Made by a program: the position numbers and the translations under genes. DNA of 64,000 nucleotides from Ignavibacteriota bacterium (lineage in GTDB: Bacteria; Bacteroidota; Ignavibacteria; UBA10030; UBA6906), in NCBI GenBank assembly GCA_963801355.1, contig CAWDEM010000008.1:1440001-1504000 (forward strand), read 5' to 3'. This document shows positions 1 through 64,000 of the stretch, piece after piece (positions within the stretch are counted from its first letter, which is position 1; each line of letters begins with the position of its first letter). The notes under the pieces were generated by a model. It worked only from the letters and a program-made list of their open reading frames with translations. It searched no databases and had not been told where the DNA came from.

Positions 1-139
1 TTGTAGTGGGAGACGACTTTGCCGATCACTGGAAACCTACACGAATGCGTATGATTCCTACGGCACGAAGAGCCAGCTGAACGGCGGTAAGATAGCGGAG
101 AAGAGAGCCAGAGTCAACCTCCGTGGGCTCAGAGGAGTG

Positions 140-721
140 TCACTTCCCCAGGGACCTCCTGAGGCGTTTCTCGGCGTCGTCGCTCCAGTACCCGCAATCC
201 AGCTGGATGGAGACCGAGGTATACGGAAGCGTCAGCTTCGTTTTGAGCAGCAGGATCTTGAATGTCTTCCCCGCCTCGGCCAGCTTCGCGATGATCTTCT
301 CGTGGAGAAGCGGGTTTGTGTTCAGACTCCCGAGCGCCTCTCCAAGCTGCTTTCGGTATTTGCTGATCCCCGGGGCGTCTTTCTCGGACAGGGCATTCAG
401 CTCTCTGTCGACGTAGATAATCGGTCGGACGTGCTTTGATGCGACCAACTGATCGAGAACGCCCTTAAGGACAGTGATCGGTGGATCTTCGCACAAAATC
501 GTCTCAATGCCCTGGCTGGTCTGGGCTGGATACGCCGCATCCACAACAACAATCCAGTTCCGGTGACCGTAGACTGGCAGCCTTTCGGCCAGCACATCCT
601 TCCAACCTCCAGCTGATGCAGAATTCACGTTCATAAGGGTTGCTCCAAGAATGAAAAGTATCAAGCACCGGTGAATGGTGACTTGTCTCCTGATCCCGCT
701 TGTCCGTCTGTGGCAGAGCAT
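140..721 (-). CDS. RbsD/FucU-fold protein, probably exported
   Basis: GHRNWIVVVDAAYP and LPYTSVSIQLDCGYW resemble RbsD/FucU-like motifs; hydrophobic LILFILGATL segment near the N-terminus; true start uncertain. Confidence 0.7.
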   Translation of the reverse strand: MLCHRRTSGIRRQVTIHRCLILFILGATLMNVNSASAGGWKDVLAERLPVYGHRNWIVVVDAAYPAQTSQGIETILCEDPPITVLKGVLDQLVASKHVRPIIYVDRELNALSEKDAPGISKYRKQLGEALGSLNTNPLLHEKIIAKLAEAGKTFKILLLKTKLTLPYTSVSIQLDCGYWSDDAEKRLRRSLGK

Positions 722-841
722 GGAAGTCCCCTATCAGCCGAGTGAGGAGTTTTGGTGCGATTGATTTTGTGATGCGAATCTATGCTATACCGGCCTCGAA
801 AGCAAGGGAGGCGATGAGAGTTCCCCCCTCCAGGTTCATAC

Positions 842-1996
842 CTACCACTGCACGGCCATGCGGACCATGGTTTCATAATTGCGCAGGGTCACCGGCGACA
901 AGTTGCGACCATACGGGCCGGCGGACGGTAGCAGCACGAAGCCCCGGCCCTCACCCGCTGTGCCTTCGTCGAGCGCACGTTTCACGAGCTCCGAGAACTG
1001 GGATGTGGGCAACATCTCAATGTCGGCGATTTCCAGGTTGCCGAACAGCACAAGTTGCCGGCCATGGCGCTGCCGGACCTCACGCAATGCCATGTCGCCT
1101 TGAGGGGGCGGTTCAATCGGGTCCAGCGCATCCGCGCCCATGCCGGCGATCATGTCGAGGATGTTCTTCAACCGGCCGTGGCAGTGAATGCGTGCGTAAC
1201 CGCCGTGTGCATGGATTTCGCGGATCATGGGCTCAACGTAGCGGACAACATATTCTTCGAACAAGCGCGGCGGAAGGTAGGGTTCGGAGGCGTACTCCGG
1301 GCCGTAAATGCGCCAGAGCCTGCCGGGAAAGCGGCGGCTGACCTCGGCGGTGCGTGGCTGGATGCGACGAGCCATTTTCTCCAACAGCTGGTGGAACAAC
1401 ATCGGCTCGGTGAATGCCAGCACTGTGTAGTCTTCCATGGCGAACAAGGCCGCCGCCGCGCACAGGGGGTCTTCCGTGTCCACCATCACGATTCCCCGCT
1501 CCCCGAGCGCAGCTTCCTCAGCTTCGAGCGGCGCGGTATCGATGCGCTCCGCGAACACCTCGTCCGGGATCGAAAGATATGCTTCGACGTCGGCGGCGTT
1601 CCTGAGCAGAGGTTCTACAGTCCACACCGTGTTGACCTGCCGCTCGCGTTTCGTGACTTGTGTCAATGTCCGCCCGGCGACGGTCAACGTTGTCCGCGTG
1701 ACACGCGTCTCACCGTCGTCATGCGTTTTTTCTTGGAAGAACTCGTGCCAGCGGCCGCTCACCGCCGAACCGGTGGGGTCAATCGAGCGGTCCCGGACCG
1801 GACTCATCAAGCGGATGATATCCGTGTGTTCCTCCGCGAGCTCTATCAGCGGTGCCCAGTCGGGTGAGTTATAGATGTTGTAGGGATCAGGATCGAATCG
1901 GTCTATCAGGAACCCGCCGATCTCGTAGAAGCTCACCGGCGGCCGGTCAACCGGTTCGCCCCGTAACGTCGCCATTAATCGTTCGCGTCGTGTCAT
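842..1996 (-). CDS. Uroporphyrinogen decarboxylase-family (URO-D/MtaA-like) protein
   Basis: N-terminal MTRRERLMATLRGEPVDRPPV; IHCHG, DALDPIEPPPQGD, LFGNLE, GFVLLPSA. Confidence 0.85.
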   Translation of the reverse strand: MTRRERLMATLRGEPVDRPPVSFYEIGGFLIDRFDPDPYNIYNSPDWAPLIELAEEHTDIIRLMSPVRDRSIDPTGSAVSGRWHEFFQEKTHDDGETRVTRTTLTVAGRTLTQVTKRERQVNTVWTVEPLLRNAADVEAYLSIPDEVFAERIDTAPLEAEEAALGERGIVMVDTEDPLCAAAALFAMEDYTVLAFTEPMLFHQLLEKMARRIQPRTAEVSRRFPGRLWRIYGPEYASEPYLPPRLFEEYVVRYVEPMIREIHAHGGYARIHCHGRLKNILDMIAGMGADALDPIEPPPQGDMALREVRQRHGRQLVLFGNLEIADIEMLPTSQFSELVKRALDEGTAGEGRGFVLLPSAGPYGRNLSPVTLRNYETMVRMAVQW

Positions 1997-2222
1997 GACT
2001 CCACTGCCGCAAAATAGTGAATTCGACTCGCAATCGCCACTTTTGTCCTGTGCCGAGCACAGGGAAGAAATTCAGTAAATTTCACGAAACGCACGAACCC
2101 CCACCGTGGCTAGGCTGCAAATCGGTGGCCGCCTGGCAATTGCGCAAATACGGGATATTTGCATTCGGTTAATGTCTTATGCATATTTGCTACGACATAG
2201 CACAATTACATAAGAGACTAGT

Positions 2223-3365
2223 ATGTATCTTCATCGAGAACTCGAATCGATTCTGGCCCGACATCTTCTACACTTCCCCGTCGTTGGCATTGCTGGCCCA
2301 CGGCAATCAGGCAAGTCCACAATGGTCATCCAGACTCTGGGCAAGAAGTATGAGTATATCACATTCGATGATTTTTCTACTTTGCAGATATTCCAGGAGG
2401 ATCCCGAGCGGTTTTTGCGCCTCCACCCGGGCCCTGTCATCTTTGACGAAATCCATCGTGTCCCCGATCTGTTCGTTCGCTTGAAGTTTCTTGTCGACCG
2501 GGATCGGCGGGCCAAAGGACGATTCGTCGTGACCGGCTCAAGCCAATTCGCGCTCATGAAACATGCATCGGATAGCCTTGCGGGCCGGATCGGGTTGCTT
2601 ACCCTGTTGCCATTTCAACACTCTGAGACTCCGGCTGCGCTTCGTCGGGACGCGATCTGGAAAGGGACCTATCCTGAGCTGATCGTCGAAAAGTATGCCC
2701 ACCGGGAAGACTGGTATTCGTCCTACCTTGAAACATACCTCATGCGGGATGTGCGCGATATGGGTGGCGTAGGCGATATCCGGGATTTCCGAAGGTGTCT
2801 CGTTCTCTTGGCCGGCAGAACAGGTCAGATCCTGAACATCTCCGAACTGGCGAGGGATTTGGGCGTGGCAGTCAATACGGTAAAACGATGGATCTCCGTT
2901 ATGGAAGCATCGTTTGTAGTGTATCTGCTCAAACCCTTCTATGCAAATATCGGCAAACGACTCGTGAAGAGTCCGAAACTGTACTTTGTAGACCCGGGTC
3001 TTGTCTCATTTCTCACTGGGATTCGTACAGAGAAGTTGTTCGAAGACGGACCGTTGGCCGGTGCTCTGTTCGAGAATTTTGTTATTTCGGAGGTTCTCAA
3101 ACGCGAGACGCACAGGGGCGAGCGGCCCGATCTTTCATTCATCAGAACGAGCAACGGAGTGGAAGTGGATCTGGTTATCGATCGGAACTCGTCACGGCAA
3201 TTCATTGAAGTGAAGAACACTGAGACATTTCGCCCTGATCTCCTGAAAGGGATCCGTTCACTCAAGGGGAAGGCTGACACGGGCCTGCTGGTGTATCGTG
3301 GGAAAAGTCTTGACTACGAGAAGGGTTTTGGCGTGATAAATTTCTCTGAATATCTCCTTGGATAG
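2223..3365 (+). CDS. AAA+ ATPase with DUF4143 domain
   Basis: Walker A GPRQSGKST, Walker B VIFDEIH, TGSS, SLAGR, KSPKLYFVDPG, EVDLV..IEVK tail. Confidence 0.9.
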   Translation: MYLHRELESILARHLLHFPVVGIAGPRQSGKSTMVIQTLGKKYEYITFDDFSTLQIFQEDPERFLRLHPGPVIFDEIHRVPDLFVRLKFLVDRDRRAKGRFVVTGSSQFALMKHASDSLAGRIGLLTLLPFQHSETPAALRRDAIWKGTYPELIVEKYAHREDWYSSYLETYLMRDVRDMGGVGDIRDFRRCLVLLAGRTGQILNISELARDLGVAVNTVKRWISVMEASFVVYLLKPFYANIGKRLVKSPKLYFVDPGLVSFLTGIRTEKLFEDGPLAGALFENFVISEVLKRETHRGERPDLSFIRTSNGVEVDLVIDRNSSRQFIEVKNTETFRPDLLKGIRSLKGKADTGLLVYRGKSLDYEKGFGVINFSEYLLG

Positions 3366-3428
3366 GATGACAAAGCCAGCCCTGCGCACAGGCCGCCATC
3401 GTCTGTTCGCGTCGTATCATTGTGATAC

Positions 3429-5525
3429 TTATTTCAGGAGGAGCATTCTCTTCGACTCGACATTTTTCCCCGCAGTCAACCGGTAAATGTAGACACCAGT
3501 AGAGTGTGCTGTACCGTCAAACTTCACGTCGTAGGCCCCCGGGGCGGTCCTTTCATCAAACAGCACCGCCACCTCGCGTCCAAGCAGATCATAGACGGCG
3601 AGCCTGACCCAATCGGACCCTGGATCCCGGCCCCCACTCCCGGTCTCTCCGGCCGGAACCCTGAACCCGATCGTTGTCCCTGGATTGAACGGGTTGGGAA
3701 AATTCTGCGCTAGTGCAAAATGCGAAGGGATATCCTCTGGGGACGGTTTTACCGAAGTCAATTCCGAAAGCGGTCGCCTCCAAACGCCACCGCGAAACGT
3801 GCCCGCAAAGAGATTCCCACCCAGAATGGCAAGTGTGTTCACCGTAGTCTTTGTCAGGCCGGTGTTGACTTGCATCCAGTTCGTGCCTCCGTTCGTGGAA
3901 CGACACACACCCAGGGTCCCGGTCCCGGCAAAGAGACTCGTGCCGGAAACCGCGAGTGAGTAAACACGCGTATTGACCACTCCGGTATTGGCTGCAGTCC
4001 AAATCGTGCCGTTGTTGGTGGTAACATAAACGCCGTCGTACGTCCCGGCGTAGAGACTCGTTCCCGAAACCACAAGCGACCGGACAGCATGGTTGGCCAG
4101 GCCGGTGTTGACTGCAGCCCAGCTTGAGCCGTTGTCGGTGGATAGAAAAACGCCGCCGCCAGTGGTCCCGGCAAAGAGATTCGTGCCCGATACCGCGAGG
4201 GACCGAACTGACGCATCTGGCATACCGGTCTTGATTGCAGTCCAATTTGTGCCGTTGTTGGTCGAGAGAAAAACGCCCCCCGGGTATGTTCCGGCAAAGA
4301 GGTTCGTGCCCGATACCATCAGGGCATAGACACTGGTATTTGTCAATCCGGTGTTGACATCAGTCCAGCTGACACCGTTGTCAGTTGTAAGAAATACCCC
4401 GTTGTATGTCGCGGCAAAGACATTCGAGCCCGAAACAGCGAGCGACAAGACATCAAGGTTTTGCAGGGTGCGGCTCCGTTGAGTCCAGCTTGCGCCATTG
4501 TCCGTGGAAAGAAAGTCGCCGGTAAACGTTCCTGCAAAGAGGTTCGTGCCCGAAACGGCCAGTGCATAGACATCTATGACTGCAAGGCCGGCATTAGCGG
4601 CAGTCCAGTTTGCTCCGCTATTGGTCGAAAGAAAAACCCCGTTGCCACGTGTCCCGGCAAAGAGATTTGAACCTGAAACGGCAACCGGATATACATCAAT
4701 GTTGGTCATTCCGGTCCTGACCGCGCTCCAGCTAGTGCCACTGTCGGTGGAAAGCAAAACACCCCTGTTGCTCCCGGCCAGGATGCCTCCGGCAAAGAAG
4801 GCGAAGGATCGAACATAAGCAGTTGGATATCCGGTCGCCGCAGTCCAGCTTGTGCCCCCATTGGTGGAAAGAAAAATGCCGCCGCCAAAGGTCCCGGCGA
4901 AGAGATTTTCTCCCGAAACTGCAAGTGACCGGACGGAAACATTTGTCAAGCCGGAATTAACCGACGACCAGCTTGTGCCGCTGTTGGTCGAGAGAAAAAC
5001 GCCCCCGGCGAACGTTCCGGCAAAGAGATTCGTGCCCGAAACGGCAATCGACCAAACAGCACTGTCAGTCATGCCCGTGTTGACTGCAGCCCAGCTTGAG
5101 CCGTTGTCGGTGGTAAGGAAGACGCCGCCACCGCCAGTTCCCGCAAAGAGCTTAGTGCCCATCACAGCAATTGAAAGGACATCAGTATTTGTCAGGCCGG
5201 CGCTGACCGAAGTCCAGCTCGCACCGCTGTTGGTAGAGCGACAAAGGCCGCCCGCAAGCCCGGAATAGAGAATTGAGCCCGAAGCCGCGAGCGTCTGAAC
5301 GGCAAGATTGGTCAGGCCGGCATTGACTGCAGTCCAGCTCGCGCCGTTGTCGGTGGAAAGAAAGACGCCACCACCGTCGGTTCCGGTGAACAGATTCGCG
5401 CCCGAGACCACAAGCGCCTCAACATAGCCTCCTTCCGGGCCCCCTGTTTGCACCCACTGGGCTCTGGTCACTGCGCTAGAGAGCAGTGCGATGACAAGCA
5501 GGCAAGAAAGACGAATGTTTCTCAT
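3429..5525 (-). CDS. T9SS-sorted BNR/Asp-box repeat beta-propeller protein
   Basis: Signal peptide after a GGAGGT RBS; about 14 repeats of LAVSGTNLFAGT..GGVFLSTxNGxSW; C-terminal FALAQNFPNPFNPGT...KRMLLLK. Confidence 0.9.
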   Translation of the reverse strand: MRNIRLSCLLVIALLSSAVTRAQWVQTGGPEGGYVEALVVSGANLFTGTDGGGVFLSTDNGASWTAVNAGLTNLAVQTLAASGSILYSGLAGGLCRSTNSGASWTSVSAGLTNTDVLSIAVMGTKLFAGTGGGGVFLTTDNGSSWAAVNTGMTDSAVWSIAVSGTNLFAGTFAGGVFLSTNSGTSWSSVNSGLTNVSVRSLAVSGENLFAGTFGGGIFLSTNGGTSWTAATGYPTAYVRSFAFFAGGILAGSNRGVLLSTDSGTSWSAVRTGMTNIDVYPVAVSGSNLFAGTRGNGVFLSTNSGANWTAANAGLAVIDVYALAVSGTNLFAGTFTGDFLSTDNGASWTQRSRTLQNLDVLSLAVSGSNVFAATYNGVFLTTDNGVSWTDVNTGLTNTSVYALMVSGTNLFAGTYPGGVFLSTNNGTNWTAIKTGMPDASVRSLAVSGTNLFAGTTGGGVFLSTDNGSSWAAVNTGLANHAVRSLVVSGTSLYAGTYDGVYVTTNNGTIWTAANTGVVNTRVYSLAVSGTSLFAGTGTLGVCRSTNGGTNWMQVNTGLTKTTVNTLAILGGNLFAGTFRGGVWRRPLSELTSVKPSPEDIPSHFALAQNFPNPFNPGTTIGFRVPAGETGSGGRDPGSDWVRLAVYDLLGREVAVLFDERTAPGAYDVKFDGTAHSTGVYIYRLTAGKNVESKRMLLLK

Positions 5526-5641
5526 GAGGCACCTCCTTCCATGTGCGAGTTGGCAAGGGTAAATCACCCGGCCGGCAGACCATGATGCCAAGCTACGCAA
5601 TGGGGAATCCTCTGGCAATCCCGCAAACACGGGATATTCGG

Positions 5642-6646
5642 TTATTCCTCCGTATCGGCGGCATACACCAATGCGATCTCTTTCCTTATTCTATCCATCA
5701 GTCTGATTAGCCGGAGACTGAACGTCAGCGGCAGTAGGCTGCTTTCCTTCTTTCCAGATCGCAGACACCTGATGACTTCCTCTGCCTCATAGTTGTAGCC
5801 ATTGCCAACGGCATGAGGGTCTATGGTCCGAGTGTCTCCTTCGCCCTTTGCCAGTTCGAGTGTTACTGGAGAGAACCACCACCGGTTGAGTTTGAGTCTC
5901 CCCCTTGTACCGCAGATGTGCGTTTCGACTGTAGAGTTGACCGTGAAACTCGAGAAGAGGGTGGCAATTCTGCCGTCATTGTACTTCAGGGTCAGTGCCA
6001 GACTTTCATCTACATCTGTTGAACCGATGTCGGGAACAGCACTAATCAGATCGGGCTCTCCCCACAGCAGAAGTGTGAGGAAGAGCGGGTAGATGCCAAG
6101 ATCCAAAAGGGAACCCCCACCGAGTTCTTTGTTGAATGCCCGGTGGCGTGGATCAAAAGTCCTCTTTATGCCAAAGTCGGACTGAATATGCCGCACATCT
6201 CCCAGTTCTCCCGAGGCGATCAATTCCAGTGTCTTCACAATTGACGGGAGGAAGCGAGTCCAGAGGGCTTCCATAAGAAAGACGCCTTTCTCCCGTGCCT
6301 TCGAAATCATCCGGAGCACTTCCTTTTCGTTCATGGCGAACGGTTTCTCACACAGGACAGCCTTGCCACGCTCCAGGCACATCAGCGTGTTCTCGCAGTG
6401 GTAGGGATGCGGTGTGGCGACGTAGATGACATCGATATCGGGATCCCGGGCGATTTCTTCGTACGTTCCGTATGCGGTTTCGATGCGGTGCTTGAGGGCA
6501 AACTCCCGTGCGCGCTTGATGCTCCTCGATGCAATTGCCTTGATCTCGGCGTCGGGGAGCACCGAGATCCCTTCCACCATCTTCCCGGCAATCATTCCAG
6601 TGCCGATGATCCCCCAGTTAATTGGCTTGTTCTCAGCTTTTGACAT
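5642..6646 (-). CDS. Gfo/Idh/MocA-family oxidoreductase
   Basis: WGIIGTGMIA Rossmann motif, YVATPH, VLCEKP, GGGSLLDLGIY. Confidence 0.92.
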   Translation of the reverse strand: MSKAENKPINWGIIGTGMIAGKMVEGISVLPDAEIKAIASRSIKRAREFALKHRIETAYGTYEEIARDPDIDVIYVATPHPYHCENTLMCLERGKAVLCEKPFAMNEKEVLRMISKAREKGVFLMEALWTRFLPSIVKTLELIASGELGDVRHIQSDFGIKRTFDPRHRAFNKELGGGSLLDLGIYPLFLTLLLWGEPDLISAVPDIGSTDVDESLALTLKYNDGRIATLFSSFTVNSTVETHICGTRGRLKLNRWWFSPVTLELAKGEGDTRTIDPHAVGNGYNYEAEEVIRCLRSGKKESSLLPLTFSLRLIRLMDRIRKEIALVYAADTEE

Positions 6647-6720
6647 TTTTCAGAACCTGTGCAATGTGACATCCGCGTGCAATATGCCGAATTCAGTTGG
6701 AAATTGGATACCTTTGAGCG

Positions 6721-8571
6721 CTACCTCAGGATTTCATTCCGTTGTTCCAACATGCTGAGTTCCCTCTTGATGACAGACGCCATTTCATTATGTTCCTTTT
6801 TGAGCATCATTGTCACTGTCTCGATGAGGTTTGTGGCCGCCAGGATATGCGGCAGGAACACATAGTCTGCGCCCTCCTTGTACATCTGAAGCGCGCGGCC
6901 GCTGCTTTCCGCGGTCACGATGATTTTCGCGTGCGGACAGACTGTCTTGATCATCTTGATCAGTTTCACATTGTCCGTTCCAACCAGGATCTTGTCGGGG
7001 ATGGTGGAGATGGCAATCTTTATGTCATGGATGCCGGCGTGCTTGAGCGTATCAATATTGCTGACATCGCCGTAAATGACTTTGACCCCGAGGCGTTGGA
7101 GAGGCTCATGCGTTTCCGGGTTGAAGTCAATGACCACAAGCTTATCCATCAAGCGGGCACGAGGTTTCTTGTTCTGATCGAGATGAAGAATTTCATGGAG
7201 GAAAGAACTCGCCGTCCGATGAAATCCCAGCAGAAGAATTTCCTTGCGGCCGCCGTCCGGATGCTCCTGCCCTGCCGTTTGTATGTCCCGCAACCCGCAT
7301 TTCCGCAATAGTGCACCCAGTGTTTTCTGTATTGAATCGTTGTATTTGATCGTATAGGTTGAGAGAACAGAAGTAATGACAAACACGAAGACGATCACCG
7401 TCAAAGTGTCGCGCGAGATATGACCCGCCGCCAATCCGAGTGAAGCAATAACGAGAGAAAACTCGCTGATTTGTGATAGGTTAATCGACGTCAAGAGGCT
7501 GATCCTGATGCCGTTGTTCAATGCATGCAAGACAGGAAAAACTGCAAAAAAGCGTGACGCAACCAGGAATGCGGAGACGATTCCCCCAGTCACAATCAGA
7601 TGCACATTATCAAAAGGGTTCGGTATCTGCATTCCGAGCGAGACGAAAAAGAGTGTCACAAAGAAATCCCTGATATTCACGACTTTGGCTATGACATCCA
7701 TATTGTATGGGAACGTGGAAATTGCCACCCCCGCGATCAGCGCTCCCATCTCGACCGAGAGATTGAAATATGCCGCTGCACCACACACCAGAAAACACCA
7801 TCCGAGGGAAGAGACAAGAACGAGTTCGGGGATTTTTGCGACAGTCTTGAAAGCCCGGGGCAGAACGTACTTGCTGACCAACATGCTTCCAAGGACCAGC
7901 AGAGCACCTTTGAGAAAGGACAACAGAATTGTCAGAACATCGGGGTTCGACAGATTTGGCTGAATACCCAGCAGCACAATCGCCCAGATATCCTGAAACA
8001 CGAGAATACCCAATGTGATCCTACCGGCCAGTGTGTCCAGCTCGAACTTCCCGTACAGTAGCTTGACGACAATGGCGGTACTACTTAATGCACAGCAAGC
8101 GGCAAGATAGATGAGGTCGTACGTTCCACCGCGCAGGGAATACCCCAGCAGGTAAAAAAAGCCAAGCCCGATAATGACCGTGATGGGAAATTGCGATATG
8201 CCGCTCAACACAAGTGATTTCCCCGAATCCCTCAGTTTCTTGGCATCAATTTCAAGTCCTATCAGGAACAGGAGGAGGATGAGACCGAAATGTGAGATGG
8301 TTTCAATTTGAACTGTGTCCTTGATAAGCCCGAGGCCGATCTGGGGTCCAATGACAACACCTGCTGCAATATAGGCCAGCAGCAGCGGCTGTTTGAGAAG
8401 GTGTCCTATAAATGCCAATATGGTAGCGGCCAGTATCGCGAGACCCACGCCACTCACCACATCACTCTGTCCGTTGTTCCCCGATCCTCCCGCCATGAGA
8501 GGAACAGCTGCAAAGAGAAGAGCAGTCAGGCCGTAGATCACTGATCGTTTCGTCATTCGAGACGTTTTCAT
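6721..8571 (-). CDS. CPA2 (KefB/KefC-like) cation:proton antiporter with C-terminal RCK/TrkA-N domain
   Basis: Many TM helices; LSSTAIVVKLL, GILVFQDI, FFVSLG, SQISEF; C-terminal VIYGDVSN. Confidence 0.88.
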   Translation of the reverse strand: MKTSRMTKRSVIYGLTALLFAAVPLMAGGSGNNGQSDVVSGVGLAILAATILAFIGHLLKQPLLLAYIAAGVVIGPQIGLGLIKDTVQIETISHFGLILLLFLIGLEIDAKKLRDSGKSLVLSGISQFPITVIIGLGFFYLLGYSLRGGTYDLIYLAACCALSSTAIVVKLLYGKFELDTLAGRITLGILVFQDIWAIVLLGIQPNLSNPDVLTILLSFLKGALLVLGSMLVSKYVLPRAFKTVAKIPELVLVSSLGWCFLVCGAAAYFNLSVEMGALIAGVAISTFPYNMDVIAKVVNIRDFFVTLFFVSLGMQIPNPFDNVHLIVTGGIVSAFLVASRFFAVFPVLHALNNGIRISLLTSINLSQISEFSLVIASLGLAAGHISRDTLTVIVFVFVITSVLSTYTIKYNDSIQKTLGALLRKCGLRDIQTAGQEHPDGGRKEILLLGFHRTASSFLHEILHLDQNKKPRARLMDKLVVIDFNPETHEPLQRLGVKVIYGDVSNIDTLKHAGIHDIKIAISTIPDKILVGTDNVKLIKMIKTVCPHAKIIVTAESSGRALQMYKEGADYVFLPHILAATNLIETVTMMLKKEHNEMASVIKRELSMLEQRNEILR

Positions 8572-8687
8572 GATGGCATCATCACATCTCTTGTTAGCAT
8601 TCCAGGAGGACACCCGTGTGCCTCCAAGACTCCACTATCGGCCAAAATAATGAATCCAAATGGAAATCGCCAATCTTCGACCCTATG

Positions 8688-8724
8688 AAACAGAAGAGCC
8701 TCCAGCGATTTGCCAGAGGCTCTC
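8688..8724 (-). terminator. Rho-independent terminator downstream of 8752..9468, preceded by a tRNA-3'-like 14-mer
   Basis: Minus strand AGAGCCTCTGGC-AAATC-GCTGGAGGCTCT followed by TCTGTTT. Confidence 0.6.
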
Positions 8725-8751
8725 TAGTAGCGGGGATAGCAACGTATCTAT

Positions 8752-9468
8752 TTATGATTTCGACTGTGCGTTTCCCTGGGCGCGCTTTCGCCTCCGTAGG
8801 AGTGCCAGCACTATCAGGACCGCGACCAACAGCAAGACAATAAGAACCACAATACTGGTAGGAGACCCCCACATCCCGGTAGGTTCGCCCGGCTTGGTCC
8901 CCTCGTCGATCAGCAACACGCCCACCCGCGCCGGTGTTGCAGGAGTCTGAACAACTGCAGTCGCCTTACCCACTTCTGATGGCGCCCTCGTGCTAACGAC
9001 GGTGGCTGTGATTTTATCACCTTCGCGCAGCTGATCCAGCGTCTTCTCTTTGCCGTCGATAGTGATCTTGCCTCCCGAAGGCACCCGGTACATCTTGTTC
9101 TCCCCCTCCGGCGTTTTGATGATCAGATTGCTGCCACTGGTTTTCCACACCGTCCCGACTTCGATTATCTTCACCCTATCAACCAACTTGGGGGCAGTCG
9201 CGGTAGTAATCACCGCCGTCAACTTCATCCCCGGTTTCAGTTCGTGCACGGTCACATTCTTGCCGTCAATGACAAACTTGTAGCCGTCGGGAATCTCAAA
9301 TTGCTTGACCTCGCCATTAGTGAGTTTCACGACGACATCGTTCCCCTCGACGTATACAACTTCTGCATTATCCACCCTGGTCTCAACGTGCTGGGCCCAT
9401 ACACTCGGGGCCGACAGGATGCAGACCAGCATCGCAACAAGAGTTCGAACGGCTCGTAGGAAGTTCAT
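8752..9468 (-). CDS. Exported protein with two small beta-barrel (OB-like) repeats and a C-terminal membrane anchor
   Basis: Signal peptide; repeats IDGKNVTVHELKPGMKLTA and IDGKEKTLDQLREGDKITA; terminal TM helix plus RRRKR. Confidence 0.75.
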   Translation of the reverse strand: MNFLRAVRTLVAMLVCILSAPSVWAQHVETRVDNAEVVYVEGNDVVVKLTNGEVKQFEIPDGYKFVIDGKNVTVHELKPGMKLTAVITTATAPKLVDRVKIIEVGTVWKTSGSNLIIKTPEGENKMYRVPSGGKITIDGKEKTLDQLREGDKITATVVSTRAPSEVGKATAVVQTPATPARVGVLLIDEGTKPGEPTGMWGSPTSIVVLIVLLLVAVLIVLALLRRRKRAQGNAQSKS

Positions 9469-9789
9469 GGGTGCTTCTCCGTATAGTTCAAGAGTATGAA
9501 ATACCGCACTTCGTCCCGCAATGGCACGCTGTTGAAGGCAAGCACCGCATCAATCTGTAACACACAGATCTGATCACAGTGTGTCAGGGGTAAGGATTGC
9601 AATGAAAATGATGCATTGTCGGCTCCTCACTGCGTGAGCCGTCCATATTGAGTCTCAAGAAGTATACCGATCAAAACTTCAGAATGAATCGGCTGAAAGG
9701 ATGAAAGAGTAGTTAATCCCACGCAACGCAGTTGTTGCTCCTCGCACGAGAGAGAGAGACGATCTTCAGGCCTCTTATTTTCGATGGAA

Positions 9790-9821
9790 TGCGTAACGAT
9801 TTCCAGTGCGTAACGATTTCC
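9790..9821. repeat. Tandem 15-bp direct repeat TGCGTAACGATTTCC
   Basis: Exact copies at 9790-9804 and 9807-9821, just upstream of a -35 box. Confidence 0.9.
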
Positions 9822-9833
9822 GGGGGAGTGGAA

Positions 9834-9862
9834 TTGATTTTGGCGCCGGGCACCTCTATATT
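9834..9862 (+). promoter_or_regulatory. Sigma70-type promoter for 10059..11972
   Basis: TTGATT-17 bp-TATATT. Confidence 0.55.
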
Positions 9863-10058
9863 TTCACAATCTGCCTGAGTGATGCTCTACAGGGAATCGC
9901 TACAACTGCTCACTCTCTTTTCGGAACGGATCCGACAAAGATCTGATTCCCCATTGCCAGATGACAGCCGTCGACGTAGGGAATCGTTCTGGCAAACGAT
10001 TCCGCTTCAGACGCAGGGGCCGCCATGATCCAGTGGCATAGACAAAAGAGGTTCGGCA

Positions 10059-11972
10059 ATGAGATGCACAACCAGTCGATTGGCGTTCATAATCATGTTG
10101 TCGGTGGTAGGGACCCTTTCCGGCGCAACCGACAATCTCGGCAACGGCTTCTTCCATCACGGAATAGCCACACCGGTCAGCAACCACCGCGGCACAGTTG
10201 CCACCATTGACGGCAACGGACGCGACATCGTTCTCGTCTGGCTATTCGACCACCGGGGCGGCTATGCTTTGCTGCTCATCGACGCCGAGACCGGCAAGAG
10301 CGAGGAGTTCCCCGTCCCCTTTCCTCCCGGAGGCGACTGCCCCTACGCCTCGATCCTTTCGAGCGGCAACAAGTTCTATACCCACTTCAACAGTTTCTTC
10401 GTGGAATTCGACCCGGTCAAGCGGGCATTCACGTTTTTCCATGAAACGAATCCGCAGATGGCCATGGGGATGACCGAGGACGACAACGGCGTCATCTGGT
10501 CGGTCAGCTACCCCAAGAGCGGCGTAGTCTCGTTCAACCCGAAGACCCGGGAATTCAAGGACTACGGTCACGTGTACGCACAGAACTGGCCCCAGTATCA
10601 GCGGTTCGTGGCCGCAGACGACGCCGGTTGGATCTACTTCGGTCTGGGCAATACGGCCAGCCAGATCGTCGCCTTCGACCCCGCGACCGTCCAGGCGAAA
10701 CCTATGCTCGCGGAAAGCGATCGTAAGACGGGCATCGCCTATCTCTATCGCGACCTCGATGGAAAGGTCTACGGCCAGTCACTCCGCAGCGAGGATGAGA
10801 AATGGCTTGAATTCTACAAAGGGATTGGCAGGGCGATAGGCAACCACGATTCGATCCGGCCAAAGCCGATCATCACCGGCAGCCAGGCGTTGTTTTATAT
10901 CGACTTTCCCGACGGCAAGAAGATCAAGGAGTGCAACCTGATCGAACGCCGGCTCATCATCGAGGATCCCAAAACGAATTCCGTTAAAGAGTTCCACTTC
11001 GAATACACCAGCGAGGGAGCCCACATCATGGGCGTTGCGGGTGCGCCGGATGGCTCGATCAGCGGCGGCACCGCATTCCCCATGCGCTTTTTTAGTTATT
11101 TCCCCAAGAAGGACATATGGCAGAGCCACGAAGCCTACTTGCAGTGCAACACAGTGGGACGGCAGGGGGATCGGTTTTTTGTCGGCGGTTATACTCAAGG
11201 GTTTCTTCTGGAGTGGGATCCCTCCAAACCATGGGTGAACACGGTAAAAGACAAAGCGGACTGCAACCCCCTCTTCCTGACCGACTGCGCCCCGACGATC
11301 TACCGTCCTCACCGGCTGCTCATGCATCCCGACGGCAAGACGGTCATAATGGGTGGCACACCCGACTACGGCTATACGGGTGGCGGCTTGCTGTTCTGGG
11401 ACCGGGAGAAGCGCACGCGGGTCCTGCTGACCCACACCGACATCATTCCCCAGCACTCGACCATGAGCCTGGCCGCTTTACCAAATGGCAAGCTCCTGGG
11501 CGGCACCACCACCAGTCCGGGCACGGGCGGGGAGAAGAAAGCGGAGGAAGCCGAACTCTACATCATGGACATGGCATCAAAGAAGCTGGAGTGGCATCAG
11601 GTCGTGTTCCCGGGCGTTCAGGAATACACCGATATGTGCTTGGGACCGAAAGGTCTGATCTACGGGTTCGCGGACAAGAAAAAGTTCTTCGTGTTCGACG
11701 CCGCGAAACGGGCCGTTGTCTATGAACGAGATGTTGACGCCGATCTCGGACTCACGACCGGCCAGCAGGGCCCGCGGCTCTTCGTTCGCGGACCAGAAGG
11801 TGAGATATACGTCCTCTTTGTCAAAGGGATTGCTCGCGTCGAACCGACATCTTACATGTTGACCATGCTTGCTCAATCTCCGGTTCCCATTGATGCCGGT
11901 GGCGATTACCTCGACGGGCGCATCTATTTTACCAGCGGCTCGCACCTCTATAGTTTCGAGATCAAGAAGTAA
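10059..11972 (+). CDS. Secreted multi-blade beta-propeller protein, function unknown
   Basis: Signal peptide; repeated blades such as DDNGVIWSVS, DDAGWIYFG, PDGKTVIMGG, LPNGKLLGGT, GPKGLIYG. Confidence 0.75.
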   Translation: MRCTTSRLAFIIMLSVVGTLSGATDNLGNGFFHHGIATPVSNHRGTVATIDGNGRDIVLVWLFDHRGGYALLLIDAETGKSEEFPVPFPPGGDCPYASILSSGNKFYTHFNSFFVEFDPVKRAFTFFHETNPQMAMGMTEDDNGVIWSVSYPKSGVVSFNPKTREFKDYGHVYAQNWPQYQRFVAADDAGWIYFGLGNTASQIVAFDPATVQAKPMLAESDRKTGIAYLYRDLDGKVYGQSLRSEDEKWLEFYKGIGRAIGNHDSIRPKPIITGSQALFYIDFPDGKKIKECNLIERRLIIEDPKTNSVKEFHFEYTSEGAHIMGVAGAPDGSISGGTAFPMRFFSYFPKKDIWQSHEAYLQCNTVGRQGDRFFVGGYTQGFLLEWDPSKPWVNTVKDKADCNPLFLTDCAPTIYRPHRLLMHPDGKTVIMGGTPDYGYTGGGLLFWDREKRTRVLLTHTDIIPQHSTMSLAALPNGKLLGGTTTSPGTGGEKKAEEAELYIMDMASKKLEWHQVVFPGVQEYTDMCLGPKGLIYGFADKKKFFVFDAAKRAVVYERDVDADLGLTTGQQGPRLFVRGPEGEIYVLFVKGIARVEPTSYMLTMLAQSPVPIDAGGDYLDGRIYFTSGSHLYSFEIKK

Positions 11973-12052
11973 CCACCTTGAGGGCTGTGCCTCTTCGTGG
12001 GCGGCGTCGCCGGCAGCGGCGATCAACCAGGGTACTGCGCCGATGGCCAACG

Positions 12053-12814
12053 TCATGCTGTGCCCGGAAACCTTCGAGTGGTTTCTGCAGAGCTTGGAAC
12101 CATTGTTGCAGGCGTCGAAGCGATTGCCGATACGTTGAATCCTTTTGCAAACAACCATACCGGCATAAGGATGATTTCAAAGAATGCAACGGGAACAGCC
12201 AATATAGTTCCGGAACCGCCGGGTGTGGGATCGAGCACACCAAATAGGGCAAGTATAGCGGCTGGCAGCAACAAAGCGTATCCAACAATACCGACTATGG
12301 ATATAAACCGCGGAACGAGTTTTGTCTGATAGAGGATGATCGTAAGAATGATACCGCCCAAGCCCAGGAAGACTAATTGCAGGATGTTCAGAAACCAATT
12401 TTCCGCCTGTTTGAGCACCGAGCCTATTGCTTGATACGAAGAGACGTCCGTCGCTCCTGCCTTGATGAATTCCTGGCTTAACGGTATGAGCATCATTGCG
12501 AAGAATACGCCGACAATCATTAATAGGGACTCGAATATTCTCATGCTCAAGTATCCGAGAGCTATGCTTTCACTCTGCTTCTTTAAAATTGGAAACATCA
12601 GAAGCCCGATAAATACAATGCCGATGTCATTGATCAACCAACCGAGCATTCCGCTTATGACGGTTGTGCTTTTAGGAAAAACCGTAGTCAGATAATCTGG
12701 TGCATTGATAACGGGATTGATAAGGACAGCACCGGCTATTGCGCCAAAAGCTGTGACCAGCCACAGGGATGCAAGCAATATTTCTGTTCTACGGATTGAG
12801 GCATTTGAAGTCAT
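12053..12814 (-). CDS. DUF4386-family membrane protein
   Basis: About 6 TM helices; MFPILKK...ALGYLSMRIFES; LYQTKLVPRFISIVG; FEIILMPVWLFAKGFN. Confidence 0.75.
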   Translation of the reverse strand: MTSNASIRRTEILLASLWLVTAFGAIAGAVLINPVINAPDYLTTVFPKSTTVISGMLGWLINDIGIVFIGLLMFPILKKQSESIALGYLSMRIFESLLMIVGVFFAMMLIPLSQEFIKAGATDVSSYQAIGSVLKQAENWFLNILQLVFLGLGGIILTIILYQTKLVPRFISIVGIVGYALLLPAAILALFGVLDPTPGGSGTILAVPVAFFEIILMPVWLFAKGFNVSAIASTPATMVPSSAETTRRFPGTA

Positions 12815-12853
12815 GGTATTTTCTTTGTCTGAACAATATGATGGGTTTCACTT

Positions 12854-13195
12854 CTATAATTTGAAGCGTGCAGCCAGCTCGTTGTCAACGAGAACTGTCG
12901 TTTCCCAGCCAGCTCCAAATATTCCCAGGATCCCGTTGTTGTACACCGCAAAGAAATGCACATCGTGTCCGCGGTAGGTTCCTTTCGCATCAATCGTGTT
13001 GGCGAAAGCAGCGGGCTTATCTGCCACGACCACGCTATCATCGATGGCTATCGAGATCATGCTGGTGATGGGCGCTTTGCTTGCAGTAATATTCCATTGT
13101 GTCTCGGAATCCTTCAATTTATACGAAGCAAACTGGGACGCTGTGCAGCCGGCGAGCAGCACGAGGCCGCAGAGGGCAAGCAAGGTTTTGCTCAT
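12854..13195 (-). CDS. Small hypothetical lipoprotein
   Basis: GGAGGT RBS; lipobox LLAG-C; 113 aa. Confidence 0.7.
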   Translation of the reverse strand: MSKTLLALCGLVLLAGCTASQFASYKLKDSETQWNITASKAPITSMISIAIDDSVVVADKPAAFANTIDAKGTYRGHDVHFFAVYNNGILGIFGAGWETTVLVDNELAARFKL

Positions 13196-13663
13196 GATGC
13201 TACCTCCGTATGTGGTTTGTGTGGACTGTGGAATGACACGATTCGATTGCGTCTGACGTTCAAGTTGCGGTTCGACGCGCGAACCGAAAAGAGTCTCTGA
13301 AGCCAATGGCGATTTTCTTTCATGATCTCAGCAGGCATTCATTTCCGTGAAGAAGGCAGGACAATTAAGACTTCTTAACACTCGCTGAAAAAGAATGGTT
13401 CCCGGCAATAATTGACATCACGCCGTCAAGTTTTTTCAATAGTCCGTTGACAGAGGAATCAGTGTCAACGACGAGCCAGACATGGCCCTATATTCCCGTG
13501 CACAAACGGCATACGACGGCGAATCGGCGGGCATTATGCAGCAATGAACAGTATCGTTTCGCCTATAGTAGAAACAGAATATGCGCCAGGAGACCGGGAC
13601 CTTGCGCTTTGCGCTCTCCGCGATTCCTCAACGACAATCCAAACGTTCCATATTTGTTTGCTC

Positions 13664-13693
13664 TTGACCAATATACGCCAATGGCGTATATTG
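13664..13693 (+). promoter_or_regulatory. TA promoter overlapped by a perfect 12-bp palindromic operator
   Basis: TTGACC(13664-69)-17 bp-TATATT(13687-92); CAATATACGCCA-A-TGGCGTATATTG; ATG only 5 nt after the -10 box. Confidence 0.75.
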
Positions 13694-13697
13694 TCCT

Positions 13698-13872
13698 ATG
13701 CTGATTATTGAGACGCCGGTATTCACCAAACGAGTGCTGGAAGCCCTTACCGACGATGAGTACAGGGAACTTCAGCATTTCATTGCAGAACACCCTGAGG
13801 CAGGCAACATCATTCCCGGGCAGCCACGGCCTTCGGAAGCTGCGGTGGACAATCTCAGGCAAAGGAGCTGCT
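13698..13872 (+). pseudogene. RelE/HigB-type toxin, frameshifted and missing its C-terminal half
   Basis: MLIIETPVFTKRV...EYRELQ...HPEAGNIIPG continues in another frame as SHGLRKLRWTISGKG, then runs straight into the antitoxin RBS. Confidence 0.8.
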
Positions 13873-14163
13873 ATGAAGAAAGACGTATTTGATGAACTGC
13901 TGATGAGTATTGAACAAAGCAACAAAATACTGCGAGACAAGAAAGCGCCGAGCCGGTCGTTCCGTGTTGATAAACCAAACGTTTCGGCAATCCGACGGCA
14001 CCTGGGGCTCACTCAGCAGAAGTTCGCAGAGCTACTCGGGATCAGTCCGGCAACACTCCGCAACTGGGAACAAGGCAGAAGAAGACCTGAAGGTGCCGCA
14101 CGCGTACTTCTCTGTGTCGCGGCAAAATATCCATACGCTGTTTTGGATACTGTTCGCGCCTGA
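13873..14163 (+). CDS. HigA-like XRE helix-turn-helix antitoxin
   Basis: MKKDVFDELLMSIEQ; IRRHLGLTQQKFAELLGISPATLRNWEQGRRRPEGAARVLL. Confidence 0.88.
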   Translation: MKKDVFDELLMSIEQSNKILRDKKAPSRSFRVDKPNVSAIRRHLGLTQQKFAELLGISPATLRNWEQGRRRPEGAARVLLCVAAKYPYAVLDTVRA

Positions 14164-14252
14164 CCTCCGTAGCCGCAAGAAAACCCCGCAAGGATGACTT
14201 ATTACATCCCTTGGTTGGGTCGGACAGGGTTCGCATGTTTGTTGGCATGCGA

Positions 14253-15623
14253 TCACACATAACCGAACACGAACGGAAAAACGATCACAACTATGGCTCC
14301 CCACACAGCGTACACGGGAAGGTAGTTGGTCTGCCATCGTTCGAGGTCGGTGAACGGTCCGCGTCCTCTCAGAAAGCGGATGTACAGAACGGCAGACCAT
14401 GTGAGATTAGCGAGGAGGATCACGTTCACACCCAGACCAGCCACCCGATTGGGCGTATAACCGAACTCGCTGATGCGCGCAGAGATGGCCCACAACGCTA
14501 CCGTGTCTGCCAACAGAGCACTGACCACCAACACAACCTGCATCACGTCAAAAACCCCCCGGGGCAGCTGTGCGTCTCGAGCGGAGACAGAATAGAGCAG
14601 AAGGCCCAGAACGACCACCAACAGAAGGTCGAAGGCAATGAGGACTTCACGTTCGATATCCAGGGCTCGCCCGGTCAGAACCATGGTCGCGAGAAACGTG
14701 ACCAACAGAATGGCGAACAGAGGAGTAAAGAGGCGGGTCAAAACGGGGACCATGTTTTCGATCACGCTCTGTTTGGCCTCGACCAGCCAGGAGGCGATAA
14801 GGACCGCCCCTGCGGCTCCGCACGGGATCAGCCAAGATTGGATGAACCACTCTGCATCGACGCCGATGGTTTTGAACATCATCATCAGGAATCCCGTGAA
14901 GACCCCACCCCCAAGAGCGATCAGCACGTAGTAGATGAACAACTCGCCGGAGAATCGGATGAAGTCCATGCGCCCTGCGATCTCATTCCAGCGGCCGCCG
15001 GCGTACGCGATCCCTACCGCGACCCAGAGCGCGATCGGCAGATGCAGTGCTGAAAGCACCTCGGTGTGGCTGTGCGGTCCAAAGGGAAACATGTTGGCGA
15101 ATACGCCCGCCGCGGCGAACGCAACGACCAGCCAGAGGCACATGGTGACACCGAGCCGCCGCTTCCAAACGAAATAGCCGGTCAGCGGAGGGAGCACGAA
15201 CAGACTCAAGTTTCGCGCGTAGAAGCCGGCGACCTCCTGCAGGTGCATCCCGAAGAACTCCGGCAGTTTAATGAACGCGCCCGCGGCCACTGCAAGAGCA
15301 AAGGCGACGAAGGCATCCGAACGCCCTCCCACTCCCGGTTCCCTCGAATCGGAGGGGAGAACGACGAGCTGTTTCCAGAGGCGGTCCGAGTGTTCACGCG
15401 CGAATTCCCGTGAGAGGGCGTCGAGCGCCCCCATGCGCTTCACCGCCACCAGGAACGCCTCATCGGTGGAGAGCCCCGCCTCGATGAGGACGCCCACCTG
15501 CTCGCGCAGGTGGTCTTCTAACTCCGCTACGTCGACGGAATGAATCGCCTGTCGTCGAAGGAGATAGCTCCGCCAATGGTCGATCTGCTCTTCGAGGGAC
15601 ACTGTTTGATCATGACTCGCCAT
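14253..15623 (-). CDS. Membrane protein with permease-prefix domain (PadR partner)
   Basis: ELEDHLREQ...EAFLVAVKRMG N-terminal domain followed by many TM helices. Confidence 0.8.
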   Translation of the reverse strand: MASHDQTVSLEEQIDHWRSYLLRRQAIHSVDVAELEDHLREQVGVLIEAGLSTDEAFLVAVKRMGALDALSREFAREHSDRLWKQLVVLPSDSREPGVGGRSDAFVAFALAVAAGAFIKLPEFFGMHLQEVAGFYARNLSLFVLPPLTGYFVWKRRLGVTMCLWLVVAFAAAGVFANMFPFGPHSHTEVLSALHLPIALWVAVGIAYAGGRWNEIAGRMDFIRFSGELFIYYVLIALGGGVFTGFLMMMFKTIGVDAEWFIQSWLIPCGAAGAVLIASWLVEAKQSVIENMVPVLTRLFTPLFAILLVTFLATMVLTGRALDIEREVLIAFDLLLVVVLGLLLYSVSARDAQLPRGVFDVMQVVLVVSALLADTVALWAISARISEFGYTPNRVAGLGVNVILLANLTWSAVLYIRFLRGRGPFTDLERWQTNYLPVYAVWGAIVVIVFPFVFGYV

Positions 15624-15626
15624 CGC

Positions 15627-16013
15627 TTATGCTCCTTGTGGTAGTGGCGCTGCTGACGCCGGGTGATAGGCAGGGATGAAAAGGGAGATCGCCTTCCAGA
15701 TCCCCCGCAGCGTCGCGTCTACCGCCTGCCATTGCTTGCGTTCCTCAGCGAGCTGGTCCCGGCCCCTGGACGTGATCCGGTAGTACTTCCGACGGCGGCC
15801 ACTTTCCGCAAGTTCCCATCGCGCTTTGATCAGGCCGAGTCGCTCGAGCCGATGCAGAACCGGGTAGAGCATTCCATCCGTCCACTCCATATGACCTCCG
15901 GACAATTCTTGAACTCGCCTGATAATGGCGTAGCCGTAGCTGTCCCCGTCCGACAGGATTGCCAGGACTATCGGTGTCGAGGAAGCGGCTACCAGGTCCT
16001 TGTTGAATTCCAT
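15627..16013 (-). CDS. PadR-family transcriptional regulator
   Basis: ILSDGDSYGYAII, GMLYPVLHRLE, GRRRKYYRITSRG. Confidence 0.92.
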   Translation of the reverse strand: MEFNKDLVAASSTPIVLAILSDGDSYGYAIIRRVQELSGGHMEWTDGMLYPVLHRLERLGLIKARWELAESGRRRKYYRITSRGRDQLAEERKQWQAVDATLRGIWKAISLFIPAYHPASAAPLPQGA

Positions 16014-16054
16014 GATTTCACGCGTCGCGCGGTGTCAATTGCTCGAATGTGGCT

Positions 16055-16095
16055 ATGCATAGCACCATTATACATAACAGTTCTATGTATGTCAA
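16055..16095 (-). promoter_or_regulatory. Consensus promoter of the PadR operon with two palindromic boxes
   Basis: Minus strand TTGACA-17 bp-TATAAT (16095-90, 16072-67); ATACATA-N7-TATGTAT at 16070-90 and an imperfect copy at 16055-75. Confidence 0.8.
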
Positions 16096-16213
16096 GCCCT
16101 GCGTATTCTTTTCTTTGAGCCCCGCGAAGTGATCGAGCCACCAAGTGTTGGTGTCACTGTTGATGGTTTCCTGCGTCGCTATGGCCGCGGGGCAGGGCAG
16201 CACGTTGATTCAA

Positions 16214-16365
16214 GGCCCGCACTTCCCTCTTTGCGCAACACTGCAGGGTCTTCGAGAGGCGCATTCCCCCCTGAACAGTCAAAGCCGCGATAACCTGGTC
16301 TTTGCGGGGGAATCGCAGCCCAACCCACTCGCCTGCATAGGGGATCTTGTGATTCACGATGGCAT
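16214..16365 (+). repeat. Dispersed non-coding repeat, copy A
   Basis: 36 nt (16225-60) identical to 54619-54; colinear with copies C and B up to GTGATTCACGATGGCAT. Confidence 0.9.
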
Positions 16366-16553
16366 AGGGGTGTGCGACTGCTCGGAAGACCCCGACGGCA
16401 AGACTGAGGGTGAAACCCGCGGAAGAGAAGGGAGTGCAGATGGAGGCAAAGTGCACGTGCGCTTCCAGGTCAGGCGCGGGAGACCCCGCATTCGACCCAT
16501 GTACGCTTGGCGGCAATATGGTGTTCTAATGCAAGAAAGTCAAACGAAGCGGT

Positions 16554-16583
16554 CCGAAAGCGTTCTCACCGAAAGCGTTCTCA
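16554..16583. repeat. Tandem 15-bp duplication CCGAAAGCGTTCTCA
   Basis: Two adjacent exact copies. Confidence 0.9.
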
Positions 16584-16681
16584 CACATGTGCAATGAAAT
16601 CGAGGCGTTATTGGAAACCAGCGACAAATCCCTGCTGGCACCATTGGCCGTCAGATGATGGTGCAGCGTTCACGAAATCAA

Positions 16682-18790
16682 TCATCTGACGAGGAGCATC
16701 CGCTTCGTCGATACAAAACTCTGGCGTGAGCCTGTCGAAGGGTCCCCGGCGCTCATTCGACAGAAGTACACTCCACTCGACAGCCCGTCCGCATCAAACT
16801 CCATCGAATAGCTGCCCGCCTCCTTCTTTTCATCCATCAAGACTCTCACTTCCCTCCCAAGCATATCATACACGACCAGCCTTACCCAACTGGCTACTGG
16901 CAGCTGACTGCTGACCACTGTCTTTGGATTGAACGGGTTCGGGTAGTTCTGCAACAGGGCGAAGTCGCCGGGACTTTCTATCCCATCGGCCTCCACACCG
17001 GTGATCATCTCAGAGAGGGGTCGCATCCAGATTCCGGAGCCGCCGGTACCGACCAGGAGTCTTGTGCTGGTGGTGAAAAGTGTCCGCAGGTCAGAGGGAG
17101 TGAGACCGGTACCGATGTTGGTCCATGAGGTTCCGCCGTTAGTCGTCATGCGAATGCCGTAGGATGACGCCCCCGCGAACAGCGTCGTTCCACTGGTTGC
17201 GAGCACTGTTACATTCGGACCCAATCCCGAGGTGAGCGCTGACCAATTCGTCCCGTTGTTCGTTGACTTGAAGAGACCGCCGCCGTACGTCCCGGCGTAG
17301 ATGTCGGATCCACAGAGCGCAAGGGCGCGGATTTTCCTGACCGTGAGCCCCGTGTTCACCGGATTCCAGCTCGACCCGTTGTCTGTCGAGCGGAAGACAC
17401 CGCCGGTGTCAGCGCCCAAGAATATGTCCGCTCCTCGTGCGAGCAGTGCCTGAATTGTGTTATCGTTGAGACCAGCATTCGCAGCAGTCCAGGCATTCCC
17501 ATTATCGCTGGACCTGTACAGGCCAGAGCTCTGAGTTCCCGCAAACAGCAAGCCGTCTTTTGACGCGAGCGAATAGACCGTGTGTTCACCGATGCCGGAA
17601 TTCCGCGCCTCCCATGTCATGCCGTTGTCGGTCGAAACAAACACTCCTTTGAGATAGGAGCCTGCCCAAAGGTTAGTCTCTTTGCGGGCGAGAGCATACG
17701 TTGCCCACGGTTCGTTCCCTGGATCGGCTGGAGACCAGCTAGCGCCGTCATCGGTCGATCGATGAATACCGCCGATGTAAGAACCGGCTATGAGAGTTGT
17801 GCCACTCTGCACGAAGGAAAAAACACTAAGATTCGGGATCCCCGTCGATGACCGTCGCCATGTCGCTGCATTGTCGGTAGACCGGTATATCCCGCCGGAT
17901 TGAATCGCGACAAGCAACGCTCCACTCGTGGCAGCGAATGCCTGAACATAGACCCCCCTGAATGGCATGCCTGTATTCGCTTGCGTCCAGTTCGTACCAC
18001 TGTCTGTTGAACGATAGGGACCATTCCCGGTGCCTGCAAGAAGATCCGTCCCGACGGTCGTCAACGCAAACACGTTGAGTATAGCCAGTCCTGTATTCCT
18101 TGGTGACCAGCTCGCCCCGTTGTTCGTCGTCCGGAAGATGCCTCCGCCATAGGTTCCAACGAAGATCGAGGTTCCAACGGGCAGGATCGACCGCACCCAG
18201 ACAGTTGTCAATCCCGTGCTTCTCTGCTCCCAATGAGAGCCGTTATCGGTAGAGACAAACACGCCTCCATACCTCGTGCCTGCAAGCAGGATCGAACCCG
18301 ACACACCGAGGGCTTCGACTGAATCACTGGTCAAGCCGTTGTTGACCGGGGCCCACGAGGCACCATTGTCGGTTGATTTGTGCACTCCTCCGCCTTCAGT
18401 ACCCGCGAAGACGTTCTCACCGAGCTCTGCAAGCACTTTGACGGTGGTGTTGGTCAAGCCGGTGTTTGAGGCGCTCCAAGTGGTGCCGTCGTTGGTCGAT
18501 CGGAACAACCCTGCGGCAGTCCCTGCGAGAAGATACCCGCCTGATCGCTTCAATGACCAGATATTGAGACTCGTCAGTCCGGAACTTGCACCCATCCAGG
18601 TGACCCCATTGTCTGTTGAACGATAGACACCAGACTGATAGGTCCCAACATAGACATTCGACCCGTCGACTGTCAGACACCAGCAGGTGCCGCCGTACAC
18701 ACCGGCGCTCTGGGTCCAGCCCGCTGCAGCCTGCCCGCACGGCAGAGCAAATGCAGCCAGAATCAGGAGAGATTTCGCACTGTTCCGCAT
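16682..18790 (-). CDS. T9SS-sorted BNR/Asp-box repeat beta-propeller protein, paralogous to 3429..5525
   Basis: Signal peptide; repeats ending GVYRSTDNGxTW; FALLQNYPNPFNPKT...TKRMLLVR. Confidence 0.9.
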   Translation of the reverse strand: MRNSAKSLLILAAFALPCGQAAAGWTQSAGVYGGTCWCLTVDGSNVYVGTYQSGVYRSTDNGVTWMGASSGLTSLNIWSLKRSGGYLLAGTAAGLFRSTNDGTTWSASNTGLTNTTVKVLAELGENVFAGTEGGGVHKSTDNGASWAPVNNGLTSDSVEALGVSGSILLAGTRYGGVFVSTDNGSHWEQRSTGLTTVWVRSILPVGTSIFVGTYGGGIFRTTNNGASWSPRNTGLAILNVFALTTVGTDLLAGTGNGPYRSTDSGTNWTQANTGMPFRGVYVQAFAATSGALLVAIQSGGIYRSTDNAATWRRSSTGIPNLSVFSFVQSGTTLIAGSYIGGIHRSTDDGASWSPADPGNEPWATYALARKETNLWAGSYLKGVFVSTDNGMTWEARNSGIGEHTVYSLASKDGLLFAGTQSSGLYRSSDNGNAWTAANAGLNDNTIQALLARGADIFLGADTGGVFRSTDNGSSWNPVNTGLTVRKIRALALCGSDIYAGTYGGGLFKSTNNGTNWSALTSGLGPNVTVLATSGTTLFAGASSYGIRMTTNGGTSWTNIGTGLTPSDLRTLFTTSTRLLVGTGGSGIWMRPLSEMITGVEADGIESPGDFALLQNYPNPFNPKTVVSSQLPVASWVRLVVYDMLGREVRVLMDEKKEAGSYSMEFDADGLSSGVYFCRMSAGDPSTGSRQSFVSTKRMLLVR

Positions 18791-19056
18791 AGGTTCTCCT
18801 CTCGTGTCATTTCGTGCTCAGAGATGACGGCAATATAGCGTGTGTGGGTGACTTTTTCCAACTATCACATTCCGTTCATATAATAGTAGTGATGATGCAA
18901 CTCAACCAGAACAGCACTCCTGCACACAGCACCTCGTGTCTTCTCCGGTTCACCTGGCTACGGCATCTATTGCTGCTCCCCTGATGCGGTTGCTGACTAT
19001 CACCCAACGCGACACATTCACATCGACGAGGGACAGGACTCCGTGGCAGGCGCCGC

Positions 19057-21009
19057 TCAGAACGAATACCGAAGGCCAACCCGCAATCGCCACCTCGACA
19101 GCAAGGGTTCCGGAACCAGAGGGGACGTTCTCGGCGCCCATTGGAACCCAGGAAAGCCGACGCGGATGGTCCGGAGTACGGGGACGACGTTGTTCGGAAC
19201 CGTCTGAACCAGTCCCCAGGACGCATTCAGAAGATTGAGTACGTTCAGCAATTCTGCACTGACTTCGAGCCGGCGGCTCCCGGCCAACGGCACGCATTGC
19301 GCAATGCGCATGTCCAGTTGATGTATCCAGGGAGTCCGCGCACCGTTCCTCTCTGCTAACCGTCCACGGTGCGTGTTGAGGTACTCGTCTTTTGCGATGA
19401 AATTGAAAAGCTCCGCATAGTCCGAAATGTTAGGATCGTCGTAAAAGAGCCGTTCTTCGGATCCACGATAAAGCATGATTTCCGTTCTTTGGCCCGGAAT
19501 GTAGATAAGATCGTTGAGCGATTCGCCATCCCCATTCAAGTCGCCTTCATACACGTATGAATACGGCGTGCCTGAGATTCCGGTATAGACCATGCCGAAT
19601 GTCGTCGGAAAACCGGGGAACCACTCGTGCTGGTAGGATAACGCCGCAGTGATGCGATGACTCCTGTCAAAGGCGGAGAAGTCTATTGTCGGATCGTTCG
19701 GTTGAACGGCGGGATTGTACCGCCACTGGTCATAGGCATTGTCCCATGTGCCGCTGTTAATATCCTTCGAGCTGCCAGTACCGTACGCCAGGCTGGCAAA
19801 AAGACCGTTACCGGCCGGACGGCGTTGGATCTGAATCGTGTGAAATGTCGTGACCCCGCCAGAGGCGTTCGCCATGAGCATGGCGTCAGTAAACCGGTCA
19901 TCGCTCTTCTTGAAGATCACCCTTTCATATCCACTCCCAGGTGTCGGCATATACTGGGCTGCATACTTCATGGTGTCTATAGGCCTGAGGTTGATGTTTC
20001 TGAACACCACGCCGTTGAGTGTCCGGGAAAACACCGATTCGAACGATGCAACAATATTCCATGGCAACGCAAGGTCCCCCGCAAGAGTCCAGCGCACCTC
20101 CTGCGGAAGGACGAAGTCCGGGGTGATCGTGACAATTTCCATCGTCTCCCGCAGACGGTTGGCAGCTCCGGGCACCGGCTGCGCCGATGGATCGGCGACG
20201 AACTTCGGCGCAAAGGCCGATTCTTTGATATGCACATAGTCCAAGCCTGTGTGGTCATACAGATTGTCGATCCATGCATAGGGAATGTGTCCGGTAAACA
20301 CCCCCACCCCACCCCGCACCTGTACCGAATGATCGGGCTTCGGATCGATCTTGAATCCGATTCGCGGAGACAGCATGACGCGTGTGCCGGGGACCCGCGT
20401 GGTCGAGAGATCGTATCCCTCGGGCAAAAATGCTTCGTGAACGGTGGGGTTGTCCTTCGGTCGGTCGGGAAACACAGGAACATCCGCACGAATCCCCAGG
20501 GACACCGAGAGGACGGGAGAGAGCGTCAATTCGTCCTGCAGGAACGCATCCACGCGCGCATTCTCGTATGATCTGAAAAAGAGCGCTGCTCTCACTTGTG
20601 TACCGAATCCAACATGCGAGATTCTGAGAGTGTACGGACCGCCGACACGGACGCCGGCAATGAGGTAGTGTCCGTCGTCTCCTGCGGCGACTCTGTACGT
20701 GGTACCCGTCGGTTCATACAGGAGTTCAATGTGTGCGCGCGGTATCCCTGATCCATCGGCGGCATAGACGTTGCCCTGCAGAAACGCCGAGCTGGAAGTT
20801 TGGCTCTGGAGAAGGACGGGAGTGAGGAGGATGATCAGCAGGATCTGGTAACGGGAAGGGACACGGAATGAACTATGGCAATGATGAATTGCCGCACTTG
20901 AGATTTGCTGCAGAATGCGTTGTAGATACGTCTTCGGGCCATCGGTGGTTTCTGCATCACGGTCGGCCAGCGCGGTACTTGCCCATCTCAGTTTCGACTT
21001 TTTTTCCAT
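19057..21009 (-). pseudogene. Oar-type TonB-dependent receptor with a large in-frame internal deletion
   Basis: Carboxypeptidase-regulatory-like N-domain (GVRVGGPYTLRISHVGF) joined directly to late barrel strands (QDE...SLGIRADVP, SPRIGF, GDLNGDG..NDLIYIP, ERNGARTPW, VGLRYSF); no plug region. Confidence 0.75.
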
Positions 21010-21019
21010 TTCCTTGCCA

Positions 21020-21397
21020 CTACCGGGAGATATACCCTCCGCCCGGGTCCAGCTTATAGCGAATCATAACCGCTTTTGCCCACTGCCTGTAAGCCTCTGG
21101 GGTTTCCTGATCGTAGAACTCGATCTTTATCAGCGCGTCAGCCCCAGCCGCTTTGGCAGATTTTTTCATGTCTTCGAGGAGCATGTCTTTCGAGGTGACT
21201 TTCCCGATACCCTCTGCTTCCACATAGCCGATCTCAACGTACTGCCAAAGGATAGCGGAGAGATCGTCAACGATGGACAAATACTGCGTTGGAGGATATT
21301 CTGTATCGTCGAAGCGCACGACCTGCGCCGAATGGCATCCAGAGAGAAAAAGGAGAAGAAACGCTAGGGCAAAGAGCCTTGATTCCACATCAAACAT
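21020..21397 (-). CDS. Small lipoprotein, YbjQ-like fold
   Basis: Lipobox FLSG-C; YVEIGYVEAEG...MKKSAKAAGADALI. Confidence 0.65.
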   Translation of the reverse strand: MFDVESRLFALAFLLLFLSGCHSAQVVRFDDTEYPPTQYLSIVDDLSAILWQYVEIGYVEAEGIGKVTSKDMLLEDMKKSAKAAGADALIKIEFYDQETPEAYRQWAKAVMIRYKLDPGGGYISR

Positions 21398-21552
21398 CTC
21401 AGGAATCCAACAATGTTTTCGTAAGGGACACCAATACTTGCGATCGCGGTTCAATGCACCAGCCCACGTGGAGCGCAACAGCAAAATATGAAGGGGGATC
21501 TGGATAGTCAATTATTGCGGGCATTGGGGTCGCGTGTTACCGCGGGAGGCGC

Positions 21553-22593
21553 CTACCGCGTGAACACCACCGCCCCGGCCGTGAAGCCCGCCGGCGGACT
21601 GCTCCCGGCGTACGTCTCCACCTTGAGTCGGTTGCCCGAGAGCACTTGCGCCATCAGACCGCCACCCCCCGGCGACCCGCCCAGTAGGTTCTGCGCGAAC
21701 CCGTAGACCACCATGCCCTGCGACGTGCTGACATCAGCGGGATCCGGCGCAAGTGCGTCGACACTGAAGAGTCCGGCGACCGAGAGCGTCCCGCCAATGG
21801 AAATCCGCACCGAGGTGGGTTCAAACATGTCGTACACGATCGAAAGCTGTTTTGTCCCGGCACTCTGGACGACACTGGACTCGCCGTCGGGGAGCCCCTC
21901 CAGGAACCAGTTTCCCACCAGCCTGCCGGGAATGTCGTAGTCGATCCTCCCGTCCTTGTCGGGGCTGTTCCGGCGGTTTCTTGCGTACAGGGAATCACGC
22001 AGCGGGCGCGGGAAGTAGCCGTAGGCAGCCACGATGTGCAGCATCTTCGCGGGATAGCGCTCCGGCCTCGCGAATCCGGTCCGCGTCACTTCGGTGTTCA
22101 CCACCTCGAAATCCACAGCGTTGGACGCCGGACTGGTGGTGGCGATCGGCATTCCCGCGGTCAACCTCTGGCCCGCCTTGAGCCCCGGCATCACGAGTAT
22201 GTCGTACATCAAGAACGAGAAGGTCTCGGTCATCTTGACGTCGATCCCGCCTTCATTGGTGATCGCGTTCGGGGGGTATATGTTCATCAAAATGCCGTCG
22301 CCGGGCGCGTACACGGTCCGCATCGTGTCCTTATCTCCCGGGCGGCGGTTGGAAGGGTCGACGTAGTAGAAGACGACATGACCGGTCGGCAGCGTGTGAT
22401 CTGGGGGGTAGAGGTTCCCCAGGGGAGTCGTGGCCACGAGGTCCGACAGCTTGAGAGGGGAGTGGGTAAAAACACCGGGCCCTGTCAGCCCGGTATCGAC
22501 TGACAGGTCCACCGGGCTTGAATCGTTCTTGTGGCAGTCAAGGGCCAAGCAGTAAGGGAGAAGCTTGCAGATGACACGAATCCAGTCCTTCAT
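21553..22593 (-). CDS. Hypothetical exported or lipoprotein with an M23-like beta-hairpin region
   Basis: 346-aa GC-rich ORF with RBS; TVYAPGDG, GQRLTAGMPIAT, DGRIDYDIPGRLVGNWF. Confidence 0.65.
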   Translation of the reverse strand: MKDWIRVICKLLPYCLALDCHKNDSSPVDLSVDTGLTGPGVFTHSPLKLSDLVATTPLGNLYPPDHTLPTGHVVFYYVDPSNRRPGDKDTMRTVYAPGDGILMNIYPPNAITNEGGIDVKMTETFSFLMYDILVMPGLKAGQRLTAGMPIATTSPASNAVDFEVVNTEVTRTGFARPERYPAKMLHIVAAYGYFPRPLRDSLYARNRRNSPDKDGRIDYDIPGRLVGNWFLEGLPDGESSVVQSAGTKQLSIVYDMFEPTSVRISIGGTLSVAGLFSVDALAPDPADVSTSQGMVVYGFAQNLLGGSPGGGGLMAQVLSGNRLKVETYAGSSPPAGFTAGAVVFTR

Positions 22594-23108
22594 GGCCAGC
22601 GCCTCTTCACAATCTCATCTGGGTCAAATATAGCCAATCCGGACTGTTCTCGCAACTTTGGACTGTGCACCAACACCGGCGGCAAAGAAAAAGAAGTCTC
22701 GGCGTCGAAGAAGTGAAAGATGGACGGCTTGATTTCGCTGCGAACGACATCTTGACGACGGACAGCGTCCTCAGGGCTGCTTTCTAAAGCAAGATCTCAG
22801 GACTGTAGAGGTCAGATGGAAGAAGTCCCCCACAGGATGAATTCCACCAGATCCTCCCTATTTCTCCCCCGGAGGGGCCATCTCACACATCACCTGCATT
22901 CCAATAGGTGTTGAGGGTATTCTGTCCAAACGCACGATGGCCTGTCCATACTTCGTATCGAGTCGTTCAAGCCGGTCTTCTGTGCGAAAATCTCGCGGAC
23001 CGACATAGGGAGAAATTGAAAAGTACTAGATCGAGTTACGCGATGATCGATTCCGGGCCGGACATTTGGTGTGTCGCCCGCACGGAACAATATATGTATT
23101 CAGTGGAA

Positions 23109-26345
<3,237 letters not shown>

Positions 26346-26388
26346 TCACTGCTCGAGAAATACTTCGGCAAACGAAGAGTCTGGTTCC

Positions 26389-29151
26389 TTATTTGGTCAC
26401 TCCATGCACCGGTGTCAGTGTCACGGGGCCCAGGAGGCCGGAATCATAGAGCGGCCAGTTGGCTGCGTCGAAAGGTTTGTAGTTTATGTCGACGAAGTTT
26501 ATGTCCTGGAAGATTTTCCATTGCACGTGGCGCCTATCCAAGTCCCGGATGCGATTTGCTGAGCCATTGGTCACTTCGACTTCGAGACGGTTGCCGGTTG
26601 GCTTCAGCTCGACTGCGACCCTGAACGGCGGCGTGATGAGAATCCCGAGGTTCCGGCTGTTCAGTCGGACACGAGCGCTCTGGCAAACGCTCCCGAGGTC
26701 AAGGAGGTAGCGTCCGCCACGATGTCCCGGAGCGTCGAAGATGATAGAGTAGCGAGCAGTCCCGGCAAAGCACTGGGCATTCGTGTCGCTGCGTGCCGTC
26801 CATGTCCCGAGCTTTGCCGTCTTGAATGGTGCGGGAAGTACCGGTCCCCCCTGCATGAACTTCACTTGCCAGTCACCGGTAACTTCTTCAGGGGAGCCGT
26901 CAGCTTGCAGGTAAGTCCACGCCGGTCCACTCACGCGGCGATTCGCGAAGACCCTCAGTACTATCGACGCGCCATGGTGCAGTTGCAGATGGATCTCTGC
27001 TCGCCCGGCAATGTGTCGTAAGGTCGCCAGGCCCGTAGTCCCGGTAAGCGGATCCATGAGGACGACGGAACGTGCGGGACGGCCGAGCGGTACCCAGCCG
27101 TCGAAGTCCCTACCATGACGATTGGCAATGAAATAGTACCAACTGCCCGCAGAGACTCGGCGAATGAAGAAGAGGCCGGTGGTATCGGTCATAGTCTCAC
27201 GAACGACCCCTGCACGTGATAGTGCTGTCTCGCCTTCTCCCACAAGAATTCTGCCTTCGCCGAGTGCTGCTTCCTGCAGCTTCTCGCCGACAGAGACAAG
27301 ATGGACTTGAGTCATCAGTTTCTTGAACTCCTCGCGGTCGGAGGCCAGGTGCCCCCAACCCGGCACATCGTTGGGCAGGTGCGATTCGAAGATAATCGTG
27401 GCGCCGGATCTCGCGAGAGACAACATTTGACGGAGCGTGCGTACGGGCATGAGCTCGCAGGGCGGCGACAGCACAACGCGGTATGTTCCGCCGGGGACAC
27501 GGATGCCCTGGGAAACGATTTCGGCCGCCTCCAACTGCCTGTCCGAGACATAATCGAATGACCAACCGTGATCCCACAAATCATGAGCCGTGAGGCCGAC
27601 AGGCTGACCCGAGAACCAGGCCGTATCGCCTATGGTCATGTGCGGCAGCATGCCTTCCGGATTATTCCAGAGATCCGAGATCGGCCAGTACAGGAGAATA
27701 TCGTTGTCAGGCCCCCCCGACTGCAACACACTCTGACATCTCGCCACATATGCATTGAGTTCGGAAACATCGTGCCAGATGGAGTTACGCGGATTCATTT
27801 GAGTGGACGCATAGAAAAGCCAGCCAGGCCAGCGTGCTCCAACGGGCGAATAACATGTACCATGATAGAAGACATGGTTGATGCCGGCAATGAACAGGTC
27901 GTCGACAAGATCCTTCAACTGGGCCAGAGTCACGGTAAAATGCTCAGCGAGCCACGTGCCTGTTTCGGCACCAGTGTAAGGATGCCCGGCTACATGAGCG
28001 GCGGAAGAGGCAAACTTGGAGACCAACGGGTTCCGGTCGAGGCGGAACACTTCGGTCTCGGGAATGTCCGCGTCGGCATACAGGTCCAGCCAATTGGCAG
28101 GTGCGCCGTGAGCCTGGTATGACGTCAGGAATCCATGACGGTGGGCCCAGTCCATCCACATCGGACCGGTTGTCGTTGTCATGAGATCGGATACGGTCTC
28201 GCGGTAATCGGATTTCACGCGTGCGACCTCGTCGGCGGGAGCGTTTCCAAAGAGTGCCGGCAGGAAGTTCTGCAGCTTGTAGCCGCGCAACTTCTCGAAC
28301 TCGACGAAGAAATCGGGAGACCAGTTGCACTGGTACTCGTAGGAATCCTGGAACACGGCATGCGGCCCAGGCCCTGTATAGCGGTGGAAGGAACTGTCGA
28401 ACCATGCCAGATAACGGCGCATTGCAGGTGCATAGAGAGGATTGAGCATCGGGCCGTGACCGCCGGGCCCGGCGCGCTTCACGTTCTGACCGGAGAACCG
28501 CTGTGAGACCCCATACAGATGCCACTTCCCGGGCGGAGCCGTCCAATTCACCTTGCCGTCGGCCTCAATCTTTTTTGTCAAGTCTACCGTTTGCCCATTC
28601 GGCCCAAAAGCCATCAACGACTGTGTCGCCGTCGGTGACAACGAATCGCTGAGTTCCTGTCCGCCGGAAAGGTCGTAGGTCTTCACGACAACGAAGGCGT
28701 TGGCATACTCCCCGCTTGTCGCCGGCCCCCCAAAGTTCCAGCCTGTCTCAAGCGCCATGTCTACACCCATGCCGAGCCGGCGGGCCTTCTCGACGGTGTA
28801 CCCCATCATTTTCATCCATTCGGGTGAAAGGAATTCAATAAAGTGTGACTCCCATCCATCTACGCCATAAATGGGGATGATCTGCACACCGCCGAGTCCA
28901 GCTTTCTGAAGCATTCTCAATTGGCGGGCAATGTCGGACGAGTCCACAGCGCTTCCGGGCCACCACCACCAGGTCCATGGCTTCGCCCGCCGCGTTATCG
29001 TGGGCCATGAAAAGGGGTGGGCTGGCGAGTGTTCCTGAGCCACTGCTACCGGCACCAGTTCAAACAGACTGCCAGCAACGATGAACAGAGCAGTCAGGGT
29101 TGTTCGCAGCGAAAGGAACTGTGCCCTTACGTATTTGAAGTTATCCGGCAT
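26389..29151 (-). CDS. GH106 alpha-L-rhamnosidase
   Basis: KPWTWWWWPGSAVD, GWNFGGP, FQDSYE, QAHGAP, ADIPETE, GINHVFYHG, SGLLGPV. Confidence 0.88.
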   Translation of the reverse strand: MPDNFKYVRAQFLSLRTTLTALFIVAGSLFELVPVAVAQEHSPAHPFSWPTITRRAKPWTWWWWPGSAVDSSDIARQLRMLQKAGLGGVQIIPIYGVDGWESHFIEFLSPEWMKMMGYTVEKARRLGMGVDMALETGWNFGGPATSGEYANAFVVVKTYDLSGGQELSDSLSPTATQSLMAFGPNGQTVDLTKKIEADGKVNWTAPPGKWHLYGVSQRFSGQNVKRAGPGGHGPMLNPLYAPAMRRYLAWFDSSFHRYTGPGPHAVFQDSYEYQCNWSPDFFVEFEKLRGYKLQNFLPALFGNAPADEVARVKSDYRETVSDLMTTTTGPMWMDWAHRHGFLTSYQAHGAPANWLDLYADADIPETEVFRLDRNPLVSKFASSAAHVAGHPYTGAETGTWLAEHFTVTLAQLKDLVDDLFIAGINHVFYHGTCYSPVGARWPGWLFYASTQMNPRNSIWHDVSELNAYVARCQSVLQSGGPDNDILLYWPISDLWNNPEGMLPHMTIGDTAWFSGQPVGLTAHDLWDHGWSFDYVSDRQLEAAEIVSQGIRVPGGTYRVVLSPPCELMPVRTLRQMLSLARSGATIIFESHLPNDVPGWGHLASDREEFKKLMTQVHLVSVGEKLQEAALGEGRILVGEGETALSRAGVVRETMTDTTGLFFIRRVSAGSWYYFIANRHGRDFDGWVPLGRPARSVVLMDPLTGTTGLATLRHIAGRAEIHLQLHHGASIVLRVFANRRVSGPAWTYLQADGSPEEVTGDWQVKFMQGGPVLPAPFKTAKLGTWTARSDTNAQCFAGTARYSIIFDAPGHRGGRYLLDLGSVCQSARVRLNSRNLGILITPPFRVAVELKPTGNRLEVEVTNGSANRIRDLDRRHVQWKIFQDINFVDINYKPFDAANWPLYDSGLLGPVTLTPVHGVTK

Positions 29152-29240
29152 GTGACGTGGATGCGATTGTCAGAATTGCACCGTCCATGAACTTTGATCA
29201 GTTCGAGCAGAGGACTCTTCTACGACAACATTGTTGGAAG

Positions 29241-30365
29241 TCATTTCGAAGCCAGTTTGTATACCTCGCTACCCGCCAGGAGAAAGCAGCCAAGACCATA
29301 GTCCCGGAAATCAGGGAGATGATCGTATCCGACGGGCTGTCCGTCGCTGGGCTGTTTTCCGGTTCCCTGTACGTATCCAAGCATTCCATCTGGATGAAGT
29401 GCTTCGTTTGCGAGACCGTTCCATGCTTTTGCTATCGCAGGCATATATGTTTTTCGGTCAAGCCAACCCTTCTGAACACCCCATGCCATTCCATAAAGGA
29501 ACAAGGACGTACCGCTGGTCTCTTTACCGCCGAAATGTTCCGGGTCTTTCAGGCTCACATTCCAAAAACCGTCTTTACGCTGAAGCCGCACCAAGGCTTT
29601 CATCATGGCAAGGTAAGTTTTCTTGTAGTCCCTGTAACCTACAGTCGTTCTCGGAATTGTTTCCAGCACGCGCACCAAGGCGGCTACTACCCAGCCGTTT
29701 CCACGTGACCAATAACAGTACTGACCGTTGGGCTCCTTATAGGGTGGGAGAAATGTATTATCCCTCCACCAGAGACCTTCCCGAGAATTAAACAACATTT
29801 TCTTGGTATGCGTGTGCATCTCATACATTCGCTTAAAATAACGGTCGTCGTGAAATACTACTCCAAGTTGTGCAAATACAGGCATCGCCATCTGCATGGC
29901 GTCTATCCATGACCAATCATCTATCTTGTCGGTAGCAATCATGCTGTCGATGCACTCTTTGATGTATTTGACCTTTTCCTCCTCTTTATCCATTCTGTAT
30001 AACGCTATGTACGTTTGACCGCAGCATTGATTGTCGGCATCACGGGTTTTAATATCATACGCCGGTTGCCATTTATGGGATCTGCCCCATTCTTGAGCAT
30101 ACGTAAGGTACTCCTGCTTCGGATCAATTCCGTGTAATGCCAATAGTCCTTCGTAGTAGACACTGCGAGTCCAGATGTTGCTCGGTCTCGTGATATTCGT
30201 AACGATCGGCTGGGAAGGATCGGGATATTCTTTCATGAAATGATCGTTGGCAAGAACCATCTTCTTCAAAATCGAAGCCTTGTCGGGCAATGCCACGGAA
30301 ACAGCATTTTGACAGGTAACAGCTACTAAAGCGGTCAAGAGCATAATGTATTTTGACGTAGTCAT
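29241..30365 (-). CDS. GH105 unsaturated rhamnogalacturonyl hydrolase
   Basis: ADNQCCGQTY, WSWIDAMQMAMP, LWWRD, WSRGNGW, ETSGT, YGLGCFLLAGSE. Confidence 0.9.
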   Translation of the reverse strand: MTTSKYIMLLTALVAVTCQNAVSVALPDKASILKKMVLANDHFMKEYPDPSQPIVTNITRPSNIWTRSVYYEGLLALHGIDPKQEYLTYAQEWGRSHKWQPAYDIKTRDADNQCCGQTYIALYRMDKEEEKVKYIKECIDSMIATDKIDDWSWIDAMQMAMPVFAQLGVVFHDDRYFKRMYEMHTHTKKMLFNSREGLWWRDNTFLPPYKEPNGQYCYWSRGNGWVVAALVRVLETIPRTTVGYRDYKKTYLAMMKALVRLQRKDGFWNVSLKDPEHFGGKETSGTSLFLYGMAWGVQKGWLDRKTYMPAIAKAWNGLANEALHPDGMLGYVQGTGKQPSDGQPVGYDHLPDFRDYGLGCFLLAGSEVYKLASK

Positions 30366-30446
30366 GATTTGGCCTCATCGTAATAAATGGATCGTATGAT
30401 CGATTCACATACTTGCTGTTTCGGGCTCACAGAGATTGACACCATT

Positions 30447-31868
30447 CTATTCTTCGCGTATGACAATAGACGTATCTCGATCAGGATGCGCACCCTCGCC
30501 TTTGAAACCTTCAATCTTCAGGTCACGTACATCATGGGCTTGGATGGCATTCGTAAAATAGTCCGGTATATTCTTACCCCAACTAACACTGCAGTCTTTC
30601 AACATCACCCGATCGCTGAAACGAATGTAGAAGCCCGGGGTATCATGTGGCTCAATTTCTGCATACACCTTTGTGGGACGATTGTCGAAGAGATTCCCGG
30701 GATACTTCGTCCAACGATCCCAGGTGATACTCACATTTTCAAGGCGCACATTGCTGATCCGGCTTTCTTTGGTACCATTGATCCGGACGCTGTTTTCTGC
30801 TTTTCCGGAAACGTTCTTGACCAGAACATTGTGGATCGTTCCAATTTTGGTCTCCGCGGTTCTGGGAATAGCCGTGAATGAAATCGCTTCTCCCCGTCCC
30901 CACCAGGGGGCGGAATAGAACTGAGACATAAATGTGATATCTTTGAATACCACATTGTACACGTCACCCTCATCTCGCAGCTGAATGTTTAACCCGCGGC
31001 AACTGGACTTGATTGCACAGCGTTCGAACGTGACGTTGTAAATATCTTCTGTAGTCTCGGTACCAAGCTTTAGTCCCGAGTCATGGGTTTCCAACACGCA
31101 ATCGTGCACATGGATGTTGGCGGAGGGACCATACTTCTCTTTCTGCGGGGTTGCTTTCACCACAATCCCATCGTCGCCACATTTGACGCTGCAATTCCGC
31201 ACTTCCACATTACGGCAATGGTCTGCATTAATGCCGTCACAATTGGGTACTTCCATATAGTTATCAATCCTGATACTATCCACCACAACATTTTCACAAC
31301 CCAACAAATGCACGCTCCACTGCGGTGCATTGTTGATGGCGATCTTCAATATTTTTAGATCAGTGCATTTCGTCAAAATGAAGAGCTTGGGACGCCATTC
31401 TTTGAATATCCACCACTCGTCAGCCTTGTCGTAATACGACATAAACTCCAGGGCCCTGCCGTCGATAATCCCGCTTCCTGAAATGGTCAGATCCTTGGCC
31501 CCGTTGGCAGTAATAACGCCGTCTCCGGAGTAGTCTTCCCGGTCGGTACTGACAAGCAACTTGGCATCGCCCTGCAAATGAAAATTGATGTTGCTCTTGA
31601 GTTCCAGAGTTCCAATCAAATACTGATGCCCGGCAGGGACCAACACCTCTGCCCCGTTGCCGGTTTTGGCAGCTTCATCTATTGCTTTTTGAATGGGAGC
31701 GGTATCCAGTGTTCTCCCGTCGCCAACCGCTCCAAATTGAAGCACGTCGAAAACCGGAATTGAAGTTTGTTTTTCCTGCGCAACAGAAAAGGATGGGATA
31801 AGCGGGAAAATACTAAACAACAAGATCATTAGATTTTTGATACCCGCAGTATTGGCAATCTTTTCCAT
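30447..31868 (-). CDS. GH28 polygalacturonase/rhamnogalacturonase-family protein
   Basis: FGAVGDGRTLDT, PNCDGI, CGDDGIVVK, LKLGTET; beta-helix pattern. Confidence 0.9.
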   Translation of the reverse strand: MEKIANTAGIKNLMILLFSIFPLIPSFSVAQEKQTSIPVFDVLQFGAVGDGRTLDTAPIQKAIDEAAKTGNGAEVLVPAGHQYLIGTLELKSNINFHLQGDAKLLVSTDREDYSGDGVITANGAKDLTISGSGIIDGRALEFMSYYDKADEWWIFKEWRPKLFILTKCTDLKILKIAINNAPQWSVHLLGCENVVVDSIRIDNYMEVPNCDGINADHCRNVEVRNCSVKCGDDGIVVKATPQKEKYGPSANIHVHDCVLETHDSGLKLGTETTEDIYNVTFERCAIKSSCRGLNIQLRDEGDVYNVVFKDITFMSQFYSAPWWGRGEAISFTAIPRTAETKIGTIHNVLVKNVSGKAENSVRINGTKESRISNVRLENVSITWDRWTKYPGNLFDNRPTKVYAEIEPHDTPGFYIRFSDRVMLKDCSVSWGKNIPDYFTNAIQAHDVRDLKIEGFKGEGAHPDRDTSIVIREE

Positions 31869-31986
31869 TGTTCTATTCCGTTTGACCAAATGTGTTTTGT
31901 GTCAATATTCTTGTCAAATGGAATTTGACAAATCATCTTTACGTACTATCAGACCACTCATGTTCTATGAAGGTAGCTCTATCTTG

Positions 31987-33918
31987 TCAATAGTTCGGTG
32001 AAGTGTACAATTCCTTGTAGTCCTCCCAATGCGCATTCATTACATCTATTTTCCTTTTTAGTTGTGATGTCAAATCCGGTCCCAACATTCTTATTGTTTC
32101 ATACTTGGGCAGAATAGCTTTTTGAATCAAGGGAATTCGTGAAGACTCGAGAATTTCTTTTAAGTTGGCAGTATTGTCAATTTCATTTCGTGCAATACGC
32201 ATGATTTCCTGACGATCCCACGATGGACCTGTACCCAATACCGGGTTGGGCTCAGGACTAACATTTCTATTATGCGCAACATCCAATAATGCCTGATAGC
32301 CCACAACATTATCAATAGTTCTCACAAGACTGTGAAGAACAGCTAAACGGTTTTTGAGGGCCTCCCATTGTTTAGCGGCTTCAGTATTCGTCTTCTGTCT
32401 CAACAACGCATTTATCCGCTGTTCCGCCTTCTCTAATTTCTGAACGACCATTTCATAAACCCGCTGAACAAGAAGTCTTGCACCATACCCTTCAAACATT
32501 CTCATTGCTTGAATGTCAATCAAATCATTCGCTTGTTCTTCTCCTTTTGCCTGAAAAATGAATGGACGGTAATAATCCTTTTCATTATCAGCTAAGTTTT
32601 CCGGAATCGGTACCAGAGGACGATTGATCCAACGAGCCATGACAGGACCAAACGTAAGGACAGGCCCAAAATCTAAGACCTGTAGATCATTCGAGATATC
32701 ATCAAGAGCTAACCATATATCCAACAAATCATCTGCCCCCTCCTTGCCAGCCAGGGTCTTCGCAAACTCTCGCAATACCTGCATTGATTCAACTGCATTG
32801 TGTGGTTTTGCCTGCGCAAAAAAATGATACAACTCTAAATTGAGATCTGCTGTGGATGGATCTTCGTAAGAAACCAACAACTTGGAACCAGCGGGTTTCT
32901 CTTCGTGAAACCTCCCCACAAGTTGCTTTGCTCTCAACACCGGATTGGGTAGTCCTAATACCGGCAAAAAACCTTCCTTCCCCCAACTCGAAATGCCTCT
33001 GTCAAATTGTTGCCCCTCTGCATTCTTATGATTGCCAATGGTTAATCCATCCGATAATCGGGCAGAAATAAGCTCGGGATGATCAAACGTTTCAATCATC
33101 CACTGCCTTGGAACAATTGGATGAATATTCACCTCTATATGTTTCCCTACTTTTCTGGCTGCATCTCGTAGAGTTTCCAGAAATCCCACCACTCTTTCGG
33201 TCATCGGACGCTTCTGGCAATTTGCATTTCCGTTTTGTCCTGAATACAAAGCAGGTGACCAACAAAAGCCAGAACCCGAATCGGATGTAAGAAACGAAAG
33301 AATCTCAATTTCGGGACAGCGAGCTAACAAGAGCTGCATTGATTCTTTGTACATCGCCAATACTTCAGGCTCATCAACACAGGGGGCGAAGCGTGCAACC
33401 CTGGATCGATTTGGATGATCTACCCGCGCCCCTCGAAGTTCGGGGTGATCTGTAAAAAAAGGCTCAGGCAATACATAAGGTTCATTTGCAAAATAGGCTC
33501 CTTTCATTCCATGCTTGCGAAGAACCTCACAACGTGCCTGAAAGAGTGAAGCCACTTTTTCTGCATAGTCCAAATCAACGTATGGCTGCAATTCCCGAGG
33601 CGGAAAAATCTTCATCAGTCCTGGACGATAAGTATACCACACCGGATAGGGGTCTCCGGGTGTGTCAAACTGCCAGAGCGCAGGAGGAGTGTCAAAAGTG
33701 ATATCGACATGGGTTGCGCCAATTTCCTTCGCTCTGATCACATAAGCTTCAAAACGTTTTAGCTCTTCACTAACATAAGTTGATTCCAGACCCTTGGCGT
33801 TGATATTCGGATCTACCTTTTTCCCTTTTGCATTTTGAGCCTGAGCACTAAATGTTATGACAGATAAAGCTGTCAATAACAGAACCAGGGCTACCTTGGT
33901 ACTTGTTTTCTTTTTCAT
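31987..33918 (-). CDS. Secreted 643-aa hypothetical protein inside the pectin locus
   Basis: Signal peptide; long ORF co-oriented with CAZyme genes; no family motif recognised. Confidence 0.8.
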   Translation of the reverse strand: MKKKTSTKVALVLLLTALSVITFSAQAQNAKGKKVDPNINAKGLESTYVSEELKRFEAYVIRAKEIGATHVDITFDTPPALWQFDTPGDPYPVWYTYRPGLMKIFPPRELQPYVDLDYAEKVASLFQARCEVLRKHGMKGAYFANEPYVLPEPFFTDHPELRGARVDHPNRSRVARFAPCVDEPEVLAMYKESMQLLLARCPEIEILSFLTSDSGSGFCWSPALYSGQNGNANCQKRPMTERVVGFLETLRDAARKVGKHIEVNIHPIVPRQWMIETFDHPELISARLSDGLTIGNHKNAEGQQFDRGISSWGKEGFLPVLGLPNPVLRAKQLVGRFHEEKPAGSKLLVSYEDPSTADLNLELYHFFAQAKPHNAVESMQVLREFAKTLAGKEGADDLLDIWLALDDISNDLQVLDFGPVLTFGPVMARWINRPLVPIPENLADNEKDYYRPFIFQAKGEEQANDLIDIQAMRMFEGYGARLLVQRVYEMVVQKLEKAEQRINALLRQKTNTEAAKQWEALKNRLAVLHSLVRTIDNVVGYQALLDVAHNRNVSPEPNPVLGTGPSWDRQEIMRIARNEIDNTANLKEILESSRIPLIQKAILPKYETIRMLGPDLTSQLKRKIDVMNAHWEDYKELYTSPNY

Positions 33919-33938
33919 AAGAATGATAGTTGGACTAC

Positions 33939-36675
33939 TTATTTTTGTTCAGAATTTGCATCCTGGATTCTCGGGTTGTCTTCAGGAAGTTCACTACCAA
34001 CCATCTGCAGTAGTTCAATGGCATTCAGACACCACTGGGCGGTGTTGTTGGTGGAAACCCCTTTCACTTCATAGACGGGCCGCAAACTTTCAATGCCATC
34101 AAATTTTTGCATATGGAAATCAGTATGGTAATATCTCGCTTTTGCGTTAAAAAACTGATCCCATGCTCTCTTTGCATAAGCCATGTCACCCGTTACCGTA
34201 GCATAGTATGCGGGAAGTCGGGCATACCATGACCCGGGTTCACCCAACGCAACGTCTCTCCCAAATTCCTTTTCAACTTCTTCTTTGGGAGATCCATAGA
34301 ATCTGCAGAACTGCAGCCAGAGTTTGTCCCATGTCTTGTTGTGAAGAAGACGGCTGCATTCAAAAACCACTTCAGGTCCGCCCATCAAAACAGACAAGTG
34401 TGATGCGCCAATGTCATTCTCATTCAGTTGATACACTTTGCAGGTTTTCGGATCGTATCCGAAGGCACCGCTTTTACCGGAGAAGAATCCATAGGGCATT
34501 TCACTAAAGCTGTTCACACCTGCCATAATCCTGTCACGGTACCGAGCATCGCCGGTACGTTCCCATTCGGTCATCCAGTTGCCTACCAGCGCCAACCAAT
34601 CAGGACCAACACGAATGTGCGTCGGGTATGTACTCTTGTTCAAGATTTGACGCAGCGGGTCAATCCTGCCTATTGCTTCATTCGAAGCATCCACAACCGC
34701 ATGCATTAAATCCCCAGTGCGTTCATCAGTAGTCAAATAATAATAGAAACGACCTAAGGCAGCTTGAGAAATACGTACTTCTTTCGCGCCATCTCCCCAA
34801 TGGATAACATTATGGCGCGAGCCCAATCCTGTAAAACGTCCCAGATGATAAACATCTACTTCACCGGTATGACGAGTCATCGCCTCAGCCATGCGGAAAA
34901 TATCCTCCCGACCCGTTCGCAAATAACTGTAACCACAACCACATATTGGGCATCAATTCGGTATTGTCCCAGGCAAAGCCGCCCATGTCGTATTTCCAGG
35001 TGTGCCTTTGGGGGTCGTAACTATGTTGTATGTCTCCATAATTCCAGAAACCGTACCAATGCCTTTGTTCCACTTCCAATTTACAGTATTTAATAGCCAT
35101 GTCGAGTTGATCTTCAATCCAGCGTTTTCCTTTTGTGCTGTGGTCAGGCAGGCTCCAAATGCCGAATACCGGGATACGGTGTATGTATTCAGGAGAAGCT
35201 GCAAGCAAAGGCGGTTGATATCCGAGCTGCGATATTTCATGCAGTGTGTTATAGGACGGCACCTTGGTCGAGGCATACAACAGTATTTCAGAAGTGCGTG
35301 CGATACCGGTTGCTGTGCTGAACCCCGGCTGTACATCTTCGTAACTGGCGATGAGATCATGACCCCAGGCAAGAGTATCGTAGCTTCGCATGTCCATTGC
35401 TTCTGCTTCCGGCGACCACAGCCAAGCTTTCAGCTGAGCGGTATCTTTTTTTACGTCTCGAATTTCCAACTCTGACGGAAATGATTGCCAGAAATTACGA
35501 ACGCATATCGCCAATCCCCCCGATACATCGCCTGCGAAAGCCATTCCTGTAGAACGTTCACCGTATCCAGCATCAATCCATGCGCTTGCATCGTTGGTCC
35601 TCTTTTGAACTCTAAATCCATCCGCATTCGATTGTTTCAGCTTGAAGTCGTTCCAGCTTGCCCAATGGTCAATCAGAAATTGTTGTCTCTTTGAAAGAGT
35701 TTCGAGTTCGGGAATACGCTCACCGGTAAGCTGTCTGGAATACAACTCTCCTTCATGATCAAGCAGAGACCTCCCGTTGAGCGGCTGGCAAGGTTCAGCC
35801 CACAGCCTACCGTTGTCTCCTGAAAAGCGAATGTGCCGGTTGTACAATTGTTCATTGAGGGGAACATTGAACACCAATCCCAAACCACGGATAAAGTCCT
35901 TCTGCTGATCGCCGTCATAAATAATCGTATGCACCATGCGAATAGATTGTTGTCCCGCGTAAAAATACATCCGGATAATGAACGGCAGCCAGCTCCGGCT
36001 GCCTGATTCCGACACATGCGTGCCTTCGATTCTCACCACTGCCCTGACCGGTCCGTCTTGCTCAACTGTGACTTTTCCGGTATTGCCAATAAACTCTTCT
36101 CCAGAAGGTTGGGCGCCATCTTCCCGGCTTGGTCCATTCTGAAGAAGACAAACCAACCTTCCGCCCGTGGAAATTTCCTTGCCACCCATCTTAATATGTC
36201 GAATGAGTTGCCTGCCACATTTGGGAATATCGCACTGCAAAACGCCGGCATTCACCACAACATCATTCTTGGTCTCAGTTACTTCGATCTTCGCGTGTGG
36301 CGGAGAGACTACGCCTGATTTTTCAGACTCCAATTCAAATGTGCTTCCGGCGTTAGTATCGACCACGGTACACAAGCCCACCCATTTTAGTGAACCGTCA
36401 GGCCAATACGCTAACGGCCATGATTGTACCGGCAGTGCCTGCCCCCGGGCATTTTTCAATGAAAACCCGGCTGGAGATTCAATCTTTCCTTCCGGCAGCG
36501 GCACTCCCCAACTCACTCCCATAGACAGCGACGGCGGATTTCCGCCAAGCCATGACAACTTGATCGGACCGATGTTCTGAGCGAAAACCGGAATCTGTGT
36601 AATACCGCAAACAACTAAGATCCAAACCAATGCTATCTGTTTCTTACTTTCTATATACTGAAAAGGTGAATACAT
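33939..36675 (-). pseudogene. PL26 (YetA/exo-rhamnogalacturonan lyase-like) gene split by one frameshift near 34931
   Basis: GVSWGVP, QSWPLAYWPDGSLKW, WYGFWNYGD, AWDNTEL in the first ORF; AEAMTRH, RHNVIHWG in the second; removing one T restores WLWYSYLRTGR. Confidence 0.8.
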
Positions 36676-36780
36676 TTGTTGCCTCTACCAGTAGATTTCT
36701 ATCGAACCGATTTAGTATCTCCTACAGCAAGAAACGATTCGTACACACTTGATTGTCATCGTATTCCCTTATAACCATTA

Positions 36781-36875
36781 GGCTTCTCTAAAAACAAAGT
36801 GAAGATGAAGGTTGCCTTCCACAAAGACCAAACCCTGGAGAAGGTAACCATCTACTTTAAGTTTTTGGAGAAGCC
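36781..36875. terminator. 95-nt imperfect stem-loop between PL9 and PL26
   Basis: GGCTTCTCTAAAAAC/GTTTTTGGAGAAGCC outer arms; inner AAAGT/ACTTT, AGATG/CATCT, GGTTGCCTTC/GAAGGTAACC. Confidence 0.65.
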
Positions 36876-38510
36876 CTAACGTAATAAGACAAATTGCCTA
36901 ACAATTGAAGTACCATCAACCGTTAGGTGGTAAAAATATACACCACTAGACAGACTGCTTCCGTCAAATTGAACTCTATATGTTCCTCCATTTTCTGTCT
37001 CGTTGACGAGTGTACTTTGTTTCTGAGCCAACAAATTATAGATCGATAATTGAACATGTGCAGAAAACGGGATTTCATAAACAATACTCGTCACCGGATT
37101 GAAAGGATTTGGATAATTCTGATGCAAGACAATGTTAGCAGGTGTGGTGTTTTCAAGTGCTATGACAAAGGTAGGGTAATCGGTTTCCAAGGCACCAATA
37201 TCCGGAGCCTTACCTCCGAAAGGAAATCCAATATCCACCCCTGCATCGATTAATTTGCTGCCGGTAGCTGGTTTCATAAAATCAATATCAGGCAGACTGC
37301 CATCAGGCTTTCGCAGCGCCATCAATTGGGATTCATCAAGACTAACAAAATCTTGATCGGTAATATTGAGGCCCAAATCAAAAGAGTTATGTGAAAGTGT
37401 ATTCTTTGAAGTATCTATATATGCGGTGTCAGAACTCCTTGCTTTATAACTTAGGTTGTTCTCTAGGACATGATTGTAACCGAATTCCCATATGCTGCTA
37501 TCTGCCAGCGGGCTCTCACGGTTAACCATGCTGAAGTTAATATCGTTCTTGTACGCCGTGTTGTTATACCAATAGTTACCATTCAAATGATGGTTGGAGT
37601 AGAACCCGTTTGATTTGTTTCCAACTGCTATGCAGAACGTGATTGTATTTCTCGGAACAGGATTTGGTATCTTACTAGCAGGATCATATGCATATCCACC
37701 TGCTTTGAATCCGTTCCCGTCACCCAATTTTTGAAAAGAAGTCGAATAGCCGTTATAGAATGACCAGCAGCTATCAAAAACGACTGCCGCACCTGACCGA
37801 ATGATATCATAACCATCATCACTATTGAACCAGGAACGGCACCCTCGAAAGACATTCCCCGCACCGCTGGATTTCGGATGGCAGCCGAAACCGTCCGTAT
37901 TGCTGCCAAGTTTGTCTTCAGAAACATTATCCCAGTTTCTATATGAATCACAATTCAAGAACAGATTGTAGCCTCCATCATAGTGTCGTAAGCCTGTCCC
38001 CACGTTGTCATGCATACTTATCTGCTCAAAGATGTTGTGATTCCCCTTGCTATAGATGCAGTAGGATTCCGTGTGCGTGGTTATGGTCACCTGCACACCG
38101 GTCATCTCCAATCCTTTGATGTGAATATAGCTACCTACCACATATATCCCTACTACTCTCTGGTTGGCCGGTTTTACTGCGGAGAAATCGAGAATAGGTC
38201 TTTCTCCAGGATACGCCCAATACTTGATCGTATGACCTTCTGTTCCACTCTTGTCCAAGTAGGTCACGCAGGCAAACAGACTCGACACCACATTTGATAT
38301 TTGGTCCTGCCGAACCCTGTAGATGCCGCCCCTTACATACACCGTGTCGTCAGGTCTCGCCACCTCCTGTGCTTTTTGCATTGATTCAAGTGGCTGCTCA
38401 ATTGTCCCGGGATTTGAATCGTTTCCATCAGGAGCAACATAAATCTGTGAAAGAGCAGAAGCACTTGAAATCATGAAAAGAGCGAGAGCATAGACGCTTG
38501 GTCGTATCAT
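36876..38510 (-). CDS. PL9 rhamnogalacturonan/pectate lyase with T9SS C-terminal domain
   Basis: YVAPDGND, NTDGFGCH, CRSWFNSDDGYD, GDGNGFKAGG; LHQNYPNPFNP. Confidence 0.9.
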   Translation of the reverse strand: MIRPSVYALALFMISSASALSQIYVAPDGNDSNPGTIEQPLESMQKAQEVARPDDTVYVRGGIYRVRQDQISNVVSSLFACVTYLDKSGTEGHTIKYWAYPGERPILDFSAVKPANQRVVGIYVVGSYIHIKGLEMTGVQVTITTHTESYCIYSKGNHNIFEQISMHDNVGTGLRHYDGGYNLFLNCDSYRNWDNVSEDKLGSNTDGFGCHPKSSGAGNVFRGCRSWFNSDDGYDIIRSGAAVVFDSCWSFYNGYSTSFQKLGDGNGFKAGGYAYDPASKIPNPVPRNTITFCIAVGNKSNGFYSNHHLNGNYWYNNTAYKNDINFSMVNRESPLADSSIWEFGYNHVLENNLSYKARSSDTAYIDTSKNTLSHNSFDLGLNITDQDFVSLDESQLMALRKPDGSLPDIDFMKPATGSKLIDAGVDIGFPFGGKAPDIGALETDYPTFVIALENTTPANIVLHQNYPNPFNPVTSIVYEIPFSAHVQLSIYNLLAQKQSTLVNETENGGTYRVQFDGSSLSSGVYFYHLTVDGTSIVRQFVLLR

Positions 38511-38554
38511 GTTGGGTCTGTGGATGCTGGGTGTGCTCTTGATGATGCTATCAG

Positions 38555-38620
38555 CCGGTTTCTTTCTCTTGGATCGGGGTTGAGAGTAATCACTCTCAAC
38601 CCCTTTTCCAAGAAAACCGG
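38555..38620. terminator. Strong stem-loop after the T9SS partner gene
   Basis: GGGGTTGAGAGT-AATC-ACTCTCAACCCC perfect 12-bp stem, extended by CTTGGA/TCCAAG and CCGGTTT/AAACCGG. Confidence 0.75.
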
Positions 38621-38634
38621 GAGAACAAATGTGG

Positions 38635-40341
38635 TTACTTGAGGAGCGTCATCTTCTTGAATTCAACAAAACTCCGTCCGCTCGTCCCAGTGGCGCGAAT
38701 ACTATAGAGATACACTCCACTACCCAGCTGAGAAGCATTGAAAATAGCTGAGTGAACTCCCGCTGCCAGATTTCTGTCACTCATTTCAAATACTTTTTGG
38801 CCCAGGATGTTGAATACACTCAAAGTCACTTTTGATTGTTCAGGCAATCCGAATTCGATTGTTGTACTCGGATTGAACGGATTCGGATAGTTGTTGCTCA
38901 GATAGTATTGCCCCGGAACATTTGAACTATTGGATTCAACATCGGTGATGTTTTTCGACGTAATCAACGCCGATGCACTGTCACCCGGAACATAGAGATA
39001 CTTCGCGTTCAACATTGAATCCCTTAGTGCGGCAATATACTGAGTTCTATTGGCCAGGTATATTGCTTTCTTCGCGGGGAACCAGTTCAAGTCGCCGAGC
39101 GGTAACTTGTCTGTACCGGCTGTCAGCAATGTATCATTCGTATAGGTCAGGTTGAATGGCGGCGGCCAATGGAGAACCGGGTTGCCGCCGGTATAGGTGA
39201 TAGGCGGCGTAACACGCCAGTTCGGTGCATTTGTCGGTAGTGCCGGACCCCTGAAGCCCGCAACCCATGCCAGCATACTATCGATGTTATCCGGAGGAGT
39301 GACGAACTTCGGGTCAAATTGCCAGTAGTTCTTGCCGATTTTGAAGTCGTTATCCGCAATGATCGTGGAATCGACGCCTCTGTTCCACAAGAGACATTGA
39401 TAGACGGAATCGCCCATATTGTTCTTCCAGAAATTCGTGAACCGGGGATCCAGGTAGAAGAGGTTGAATCCGTTATAGAGTGAAATGGAATCGAGCCTGC
39501 CCGATACAAGGTAATGGTACTCCCATGTGGTAAAGTAGGTTTCATACCCGTTCGTATTAGCCTTGCGCCCCGTCCAGCACCAATTGTAATAGATGTTATT
39601 TGCCTCCAGGCCAGAGTACCAATGAACTTCATGGCCGGTTGTCTGCATGTTAAGGTATGTATAATGTAATTCTATCATGTTGGATGTGAATTTCTCACCA
39701 CCATTCCCGAACTCTCTGGCCATATTCACAGAGGTGTTGTTCTCCAGCAGTATATCAGGAACGGCTCCATCAAAACGGTGGGGCATGCCCCCGCTCTGGT
39801 TGAACCTGTTTCTAATACCATTGATAAAAATACAGTTGGTAACATGAATTTTCTTTGAAGCTCCGGTACCTTTGATTGCATGACTATCATGGTCGGTGAA
39901 GACGCAATTATCAGCAATAATCGAATCACCGGCCGCATTTTCGATTATTTGGATGAGATAATTTCCATCACCCATGGATCCACTAAACAGAACATTCTTT
40001 ACCGTTATGCTTCCGCCCGCCCTGAGATTGATGAAAGTTCTACCGGTAGTACCGGCGCCCGGTGCCTGCAGAAATACGGGCGGTGTTGCTTGATTGTAAA
40101 GCCAGGTATTGTCATTGCCTTGAATTACCAGGGGAAAATTAACAAACAGGGTCCCGTCAAAACCGTAGATCTGTCCGCTTTGTGCCACATACACTGTCTT
40201 CGCCGGATCATGCGTTCCATTTGCTAGAGTGTCACCGGCAATTTGAATATTGACGAACTTGGCTGGATCGAGTGTCGTTTGAGCCATGGTTACGCCAAAC
40301 CAGCCAACGCACACAGACAATATGAAGAGCAGTTTTCTCAT
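38635..40341 (-). CDS. T9SS-sorted beta-helix-like protein directly downstream of the TonB receptor
   Basis: AAGGAG RBS, signal peptide without lipobox, PLGDLNWFP motif, LSNNYPNPFNPST...KKMTLLK. Confidence 0.85.
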   Translation of the reverse strand: MRKLLFILSVCVGWFGVTMAQTTLDPAKFVNIQIAGDTLANGTHDPAKTVYVAQSGQIYGFDGTLFVNFPLVIQGNDNTWLYNQATPPVFLQAPGAGTTGRTFINLRAGGSITVKNVLFSGSMGDGNYLIQIIENAAGDSIIADNCVFTDHDSHAIKGTGASKKIHVTNCIFINGIRNRFNQSGGMPHRFDGAVPDILLENNTSVNMAREFGNGGEKFTSNMIELHYTYLNMQTTGHEVHWYSGLEANNIYYNWCWTGRKANTNGYETYFTTWEYHYLVSGRLDSISLYNGFNLFYLDPRFTNFWKNNMGDSVYQCLLWNRGVDSTIIADNDFKIGKNYWQFDPKFVTPPDNIDSMLAWVAGFRGPALPTNAPNWRVTPPITYTGGNPVLHWPPPFNLTYTNDTLLTAGTDKLPLGDLNWFPAKKAIYLANRTQYIAALRDSMLNAKYLYVPGDSASALITSKNITDVESNSSNVPGQYYLSNNYPNPFNPSTTIEFGLPEQSKVTLSVFNILGQKVFEMSDRNLAAGVHSAIFNASQLGSGVYLYSIRATGTSGRSFVEFKKMTLLK

Positions 40342-40467
40342 GATGATGCTCCTTGAGTTTTGTTGGATTGGTGTATTGTGGAATTGGTGAGGCTGCAATC
40401 AACCACGTTATTTCTGCGCTACGTCATCTTTCCCATGCTCACGTTTGGGCAAAAAGGATGACTGTCA

Positions 40468-43461
40468 TCAAAACGAATAACGAACTCCCAGATCTCCTGT
40501 CAGACCATAATATTGCACTTCAGACAGTCTTTCCAAAACACTTCTAAATTGACGGTCAGGTCTATCAGTAATATTGTTCACATTCATAAACAATTGAAGT
40601 CCTTCTAACCAGGGAAGTTTTTGATAAGCTGTGAAGTCCCATCTGTAATAGGCGTCCGTATATTGATCGAGTTCCTCTTGTCTTATATCTGCACTTCTCA
40701 GGACATTGTCCTGGTAGAGAAATGACAATCTGGCGGAGAAATCGCCGATATCATAACCCAATGTCAGGTTCAGGATATCATTTGGCTGATCGATCAACCT
40801 GCCGGTTCTGGTTGTATCCACCAGTTTGGATCCGAAGAGGCCGACTTTCACTGACTTTTGATATGGATAGTACGATTCAGAGTTTATGTGGGTATAATTG
40901 ACGTTCAACACCAGACCGCTTAAGAAGGAGGGGAGATACCAGAAGCGGGTCTGCCAGTCAAATTCAACGCCCCTGACATACGATGATTTTTCCAGATTGA
41001 TCCATGTACGGACTTCTGTATCAACACTATAGGCGAGCGGCATCCTGTAATGGATCTTTGAAGGGTCTCTGGTCAACAATGTCATAGGGACAATCAAGTT
41101 GTGTATTTCTTTATAAAAGAATCCGGCTGTGAACAACCCGATATCATTCTCGTGTACCGACAGGTACACATCGTAATTTTGAGTTATTGCGGGGCTGAGA
41201 TAGGGATTACCTAACTGCAAGGTTTGTGGAGTCGCTGCTGTGCTGAAATAGATGTACGGAGAGACGGCACGGTAGTCAGGATAGATTATGCTTCGCGTAG
41301 TGGCAAGACGAAGGTCCAGCCAATCCGTCGGTCTGACACGAATATGAAATTGCGGGAACCAGGTTCCCACTTTCGTGGAATCCCAGTGAATAGTCTTAAA
41401 GTCATATGCCTGGTAACCCAGTATGGTTTGCGTAGCTCTTTCGACCGTGGAATCCGCATCATAGATGTATTGATACCTTTCGTATCGTATCCCCGGCAGA
41501 AGCGTGATAAATGTGCCCAGATTTATTTCAGACATCACATAGAAAGCGCCGAAATGCCGGGTGAAGTCATAATCATATTGGGTGGATGCCTGCGCATTGA
41601 AGAAATAGTACGGATAGGATCGCCCGTCGACCGAACTCACAAAGTAGGTGTTCTTTGCCAATTCCTCCAAACGGCGGATTTTGGCAATGGAAAGCTTGTT
41701 GTAGAAAACATTGTTACTCACCCCTTCCTTGCCTGCAAGAAAATTGCCTATATCATAGTTCGGATCTCCAAACAGAGACGCATAGACAGCATTGTCATCG
41801 CCTATCCCGAGCTCCGGCCAAAGAGAAGTTTTCAAAAGAGGAATAAAGGTAGCTCCGGCGATGTCACTATTCAGACTCAGTCCCGATTGTGTTTCATCAT
41901 TTGATCTTGTGTTGCGGGTATATTTCCCGCCGAACTTGAGGGTACCCGCCAGGTACTCAGCAAAGTTGAAAGGCACATTAAGATCGATGACAGCCGATTG
42001 TGCGGTTTCATCAACATCCCGCTGCAGAGTGTACAATCTCTGCATGATTACAGTAGCTCCGCTGTTGACGTAATACGCGTTCAACAATTCGGTTGGAGTT
42101 ACTGACAAGTCGTCTTTCAGTGAGTCTCCCCACATATTCTGTCCGCCTGTCCTGGGGCCGATCTCCATCCTCAAATCGCCGGGATAGCGTTGCTTTGTAA
42201 TTGAATTGGAAAGTGAAACATTCATGTTGACACCGAAGAATTCAAATTCACCCTGAAGCGCATTACCGATTACCGTATTTGTAAACTCATTGTCCGCTGC
42301 GTAACCACTCCAGTTGTAGTTTGTCAGCGTCAGGCTGTTTTGCTGTACAATCTCATGATTGTTGATGCTGCTGATGAAGTTGTTCAGCATGAGCGAACCA
42401 AATGGTAACCGGTAATCCAGAACCAGGCTGCCGCCCGCTCTCTTTCTGTCGGTCACATTGTCACTTATATCGACATTGTTCAGGAACATCTTCAACAATC
42501 CGCCCTGTATTTCGGACTGTGCATTGGTAAAGTATGCGGCACTCATCCTATCGGAGCTTCTATTATATCTGTCCAGAGAACCTGACGCCTGGACGCCTAA
42601 CTCGTCGTCAAAAAACCGCGCACTGATCAGACCATTAGCTCTGTAATTGCCATAAGTTTTTGCCAATGATCCATACCCCCCTTGAATTGATAAACTACTA
42701 TGCAATTCCTCTTTGGCTTTACCTATTTTAAGGTCAATCGTCCCACCCACCGCATCTGCGTCCATATCCGCCGTGAGTGCTTTTCTCACTTCAATCCCGG
42801 AAAGGATATTCGGATCTATCATGTTCAGGTCCACACTACGATCGTCACGATCTGTAGATTGCATGCGTACCCCACTGACCATCATGATATTGTATTGCGG
42901 CGACATTCCACGGATAGTTACCTTCTGCCCTTCACCACCGCTTCTTATAAGTGATATTCCCGGTAAGCGTGCAATAGATTCTGCTGCATTAGCATCTGGA
43001 ATCTCACGAATGCGGTCAGCCGATACAACATTTGCAATTGTATTTGAAGCCAACTGCTGGTTAATCGCCTGCATTTGACCTTGAGCTTGGGCGGTGATAG
43101 TCACCGTCTCACCGGTTATAGCTGTCGGCTCCAAGTAAACATCTTGTTGAAGTATTTCGCCTTCCTTAATATCAATCTTGACTGCAGTCTTCTTGTAACC
43201 CACATACGAGACCGACAATGTTTGAGGACCCACAGGGACATAATGGATCACATAGTTTCCATACATGTCTGCAGAAGCACCTAAACTGGTCCCCAGTACA
43301 ACAATGTTGGCACCCGGCAATTCATCCTTTGTATCTCGATCGTATACTTTCCCTTTGACGTCGCCTGAATTTGCAGCCATGATTGACTGGGTAATAAACA
43401 ACAGGGCTGCGCAGCAACGAAAAACGGGTGTTCCGAGAAGCCTGCGACGAGAATAGAGCAT
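40468..43461 (-). CDS. TonB-dependent receptor (glycan importer)
   Basis: N-terminal LPGANI...SYVGY domain; plug PDANAAESIARLPGIS, KALTADMDADAVGG; terminal LGVRYSF. Confidence 0.93.
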   Translation of the reverse strand: MLYSRRRLLGTPVFRCCAALLFITQSIMAANSGDVKGKVYDRDTKDELPGANIVVLGTSLGASADMYGNYVIHYVPVGPQTLSVSYVGYKKTAVKIDIKEGEILQQDVYLEPTAITGETVTITAQAQGQMQAINQQLASNTIANVVSADRIREIPDANAAESIARLPGISLIRSGGEGQKVTIRGMSPQYNIMMVSGVRMQSTDRDDRSVDLNMIDPNILSGIEVRKALTADMDADAVGGTIDLKIGKAKEELHSSLSIQGGYGSLAKTYGNYRANGLISARFFDDELGVQASGSLDRYNRSSDRMSAAYFTNAQSEIQGGLLKMFLNNVDISDNVTDRKRAGGSLVLDYRLPFGSLMLNNFISSINNHEIVQQNSLTLTNYNWSGYAADNEFTNTVIGNALQGEFEFFGVNMNVSLSNSITKQRYPGDLRMEIGPRTGGQNMWGDSLKDDLSVTPTELLNAYYVNSGATVIMQRLYTLQRDVDETAQSAVIDLNVPFNFAEYLAGTLKFGGKYTRNTRSNDETQSGLSLNSDIAGATFIPLLKTSLWPELGIGDDNAVYASLFGDPNYDIGNFLAGKEGVSNNVFYNKLSIAKIRRLEELAKNTYFVSSVDGRSYPYYFFNAQASTQYDYDFTRHFGAFYVMSEINLGTFITLLPGIRYERYQYIYDADSTVERATQTILGYQAYDFKTIHWDSTKVGTWFPQFHIRVRPTDWLDLRLATTRSIIYPDYRAVSPYIYFSTAATPQTLQLGNPYLSPAITQNYDVYLSVHENDIGLFTAGFFYKEIHNLIVPMTLLTRDPSKIHYRMPLAYSVDTEVRTWINLEKSSYVRGVEFDWQTRFWYLPSFLSGLVLNVNYTHINSESYYPYQKSVKVGLFGSKLVDTTRTGRLIDQPNDILNLTLGYDIGDFSARLSFLYQDNVLRSADIRQEELDQYTDAYYRWDFTAYQKLPWLEGLQLFMNVNNITDRPDRQFRSVLERLSEVQYYGLTGDLGVRYSF

Positions 43462-43808
43462 AGGTCTCTCCCTTTCCAAATGGCTATCTTGACCTCACAC
43501 TAGTGCGCATCTTAGAAGACTCTTGCTGGCGCATGTGTGCTGAGTCGTTCGAAGAGTCCGTTGGATTCCACGGAGTCTGACGACCAGAATCAACAATTCG
43601 GCGAAAACAGTCCACCCTGGCGAGTCGATGTAGCATGACGAATCCCTTTTTCGGGATCCCCTGCCATAGAGAGTTAGAAGATCACACCGAGAATTGAACT
43701 GGGATTCACTTAGCGATTCATTGTGATTGAGATCTGAATCCCATGGAGATTGCGATGCACCATGTCAGCACGCAAGCCTTTTTCACGAATTCAAAATCAT
43801 CTTCCGCT

Positions 43809-44123
43809 TCAGTCCATGTGGAACACTTCTTCCAACGGCTGAGAAACGGGCGAGAAGTCGGTGTTGGTCTCCATGATGTCCGCCATAAATTCCCACCACC
43901 TGCGAACCACGGGATTCTTACCTAGATCCTGAGAAGACTTCTCCCCATCCTGGCTTTGAACGGCAAAAAGAGTATCGCTCCCCGTGTCGAGATAGATGGT
44001 GTAGTCTTTGATTCCCGATGCAGTCAGAACCGATTTCAGCTCAGGCCAGATCGCGTTGTGCCTGCGAATGTACTCTTCTCTGCAGCCGCTTTTCAATTTC
44101 ATCGTAAAGGCAAATCTCTTCAC
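43809..44123 (-). CDS. rhaM: L-rhamnose mutarotase
   Basis: EYIRRHNAIWPEL, GIKDYTIYL, RWWEFMADIMETN, LEEVFHMD. Confidence 0.93.
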   Translation of the reverse strand: MKRFAFTMKLKSGCREEYIRRHNAIWPELKSVLTASGIKDYTIYLDTGSDTLFAVQSQDGEKSSQDLGKNPVVRRWWEFMADIMETNTDFSPVSQPLEEVFHMD

Positions 44124-44154
44124 GGGCGGTGACGGTCCTCAGGCCAGTAGTGTC

Positions 44155-44385
44155 TCAAGGAATTTCATCGAAGTCGTCTGTCATCACGGTCGGGAAATTG
44201 AAACCATCCAGACTCCTGCCTCAACAGACGAACCGGATTCCTTCCTCGCTAATTTTTTTCAGGAGCGGATAGCTGGTCTTGCCGCCGGCGGCGTTGAGCA
44301 GGATGCCGTTGGCGTGAATGTCGTAGAGAAACTCGAGTTTTGGGACTGCTTCAGGATGTCTTCTTTGCCGCCAGATGCGAGGATT
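44155..44385 (-). pseudogene. Remnant of a LacI-family regulator (sugar-binding domain fragment)
   Basis: ILASGGKEDILKQSQ / KLEFLYDIHANGILL...EEGIRFVC*GRSLDGFNFPTVMTDDFD, with a frameshift and a TGA at 44221-23; no HTH seen. Confidence 0.65.
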
Positions 44386-44529
44386 TAGAACGAGCAAAAC
44401 GACTTTTGGGTTCGATTGCCCGCCGCGCTCTGGCGTGAGAATGTGCTCTCGTTGCATCCTCTTGGCTTCCGCTCTACCGCGTTACAAAGTGGTTCTTGTG
44501 GCTTCGCCGCCTTGGTCACAGAGGCTTCC

Positions 44530-44565
44530 TAAATCGGTTACTTAAACGATTACGCAATCGATGCC
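44530..44565. promoter_or_regulatory. Three tandem 12-bp LacI-like operator boxes
   Basis: TAAATCGGTTAC, TTAAACGATTAC, GCAATCGATGCC: CG-centred pseudo-palindromes at the predicted transcription start. Confidence 0.6.
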
Positions 44566-44567
44566 GT

Positions 44568-44596
44568 AATATATTGCATCCTTTTTCGTTTGTCAA
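44568..44596 (-). promoter_or_regulatory. Promoter of the pectin locus
   Basis: Minus strand TTGACA-17 bp-TATATT. Confidence 0.75.
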
Positions 44597-44605
44597 GAGG
44601 CCGAA

Positions 44606-44634
44606 TTGACTATCCAGAGAGCCGTGGCTATATT
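44606..44634 (+). promoter_or_regulatory. Divergent promoter for the DUF362 gene
   Basis: TTGACT-17 bp-TATATT. Confidence 0.65.
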
Positions 44635-44751
44635 GGGGCATCAAGCCATGTGCCTGACCTGTACTGAGGATTCTGGCAACATCTATTTCGGAGGGCTCCC
44701 CCACAAGGGTAGCTACGGCTCATCGAGGGGACTTCGGACAAGGAGGAATCA

Positions 44752-46749
44752 ATGTTTTCAAAAATCAGACGACTGGTAATGAAACCGTTCACTGTGTGCC
44801 CCCGAACTGGTAGAATAACCGGACTTGAAATAGAAAAAAGAAAATCTGTGTGGCTTTGGATTGTTGTTGGTCTGGCCTCTGCCATTTGGGTTCTCATCCG
44901 TGTTGTACCCAAGCCCAGCCGTGCGACTTATCCTTGCCAAAGGGTGGCTCAGCCGCTGGCCGCCGGCTTTGTTGCCTGGTTGTTGGGATTGGCCGGATCC
45001 ACCTTGATCATTGGCCGGGCCCGTCGTCTGTTTCAAAAACAACGGTACGTAGTGGGGGCGATCTGTCTTACAGCGGCGGTCTTGCTTTGCTTTGGCACCT
45101 TGAGTGATACACGTGATGTTGCCGCGTCAGCCGAAATCTTTGTCCCCACCGATCCGGCTAACAGTCCTGTAGGTACCGGCAAAGGGATTCATCCCGGACG
45201 CGTCGTGTGGGTCTATGACAGCCTGCTCAGTGATCAAGGCAGCACAAGTGGTTGGTGGTGGGAGGATCGACGCACTGATCCAGAGGTAGCTCAGCGGATG
45301 ATGACGCAGGCGCTGCTCAACCTCACCGGCATTGACAATTCGGCTGCGGCATGGGATTCCCTCTTCAAGTACTTTAACCGAACGCGTTACGGCCAAAACG
45401 ATGTGGGCTACCAGGCTGGTGACAAGATCGCCATCAAGGTCAACAACATTTTCTCCCGTTCCTACGTATGGACCACCAGCCAGGACGGCCGGCCCTGTCC
45501 GCAAATGGTTCATGCCCTGCTCTGGCAACTGGTGAACAAAGCCGGCGTTCCTGAAGCAGACATCACCATCTATGACTGCGTCTTCTATCATGGCGACCCG
45601 GTTTACAGTTACAACCACAAAGACTTTCCAAGCGTGCGCTGGGCTGAAGGCGATGCTACGGATCGCAGTGGATATGAATCCGGTCCTGGTAGTGATCCTG
45701 GTACCCGGGAAAAGGTAGTGCCCGATACTAACTGTGTGGTCCATTATGGCGATCCGGGCATCGTTCCCGGCAGCGGTACAGTCTGCCTGCCCACGGTTGT
45801 CTCAGAGGCCAAGTATCTCATCAACGTCGCGTTGGCGCGCCCCCATGAACTGGCAGGCATCACCTGCTGCGCAAAGAACTTCTTCGGCTCGGTCTGGCAT
45901 CCCAATCCTCCCCCGGGGAACGATTATTATTACCATGGCTGGTGCCCGTTCTTTATGCATAAGGCAGTCGCCGCCCTCAATTTCTCCGCCGACATTCCCA
46001 TGCGCTCCATGGGATCCTACAATGCCCTGGTCGATCTCATGGGCCACAAAGACCTGGGCGGCAAGACCTTTCTGTTCATAGGTGAATGTATTCGCCCTAA
46101 GTACTGGTCGGCTCCACCCTTCAATCGCCGACCCGCATCGAGTTTGTTCATGAGCCAGGATATAGTCGCCATTGAGTCGGTCCTGCTGGACTTTTTGCAG
46201 TCTGCGGGAGTCGTGCCCGCAGGTACGCCTGAGAATTATCTCCACGAAGCGGCCCAGGCCGACAATCCGCCTTCGGGCACTGTCTACGACCCGGAAAACG
46301 ACGGCATCCCCTTGAAGAGCCTGGGCGTACATGAGCACTGGAACAACTCTACGGACAAGCAGTACAGCCGCAATCTGGGTATCGGTGAAGGTATTGAGCT
46401 GATCAAAATATTGAATCCTACCCCAACTGCTGTTGAGCCTAGCAATGGTGATATCCCAGCCACTTTCACGCTTTTTGCGAACTATCCCAATCCCTTTAAT
46501 CCATCAACCACCATTTGCTACTCACTACCGACTGCTGCCGATATCAGGTTGAACATCTACAATGTGACGGGAGAAAAGGTGCGTACGCTCATCAATCAGC
46601 ATCAATCTGCAGGCACCTTTCATATTAGTTGGAATGGGCGCAATGATAACGACGTACGTGTAGCTTCCGGTATCTTTATATACAGAATGGAAAGAATTAC
46701 AGGCAGAGAAACAGACAGCCAATCACATCAAATGTTGCTGCTCAAATGA
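44752..46749 (+). CDS. DUF362-domain protein with T9SS/FlgD-like C-terminal domain
   Basis: KPSRATYPCQR between TM helices; GKGIHPGRVVW, GDKIAIKVN, GITCCAKNFFG, GVHEHWNN; ANYPNPFNPST and WNGRND. Confidence 0.8.
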   Translation: MFSKIRRLVMKPFTVCPRTGRITGLEIEKRKSVWLWIVVGLASAIWVLIRVVPKPSRATYPCQRVAQPLAAGFVAWLLGLAGSTLIIGRARRLFQKQRYVVGAICLTAAVLLCFGTLSDTRDVAASAEIFVPTDPANSPVGTGKGIHPGRVVWVYDSLLSDQGSTSGWWWEDRRTDPEVAQRMMTQALLNLTGIDNSAAAWDSLFKYFNRTRYGQNDVGYQAGDKIAIKVNNIFSRSYVWTTSQDGRPCPQMVHALLWQLVNKAGVPEADITIYDCVFYHGDPVYSYNHKDFPSVRWAEGDATDRSGYESGPGSDPGTREKVVPDTNCVVHYGDPGIVPGSGTVCLPTVVSEAKYLINVALARPHELAGITCCAKNFFGSVWHPNPPPGNDYYYHGWCPFFMHKAVAALNFSADIPMRSMGSYNALVDLMGHKDLGGKTFLFIGECIRPKYWSAPPFNRRPASSLFMSQDIVAIESVLLDFLQSAGVVPAGTPENYLHEAAQADNPPSGTVYDPENDGIPLKSLGVHEHWNNSTDKQYSRNLGIGEGIELIKILNPTPTAVEPSNGDIPATFTLFANYPNPFNPSTTICYSLPTAADIRLNIYNVTGEKVRTLINQHQSAGTFHISWNGRNDNDVRVASGIFIYRMERITGRETDSQSHQMLLLK

Positions 46750-46950
46750 CAAGGTAGCTGTCGTGGGCGGGTCCCATCACTACTTGTCCCTCGTCAAGAT
46801 GTCACCCAGGTTCGAATTGGCGAATTGGCACTGAATTCGATACTTTGTCCTGTCCCGAAACCAATGATGAAACCCCTAGATGCTCAGATCTTTCCTGTCG
46901 TATTGCCTTCTTTTCTTAAAGATCAGAAACCAACTTCATTGGGAGATCCT

Positions 46951-47071
46951 TTGTCGAGGCGGCGATAACTTGAATTTCATACTGGAATCTTAGTCCAACC
47001 CACGCACCCGCGCAGGGGATCTCGTGATTCACGATGGCATTTTGCCCCGGACGGGATTTTGAAGAGAGACA
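46951..47071 (+). repeat. Dispersed repeat copy B, ending in a transposon-type right inverted repeat
   Basis: Shares CCAACCCAC...AGGGGATCT.GTGATTCACGATGGCAT with copy A; its last 24 nt match the reverse complement of 48392-48415 at 19/24. Confidence 0.85.
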
Positions 47072-47254
47072 GCTCACCGCAGGGCCTCGTCTGATTTTAT
47101 GGCGTAGTCGCATACAGCTGATTGTTGTCTGTTGCCTGTGAATCAGATATTCTGTAAGTACATCACACCAACAGACTTCGCGATTCAGGCGGACAAAAGA
47201 GCAACCGAGGTGCTTCATTACTATGGGCATTGATATAGGAAATTGTCAATTTGC

Positions 47255-47317
47255 GCCCAACAGCGGTATGCAGCGGACGCGCCACAAGAATGGCGCCATA
47301 GAATTTCAACGTTAAGT
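47255..47317 (+). mobile_element. attC-like site, apparently chimeric
   Basis: GCCCAAC (RYYYAAC) ... TGCAGCGGAC, hairpin GCGCCA-CAAGAA-TGGCGC, ... GTTAAGT (GTTRRRY); inner L boxes do not pair. Confidence 0.5.
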
Positions 47318-47353
47318 GGCAAACGCGATCTGTTCCAACATATCAATTCGCAC

Positions 47354-47590
47354 ATGACTAGTACTAGGCTTCTTGGACTCTTCCGTCTGTTTCGTTTTGA
47401 GCTTCCGTTTTCGGCCGGCGTTTGCGTCGTCTTGGGTCAGTTCCTTGCATTCGATTCAATCCCGCCGCCTCAAGAGATCGTGCTGGGTTTTTTGAGCGTG
47501 TTCTTCATTTCAGCCACAGCACTCATACTTAACGACTACTTCGACCTGGAGATAGACCGAATCAACGCGCCACACAGACCAATCCCCTCG
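47354..47590 (+). pseudogene. 5' fragment of a UbiA-family prenyltransferase
   Basis: ILNDYFDLEIDRINAPHRPIPS first Asp-rich motif, after which similarity stops. Confidence 0.8.
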
Positions 47591-47749
47591 GACTTGCCTT
47601 TGTGGATCTGGCTGATGAACTGGAGAGTATACTCGGCATGCGTGTCGACCTCGTCTCTGGCGGAGCCCTGAACCAGAGAGGCTACGATTCCATGTCCGCG
47701 GATTTTCGCTATGTCTAGGCGCAACGCGCAACTCCTTATTCCATATTGA
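47587..47749 (+). pseudogene. 3' fragment of an MNT (MntA-like) antitoxin plus the first codons of a HEPN/DUF86 toxin
   Basis: LGLAFVDLADELESILGMRVDLVSGGAL...DFRYV* overlapping MSRRNAQLLI (ATG at 47711). Confidence 0.7.
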
Positions 47750-47779
47750 AATCGGTCCAATAAACGTGGTTCTTGTCGC

Positions 47780-48286
47780 ATGTCCATTCTAGAGAAAAAC
47801 ATTGAATCTATTGAAGTTCTCGCAGCTCAGAAGGAGAAAGAAAACTATCGATTTAGAATTCTGCTTAAACAACGTGATTCAACGCGAATCGATCGACTTG
47901 CCCATCGTATCAATTCAGAGGTTGTAAATGAGATTGACTGCACTGCATGTGGGAACTGCTGTGTCACGCTGAGACCGGTCGTTACTGACAAAGAGATCGC
48001 AAAATTATCCAGACTGCTAAACATATCAAAGGAGCTCTTTGCTGACCAGTACACCGAACATGTTGCAGACGAGAACGTGAGGATGCTCAAGGATACTCCT
48101 TGCACCTTCCTCGCCAATAAGAAGTGTACAGTGTACGACGCCAGGCCTCATGATTGCCGATCTTTTCCACACATCGAAAAAGACGGCTTCACATTCAGAA
48201 CACTGGAGATGGTTGAGAACTGTGGAATTTGTCCAATCATCTATAACGTGCTGGAGCGATTGAAGAAAGAGTTGCATTTTCGTTAG
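47780..48286 (+). CDS. YkgJ/UPF0153 cysteine-cluster protein
   Basis: CTACGNCC, PCTFL...CTVYDARPHDCRSFP, CGICP. Confidence 0.9.
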   Translation: MSILEKNIESIEVLAAQKEKENYRFRILLKQRDSTRIDRLAHRINSEVVNEIDCTACGNCCVTLRPVVTDKEIAKLSRLLNISKELFADQYTEHVADENVRMLKDTPCTFLANKKCTVYDARPHDCRSFPHIEKDGFTFRTLEMVENCGICPIIYNVLERLKKELHFR

Positions 48287-48391
48287 CACATCGGAGGACA
48301 TACTTCCAGTTTGCGGACGCCTCCCCGGTAGGTGTGATTGAGGCGAGCCCTGAGGGCTGCCACACTGCGGCTCGATGGGATCCCCGGGGGG

Positions 48392-49723
48392 TGTAGCTCT
48401 TCAATATTCCATCCGCGTCCAACATAGCGAATCCGAGCGACTTTCGCTACTTTGAATTGTGTATCAACCAACCGGACAGAAGCCCAGATGCTCAGTTCCT
48501 TCCTCTCGTTTTGTCTCCGATTCTTCAGATCACGGATTCAGCTTCAGCTGGAGATCATCTTCCTCCGAAAACAGCTCGAAATACTCGCTCGCACGTCCCT
48601 GAGACCCCGACTGCGATCCTCCGACAGATTCTTCTTCAGCACCATGACCAATGTTTTCGGCTCTTGGAAGGAGACGCTGCTGGTCATCAAGCCGGAAACG
48701 GTCATCCGGTGGCACCGGCAAAGCTTCAGATTGCTTTGGAAATGGAAAAGCCGATCAGAAGCGGGCAGACCGAAGATCCCGCAGGCCCAGATCAACCTGA
48801 TCAAGCAGATGGCAAACGAGAATCCCCTCTGGGGCGCCCCCCGGATTCACGGAGAGTTGCTCAAGCCCGGGTTTGATATCTCAGAAGCCACAGTACAACG
48901 ATACATGCCCAAGAGACAGCATAGAACCACCCGGCAACGTTGGAAAATCTTCTTGAAGAACCATTCATCACAAATCGTATCAGTTGATTTCCTCGTCGTC
49001 CCCACAATCACCTTCCGGTTGTTCTACGTTCTGGTCTTCCTATCACACGACAGGCGAAGAATCATCCATTTCAACGTCACGGCCAATCCCACCGCTCACT
49101 GGTGTGCTCAGCAGTTGCGCAACATCTTCTGTGATCATGAGCCACCAAGATTTCTTCTGCGGGATCGTGATGCGAAGTTCGGCGAGATGTTCACCGAGAT
49201 TGTGACCGCGCTTGGTATCGACCCACTGTTGACAGCCTACAGGTCGTCGTGGCAAAATGGATACGCGGAACGACTAATCGGGAGCATAAGGCGCGAATGT
49301 CTCGACCACTTGATTATTCTGAATGAAACACACCTGCGTGAGATTGTGCAGGAATACGTCCGCTACTACAACACGCAACGAACCCACCTGGGGATCGCCA
49401 AGGACTCACCTGAGCCGCGGGAGGTTCAAACCGAAGGGGAGATTGAGAAGATTCCTGTGGTGGGCGGACTGCATCACTATTACTTCCGACGGGCCGCGTA
49501 AGGAACACTCACGAACTGATTACTGCGATGTTGCCCGCGTGGGCTGTGGGGGGATCTACGTCCTTCCTTCGGAAGAAACCGTCCCTCAAGCAAGAATCTC
49601 AACTCCCTTCCCTACTCTGCTGGAAGACAACCCTCTTGAATTCTGTTTACTCCGCTTGAGGACTTCGCTCAACTGAGAGATCGCGGGAGTATTCCGCGTC
49701 GGATGGAATATTGACGAAGGAAA
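48392..49723 (+). mobile_element. IS element (IS481-like) with a degenerate proximal right end
   Basis: Perfect 15-bp IR TCAATATTCCATCCG (48401-15) / CGGATGGAATATTGA (49700-14); left end starts TGT, proximal right end lacks ACA. Confidence 0.75.
48488..49501 (+). CDS. DDE (rve integrase-core) transposase
   Basis: PETVIRWHR, NPLWGAPRIHGEL; catalytic VSVDF, LLRDRD, NGYAERLIGSIRRECLD. Confidence 0.92.
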   Translation: MLSSFLSFCLRFFRSRIQLQLEIIFLRKQLEILARTSLRPRLRSSDRFFFSTMTNVFGSWKETLLVIKPETVIRWHRQSFRLLWKWKSRSEAGRPKIPQAQINLIKQMANENPLWGAPRIHGELLKPGFDISEATVQRYMPKRQHRTTRQRWKIFLKNHSSQIVSVDFLVVPTITFRLFYVLVFLSHDRRRIIHFNVTANPTAHWCAQQLRNIFCDHEPPRFLLRDRDAKFGEMFTEIVTALGIDPLLTAYRSSWQNGYAERLIGSIRRECLDHLIILNETHLREIVQEYVRYYNTQRTHLGIAKDSPEPREVQTEGEIEKIPVVGGLHHYYFRRAA

Positions 49724-49963
49724 CGGCTGTGTAGATGGTGGACATGATTCTGTCGTCCACATTGGGACAGCTCAAACCGTCGTGAGGTTTGATTAGGAAG
49801 TATCCAACCATTGAGATCATTCTAAGCGAAAGACCGCTTTCGAAATCTCGGGTTGGATTGCTCCGGCGTTTGAGAGAAGATTAGCAGCGAATTCCGCGAT
49901 CAAGTCTCAAGACTGACCTTCCAATGGCGAGCTACGCTGTTCTGTGTTCCTTGAACTAACCAC

Positions 49964-49999
49964 TTGACATTGTGCTTGATAAGTGGTAATATCACTACC
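49964..49999 (+). promoter_or_regulatory. Promoter of the AbiE operon with an overlapping short IR
   Basis: TTGACA-17 bp-TAATAT with TG extension; GTGGTA-N7-TACCAC over the -10 box. Confidence 0.5.
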
Positions 50000-50103
50000 A
50001 CAATTCGCGCTGAACGTAAAATTGATCCTGTGCGACATCAGCTTGCCGCACAAAACAATGATGCTGTGGCAATTTGAATATCACCTGACGAACCGAACAT
50101 GAA

Positions 50104-50907
50104 ATGAAAGCAGAGGCATTCTTTTCCAGCCATCCGGTCTTCTCGTTTGCAGAGGCCGTGGCCACCCTGGCCCCCAAAAAGGATCGGCGTGGGATGGTGG
50201 ATCGCCTGAAACATCATGTGAAGAACCACACGCTGAAACAGGTTGCCCGAGGTGTGTACGCCGTCGTTCCACCAGGAGACGACACTGGGAAGTTCCGGCC
50301 GGATCCCTTCCTTGTGGGTGTAGCACTTCGTCCCGATGCAGTGTTCTCCCACCACAGCGCGCTTGAGCTTCTTGGGGCTTCACATTCAGCATGGAATAGC
50401 GTCACCCTCTTCTCAGCGAGACGAAGGACGAGTCTCACGGCTGATGGGATGAAGTTCTCCGTCTTCCAGAATCCTCAACAAATGAATGTCTCGGGCGAAA
50501 CAACGCTCGGAACACGCAGGGTGGAGAGACGGGGCAGGTTTCTGGTGGTCACTGGTCCGGAACGGACTCTCGTGGAGGGATTCCGACGCCCTGAATTGGT
50601 CGGAGGATTTGAGGAACTTGTTACTTCAGCCGCTGGCTTTGCGGTGCTTGATGTCAAGCTTCTCCTGGGAATACTTGAACGGTACCGAACATCTAGGCTC
50701 TGGTCGGCGGTGGGTTGGTTTCTCGAACGGTTCCGAAACGATTTTCATGTGAAAGACGACGTTCTCATGCGATGTGAACGGCAGAGGCCGGGTGCGGCTC
50801 AGTATCTTCAGCGAGACTCGCGGGGCGGCATACTCTTGAGGCGATGGAACCTAATAGTGCCTCAGTCTCTGACGAAGGCAGTGGAGCCGAATGAAGCTCA
50901 GTCTTGA
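50104..50907 (+). CDS. AbiEi-type antitoxin (type IV TA)
   Basis: N-terminal wHTH ending VARGVY; FSHHSALELLG; VTGPERTLVE; overlaps the downstream toxin gene. Confidence 0.82.
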   Translation: MKAEAFFSSHPVFSFAEAVATLAPKKDRRGMVDRLKHHVKNHTLKQVARGVYAVVPPGDDTGKFRPDPFLVGVALRPDAVFSHHSALELLGASHSAWNSVTLFSARRRTSLTADGMKFSVFQNPQQMNVSGETTLGTRRVERRGRFLVVTGPERTLVEGFRRPELVGGFEELVTSAAGFAVLDVKLLLGILERYRTSRLWSAVGWFLERFRNDFHVKDDVLMRCERQRPGAAQYLQRDSRGGILLRRWNLIVPQSLTKAVEPNEAQS

Positions 50908-51862
50908 ATTCCTTGAGCGTTGCTCTGCCGAGACTGGCTTCCAAGTGGCAGCGCTGGAGAAGGTCACCAGGATGGGAGAAATAGCTGGCCACATTGCACG
51001 TCATCCAACGCTGGGTGAGGTTCTGGCACTCAAGGGTGGCACTGCACTCAACTTGTGTTTGGGTGCCCCTACACGACTCTCCGTCGATCTTGACTTCAAC
51101 TACATTGGAAGCGAAACGCGTGAGGGAATGCTGGTCGAACGGCCGAAAGTCCGTAAGGCAATTCTCACGCTCGCTGGCCGACTGGGATATCGCGCGCAGG
51201 AATCGGCAGAAGCATTTTCCGGAGGGAAGATCTACCTATCCTACCGATCAGTCTTGGGACCCCAAGACAGGATCGAGATCGATTTGAATTTCGTGTTCCG
51301 AATTCCTTTTTCCGGAACTCTCGTGCAACGCCTATGGCAGCCGGATGCCCTTGATCAACCCGATGTCCGAATCGTTGGAGTTACGGAACTTCTGATCGGC
51401 AAGCTCTTGGCGCTGCTGGATCGTGGAGCCGCTCGAGATGTGTGGGATGTGGCAAACCTCCCGAAAGCAGCACTACAAGTCGTAAAGTCGGACGAATTCC
51501 GTCGGCATTTCATCGCATTCTCCGCGACGCTCCCACATCCACTGACAACGTATACACAACGCCGGCTCGAGAACCTTGCGACCAACCAAGCACTGACTCA
51601 ACAACTGCTTCCGATGCTCATCAGGAATGAAGCTCCCGATTTGAGCACACTTGTTCCACGGGCTTGGGACGTAATTGCAGATCTCATCAAGGTTGATCCC
51701 GATGAATCCGAGTACATTGCTTCAATTGAACGAGGTGAAATCCGGGTTGAGCTGCTCTTTCCTGACGACCCTCACAAAGCAGAGCTCATTGCACGGCACC
51801 CTGCGATTCAATGGAAAATCAAGAATGTTCGTGACAGACGCGAGCGACAACGCGGGTTGTAG
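50891..51862 (+). CDS. AbiEii/AbiGii nucleotidyltransferase toxin
   Basis: LKGGTALNL, RLSVDLDF, KLLALLDR..ARDVWD. Confidence 0.9.
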   Translation: MKLSLEFLERCSAETGFQVAALEKVTRMGEIAGHIARHPTLGEVLALKGGTALNLCLGAPTRLSVDLDFNYIGSETREGMLVERPKVRKAILTLAGRLGYRAQESAEAFSGGKIYLSYRSVLGPQDRIEIDLNFVFRIPFSGTLVQRLWQPDALDQPDVRIVGVTELLIGKLLALLDRGAARDVWDVANLPKAALQVVKSDEFRRHFIAFSATLPHPLTTYTQRRLENLATNQALTQQLLPMLIRNEAPDLSTLVPRAWDVIADLIKVDPDESEYIASIERGEIRVELLFPDDPHKAELIARHPAIQWKIKNVRDRRERQRGL

Positions 51863-51916
51863 GTGTAGCAAATAGCGGGGGCAGGAACACTTCTAGACTT
51901 ACAACTTTCGAGCCGA

Positions 51917-51949
51917 TTGTCGAGGTGGCGATAACCTAGTCTTTGCAGG
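51917..51949 (+). repeat. Short partial copy D of the dispersed repeat
   Basis: TTGTCGAGG.GGCGATAAC shared with B; GCGATAACCT.GTCTTTGC.GG shared with A. Confidence 0.65.
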
Positions 51950-52070
51950 AATATCGCTACCTACAGCTCAACATCCTCTTCACTCATCTTGGTAAGACGG
52001 GCTTCCGTTTCTGCCCGGGTCTTCCGATTCATAGCGGTGTCTTGAACCAGGTTCTGCGCATCCGCGCGGG

Positions 52071-54185
52071 TCACTTGAATTCCCCAACCAACCGCCGGAA
52101 ATCCTCATCTTCTCGGTATTCGTTGAAGTCCGGGTCATTAGTGATCGAGCCATGGAAAACCTTGCCACCCTCAAAGGCTAACTTCAGACACTGAAGCATT
52201 TCGCTCTTCTCTCCAAGCGCAGCGAGTGTGCACGCAGCGTTGTAGTGTGCGTGGCTGTCTGTCGGGTCGGAATTGCGTATCTTCCCCACTTCAGCCAAGG
52301 CCTTCTCGCGCTCGCCCAGCCGGGCGTACGCGTTTGCCACCCTGCTCCGCGTAATGGTATCATCGGGATTCAGCTCGAGCTTCCGGATCCCGATTTCGAG
52401 AGATTTGCGCCGTGCGGCGTCCGACGAGGCATAGTTACCCATTTCCCGATATACCATGTCCAGATGGACCCAGGGTTCTTCGCTGTAGGGTTTCAGTTCA
52501 CTGGCCCGCACAAAGCAGCTAATTGCGGCATCATGCTCTCCTGTTCGATCGAACACCATACCCAGCCAGAGGAAGCCTTCGTAGAAATCCGGTCTTTCCC
52601 GGATAATCGATTCGAAGGAACGCTTCGCTTCGTCGAAGCGCCTCTGATGAACGTAGACCGTAGCAAGAGCATGGCGTGCCTCGAATGATCCAGGATCCCG
52701 AGCCAGCGACTTTTCACTCACCTCGATAGTCCTACCGAGCCATTTTGGGTCTCCGTCATACCATGCGAAGATGTGGGCACACGCTTGGGCGAGTCCTGAG
52801 AGAGCTCCCACAAACCCAGCATCAATCACGAGCGCTCGCTCAAACATCTGCACCGCCTGCTCCGCATTCTTGCGGCCGCGTCGAGAAATGAGATCTTTAC
52901 CGCGCATGTAGAAGTCATATGCTCTCAGGTCATCTGTCGGTCTCTTTGCAAGTGCAGCTTCTTCGGTTTCGGTGAGCGAAAGGCGCAATGCCTCCACAAT
53001 CTTTCGAGCAACGTCCTCCTGAACATCCAGAATATCTTCTAGCAGCCTGTCAAATCGCTCCGCCCAGATTTGGTACCCCGTGCGCACATCAGACAACTGG
53101 GCCGTGATACGGATCCGATTCCCGGCTTTGCGCACGCTTCCTTCTAGGACATGACTTGTACGAAGCGCCTCTCCCAGCTTCCGGGTGTTGATGTCCTTGT
53201 TGCGAAATGGCAGGACGTCGCTGCGGGGTACGACCTTGAGGCTCGTGATCCTTGAAAGATCCGTGATGATGTCTTCAGTGATGCCGGCGCAGAAATAATC
53301 GGTGTCACGTTCGGAGCTCATGTTCTCGAAGTAAAGAACGGCGATACTCTTTTCCGCTACGGGGTTGGCGACGGGAGCCTGTGATCCTTTTAGCTCCCCA
53401 ACAAGTGTCCCCGCTGAAGGGATCCTCTTGGCGGGATCTTTTTCGAGGAGCTTGGACACCAGAATCTGTAGGCGGTCTGGGATATCGGGGCGATGCTGCT
53501 GGAGGGGAGGTGGTGTACTGTTCAGGATTTCGTACATGAGTGCGGCTTCGTGTTCTCCGTGGAAAGGGAGAGTGCCAGAAAGCATTTCGTACAGGAGCAC
53601 GCCGACCGACCAGAGATCCGTTCGCTGATCTACTTCTTCTCCCCGGACCTGCTCAGGCGACATATAGGCAAACGTCCCGAGTGTTGATCCAGATTTCGTC
53701 AGTCCGGTCAGTCCGGCGAGTTTTGCCAGTCCGAAATCGAGGATCTTCGCAGTCCCGTCAGTGCCAAGAAGGATATTTGCAGGTTTGATGTCCCGGTGAA
53801 CGATCCCTCTTGCGTGAGCGCTTGCCAGTCCTTGTGTGACCTGAAGTGCAAGAGCCAGGACATCCTCAATCCTCATAGGACCCCCCGCGATTTTCTCCTT
53901 CAGCGTCTCCCCCTCGTAGAGGTCCATGACAATGAACATTGTGCCGTCATCGGTCCGGTCGACATCGTGGATGGTGCAGATGTTGTTGTGCTGCAGGGCT
54001 GACGCTGCCTGGGCTTCAGTAATAAATCGCTCTCTGGCCACGCTGTCTTTCGTAAGGTCAGGAGGGAGGAATTTGAGTGCAACGGCGCGCTTGAGGCGGG
54101 TGTCCTCGGCTTTGTATACAACGCCCATGCCGCCTTCGCCAAGCTTCTCGAGGATCTTGTAGTGGGAAACAGTCTTGGCGATCAT
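52071..54185 (-). CDS. Hanks-type Ser/Thr kinase with TolB-N-like domain and TPR repeats
   Basis: LGEGGMGVVY, VALK, HRDIKPAN, DFG, YMSPE; SIAVLYFEN...VLEGSVRK; C-terminal TPRs. Confidence 0.93.
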   Translation of the reverse strand: MIAKTVSHYKILEKLGEGGMGVVYKAEDTRLKRAVALKFLPPDLTKDSVARERFITEAQAASALQHNNICTIHDVDRTDDGTMFIVMDLYEGETLKEKIAGGPMRIEDVLALALQVTQGLASAHARGIVHRDIKPANILLGTDGTAKILDFGLAKLAGLTGLTKSGSTLGTFAYMSPEQVRGEEVDQRTDLWSVGVLLYEMLSGTLPFHGEHEAALMYEILNSTPPPLQQHRPDIPDRLQILVSKLLEKDPAKRIPSAGTLVGELKGSQAPVANPVAEKSIAVLYFENMSSERDTDYFCAGITEDIITDLSRITSLKVVPRSDVLPFRNKDINTRKLGEALRTSHVLEGSVRKAGNRIRITAQLSDVRTGYQIWAERFDRLLEDILDVQEDVARKIVEALRLSLTETEEAALAKRPTDDLRAYDFYMRGKDLISRRGRKNAEQAVQMFERALVIDAGFVGALSGLAQACAHIFAWYDGDPKWLGRTIEVSEKSLARDPGSFEARHALATVYVHQRRFDEAKRSFESIIRERPDFYEGFLWLGMVFDRTGEHDAAISCFVRASELKPYSEEPWVHLDMVYREMGNYASSDAARRKSLEIGIRKLELNPDDTITRSRVANAYARLGEREKALAEVGKIRNSDPTDSHAHYNAACTLAALGEKSEMLQCLKLAFEGGKVFHGSITNDPDFNEYREDEDFRRLVGEFK

Positions 54186-54281
54186 GTGGATCTCCACCTG
54201 CGTGAATGATCCCGACGGTACGAAGAATCAGCAGTACGGCGGCAATATAGGGGAGAGGAGTGCGAGAGTCAACTATAGAAA

Positions 54282-54313
54282 AGAAGGTCAAGAGCACAGA
54301 AGGTCAAGAGCAC
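54282..54313. repeat. Tandem 16-bp duplication AGAAGGTCAAGAGCAC
   Basis: Two adjacent exact copies. Confidence 0.9.
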
Positions 54314-54600
54314 TGAACGATCGTGTATTGTTAAAACAACACCCTTGAACAACAACCCTCTCCAGGGAGCTTCACAACCGGAACAATCCACGATGGTCGA
54401 TGGACGCTCAACAATCCACAGCCGGCGGCAAAGAAAAGGATGTCGAGGCGTCGAAGAGATGAGTGTTGGAGGGTAATATCTGGTGAAGGAGGACTTCAGC
54501 GGAGTACTTCGATCGACGCAATAGCAGGCATCCTTTCTGACACATTCTCGGCCAACCGAGAAAAGCAGAAGCAGTGGTCTGCCTTTGTAAGACTCCAAAG

Positions 54601-54790
54601 TAGCGGGGGCCCGCTCTCCCCTCTTTGCGCAACACTGCAGGGTCTTCGAGAGGCTCATTCACCCATGAACAGTCAAAGCTGCAATAACCTCTTTTTTTGT
54701 GCGGGAATCTCAGCCCAACCCACTCACCCGCATAGGGGATTTCGTGATCTATGGTGGAGTTCTGCCCCGGATGGAATTTGTAGAGGGACA
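54601..54790 (+). repeat. Dispersed repeat copy C (longest): TAGCGGGGG core through a right inverted repeat ending ACA
   Basis: Colinear with A and B; 54768-90 reverse complement TGTCCCTCTACAAATTCCATCCG resembles IRL TGTAGCTCTTCAATATTCCATCCG. Confidence 0.9.
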
Positions 54791-54837
54791 GGGAGGAATT
54801 TCAGAGCAACGAAGCGGCCGACCTTGGGGTCCTGGTT

Positions 54838-56094
54838 CTATCCCAGACCCGTCCCCGTAAAAAGAAGGAACGCACTGAGGATGATGAGGATAATGGAGGT
54901 GCTCCATCCGACGATGTTCTGGAGGCGATTGTTCGTGTAGTTCTCCATGACTTCTGTCTTGTTGACAATGATCATCATGCAGATGAGCACCATCGGGAGG
55001 AGAATCGCGTTCAAGACCTGTGTCCAGATGGTAATGGTGATCAGCGGCGCATTCGGGAAAAGTATAATCACCACGCCGATCAGGATAATCAGCGTGAACA
55101 GCACGTAGAACTGCGGCGCCTCACTGAAACGCTTGTCAATTCCCGCCTCAAACCCGAAGGCTTCACAAACATAGAACGCCGTCGCAAGAGGAAGGATCGT
55201 TGCAGAGAACACCGACGCGACAAAGAGCCCAAAGGCGAACAACTGTGCGGCGGCGGCACCTGCCAGCGGACCCAGCGCCATCGCGGCGTCTTTTGCCTCC
55301 TCAATTCTGATGCCATTGACGTGCAGTGTAGCTGCGCAGGACACCACGATGAAAAACGCGACGACCACCGTGGCGATGCACCCCAACACCACATCCCAGA
55401 AGGTAAAGCGATAGTCGGCGACCTTGATCCCCTTTTCGATCACCGAGGACTGCATGTAAAACTGCATCCATGGGGCAACCGTCGTACCGACGAGCCCCAG
55501 GATCGTGGCGATCGTGGATGTATCCCATGTGACTTCCGGATGGATCATCGCATGTCCAATCGCGCCCCAATCGGGTTTTGCCATGAACGCGGAGAGCACG
55601 TAGGAGAGGAGGAAGACACTGAAGATCAGAAAGACCTTCTCCGAAAACTTGTAGTTCCCCTTGACCACCAGCACCCAGACCCCGATCGCTGCGATCGGCA
55701 CGGACACATACTTGCTGACGCCGAGCGCGTTCATGCTTCCCGCGACGCCGGCGAACTCGGTTGCGGTGTTGCCGATATCCGCGACGAGCAAGAAGATGAA
55801 TATGTAGAACGTCACTCTGACGCCGAAGTTCTCGCGGATGAGATCGGCCAGCCCTTTCCCCGTGACGATCCCCATGCGCGCATTCATTTCCTGGACGGCG
55901 AGCAGGGCGATGAAGGAGGGGATCAGCGTCCAGAGGAGATTGTACCCATACGTTGCTCCCGCAACCGAGTATGTGGTGATCCCTCCCGCATCGTTATCCA
56001 CACTCCCGGTAATGATTCCGGGGCCCACGAGGCCCAGGAAGACCACGAGATTGCGGAACGCCGGATGCTCTTTGAGCAGACGAAGAATCTTCAT
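54838..56094 (-). CDS. NRAMP-related Mg2+ transporter (NRMT-like)
   Basis: GPGIITGSVDNDAGG in place of DPGN; TTVAPW in place of MPH; QEMNARMGIVTGKGL. Confidence 0.85.
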   Translation of the reverse strand: MKILRLLKEHPAFRNLVVFLGLVGPGIITGSVDNDAGGITTYSVAGATYGYNLLWTLIPSFIALLAVQEMNARMGIVTGKGLADLIRENFGVRVTFYIFIFLLVADIGNTATEFAGVAGSMNALGVSKYVSVPIAAIGVWVLVVKGNYKFSEKVFLIFSVFLLSYVLSAFMAKPDWGAIGHAMIHPEVTWDTSTIATILGLVGTTVAPWMQFYMQSSVIEKGIKVADYRFTFWDVVLGCIATVVVAFFIVVSCAATLHVNGIRIEEAKDAAMALGPLAGAAAAQLFAFGLFVASVFSATILPLATAFYVCEAFGFEAGIDKRFSEAPQFYVLFTLIILIGVVIILFPNAPLITITIWTQVLNAILLPMVLICMMIIVNKTEVMENYTNNRLQNIVGWSTSIILIILSAFLLFTGTGLG

Positions 56095-56095
56095 C

Positions 56096-57442
56096 TCAGC
56101 CTTTGGACTCCTCACGAACTTCAGGGAAGACCGCTTCCAGTGTATCGCGCAGCGAGACGATCCCACGCATCGTTCCATCCTCGTCGATCACCGGGATGGC
56201 GTCAAAATTGTATTTGAAAAAGATCCGTGCGGCCCGTTTGATGCTGGTCTCCGCTGTGACGGCAATCGGATGCTCCTGCATCAGATCCGCCAGAATCATT
56301 TCGGGCTCCGCAGAGATCATATACCGGAGCGTCACCACACCGCGCAACCGATCGTCCTCCCCCACAACGTACACATAATAAATGAGGTCCGTATCCTCAG
56401 CCCTGGCCCGGAGGATCTCAAGCGCCTCACGAACCTTTGTCGACGGTTTTGCGGAGATGAAGTCGGTGTTCATGATGCTGCCGACACTCGTCGGAGAGAG
56501 CCGGGAGAGCTCTTTGATCTCCGCCACTGTCTCGGCGGAAAACATGGCCATGAGTGTGGCGCGGTGCTCCGGGGAAAGGTTGTCCAGCAGATCCACAACC
56601 TTGTCGGTCTCCATCTCTTGGACCATGTGCGTGAGCGCCCCTTGGTCGATGGATTCAGCGACGCGGACCCTCAACGTGAGTGGCATTTCAGTCAGGGTGG
56701 CAGCCGCGGTCGCGGGGTCGAGCGACTCGAACAAACTGTTCCGTTCGTCGGCGCCGAGGTCTTCCAGGATGTCGGCAAGATCCGCCGGGTGCATCTCCGA
56801 GAGCTTTGACGAGTCGGTCGTCAGCTGGAGAGATCCGTAGACGTTTGTTGTCGTGGCAGCCTGCACATGTTTCCAGGGGACATAGACATCCTTCATCTCC
56901 CTGTCCAGCACCCATTGGACAACGGCGTTGATCATCCTGCCCCAGCCTAGCCGCCGCAAGAGCCCCTTGATCCCGATGTCGATGTGGACCAGCCAGAGGT
57001 TGGAGCGTTCCTTTGTGGTCAGTTCCACGAGCAGGTGGAGGTCATTAACACGCACGACTTTATGTCCTGACGTGGAAATCAGCTGGCGGTCAAGGAAACT
57101 CTTCTTCAGAAGGATGTCACTCTCGGCAGGACGGGCTGTGCCATTCTCCGCAGGGACGGAGTGTTCGACGGTGACCGTTTTGCCGGCCCCAGGCCAGAGG
57201 ACGCAACTCCATGGGATATACAGCGGTACAGAGTGGAACGGCTTCTTCACCAGAAGGCCGGTTACTCGGGGATACACTTTTTCAGGGGAAGCCGTCAGAT
57301 CGACCAGGCTACCAATGTGTTTGTCTCCGGGAAAACCACGCACATGGCGTCCGAGCAGCTCGGAGAGATAAGTGAACCTGAAACTCTCCTGAGGCACTGT
57401 CGGGATTTGAGCTCGTGCGATGGGATTCTGTGGTGGGGACAT
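56096..57442 (-). CDS. Soluble PRC-barrel + MgtE N-domain + CBS-pair protein
   Basis: KVVRVNDL, MHPADLADILEDL, VGSIMNTDF, IYYVYVV, KYNFDAIPVID; no TM domain. Confidence 0.85.
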   Translation of the reverse strand: MSPPQNPIARAQIPTVPQESFRFTYLSELLGRHVRGFPGDKHIGSLVDLTASPEKVYPRVTGLLVKKPFHSVPLYIPWSCVLWPGAGKTVTVEHSVPAENGTARPAESDILLKKSFLDRQLISTSGHKVVRVNDLHLLVELTTKERSNLWLVHIDIGIKGLLRRLGWGRMINAVVQWVLDREMKDVYVPWKHVQAATTTNVYGSLQLTTDSSKLSEMHPADLADILEDLGADERNSLFESLDPATAAATLTEMPLTLRVRVAESIDQGALTHMVQEMETDKVVDLLDNLSPEHRATLMAMFSAETVAEIKELSRLSPTSVGSIMNTDFISAKPSTKVREALEILRARAEDTDLIYYVYVVGEDDRLRGVVTLRYMISAEPEMILADLMQEHPIAVTAETSIKRAARIFFKYNFDAIPVIDEDGTMRGIVSLRDTLEAVFPEVREESKG

Positions 57443-57751
57443 GCGTGTGCGTCCGATAGACGAGTCATTGTGTCCGATAACGTATGATAGGCAAGTGGAG
57501 CGAGAGTATCAATCGCAAAACCAATGCCACAAACAGAAATACGAGACCCGCCAGCTCAGAGCGTACTCTGTTGCCTACCGCCCCCCCATTTCTGGATGAA
57601 AAGGTATTATGCGGACCGTGGAAAACTTGGGGCACGGCAAGAATTGCAACACATTCCTGGAGGCCGATGCCATTCGGCTCGGGCCGCGTGCTTGCACATA
57701 GCAGGCCTGCGCATCAGCCACCGCCGTCCTTCTCAGTGCACGCTAGTCCCG

Positions 57752-58759
57752 TCATCGGATTCTCTTCTCAAGCCTTTTGAGCAGGTAGTAGTTGGCAAAT
57801 CCGATCACTGCCATTGCCAACAGGAAAACCGGATATGCGACCCTCCAGTGCTCAGGTCCGGTCATCATAGACCATTCTGACATCCCGCCGATCCCAGCTA
57901 GGAGTGTCAGAGGCATAAAGATGGTGGTGATAAAAGTCAGCCGTCTCACTGTCACGTTTGTCTCGTTGGCCGCTTTGGCCATCTGGTTGTTCAGCATCGA
58001 CAGATACATTTCCATGAGGCTGGTGACAATATCTCGGTAAGACTCGGTCAACTCGAAGAACTTTGCTAGATGGTCGTAGATGTCTCGATAGTGGAAAATT
58101 GCCTTTTCCGAGATGAAGGGACAGTCTTTGCGACAGATCTTCACGAGGATCTCCCGCTCGTGGAAAAGACTCTTGCGGAGGCTCAACAAGTCTCGACGCA
58201 TTCGGACCAGGTCTGCGGGGTTGAAGTTTGAAGCGTCAGCCAGCATCGCTTCTTCTACGGCGTCCAGCTCGTCTTCGAGCGCTTCGATCGCCAAAAACTT
58301 CTGATCCACGACAGAGTCTAGGATGACGTGCATCAGAAATGCCGGCCCCTGCTGTGCACTCTGGATGTCCATCTCCACGATGTGCTCGATGCCATCCAAA
58401 AGTCGGCGATTTTCAGAATTGCGTTGGCTGACGGTGACCAGAAAGTTGTCGCCGACAAAGAGATCGATCTCACCGATCGAGAGTTTTCCATCTGAATAAT
58501 CAAAGGCGTTGAACAGAAGAAAAGTATTTCGAGGAAAGTCTTCAATCTTGGGAATCTGGTCTTCGTCAAAACAATCCTCGACAGAAAGCGGATGAAGACC
58601 TAATGGATCGATGAGGATCGATAGTTCTTCCTTCGTTGGCTGACAGTAATTCAGCCACAGAAAGCCTTCGTCCTTTGCCGCAGCAAGAGCCGCGTCAATG
58701 GTTGCCAAGTGCGAGAGTTTTCCCGTCTGAGAGATATGATAGAACCATGATTCGGACAT
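57752..58759 (-). CDS. CorA-family transporter with a variant GMS signature
   Basis: GLHPLSVEDC...QIPKIEDF, YRDIYDHL, RLTFITTIFMPLTLLAGIGGMSEW. Confidence 0.88.
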   Translation of the reverse strand: MSESWFYHISQTGKLSHLATIDAALAAAKDEGFLWLNYCQPTKEELSILIDPLGLHPLSVEDCFDEDQIPKIEDFPRNTFLLFNAFDYSDGKLSIGEIDLFVGDNFLVTVSQRNSENRRLLDGIEHIVEMDIQSAQQGPAFLMHVILDSVVDQKFLAIEALEDELDAVEEAMLADASNFNPADLVRMRRDLLSLRKSLFHEREILVKICRKDCPFISEKAIFHYRDIYDHLAKFFELTESYRDIVTSLMEMYLSMLNNQMAKAANETNVTVRRLTFITTIFMPLTLLAGIGGMSEWSMMTGPEHWRVAYPVFLLAMAVIGFANYYLLKRLEKRIR

Positions 58760-58920
58760 TATTTCCTCCACCGACTCCAAAGACCAGACTGGATATGAGT
58801 CTATTATGGTTACGCGCCATCATCGCGAATGCTTTAATGCGGCGACCACGCCCGAAGTCCCGCGCAGACAGAGATTGCGTTTGTTGTGGTATTAGGTATT
58901 TCGACTGCAGGCACATTCTC

Positions 58921-61482
58921 TCACGTCGAATGCTTTGTGAAGAACTTCACGAGAAACGGCAGTTTCGCTAGCTCGTTGATGATCACAGCAAGGATACCCG
59001 TTCCAAGACACAAGACGTATTGCCATGGATGCAGCGGGGAAAAATGGAACAACTCGCTAACAGATGGCACGTGTAACGTTATCAACAGCAGGGCTAGCGC
59101 GATGACAGTAATGTACCAAAGCGTTTTGTTCGGTATTCTCATGATTGAGAAGATGTTCTTCGTCCAATAACGATTTGAGAATATCATACCGATATTGCCG
59201 AGCACGAGATTGATGAATACGAGCGAGTGCGCCTCGCCTTCGCCGAACCCCGACGCAAGCGCCCAGGCGTATAGAGGAACGATAATTGCGAGATGTCCCA
59301 ATCCCTGGAACAGTCCGATGAAAACCATTCTGGGGCCGAAAAGAGGGTTGCCGACCGGGCGAGGTTTCCTGTCCATGATGTCCTTCTCTTCTTCCTCCAT
59401 CTCAAAAACCACCGTGCACGAGGGATCAATTATGAGTTCCAGAAACAGGATATGCACGGGCAGCAAAACAATGGGCCAGCCAAAGAGAACCGGGACAAGC
59501 GACATTCCGGCTATCGGGATGTGAACAGCAAATATGAACGTCATCGCTTTCTGGAGATTATCGAAGATCCGTCTCCCTAAGCGGGCCGCATTTACTATTG
59601 ATGAAAAATCATCGTCAAGCAGGACTAGTGCGGCGGATTCTCGCGCGACATCGGTACCCCGCCCCCCCATGGCAATGCCAATGTGGGCAGCTTTGAGCGC
59701 CGGGGCGTCGTTCACCCCATCGCCAGTCATTGCCACGACTTCTCCGTTCGCCTTGAGGGCCTGGACTATCCGAAGTTTCTGTTCTGGCACGGCCCGGGCG
59801 AAAATGCTGATGTCGCCAATGCGCCTCTTCAATTCCTCATCGTCCAGGGCGTCAAGTTCCTGACCGGTAATGAGGCCGTCTGGGTTGTCGAGGCCGATTG
59901 CCTTCGCAATGTTCTTCGCCGTACCCGGATAGTCTCCAGTTATCATGACGACGCGGATACCAGCGCGATTGGCCAACGATACTGCTTGGGAGACGTTTGC
60001 CCTGACCGGATCCAAAAGTCCGAGAAGCCCGAGAAAAGTGAAGGGGAAATCGTGCTGACCGACGGGGAGGGAGCCGCGATCAAACTCAGCGGCCGCGACG
60101 GCTATGACCCTTAAACCGTCATTTGCCAGGGAATCGATGTCTTTGTGAAATGCTGTCAGCTGATCTTCCGACATGTGGCAGAGATCGGCGATGGCCTCCG
60201 GCGCCCCCTTGGCCGCGATGATAAATCTGGTCCCGTCCCTTTGTTCCCACACGCGGCTCATGGCGAGAAGCCGATCAGAAAGAGGATACTCCCGTACAAG
60301 CGACCAATCGGCGTGAATGTGCTCCGTGTTCACCAACGTCCTCATCGCCAATTTCTTCACGGCCTTTTCCATAGGATCAAATGGATCGACGGGACTCGCC
60401 AGAACAGCATATTCGACGACAGGGTGAAACACATCCGGCAGGCTTTTCTGTCTCTCATCGACGTCGAACATGATGCCATCGACGCTCAAACGGGTCACGG
60501 TCATGCGGTTGTGCGTAAGGGTTCCGGTCTTGTCGGAACACAGAACCGTGGCCGCTCCAAGGGTTTCGATCGCTTGAGCCCGACGGGTGAGAACGTTGCG
60601 TCGCGAGATGCGCCACGCCCCCAGAGCGAGAAAAACGGTCATAACGACTGGAAACTCCTCCGGAAGGATGGCCATGGCGAGCGAGAGGCCGACGAGAATG
60701 CCTTCGATCCAATTGTACCGGGTCAGCCCATATACGATGATCACCACGGCGCAGAGCAGGGCTCCAACAACGGCAAACGTCTTTACTATTTTGCCGGTTT
60801 GCTTCTGAAGATAGGTGTCCTCTGTCTCTATCGTCTGCAGGGCCTTCCCGATTTTTCCGATCTCGGTTCTCGACCCGGTCGAAATGACTCGCGCGATGCC
60901 CTGTCCGCGTACGATCATACTGCCTGAATATACAACGGGGTTGTCATCGCCACCCGGACCGCCAAGCGGTGACACATTGTCCCAGGCGAGTTTTCTCACA
61001 GGCACTGACTCGCCGGTCAGCAGTGATTCGTCGGCGGACAGATTGACGGAATGGAGGACAACAGCATCTGCCGGAACGCGGTCACCCTCGGAGAGGAGGA
61101 TGATGTCCTCACGTACCACCTCCCGTCCTGCAATACGCGTCTGCACGCCCTCGCGAACGACCAAAGCACGGGGGCTTGAGAGATCGCGAAGCGCATCAAG
61201 GGCCCGTTCAGTCTTGTTCTCCTGATAAAGCGTGATGCCGATAATGACGAACACGAACCCGAGGAGCATGAGGGCTTCTTTGACATCCCCCAGGAGAAGA
61301 TAGAGAATGCCACAGGCGATCAGAAGCAAGAACATTGGCTCCTTGACTATTTCGAGCAATATGGAGAAAACACTCTTCTTCTTCGACTGGGGGAGTTCGT
61401 TGAATCCCTCAGCACGACGTCGGTCGGCAACTTCGACGTTCGTGAGTCCGCGAATTGCACTGAAATCAAACGAGCCAGCCAT
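58921..61482 (-). CDS. P2-type cation-transporting ATPase
   Basis: LLTGES, PEEFP, CSDKTGT, KGAPE, MITGD, TGDGVNDAPAL. Confidence 0.93.
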   Translation of the reverse strand: MAGSFDFSAIRGLTNVEVADRRRAEGFNELPQSKKKSVFSILLEIVKEPMFLLLIACGILYLLLGDVKEALMLLGFVFVIIGITLYQENKTERALDALRDLSSPRALVVREGVQTRIAGREVVREDIILLSEGDRVPADAVVLHSVNLSADESLLTGESVPVRKLAWDNVSPLGGPGGDDNPVVYSGSMIVRGQGIARVISTGSRTEIGKIGKALQTIETEDTYLQKQTGKIVKTFAVVGALLCAVVIIVYGLTRYNWIEGILVGLSLAMAILPEEFPVVMTVFLALGAWRISRRNVLTRRAQAIETLGAATVLCSDKTGTLTHNRMTVTRLSVDGIMFDVDERQKSLPDVFHPVVEYAVLASPVDPFDPMEKAVKKLAMRTLVNTEHIHADWSLVREYPLSDRLLAMSRVWEQRDGTRFIIAAKGAPEAIADLCHMSEDQLTAFHKDIDSLANDGLRVIAVAAAEFDRGSLPVGQHDFPFTFLGLLGLLDPVRANVSQAVSLANRAGIRVVMITGDYPGTAKNIAKAIGLDNPDGLITGQELDALDDEELKRRIGDISIFARAVPEQKLRIVQALKANGEVVAMTGDGVNDAPALKAAHIGIAMGGRGTDVARESAALVLLDDDFSSIVNAARLGRRIFDNLQKAMTFIFAVHIPIAGMSLVPVLFGWPIVLLPVHILFLELIIDPSCTVVFEMEEEEKDIMDRKPRPVGNPLFGPRMVFIGLFQGLGHLAIIVPLYAWALASGFGEGEAHSLVFINLVLGNIGMIFSNRYWTKNIFSIMRIPNKTLWYITVIALALLLITLHVPSVSELFHFSPLHPWQYVLCLGTGILAVIINELAKLPFLVKFFTKHST

Positions 61483-61536
61483 GCCGTTGCCTCCTGTACG
61501 GTCTTGATCGCTCAACACTCGTGCGCCGCGTACACA

Positions 61537-64000
61537 TCACGCGCTATCCTTCAGCGCAATTCGTGCAGCATGCAGGCGCCGCACTATCTCCGGCGAATTA
61601 GGATATATCCGGTCAAGCTGGGTGAGAAGCTCAATCGCATCTGCGTGCCGCTTTTGGATCTCGTAAATATCAAGTAGAACACGATAGGGATTGTAGTAGG
61701 AGTTCATATCGATGGTGCCTTCCGCAATCCTCTGCTTGCACCTCTGTTCGACTTCGGTCGCCATCTCCCCAAACCGGCTTGTTCTACCCAGACGGTGGTA
61801 CATGAACATAATATCAGAGGCAAGCCCCAGTTCCATCGGACGCACCGCTCGCGGGATCAATTGTTCCATGCGATCCAGCGTAGCTGCACTTTGCACGGAA
61901 TCCTGGCGGTCATTCGCGTACGAAAGAGCGAGCCGCCAAAACGCCGCCCGATAGTTCAGGAGCATGCGCGACGCATTCTCGTCGAGAAAAACCGTCGGGT
62001 CGGAGAGCCCCCGGTACTTGTATCCCAGTTGCGGTGAGCGCGAGAAATCTCGCGCCTCGTGAAATAGAGACTCCTCAAGGACAGCATGGTCAAGGCCAAG
62101 CCCGTTCGGCGGCACTCGGCGCGGCTCGAGGCGCCACGCGAATCCACGATACCAAAGGTATTCGTCCAGTCCGATCTTGCTGTCCGGTGAGCAAGTGACG
62201 GCGAAATAGATCGGCCGTGTCCAGCGGTTGGTCATGAGTATGTTGAGCATCAGCATGTCCTGAACACGAATCCCCTTTGCAGAGCCTTGTTGTAGAGTAT
62301 GATTCATCTGCCAGGAGATCTTGCGGGTGTTTGTCGTCGCCGTGTCAGTTATGTTGTACCTGCCGTACACTTCGCCCGGCACATCGAGCGAAACCTCTTG
62401 TGGTTCCCATGCCATGGGAACAATGGCGGCAATGCTTGCGTCAGGGATCGAGATCGGTACAGCTCTGGCTTCCGAATAGTACGGCGCATTCTTCATTTGC
62501 TGAATGTACCACGGGGTGTTCCCCAGACTTAAATTAACGATCCGGACATCTCGCCGTATTCCTTCAACGTCTTGCACGAACCAGAGCGGAAATGTATCAT
62601 TGTCACCATTGGTGAAGAGAATCGCATCCTGCTCACATGACTGCAGGATGTTGTACGAGTGGTCCCACGGCATCCAGTCCTGCGACCGATCATGCGATGC
62701 ATAGTTCGTCTGCAGCATGCGTGCGGGTATACACAGCAACCCCAGAACCAGGAGTGCCGCAGCCGATGCGTGACCGACCACCCTGTTGGGTGTCTGACGG
62801 GCTACAAAGCGCAGTGTGCCATCTATGCCGAGACCGATCCATACGGAAAACACAAAGAACGCTCCAGGATAGAAATAGTCGCGTTCACGGGGCTGGGGTT
62901 CCTGTTGATTCTGGTAAAATGCCGTCACATATCCCATCAGGAGGAACAGCAGCAGTAGAGCCGCAGCGATCTTCCAGTCCTTGCGGAAGTGATAGAAGAT
63001 GCCGATAAGTCCGATGAGGAACGGGACGCCAAACAACTGGCCTAACTGCACACCGACATCCTGAACGGTCGAAACGCGACCGACATAGTTCCAGAGCAGA
63101 TACCGAGTGAACATGTGCCCCATCTGGTAGCGGAGGAGAAAGTCCAGATCACTGCTGTACTGGGTATATACACCCTGCTGGTGATGTTCGGGCGAAAAAC
63201 GGCGCTTGAACACTGGCCAATCGCCATACTGTTCACGGCTAATATATGTGCTCAGTCCCGAAAACGTCTTTGGGGCATTCTCGTTCATCGGTGGGTCCTG
63301 GTTGGCACGGATGACGATGGTGGCGTACACCGTATAGCCCGCTATCGCCAACACAATAGCCCCGGACACAAACTGCACCAACGATTTGCGGCGTTTCCCC
63401 GCCCATATCATGATCCCGGTGCCAATCGCCAACAGAACGACGAGCACAATCAACCCGTAGATATTGTTGTCTCCGGCGATGGCGACAAGCAGCTTAGGGA
63501 GATACTTCACGATGCCTGGGTAAGAGATGGCGAGAGTCACACCTCCCACGGCCAGAGGAAAGTAGATAGAGTCTCGTGTGAAGACCCGCTTCCGGAAGAC
63601 GAGAATCCAGAGGAGGCTTACGGCCGCCATGATCGACGTAAACCGGACATCAAAGGCATGAAACTGCTCGTACGTCGGCGGCGTGGTATCCGTCTGCGCG
63701 CTCCAGAGGAGAGAACCGGCGATGGCCATGACACCGATGTGCCCAAGGAGCACAAGCGCGCTTTTCCTACACGCGACATCGTTGCGCACATAGGTAACTA
63801 TCACGACGAGAAAAGCAACGGACGTAATCGCAAGGACGCTCATGAGGTGGACTCCCGCAGAGAGTCCTGTGAGGTACGCAATGAGGAGCAGGATTTTCGC
63901 ACTATGGCTTCCGTCAGGCGTCTCAAGCCACACCAGAATCAGCCAGAAGATGAATGCGAATATGAACGTGCTTAGCGCGAATACCTCTGCTTCCACGCCG
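61537..64000 (-). CDS. DUF2723 / TMEM260-like (GT117) membrane glycosyltransferase, 5' part outside the window
   Basis: EAEVF, GVHL, YISREQYG, QPRERDYFY, GDNDTFPLW, EGIRRDVRIVNLSL. Confidence 0.88.
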   Translation of the reverse strand, partial: GVEAEVFALSTFIFAFIFWLILVWLETPDGSHSAKILLLIAYLTGLSAGVHLMSVLAITSVAFLVVIVTYVRNDVACRKSALVLLGHIGVMAIAGSLLWSAQTDTTPPTYEQFHAFDVRFTSIMAAVSLLWILVFRKRVFTRDSIYFPLAVGGVTLAISYPGIVKYLPKLLVAIAGDNNIYGLIVLVVLLAIGTGIMIWAGKRRKSLVQFVSGAIVLAIAGYTVYATIVIRANQDPPMNENAPKTFSGLSTYISREQYGDWPVFKRRFSPEHHQQGVYTQYSSDLDFLLRYQMGHMFTRYLLWNYVGRVSTVQDVGVQLGQLFGVPFLIGLIGIFYHFRKDWKIAAALLLLFLLMGYVTAFYQNQQEPQPRERDYFYPGAFFVFSVWIGLGIDGTLRFVARQTPNRVVGHASAAALLVLGLLCIPARMLQTNYASHDRSQDWMPWDHSYNILQSCEQDAILFTNGDNDTFPLWFVQDVEGIRRDVRIVNLSLGNTPWYIQQMKNAPYYSEARAVPISIPDASIAAIVPMAWEPQEVSLDVPGEVYGRYNITDTATTNTRKISWQMNHTLQQGSAKGIRVQDMLMLNILMTNRWTRPIYFAVTCSPDSKIGLDEYLWYRGFAWRLEPRRVPPNGLGLDHAVLEESLFHEARDFSRSPQLGYKYRGLSDPTVFLDENASRMLLNYRAAFWRLALSYANDRQDSVQSAATLDRMEQLIPRAVRPMELGLASDIMFMYHRLGRTSRFGEMATEVEQRCKQRIAEGTIDMNSYYNPYRVLLDIYEIQKRHADAIELLTQLDRIYPNSPEIVRRLHAARIALKDSA

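Follow-up and report, generated by a model that had tools for sequence, protein, structure and literature searches.

Non-coding repeats combining the 3' end of tRNA-fMet with an IS481-like terminus in an Ignavibacteriota genome

Several related segments recur on one strand of a 64,000-nucleotide stretch of an Ignavibacteriota genome (the window, to which all positions given here without a genome name refer), and they raise the question of what these segments are and which mobile DNA left them there. The earlier note, made from the sequence alone, had listed four of them (A, B, C, and D) in one orientation, and all four were found on the plus strand. The 36-nt exact match that it had reported between A and C (CCCTCTTTGC...GAGAGGC) can be read directly in both sequences, and the 10-mer opening C, TAGCGGGGGC, does recur 44 nt before D (at 54601 and 51873, respectively). 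Pairwise alignment gave 87% identity over 141 nt for A and C (E 6e-43), 80% over 89 nt for B and C (E 8e-15), and 84% over 57 nt for B and A (E 2e-10). D by itself returned only its self-match at E ≤ 0.01 and an nhmmer E of 0.67, but it is tied to the others by a congener copy (L009) that is 87% identical both to D (over 62 nt) and to B (over 114 nt). The four repeats were confirmed as a genuine non-coding family. Two of the eight metagenome stretches (L024 and L030) have only the 20-mer in common and are chance matches.

The full unit, as seen in C, is approximately 190 nt long and composed of three parts on the plus strand: a 10-nt core copying the 3' end of tRNA-fMet (54601..54610), a U-type arm of about 130 nt (54611..54740), and an IS481-like right terminal region of about 50 nt (54741..54790). 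The arm is non-coding and was confined to this genus by sequence comparison. That of C shared 83–92% identity with six other full-length copies and 75% with the internally deleted copy L031, and the first 45 nt or so were the best conserved part. U and V arms are related to each other, as their alignment score was reached by 2–7 of 500 shuffles. A and D are truncated copies, as is the one at position 17556 of the congener G004. Copy A (16214..16365, plus strand) has a U-type arm but lacks 8 nt at the start of the core and, at the other extremity, about 35 nt, the IS end (nhmmer model positions 9–158, E 3e-44). Copy D (51873..51952, plus strand) comprises the core TAGCGGGGGC, which here shares 14 nt (...AGGA) with the tRNA, together with a D-type arm and the S segment (51917–51949), and is truncated on the right; its ortholog lies at 19043–19184 of G004 (82.5% identity). 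That the copies stand at module boundaries found partial support: synteny with G004 breaks off at 16143, 70 nt before A, and a gene located 90 nt from D in G004 is 3.56 kb away in the window.

The IS end in these units was compared with a full-length IS481-like insertion sequence in the window (48392..49720, plus strand). Its transposase gene (48452–49501) is intact, being a single open reading frame of 349 amino acids with the Pfam domains rve_3 (9.5e-13), HTH_32, rve_2, and rve. The element was named IS481-like because its NCBIfam scores, 95.6 bits for IS481 (cut-off 224) and 98.4 for IS3 (cut-off 160), were both below the cut-offs. Its terminal inverted repeats (48398–48415 and 49700–49717) are 18 nt long and 94% complementary; sister copies in the genome are 80–82% identical at the amino acid level, and many IS copies and solo ends are present. 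B ends in ...GAGAGACA and C in ...GAGGGACA. These ends had previously been matched to the left inverted repeat over 23–24 nt. The terminal match stands, but its orientation is that of the right inverted repeat, which is reverse-complementary to the left repeat, and the similarity extends over about 50 nt shared with the right ends of sister copies. Positions 141–190 of the nhmmer model matched 10 other sites in the genome at E ≤ 1, which were IS right ends where examined. The statement that the 3' region of the IS is unlike the repeat body therefore holds for the body of about 140 nt, which matches no IS 3' region in this genome, but not for the last 50 nt or so. Likewise, the view that the repeats are not simply pieces of that IS was half right, since the last part of B and C is an IS end and B as a whole derives from an IS.

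B had been placed at 46951–47071, which corresponds to its right part only (46949..47071, plus strand; the shared S segment, a subterminal region, and the IS right terminal repeat ending in ACA). Its extent is 46785–47071, because the left part (46785..46948, plus strand) is homologous to the IS left end, with the left terminal repeat, the leader, and the first 23 or so transposase codons. IS positions 104–177 aligned with 46875–46948 at 75% identity (E 9e-4), and the homology covered about 23 codons after the ATG at 48488. Judged from this alignment, B is an internally deleted IS of 287 nt. Terminal complementarity was 18 of 26 positions in B, the same in L029 (298 nt), and 22 of 26 in L031 (415 nt); a repeat search at seed 6 found no inverted pair in B. 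L029 and L031 are small forms without transposase that carry IS repeats at both ends and the core inside, in the order left repeat, spacer, hairpin, core, U arm, and right repeat, the core of L031 being degenerate (CAGCGGGGCC). By eye, no target-site duplication was seen at the window IS, two sister copies, B, L029, or L031. When the right flanks (150 nt) of 10 copies and the IS were compared, only 2 of 55 pairs were alike. A, C, and the congener units thus have unrelated right flanks but a constant tRNA-end core on the left, which indicates that they were not dispersed with random flanks on both sides. The idea that the arm begins with a degenerate copy of the left IS repeat was also considered and rejected as not significant: in 21 comparisons of arm and repeat, 19–485 of 500 shuffles reached the score.

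The core itself, TAGCGGGGGC, corresponds in reverse complement to the final 10 nt of an initiator-type tRNA-Met gene. This tRNA-Met(CAT), which ends in ...CCTGCCCCCGCTAC, is encoded at C8:1515889–1515962(-) of this genome (G000), 11.9 kb beyond the window. The 10-mer has eight copies in the genome on both strands, four of them on the plus strand of one 68-kb stretch, where 0.057 would be expected (Poisson 4e-7). In G004 (C5, 1–70000), eight cores were found on the plus strand with the 8-mer TAGCGGGG and none on the minus strand, and the last of the eight is the tRNA of G004. Arrays of co-oriented cores therefore lie beside the tRNA gene in two congeners, on its 3' side only, with almost no DNA in common between the cores. 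The distance from the PadR block to the tRNA is about 60 kb in G000 and about 35 kb in G004, of which only about 1 kb is orthologous. The att-like left edge suggested in the earlier note thus proved identical to the last 10 nt of tRNA-fMet and arrayed on its 3' side, and by its sequence it is a genuine core of the att type. Comparison between genomes revealed no gain or loss with its ends exactly at two cores. Comparisons with G004, L025, and L027 showed different arms at one flank and gave no clean empty site. The possibility that the arms are decayed tRNA copies was discarded; against the rest of the tRNA locus they gave z values of -0.9 to 1.4, with 39–260 of 300 shuffles reaching the score, and Rfam at E ≤ 10 yielded no tRNA.

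The sequences to the left of the cores fell into five classes (T0–T4), besides the promoter-region flank of L025. T0 is the flank of the tRNA gene itself with its terminator hairpin, and T0 copies hold about 110 nt of genuine downstream tRNA flank. One of them is located at 8686..8736 (plus strand) with 9 nt of the tRNA 3' end (GTAGCGGGG); it shares 87–94% identity with congener left flanks, has no arm, lies behind a gene at 8752..9468(-), and groups with real tRNA flanks. T1 appears by eye as a hairpin followed by a T run, and a degenerate remnant of it (51847..51872, plus strand), matching the T1 flank of G004 over 23 nt, overlaps the 3' end of an AbiEii gene. On the tRNA's strand, T0 and T4 scored as strong terminators (13- and 11-pair stems), and T3, a terminator-like hairpin just outside the core of C (54569..54584, minus strand), scored as a weak one with a 6-pair stem and a T-rich tail. 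T0 is joined to the tRNA, to the U arms of L007, L008, L012, L026, and L031, and also to D arms (G004 28735 and 32800); T1 to U (L029) and D (G004 19069 and D of the window); and T2 to U (L028 and G004 17556) and V (G004 12495). In all seven flank contexts, the identity begins at the tRNA 3' end. This comparison shows that left flanks and right arms have been re-assorted freely, exactly at the core.

Which enzyme could act at such a site was examined at the tRNA-fMet loci of the family. Large serine recombinase genes adjoin the tRNA-fMet end in other genera: a match was located there in 9 of 30 loci (six long and three short remnants), and the domains were confirmed at loci of related genera. 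Searches with tblastn found tyrosine recombinases at none of the 30 loci, and an IS481-like transposase was present at one. No Resolvase-domain gene was found in this genome, which is 100% complete, or in G001–G004 and G031. Furthermore, tblastn detected no serine recombinase remnant in either array, where only an antisense reading of the tRNA matched, and no tyrosine recombinase was found within 70 kb. The enzyme is consequently inferred from other genera only. The recombinase 3' end that the earlier note had proposed to look for upstream was absent before every copy. In the recombinase-bearing genera, the tRNA flank is the 3' end of the recombinase gene and not a bare hairpin. No second core marking the distal junction of their elements was found within 10–20 kb in G019, G027, and G101, and the flank of the recombinase-free congener G045 did not recur in 40 kb of G019.

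Taking these results together, we incline, with modest confidence, to regard the repeats as non-coding fossil junctions that belong to an insertion hotspot lying 3' of tRNA-fMet, left by elements that no longer carry a recombinase and reworked by IS481-type activity. Site-specific integrative elements would have inserted serially at the tRNA end, probably by means of a large serine recombinase. Each insertion would have rebuilt the tRNA end, brought its own terminator, and displaced older junctions outward, and the elements would afterwards have lost the recombinase, resulting in a CIME-like accretion. IS481-type ends may then have transposed or triggered adjacent rearrangements, which would account for the sharp right boundary, for the forms bounded by both IS repeats, and for B. 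The copies are probably inert scars today; they may still serve as rearrangement breakpoints, and B may be a substrate of the resident transposase. Tending against the fossil-junction reading is the point that a 10-nt repeat could also recombine by slippage. The idea of a recombinase attachment arm fused to a transposon end fits the anatomy, a tRNA-end core and an IS481-like right terminal repeat, but not the function that was attached to it: nothing shows that cargo is captured or moved by either enzyme in trans, nor that there is present activity, and the dual-enzyme function is unproven. The tRNA-end copies and the IS ends are two ordinary scars of mobile DNA in an unusual combination.

Several other origins were weighed against fossil junctions. 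The unit might simply be the non-coding 3' end of a full-length IS481-like IS, since lost, and of its miniatures, and no site-specific recombinase need have been involved; the tRNA-like 10-mer and the hairpin would be incidental or once-captured internal sequence, and the varied left flanks would come from illegitimate or short-homology recombination and IS-mediated deletions. The IS right end of the unit, the internal deletion in B, the paired IS repeats of L029 and L031, the abundance of IS copies and solo ends, and the absence of a recombinase from this genome and five relatives all agree with IS decay. In G031, moreover, a truncated IS481-like transposase gene has the hairpin T1 and a degenerate core directly after its stop, for which reason the core may be native IS 3' sequence. 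We nevertheless consider this origin unlikely, though it deserves the most serious hearing among the alternatives, because the body of the unit is found in no IS 3' region of the genome, the left boundary falls at one nucleotide in seven unrelated flank contexts and coincides with the tRNA 3' end, the T0 copies contain genuine tRNA flank, the arrays of two genomes are co-oriented on the tRNA 3' side only, and target duplications were not seen by eye. Improbable in our estimation is a transposable attachment site, an element of 300–415 nt in which IS481-type terminal repeats would enclose a working attP (terminator, last 10 nt of tRNA-fMet, and arm) for a tRNA-fMet-specific large serine recombinase. 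The transposase would plant it in any replicon, and the recombinase, acting in trans, would stack such replicons, often AbiE-bearing, beside the tRNA. Besides the layout of L029 and L031 and the intact transposase in the window, the segment 17556–19069 of G004 has the arrangement expected of an 'inside-out' product (core, U, cargo, left repeat, T1, and core). The AbiE genes also accord with it. In the window, AbiEi (50104–50907; PADLOC 2e-64) and AbiEii (50891–51862; PADLOC 5e-79, Pfam AbiEii) form a plus-strand pair at 50104..51862, a cargo with the IS right end on one side and D on the other; this module also follows the IS end of the unit in L031 (94% over 1176 nt), and an unrelated AbiE module follows the right repeat in L029. 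The scheme is at odds with the lack of a serine recombinase in all five genus genomes searched, G000 included, with the many truncated copies (A, D, and G004 17556) and the degenerate core of L031, and with the lack of target duplications by eye and of empty-site forms; moreover, shuffle comparisons detected no likeness of the arm start to the tRNA half-site. If true, a transposable cassette bearing an attachment site would connect two systems of mobility; we know of no description of one, although our literature search was not aimed at this exact question.

Transcription or translation of the repeats accounts for the data less well than fossil junctions. On the minus strand, a hairpin comes after the unit in most contexts, and several of these hairpins score as terminators. 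This and the conservation of the first part of the arm would suit a small RNA gene whose product ends like a tRNA at its 3' end, with transcription running inward from the IS end and terminating at the hairpins. Such a gene is very improbable: Rfam gave no gathering-score match in the window and neither a tRNA nor another credible family at E ≤ 10, and no promoter-like minus-strand site was found in or beside the unit. The covariation analysis that had been suggested for separating a DNA site from a non-coding RNA was run and did not support an RNA structure, its covariation terms being penalties (+1.12 and +2.4 kcal/mol) with compensatory pairs at only 4 of 48 and 1 of 48. Unrelated terminators beside units that are 85–90% identical would in any case require recombination at the boundary. 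Least credible, to the point of being nearly negligible, is a decayed minus-strand protein-coding family (frames such as ...NHEIPYAGEWVGLRF...). Open reading frames of 104 and 120 amino acids do cover B and A, but stops or shifts interrupt the frame in four copies (C, L007, L008, and L012), no start or end of an open reading frame is common to the copies, and the identity between B and L009 is 87% at the DNA level against about 76% in that frame (our own count). Six-frame inspection of seven copies likewise revealed no conserved frame, and the coding reading was rejected.

The fossil junctions can be set beside known mobile elements. IS481-like insertion sequences encode an rve-type DDE transposase in one ORF, have TGT...ACA ends, and give rise to short non-autonomous derivatives in which both ends are retained. 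The element of the window resembles them in its single-ORF rve-type transposase, its TGT...ACA ends, and the derivatives B, L029, and L031, whereas it shows no visible target duplications and scored below the NCBIfam cut-offs for IS481 and IS3. Unlike MITE-like derivatives, these units enclose a tRNA-end copy and a terminator, and to its left the common unit never has the flank of a random insertion. The arrays also resemble CIMEs and tandem accretion, as described in parts of PMC5704250, in having direct repeats of a target-gene end between segments and in the loss of the integrase. They differ in that no integrase exists in the array or the genome, that the repeats are just 10–14 nt long, that the core-adjacent arm ends in an IS terminal repeat, and that the enzyme class was deduced from other genera. 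According to sections of the same source, serine-recombinase integrative elements such as Tn4451 with TndX mostly insert inside genes and disrupt them. Site-specific integration and very short direct repeats are common to Tn4451 and the present system, and in relatives of this genome the recombinase gene is likewise at the element end beside the target; here, in contrast to what those sections describe, an essential tRNA gene is targeted at its 3' end and is left intact. If the fossil-junction reading holds, the locus is a clear case, from a little-studied phylum, of tRNA-linked hotspot construction, in which serial insertion leaves countable tRNA-end copies, the recombinase is lost, and IS ends rework the seams. 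In this family, the initiator tRNA gene has been targeted by large serine recombinases repeatedly, and its loci therefore offer natural pairs of attB and recombinase.

The four repeat segments described in the earlier note were confirmed, all on the plus strand: A (16214-16365), B (46785-47071), C (54601-54790) and D (51873-51952). The 36-nt exact match between A and C and the two TAGCGGGGGC 10-mers were likewise confirmed in the sequence. The repeat search returned a three-copy family at 16301-16362, 46976-47037 (76%) and 54696-54757 (82%), as well as a 90-nt pair at 16214-16303 and 54608-54697 (89% identity). In whole-genome BLASTN, A matched C at 87% over 141 nt (E 6e-43), B matched C at 80% over 89 nt (E 8e-15) and B matched A at 84% over 57 nt (E 2e-10); the ~140-nt body gave no additional copies in the whole 4.8 Mb genome. 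A full unit such as C (~190 nt) consists of a 10-nt core, a ~130-nt arm and a ~50-nt IS481-like right terminal repeat. The last ~35 nt are absent from A, and everything right of S, the segment common to B and D, is absent from D. A seven-copy nhmmer profile matched A, B and C strongly and D only at E 0.67; a congener copy (L009) connects D with the family, as its left part continues that of D (87% over 62 nt) and its right part resembles B (87% over 114 nt).

Matches were found in 6 of 101 genomes (G000, the genome under study, and 100 relatives). Among these 101, the body was confined to the same genus (G001, G002 and G004), and two sister-genus genomes matched the IS end only. A 20-mer scan retrieved one genome contig, of G001, and eight metagenome stretches, comprising six true copies and two chance matches. 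Eight near-complete copies with the U arm showed 74-94% pairwise identity (28 pairs), and complete copies all began at the same nucleotide (TAGCGGGGGC) and finished at the IS end.

A protein-coding family was rejected, as no frame was conserved across seven copies. A structured RNA was also rejected: consensus folds of five copies had positive (penalising) covariation terms on either strand, with compensatory change in 4/48 and 1/48 pairs on the two strands. Rfam gave no matches in the window at gathering scores and chance-level matches only at E≤10 around C and D. ARAGORN detected no tRNA genes in the window.

When all genomic occurrences of TAGCGGGGGC were listed, one fell inside a minus-strand tRNA-Met(CAT) gene (C8:1515889-1515962; CGCGGGG...CCTGCCCCCGCTAC), which lies 11.9 kb past the window (C8:1440001-1504000) and which we take from its sequence features to be of initiator type. 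Read as its reverse complement, the 10-mer equals the final bases of this gene, and D has 14 nt in common with it. Four of the eight genomic copies of the 10-mer lie on the plus strand of one 68-kb stretch, against 0.057 expected (Poisson 4e-7); for an 8-mer of the core, five were observed in the same stretch and 0.40 expected (6e-5). Contig C5 of the congener G004 carries eight co-oriented cores at 12.5-47.2 kb and none on the opposite strand, the last core being its tRNA-Met. The interval from a conserved PadR block to the tRNA gene is ~60 kb in G000 and ~35 kb in G004, and ~1 kb of it is orthologous.

The sequences joined at the core were found to be re-assorted. To its left, hairpin or terminator flanks were sorted into classes T0 to T4. 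T0 comprises the tRNA's real terminator plus ~110 nt of the flank downstream of the tRNA, and was present at both tRNA genes, at window 8686-8736, in the loci L007, L008, L012, L026 and L031, and at G004 28735 and 32800. T1, the hairpin CCCCTACAAC...GTTGTAGGGG, was observed in L029 and at G004 19069, and in degenerate form at D. T2, another hairpin class, was present in L028, at G004 17556 and in part at G004 12495; T3, a weak terminator-like hairpin, at C; and T4, a further hairpin class, at C8:1510734. The left flank of L025 was promoter-region sequence outside these classes. Four classes of right arm were distinguished, namely tRNA, U (A, C and others), D and V. In the combinations observed, the U arm occurs with T0, T1 and T2, the D arm with T0 and T1, the V arm with T2 and the tRNA arm with T0. 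The U and V arms are related (their score was reached by 2-7 of 500 shuffles), and the first 50 nt of the D arm are unlike both. T0 and T4 had strong terminator scores on the strand of the tRNA (13 and 11 pairs) and T3 a weak one. In seven unrelated contexts, the identity block starts at the 3′ end of the tRNA, and the majority of flanks are terminators on its strand. Serial integration would leave such a pattern, provided that every arriving element restores the tRNA end and supplies a terminator of its own; random breakage does not predict it. As a separate observation, to the left of T0 in G004 (for example at L019:12760-12790) and in several copies, the flank downstream of the tRNA holds GGACTTGAACCTGCAACC, which duplicates 18 nt of the T-arm region of that tRNA and may be a trace of another insertion class.

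The resident IS481-like element (48392-49720) has 18-nt terminal inverted repeats (94%) and a gene for a 349-aa DDE transposase of the rve type, which scored under the curated NCBIfam cut-offs for both the IS481 and IS3 models. Elsewhere in the genome there are two sister copies (80-82% aa) together with many fragments. Over their final ~50 nt, B and C align with the right ends of the sister copies and with solo ends, and other IS ends in the genome were matched by nhmmer model positions ~141-190 only. Judged from these alignments, the right end of the unit is an insertion-sequence end. Only two of 55 pairs of right flanks (10 copies and the IS) were alike, namely L031 with the window IS, and B with L029; hence, the IS end is a real mobile or breakage boundary. 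B proved to be a genuine repeat whose extent had been set too small, since the left repeat of the IS, its leader and the first ~23 codons also align with 46785-46948. At 287 nt, B is therefore best read as an IS with an internal deletion; its ends are complementary at 18/26, a pair missed by the repeat search at seed 6. The right flank of B (window 47130-47190) resembles sequence upstream of the L029 AbiEi gene (78% over 58 nt), which suggests that an AbiE module once lay beside B and has since been lost.

Two metagenome loci, L029 (298 nt) and L031 (415 nt), appear to have both IS repeats enclosing hairpin, core and U arm. L031 occupies the exact site of the window's full IS, with the same AbiEi/AbiEii module on its right (94% over 1176 nt), and a different AbiE pair lies right of L029. 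In G004 17556-19069, the order is core, truncated U, cargo, left repeat, T1 and core, a circular permutation of an L029-type cassette plus cargo. This layout fits the earlier proposal of a module end in which a recombinase attachment arm and a transposase-binding end are fused, but does not prove it. We also keep open a plainer reading, in which the core region is IS 3′ sequence: beside the tRNA of the relative G031, a truncated IS481-like transposase gene is immediately followed by T1 and a degenerate core. The ~140-nt body had no matches among the IS 3′ regions of the genome. A 480-nt miniature element was also observed in G004 (L018:14723-15203, contig C5), composed of an IS left end (217 nt, 92%), 144 nt resembling window 18846-18991, and an IS right end (116 nt, 75%).

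Of the family's 68 genomes, 49 yielded the tRNA-fMet gene, and a recombinase test covered 30 loci (±1.5 kb). A large serine recombinase gene adjoined the tRNA 3′ end in nine of the 30 (six long matches and three short remnants), and some of the ORFs extended into the tRNA antisense; Pfam confirmed Resolvase, Recombinase and Zn_ribbon_recom domains. In L061 (2-1441), L043, L047, L049 and L054, it is the tRNA sequence that codes for the final residues of the recombinase (...VAGTGLEPATFGL). The relative G019 encodes a large serine recombinase of 570 aa (L065:203-1915). Five examined recombinases were just 34-41% identical to the L061 protein. An IS481-like transposase match was found in one of the 30 loci, and tblastn with this genome's eight tyrosine recombinases, a test of limited sensitivity, gave 0/30. 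The nearest tyrosine recombinase is conserved and ~70 kb off in both G000 and G004. Counting against a large serine recombinase behind the arrays, no Resolvase domain was found in G000, G001-G004 and G031 and no recombinase remnants in the G000 and G004 arrays; the enzyme is therefore proposed by analogy, and the arrays would be fossils. Two near-full tRNA-fMet copies were also noted 5 kb apart in L064 (G104:C169), one adjoined by a recombinase gene, and L068 (G027:C116) contained two additional partial copies of the tRNA in tandem (87%).

Decay of integrated elements to CIMEs, which have lost their integrase, and tandem accretion at the target gene's end, as far as PMC5704250 describes them, provide the closest known frame for these repeats, with IS and miniature-IS activity on top. 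Unusual against known frames are the constant fusion of a tRNA-end core, arm and IS terminal repeat, and the forms bounded by both repeats. Overall, we lean slightly towards CIME-like accretion at the tRNA end, overlaid with IS and miniature-IS activity, as the mechanism.

Several other features were observed in and near the window. Just to its right, a second rve-type IS (L032:3641-6556; G000:C8:1507641-1510556) is interrupted by a group II intron ORF (RVT_1 and GIIM, 462 aa). Contig C5 of G004 has three uninterrupted copies of this IS; for the G000 copy and two of these three, the distance to a hairpin-plus-core junction is 60-260 nt. On the minus strand, 3429-5630 and 16682-18790 encode two Sortilin/BNR-repeat proteins that carry T9SS sorting tails and are built of ~123-nt (41-aa) periodic repeats; a 54-nt family is present there in 21 copies. 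At 54790-54833 (minus strand), the gap separating the IS end of C from the Nramp stop holds a 14-residue Ser/Thr kinase N-lobe fragment (DPKVGRFVALKFLP), 73% like 54063-54106 in the intact kinase gene. Finally, a 52-nt repeat (81% identity) is shared by 22676-22727 and 54422-54473, and 54381-54497 also resembles part of the metagenome locus L028.
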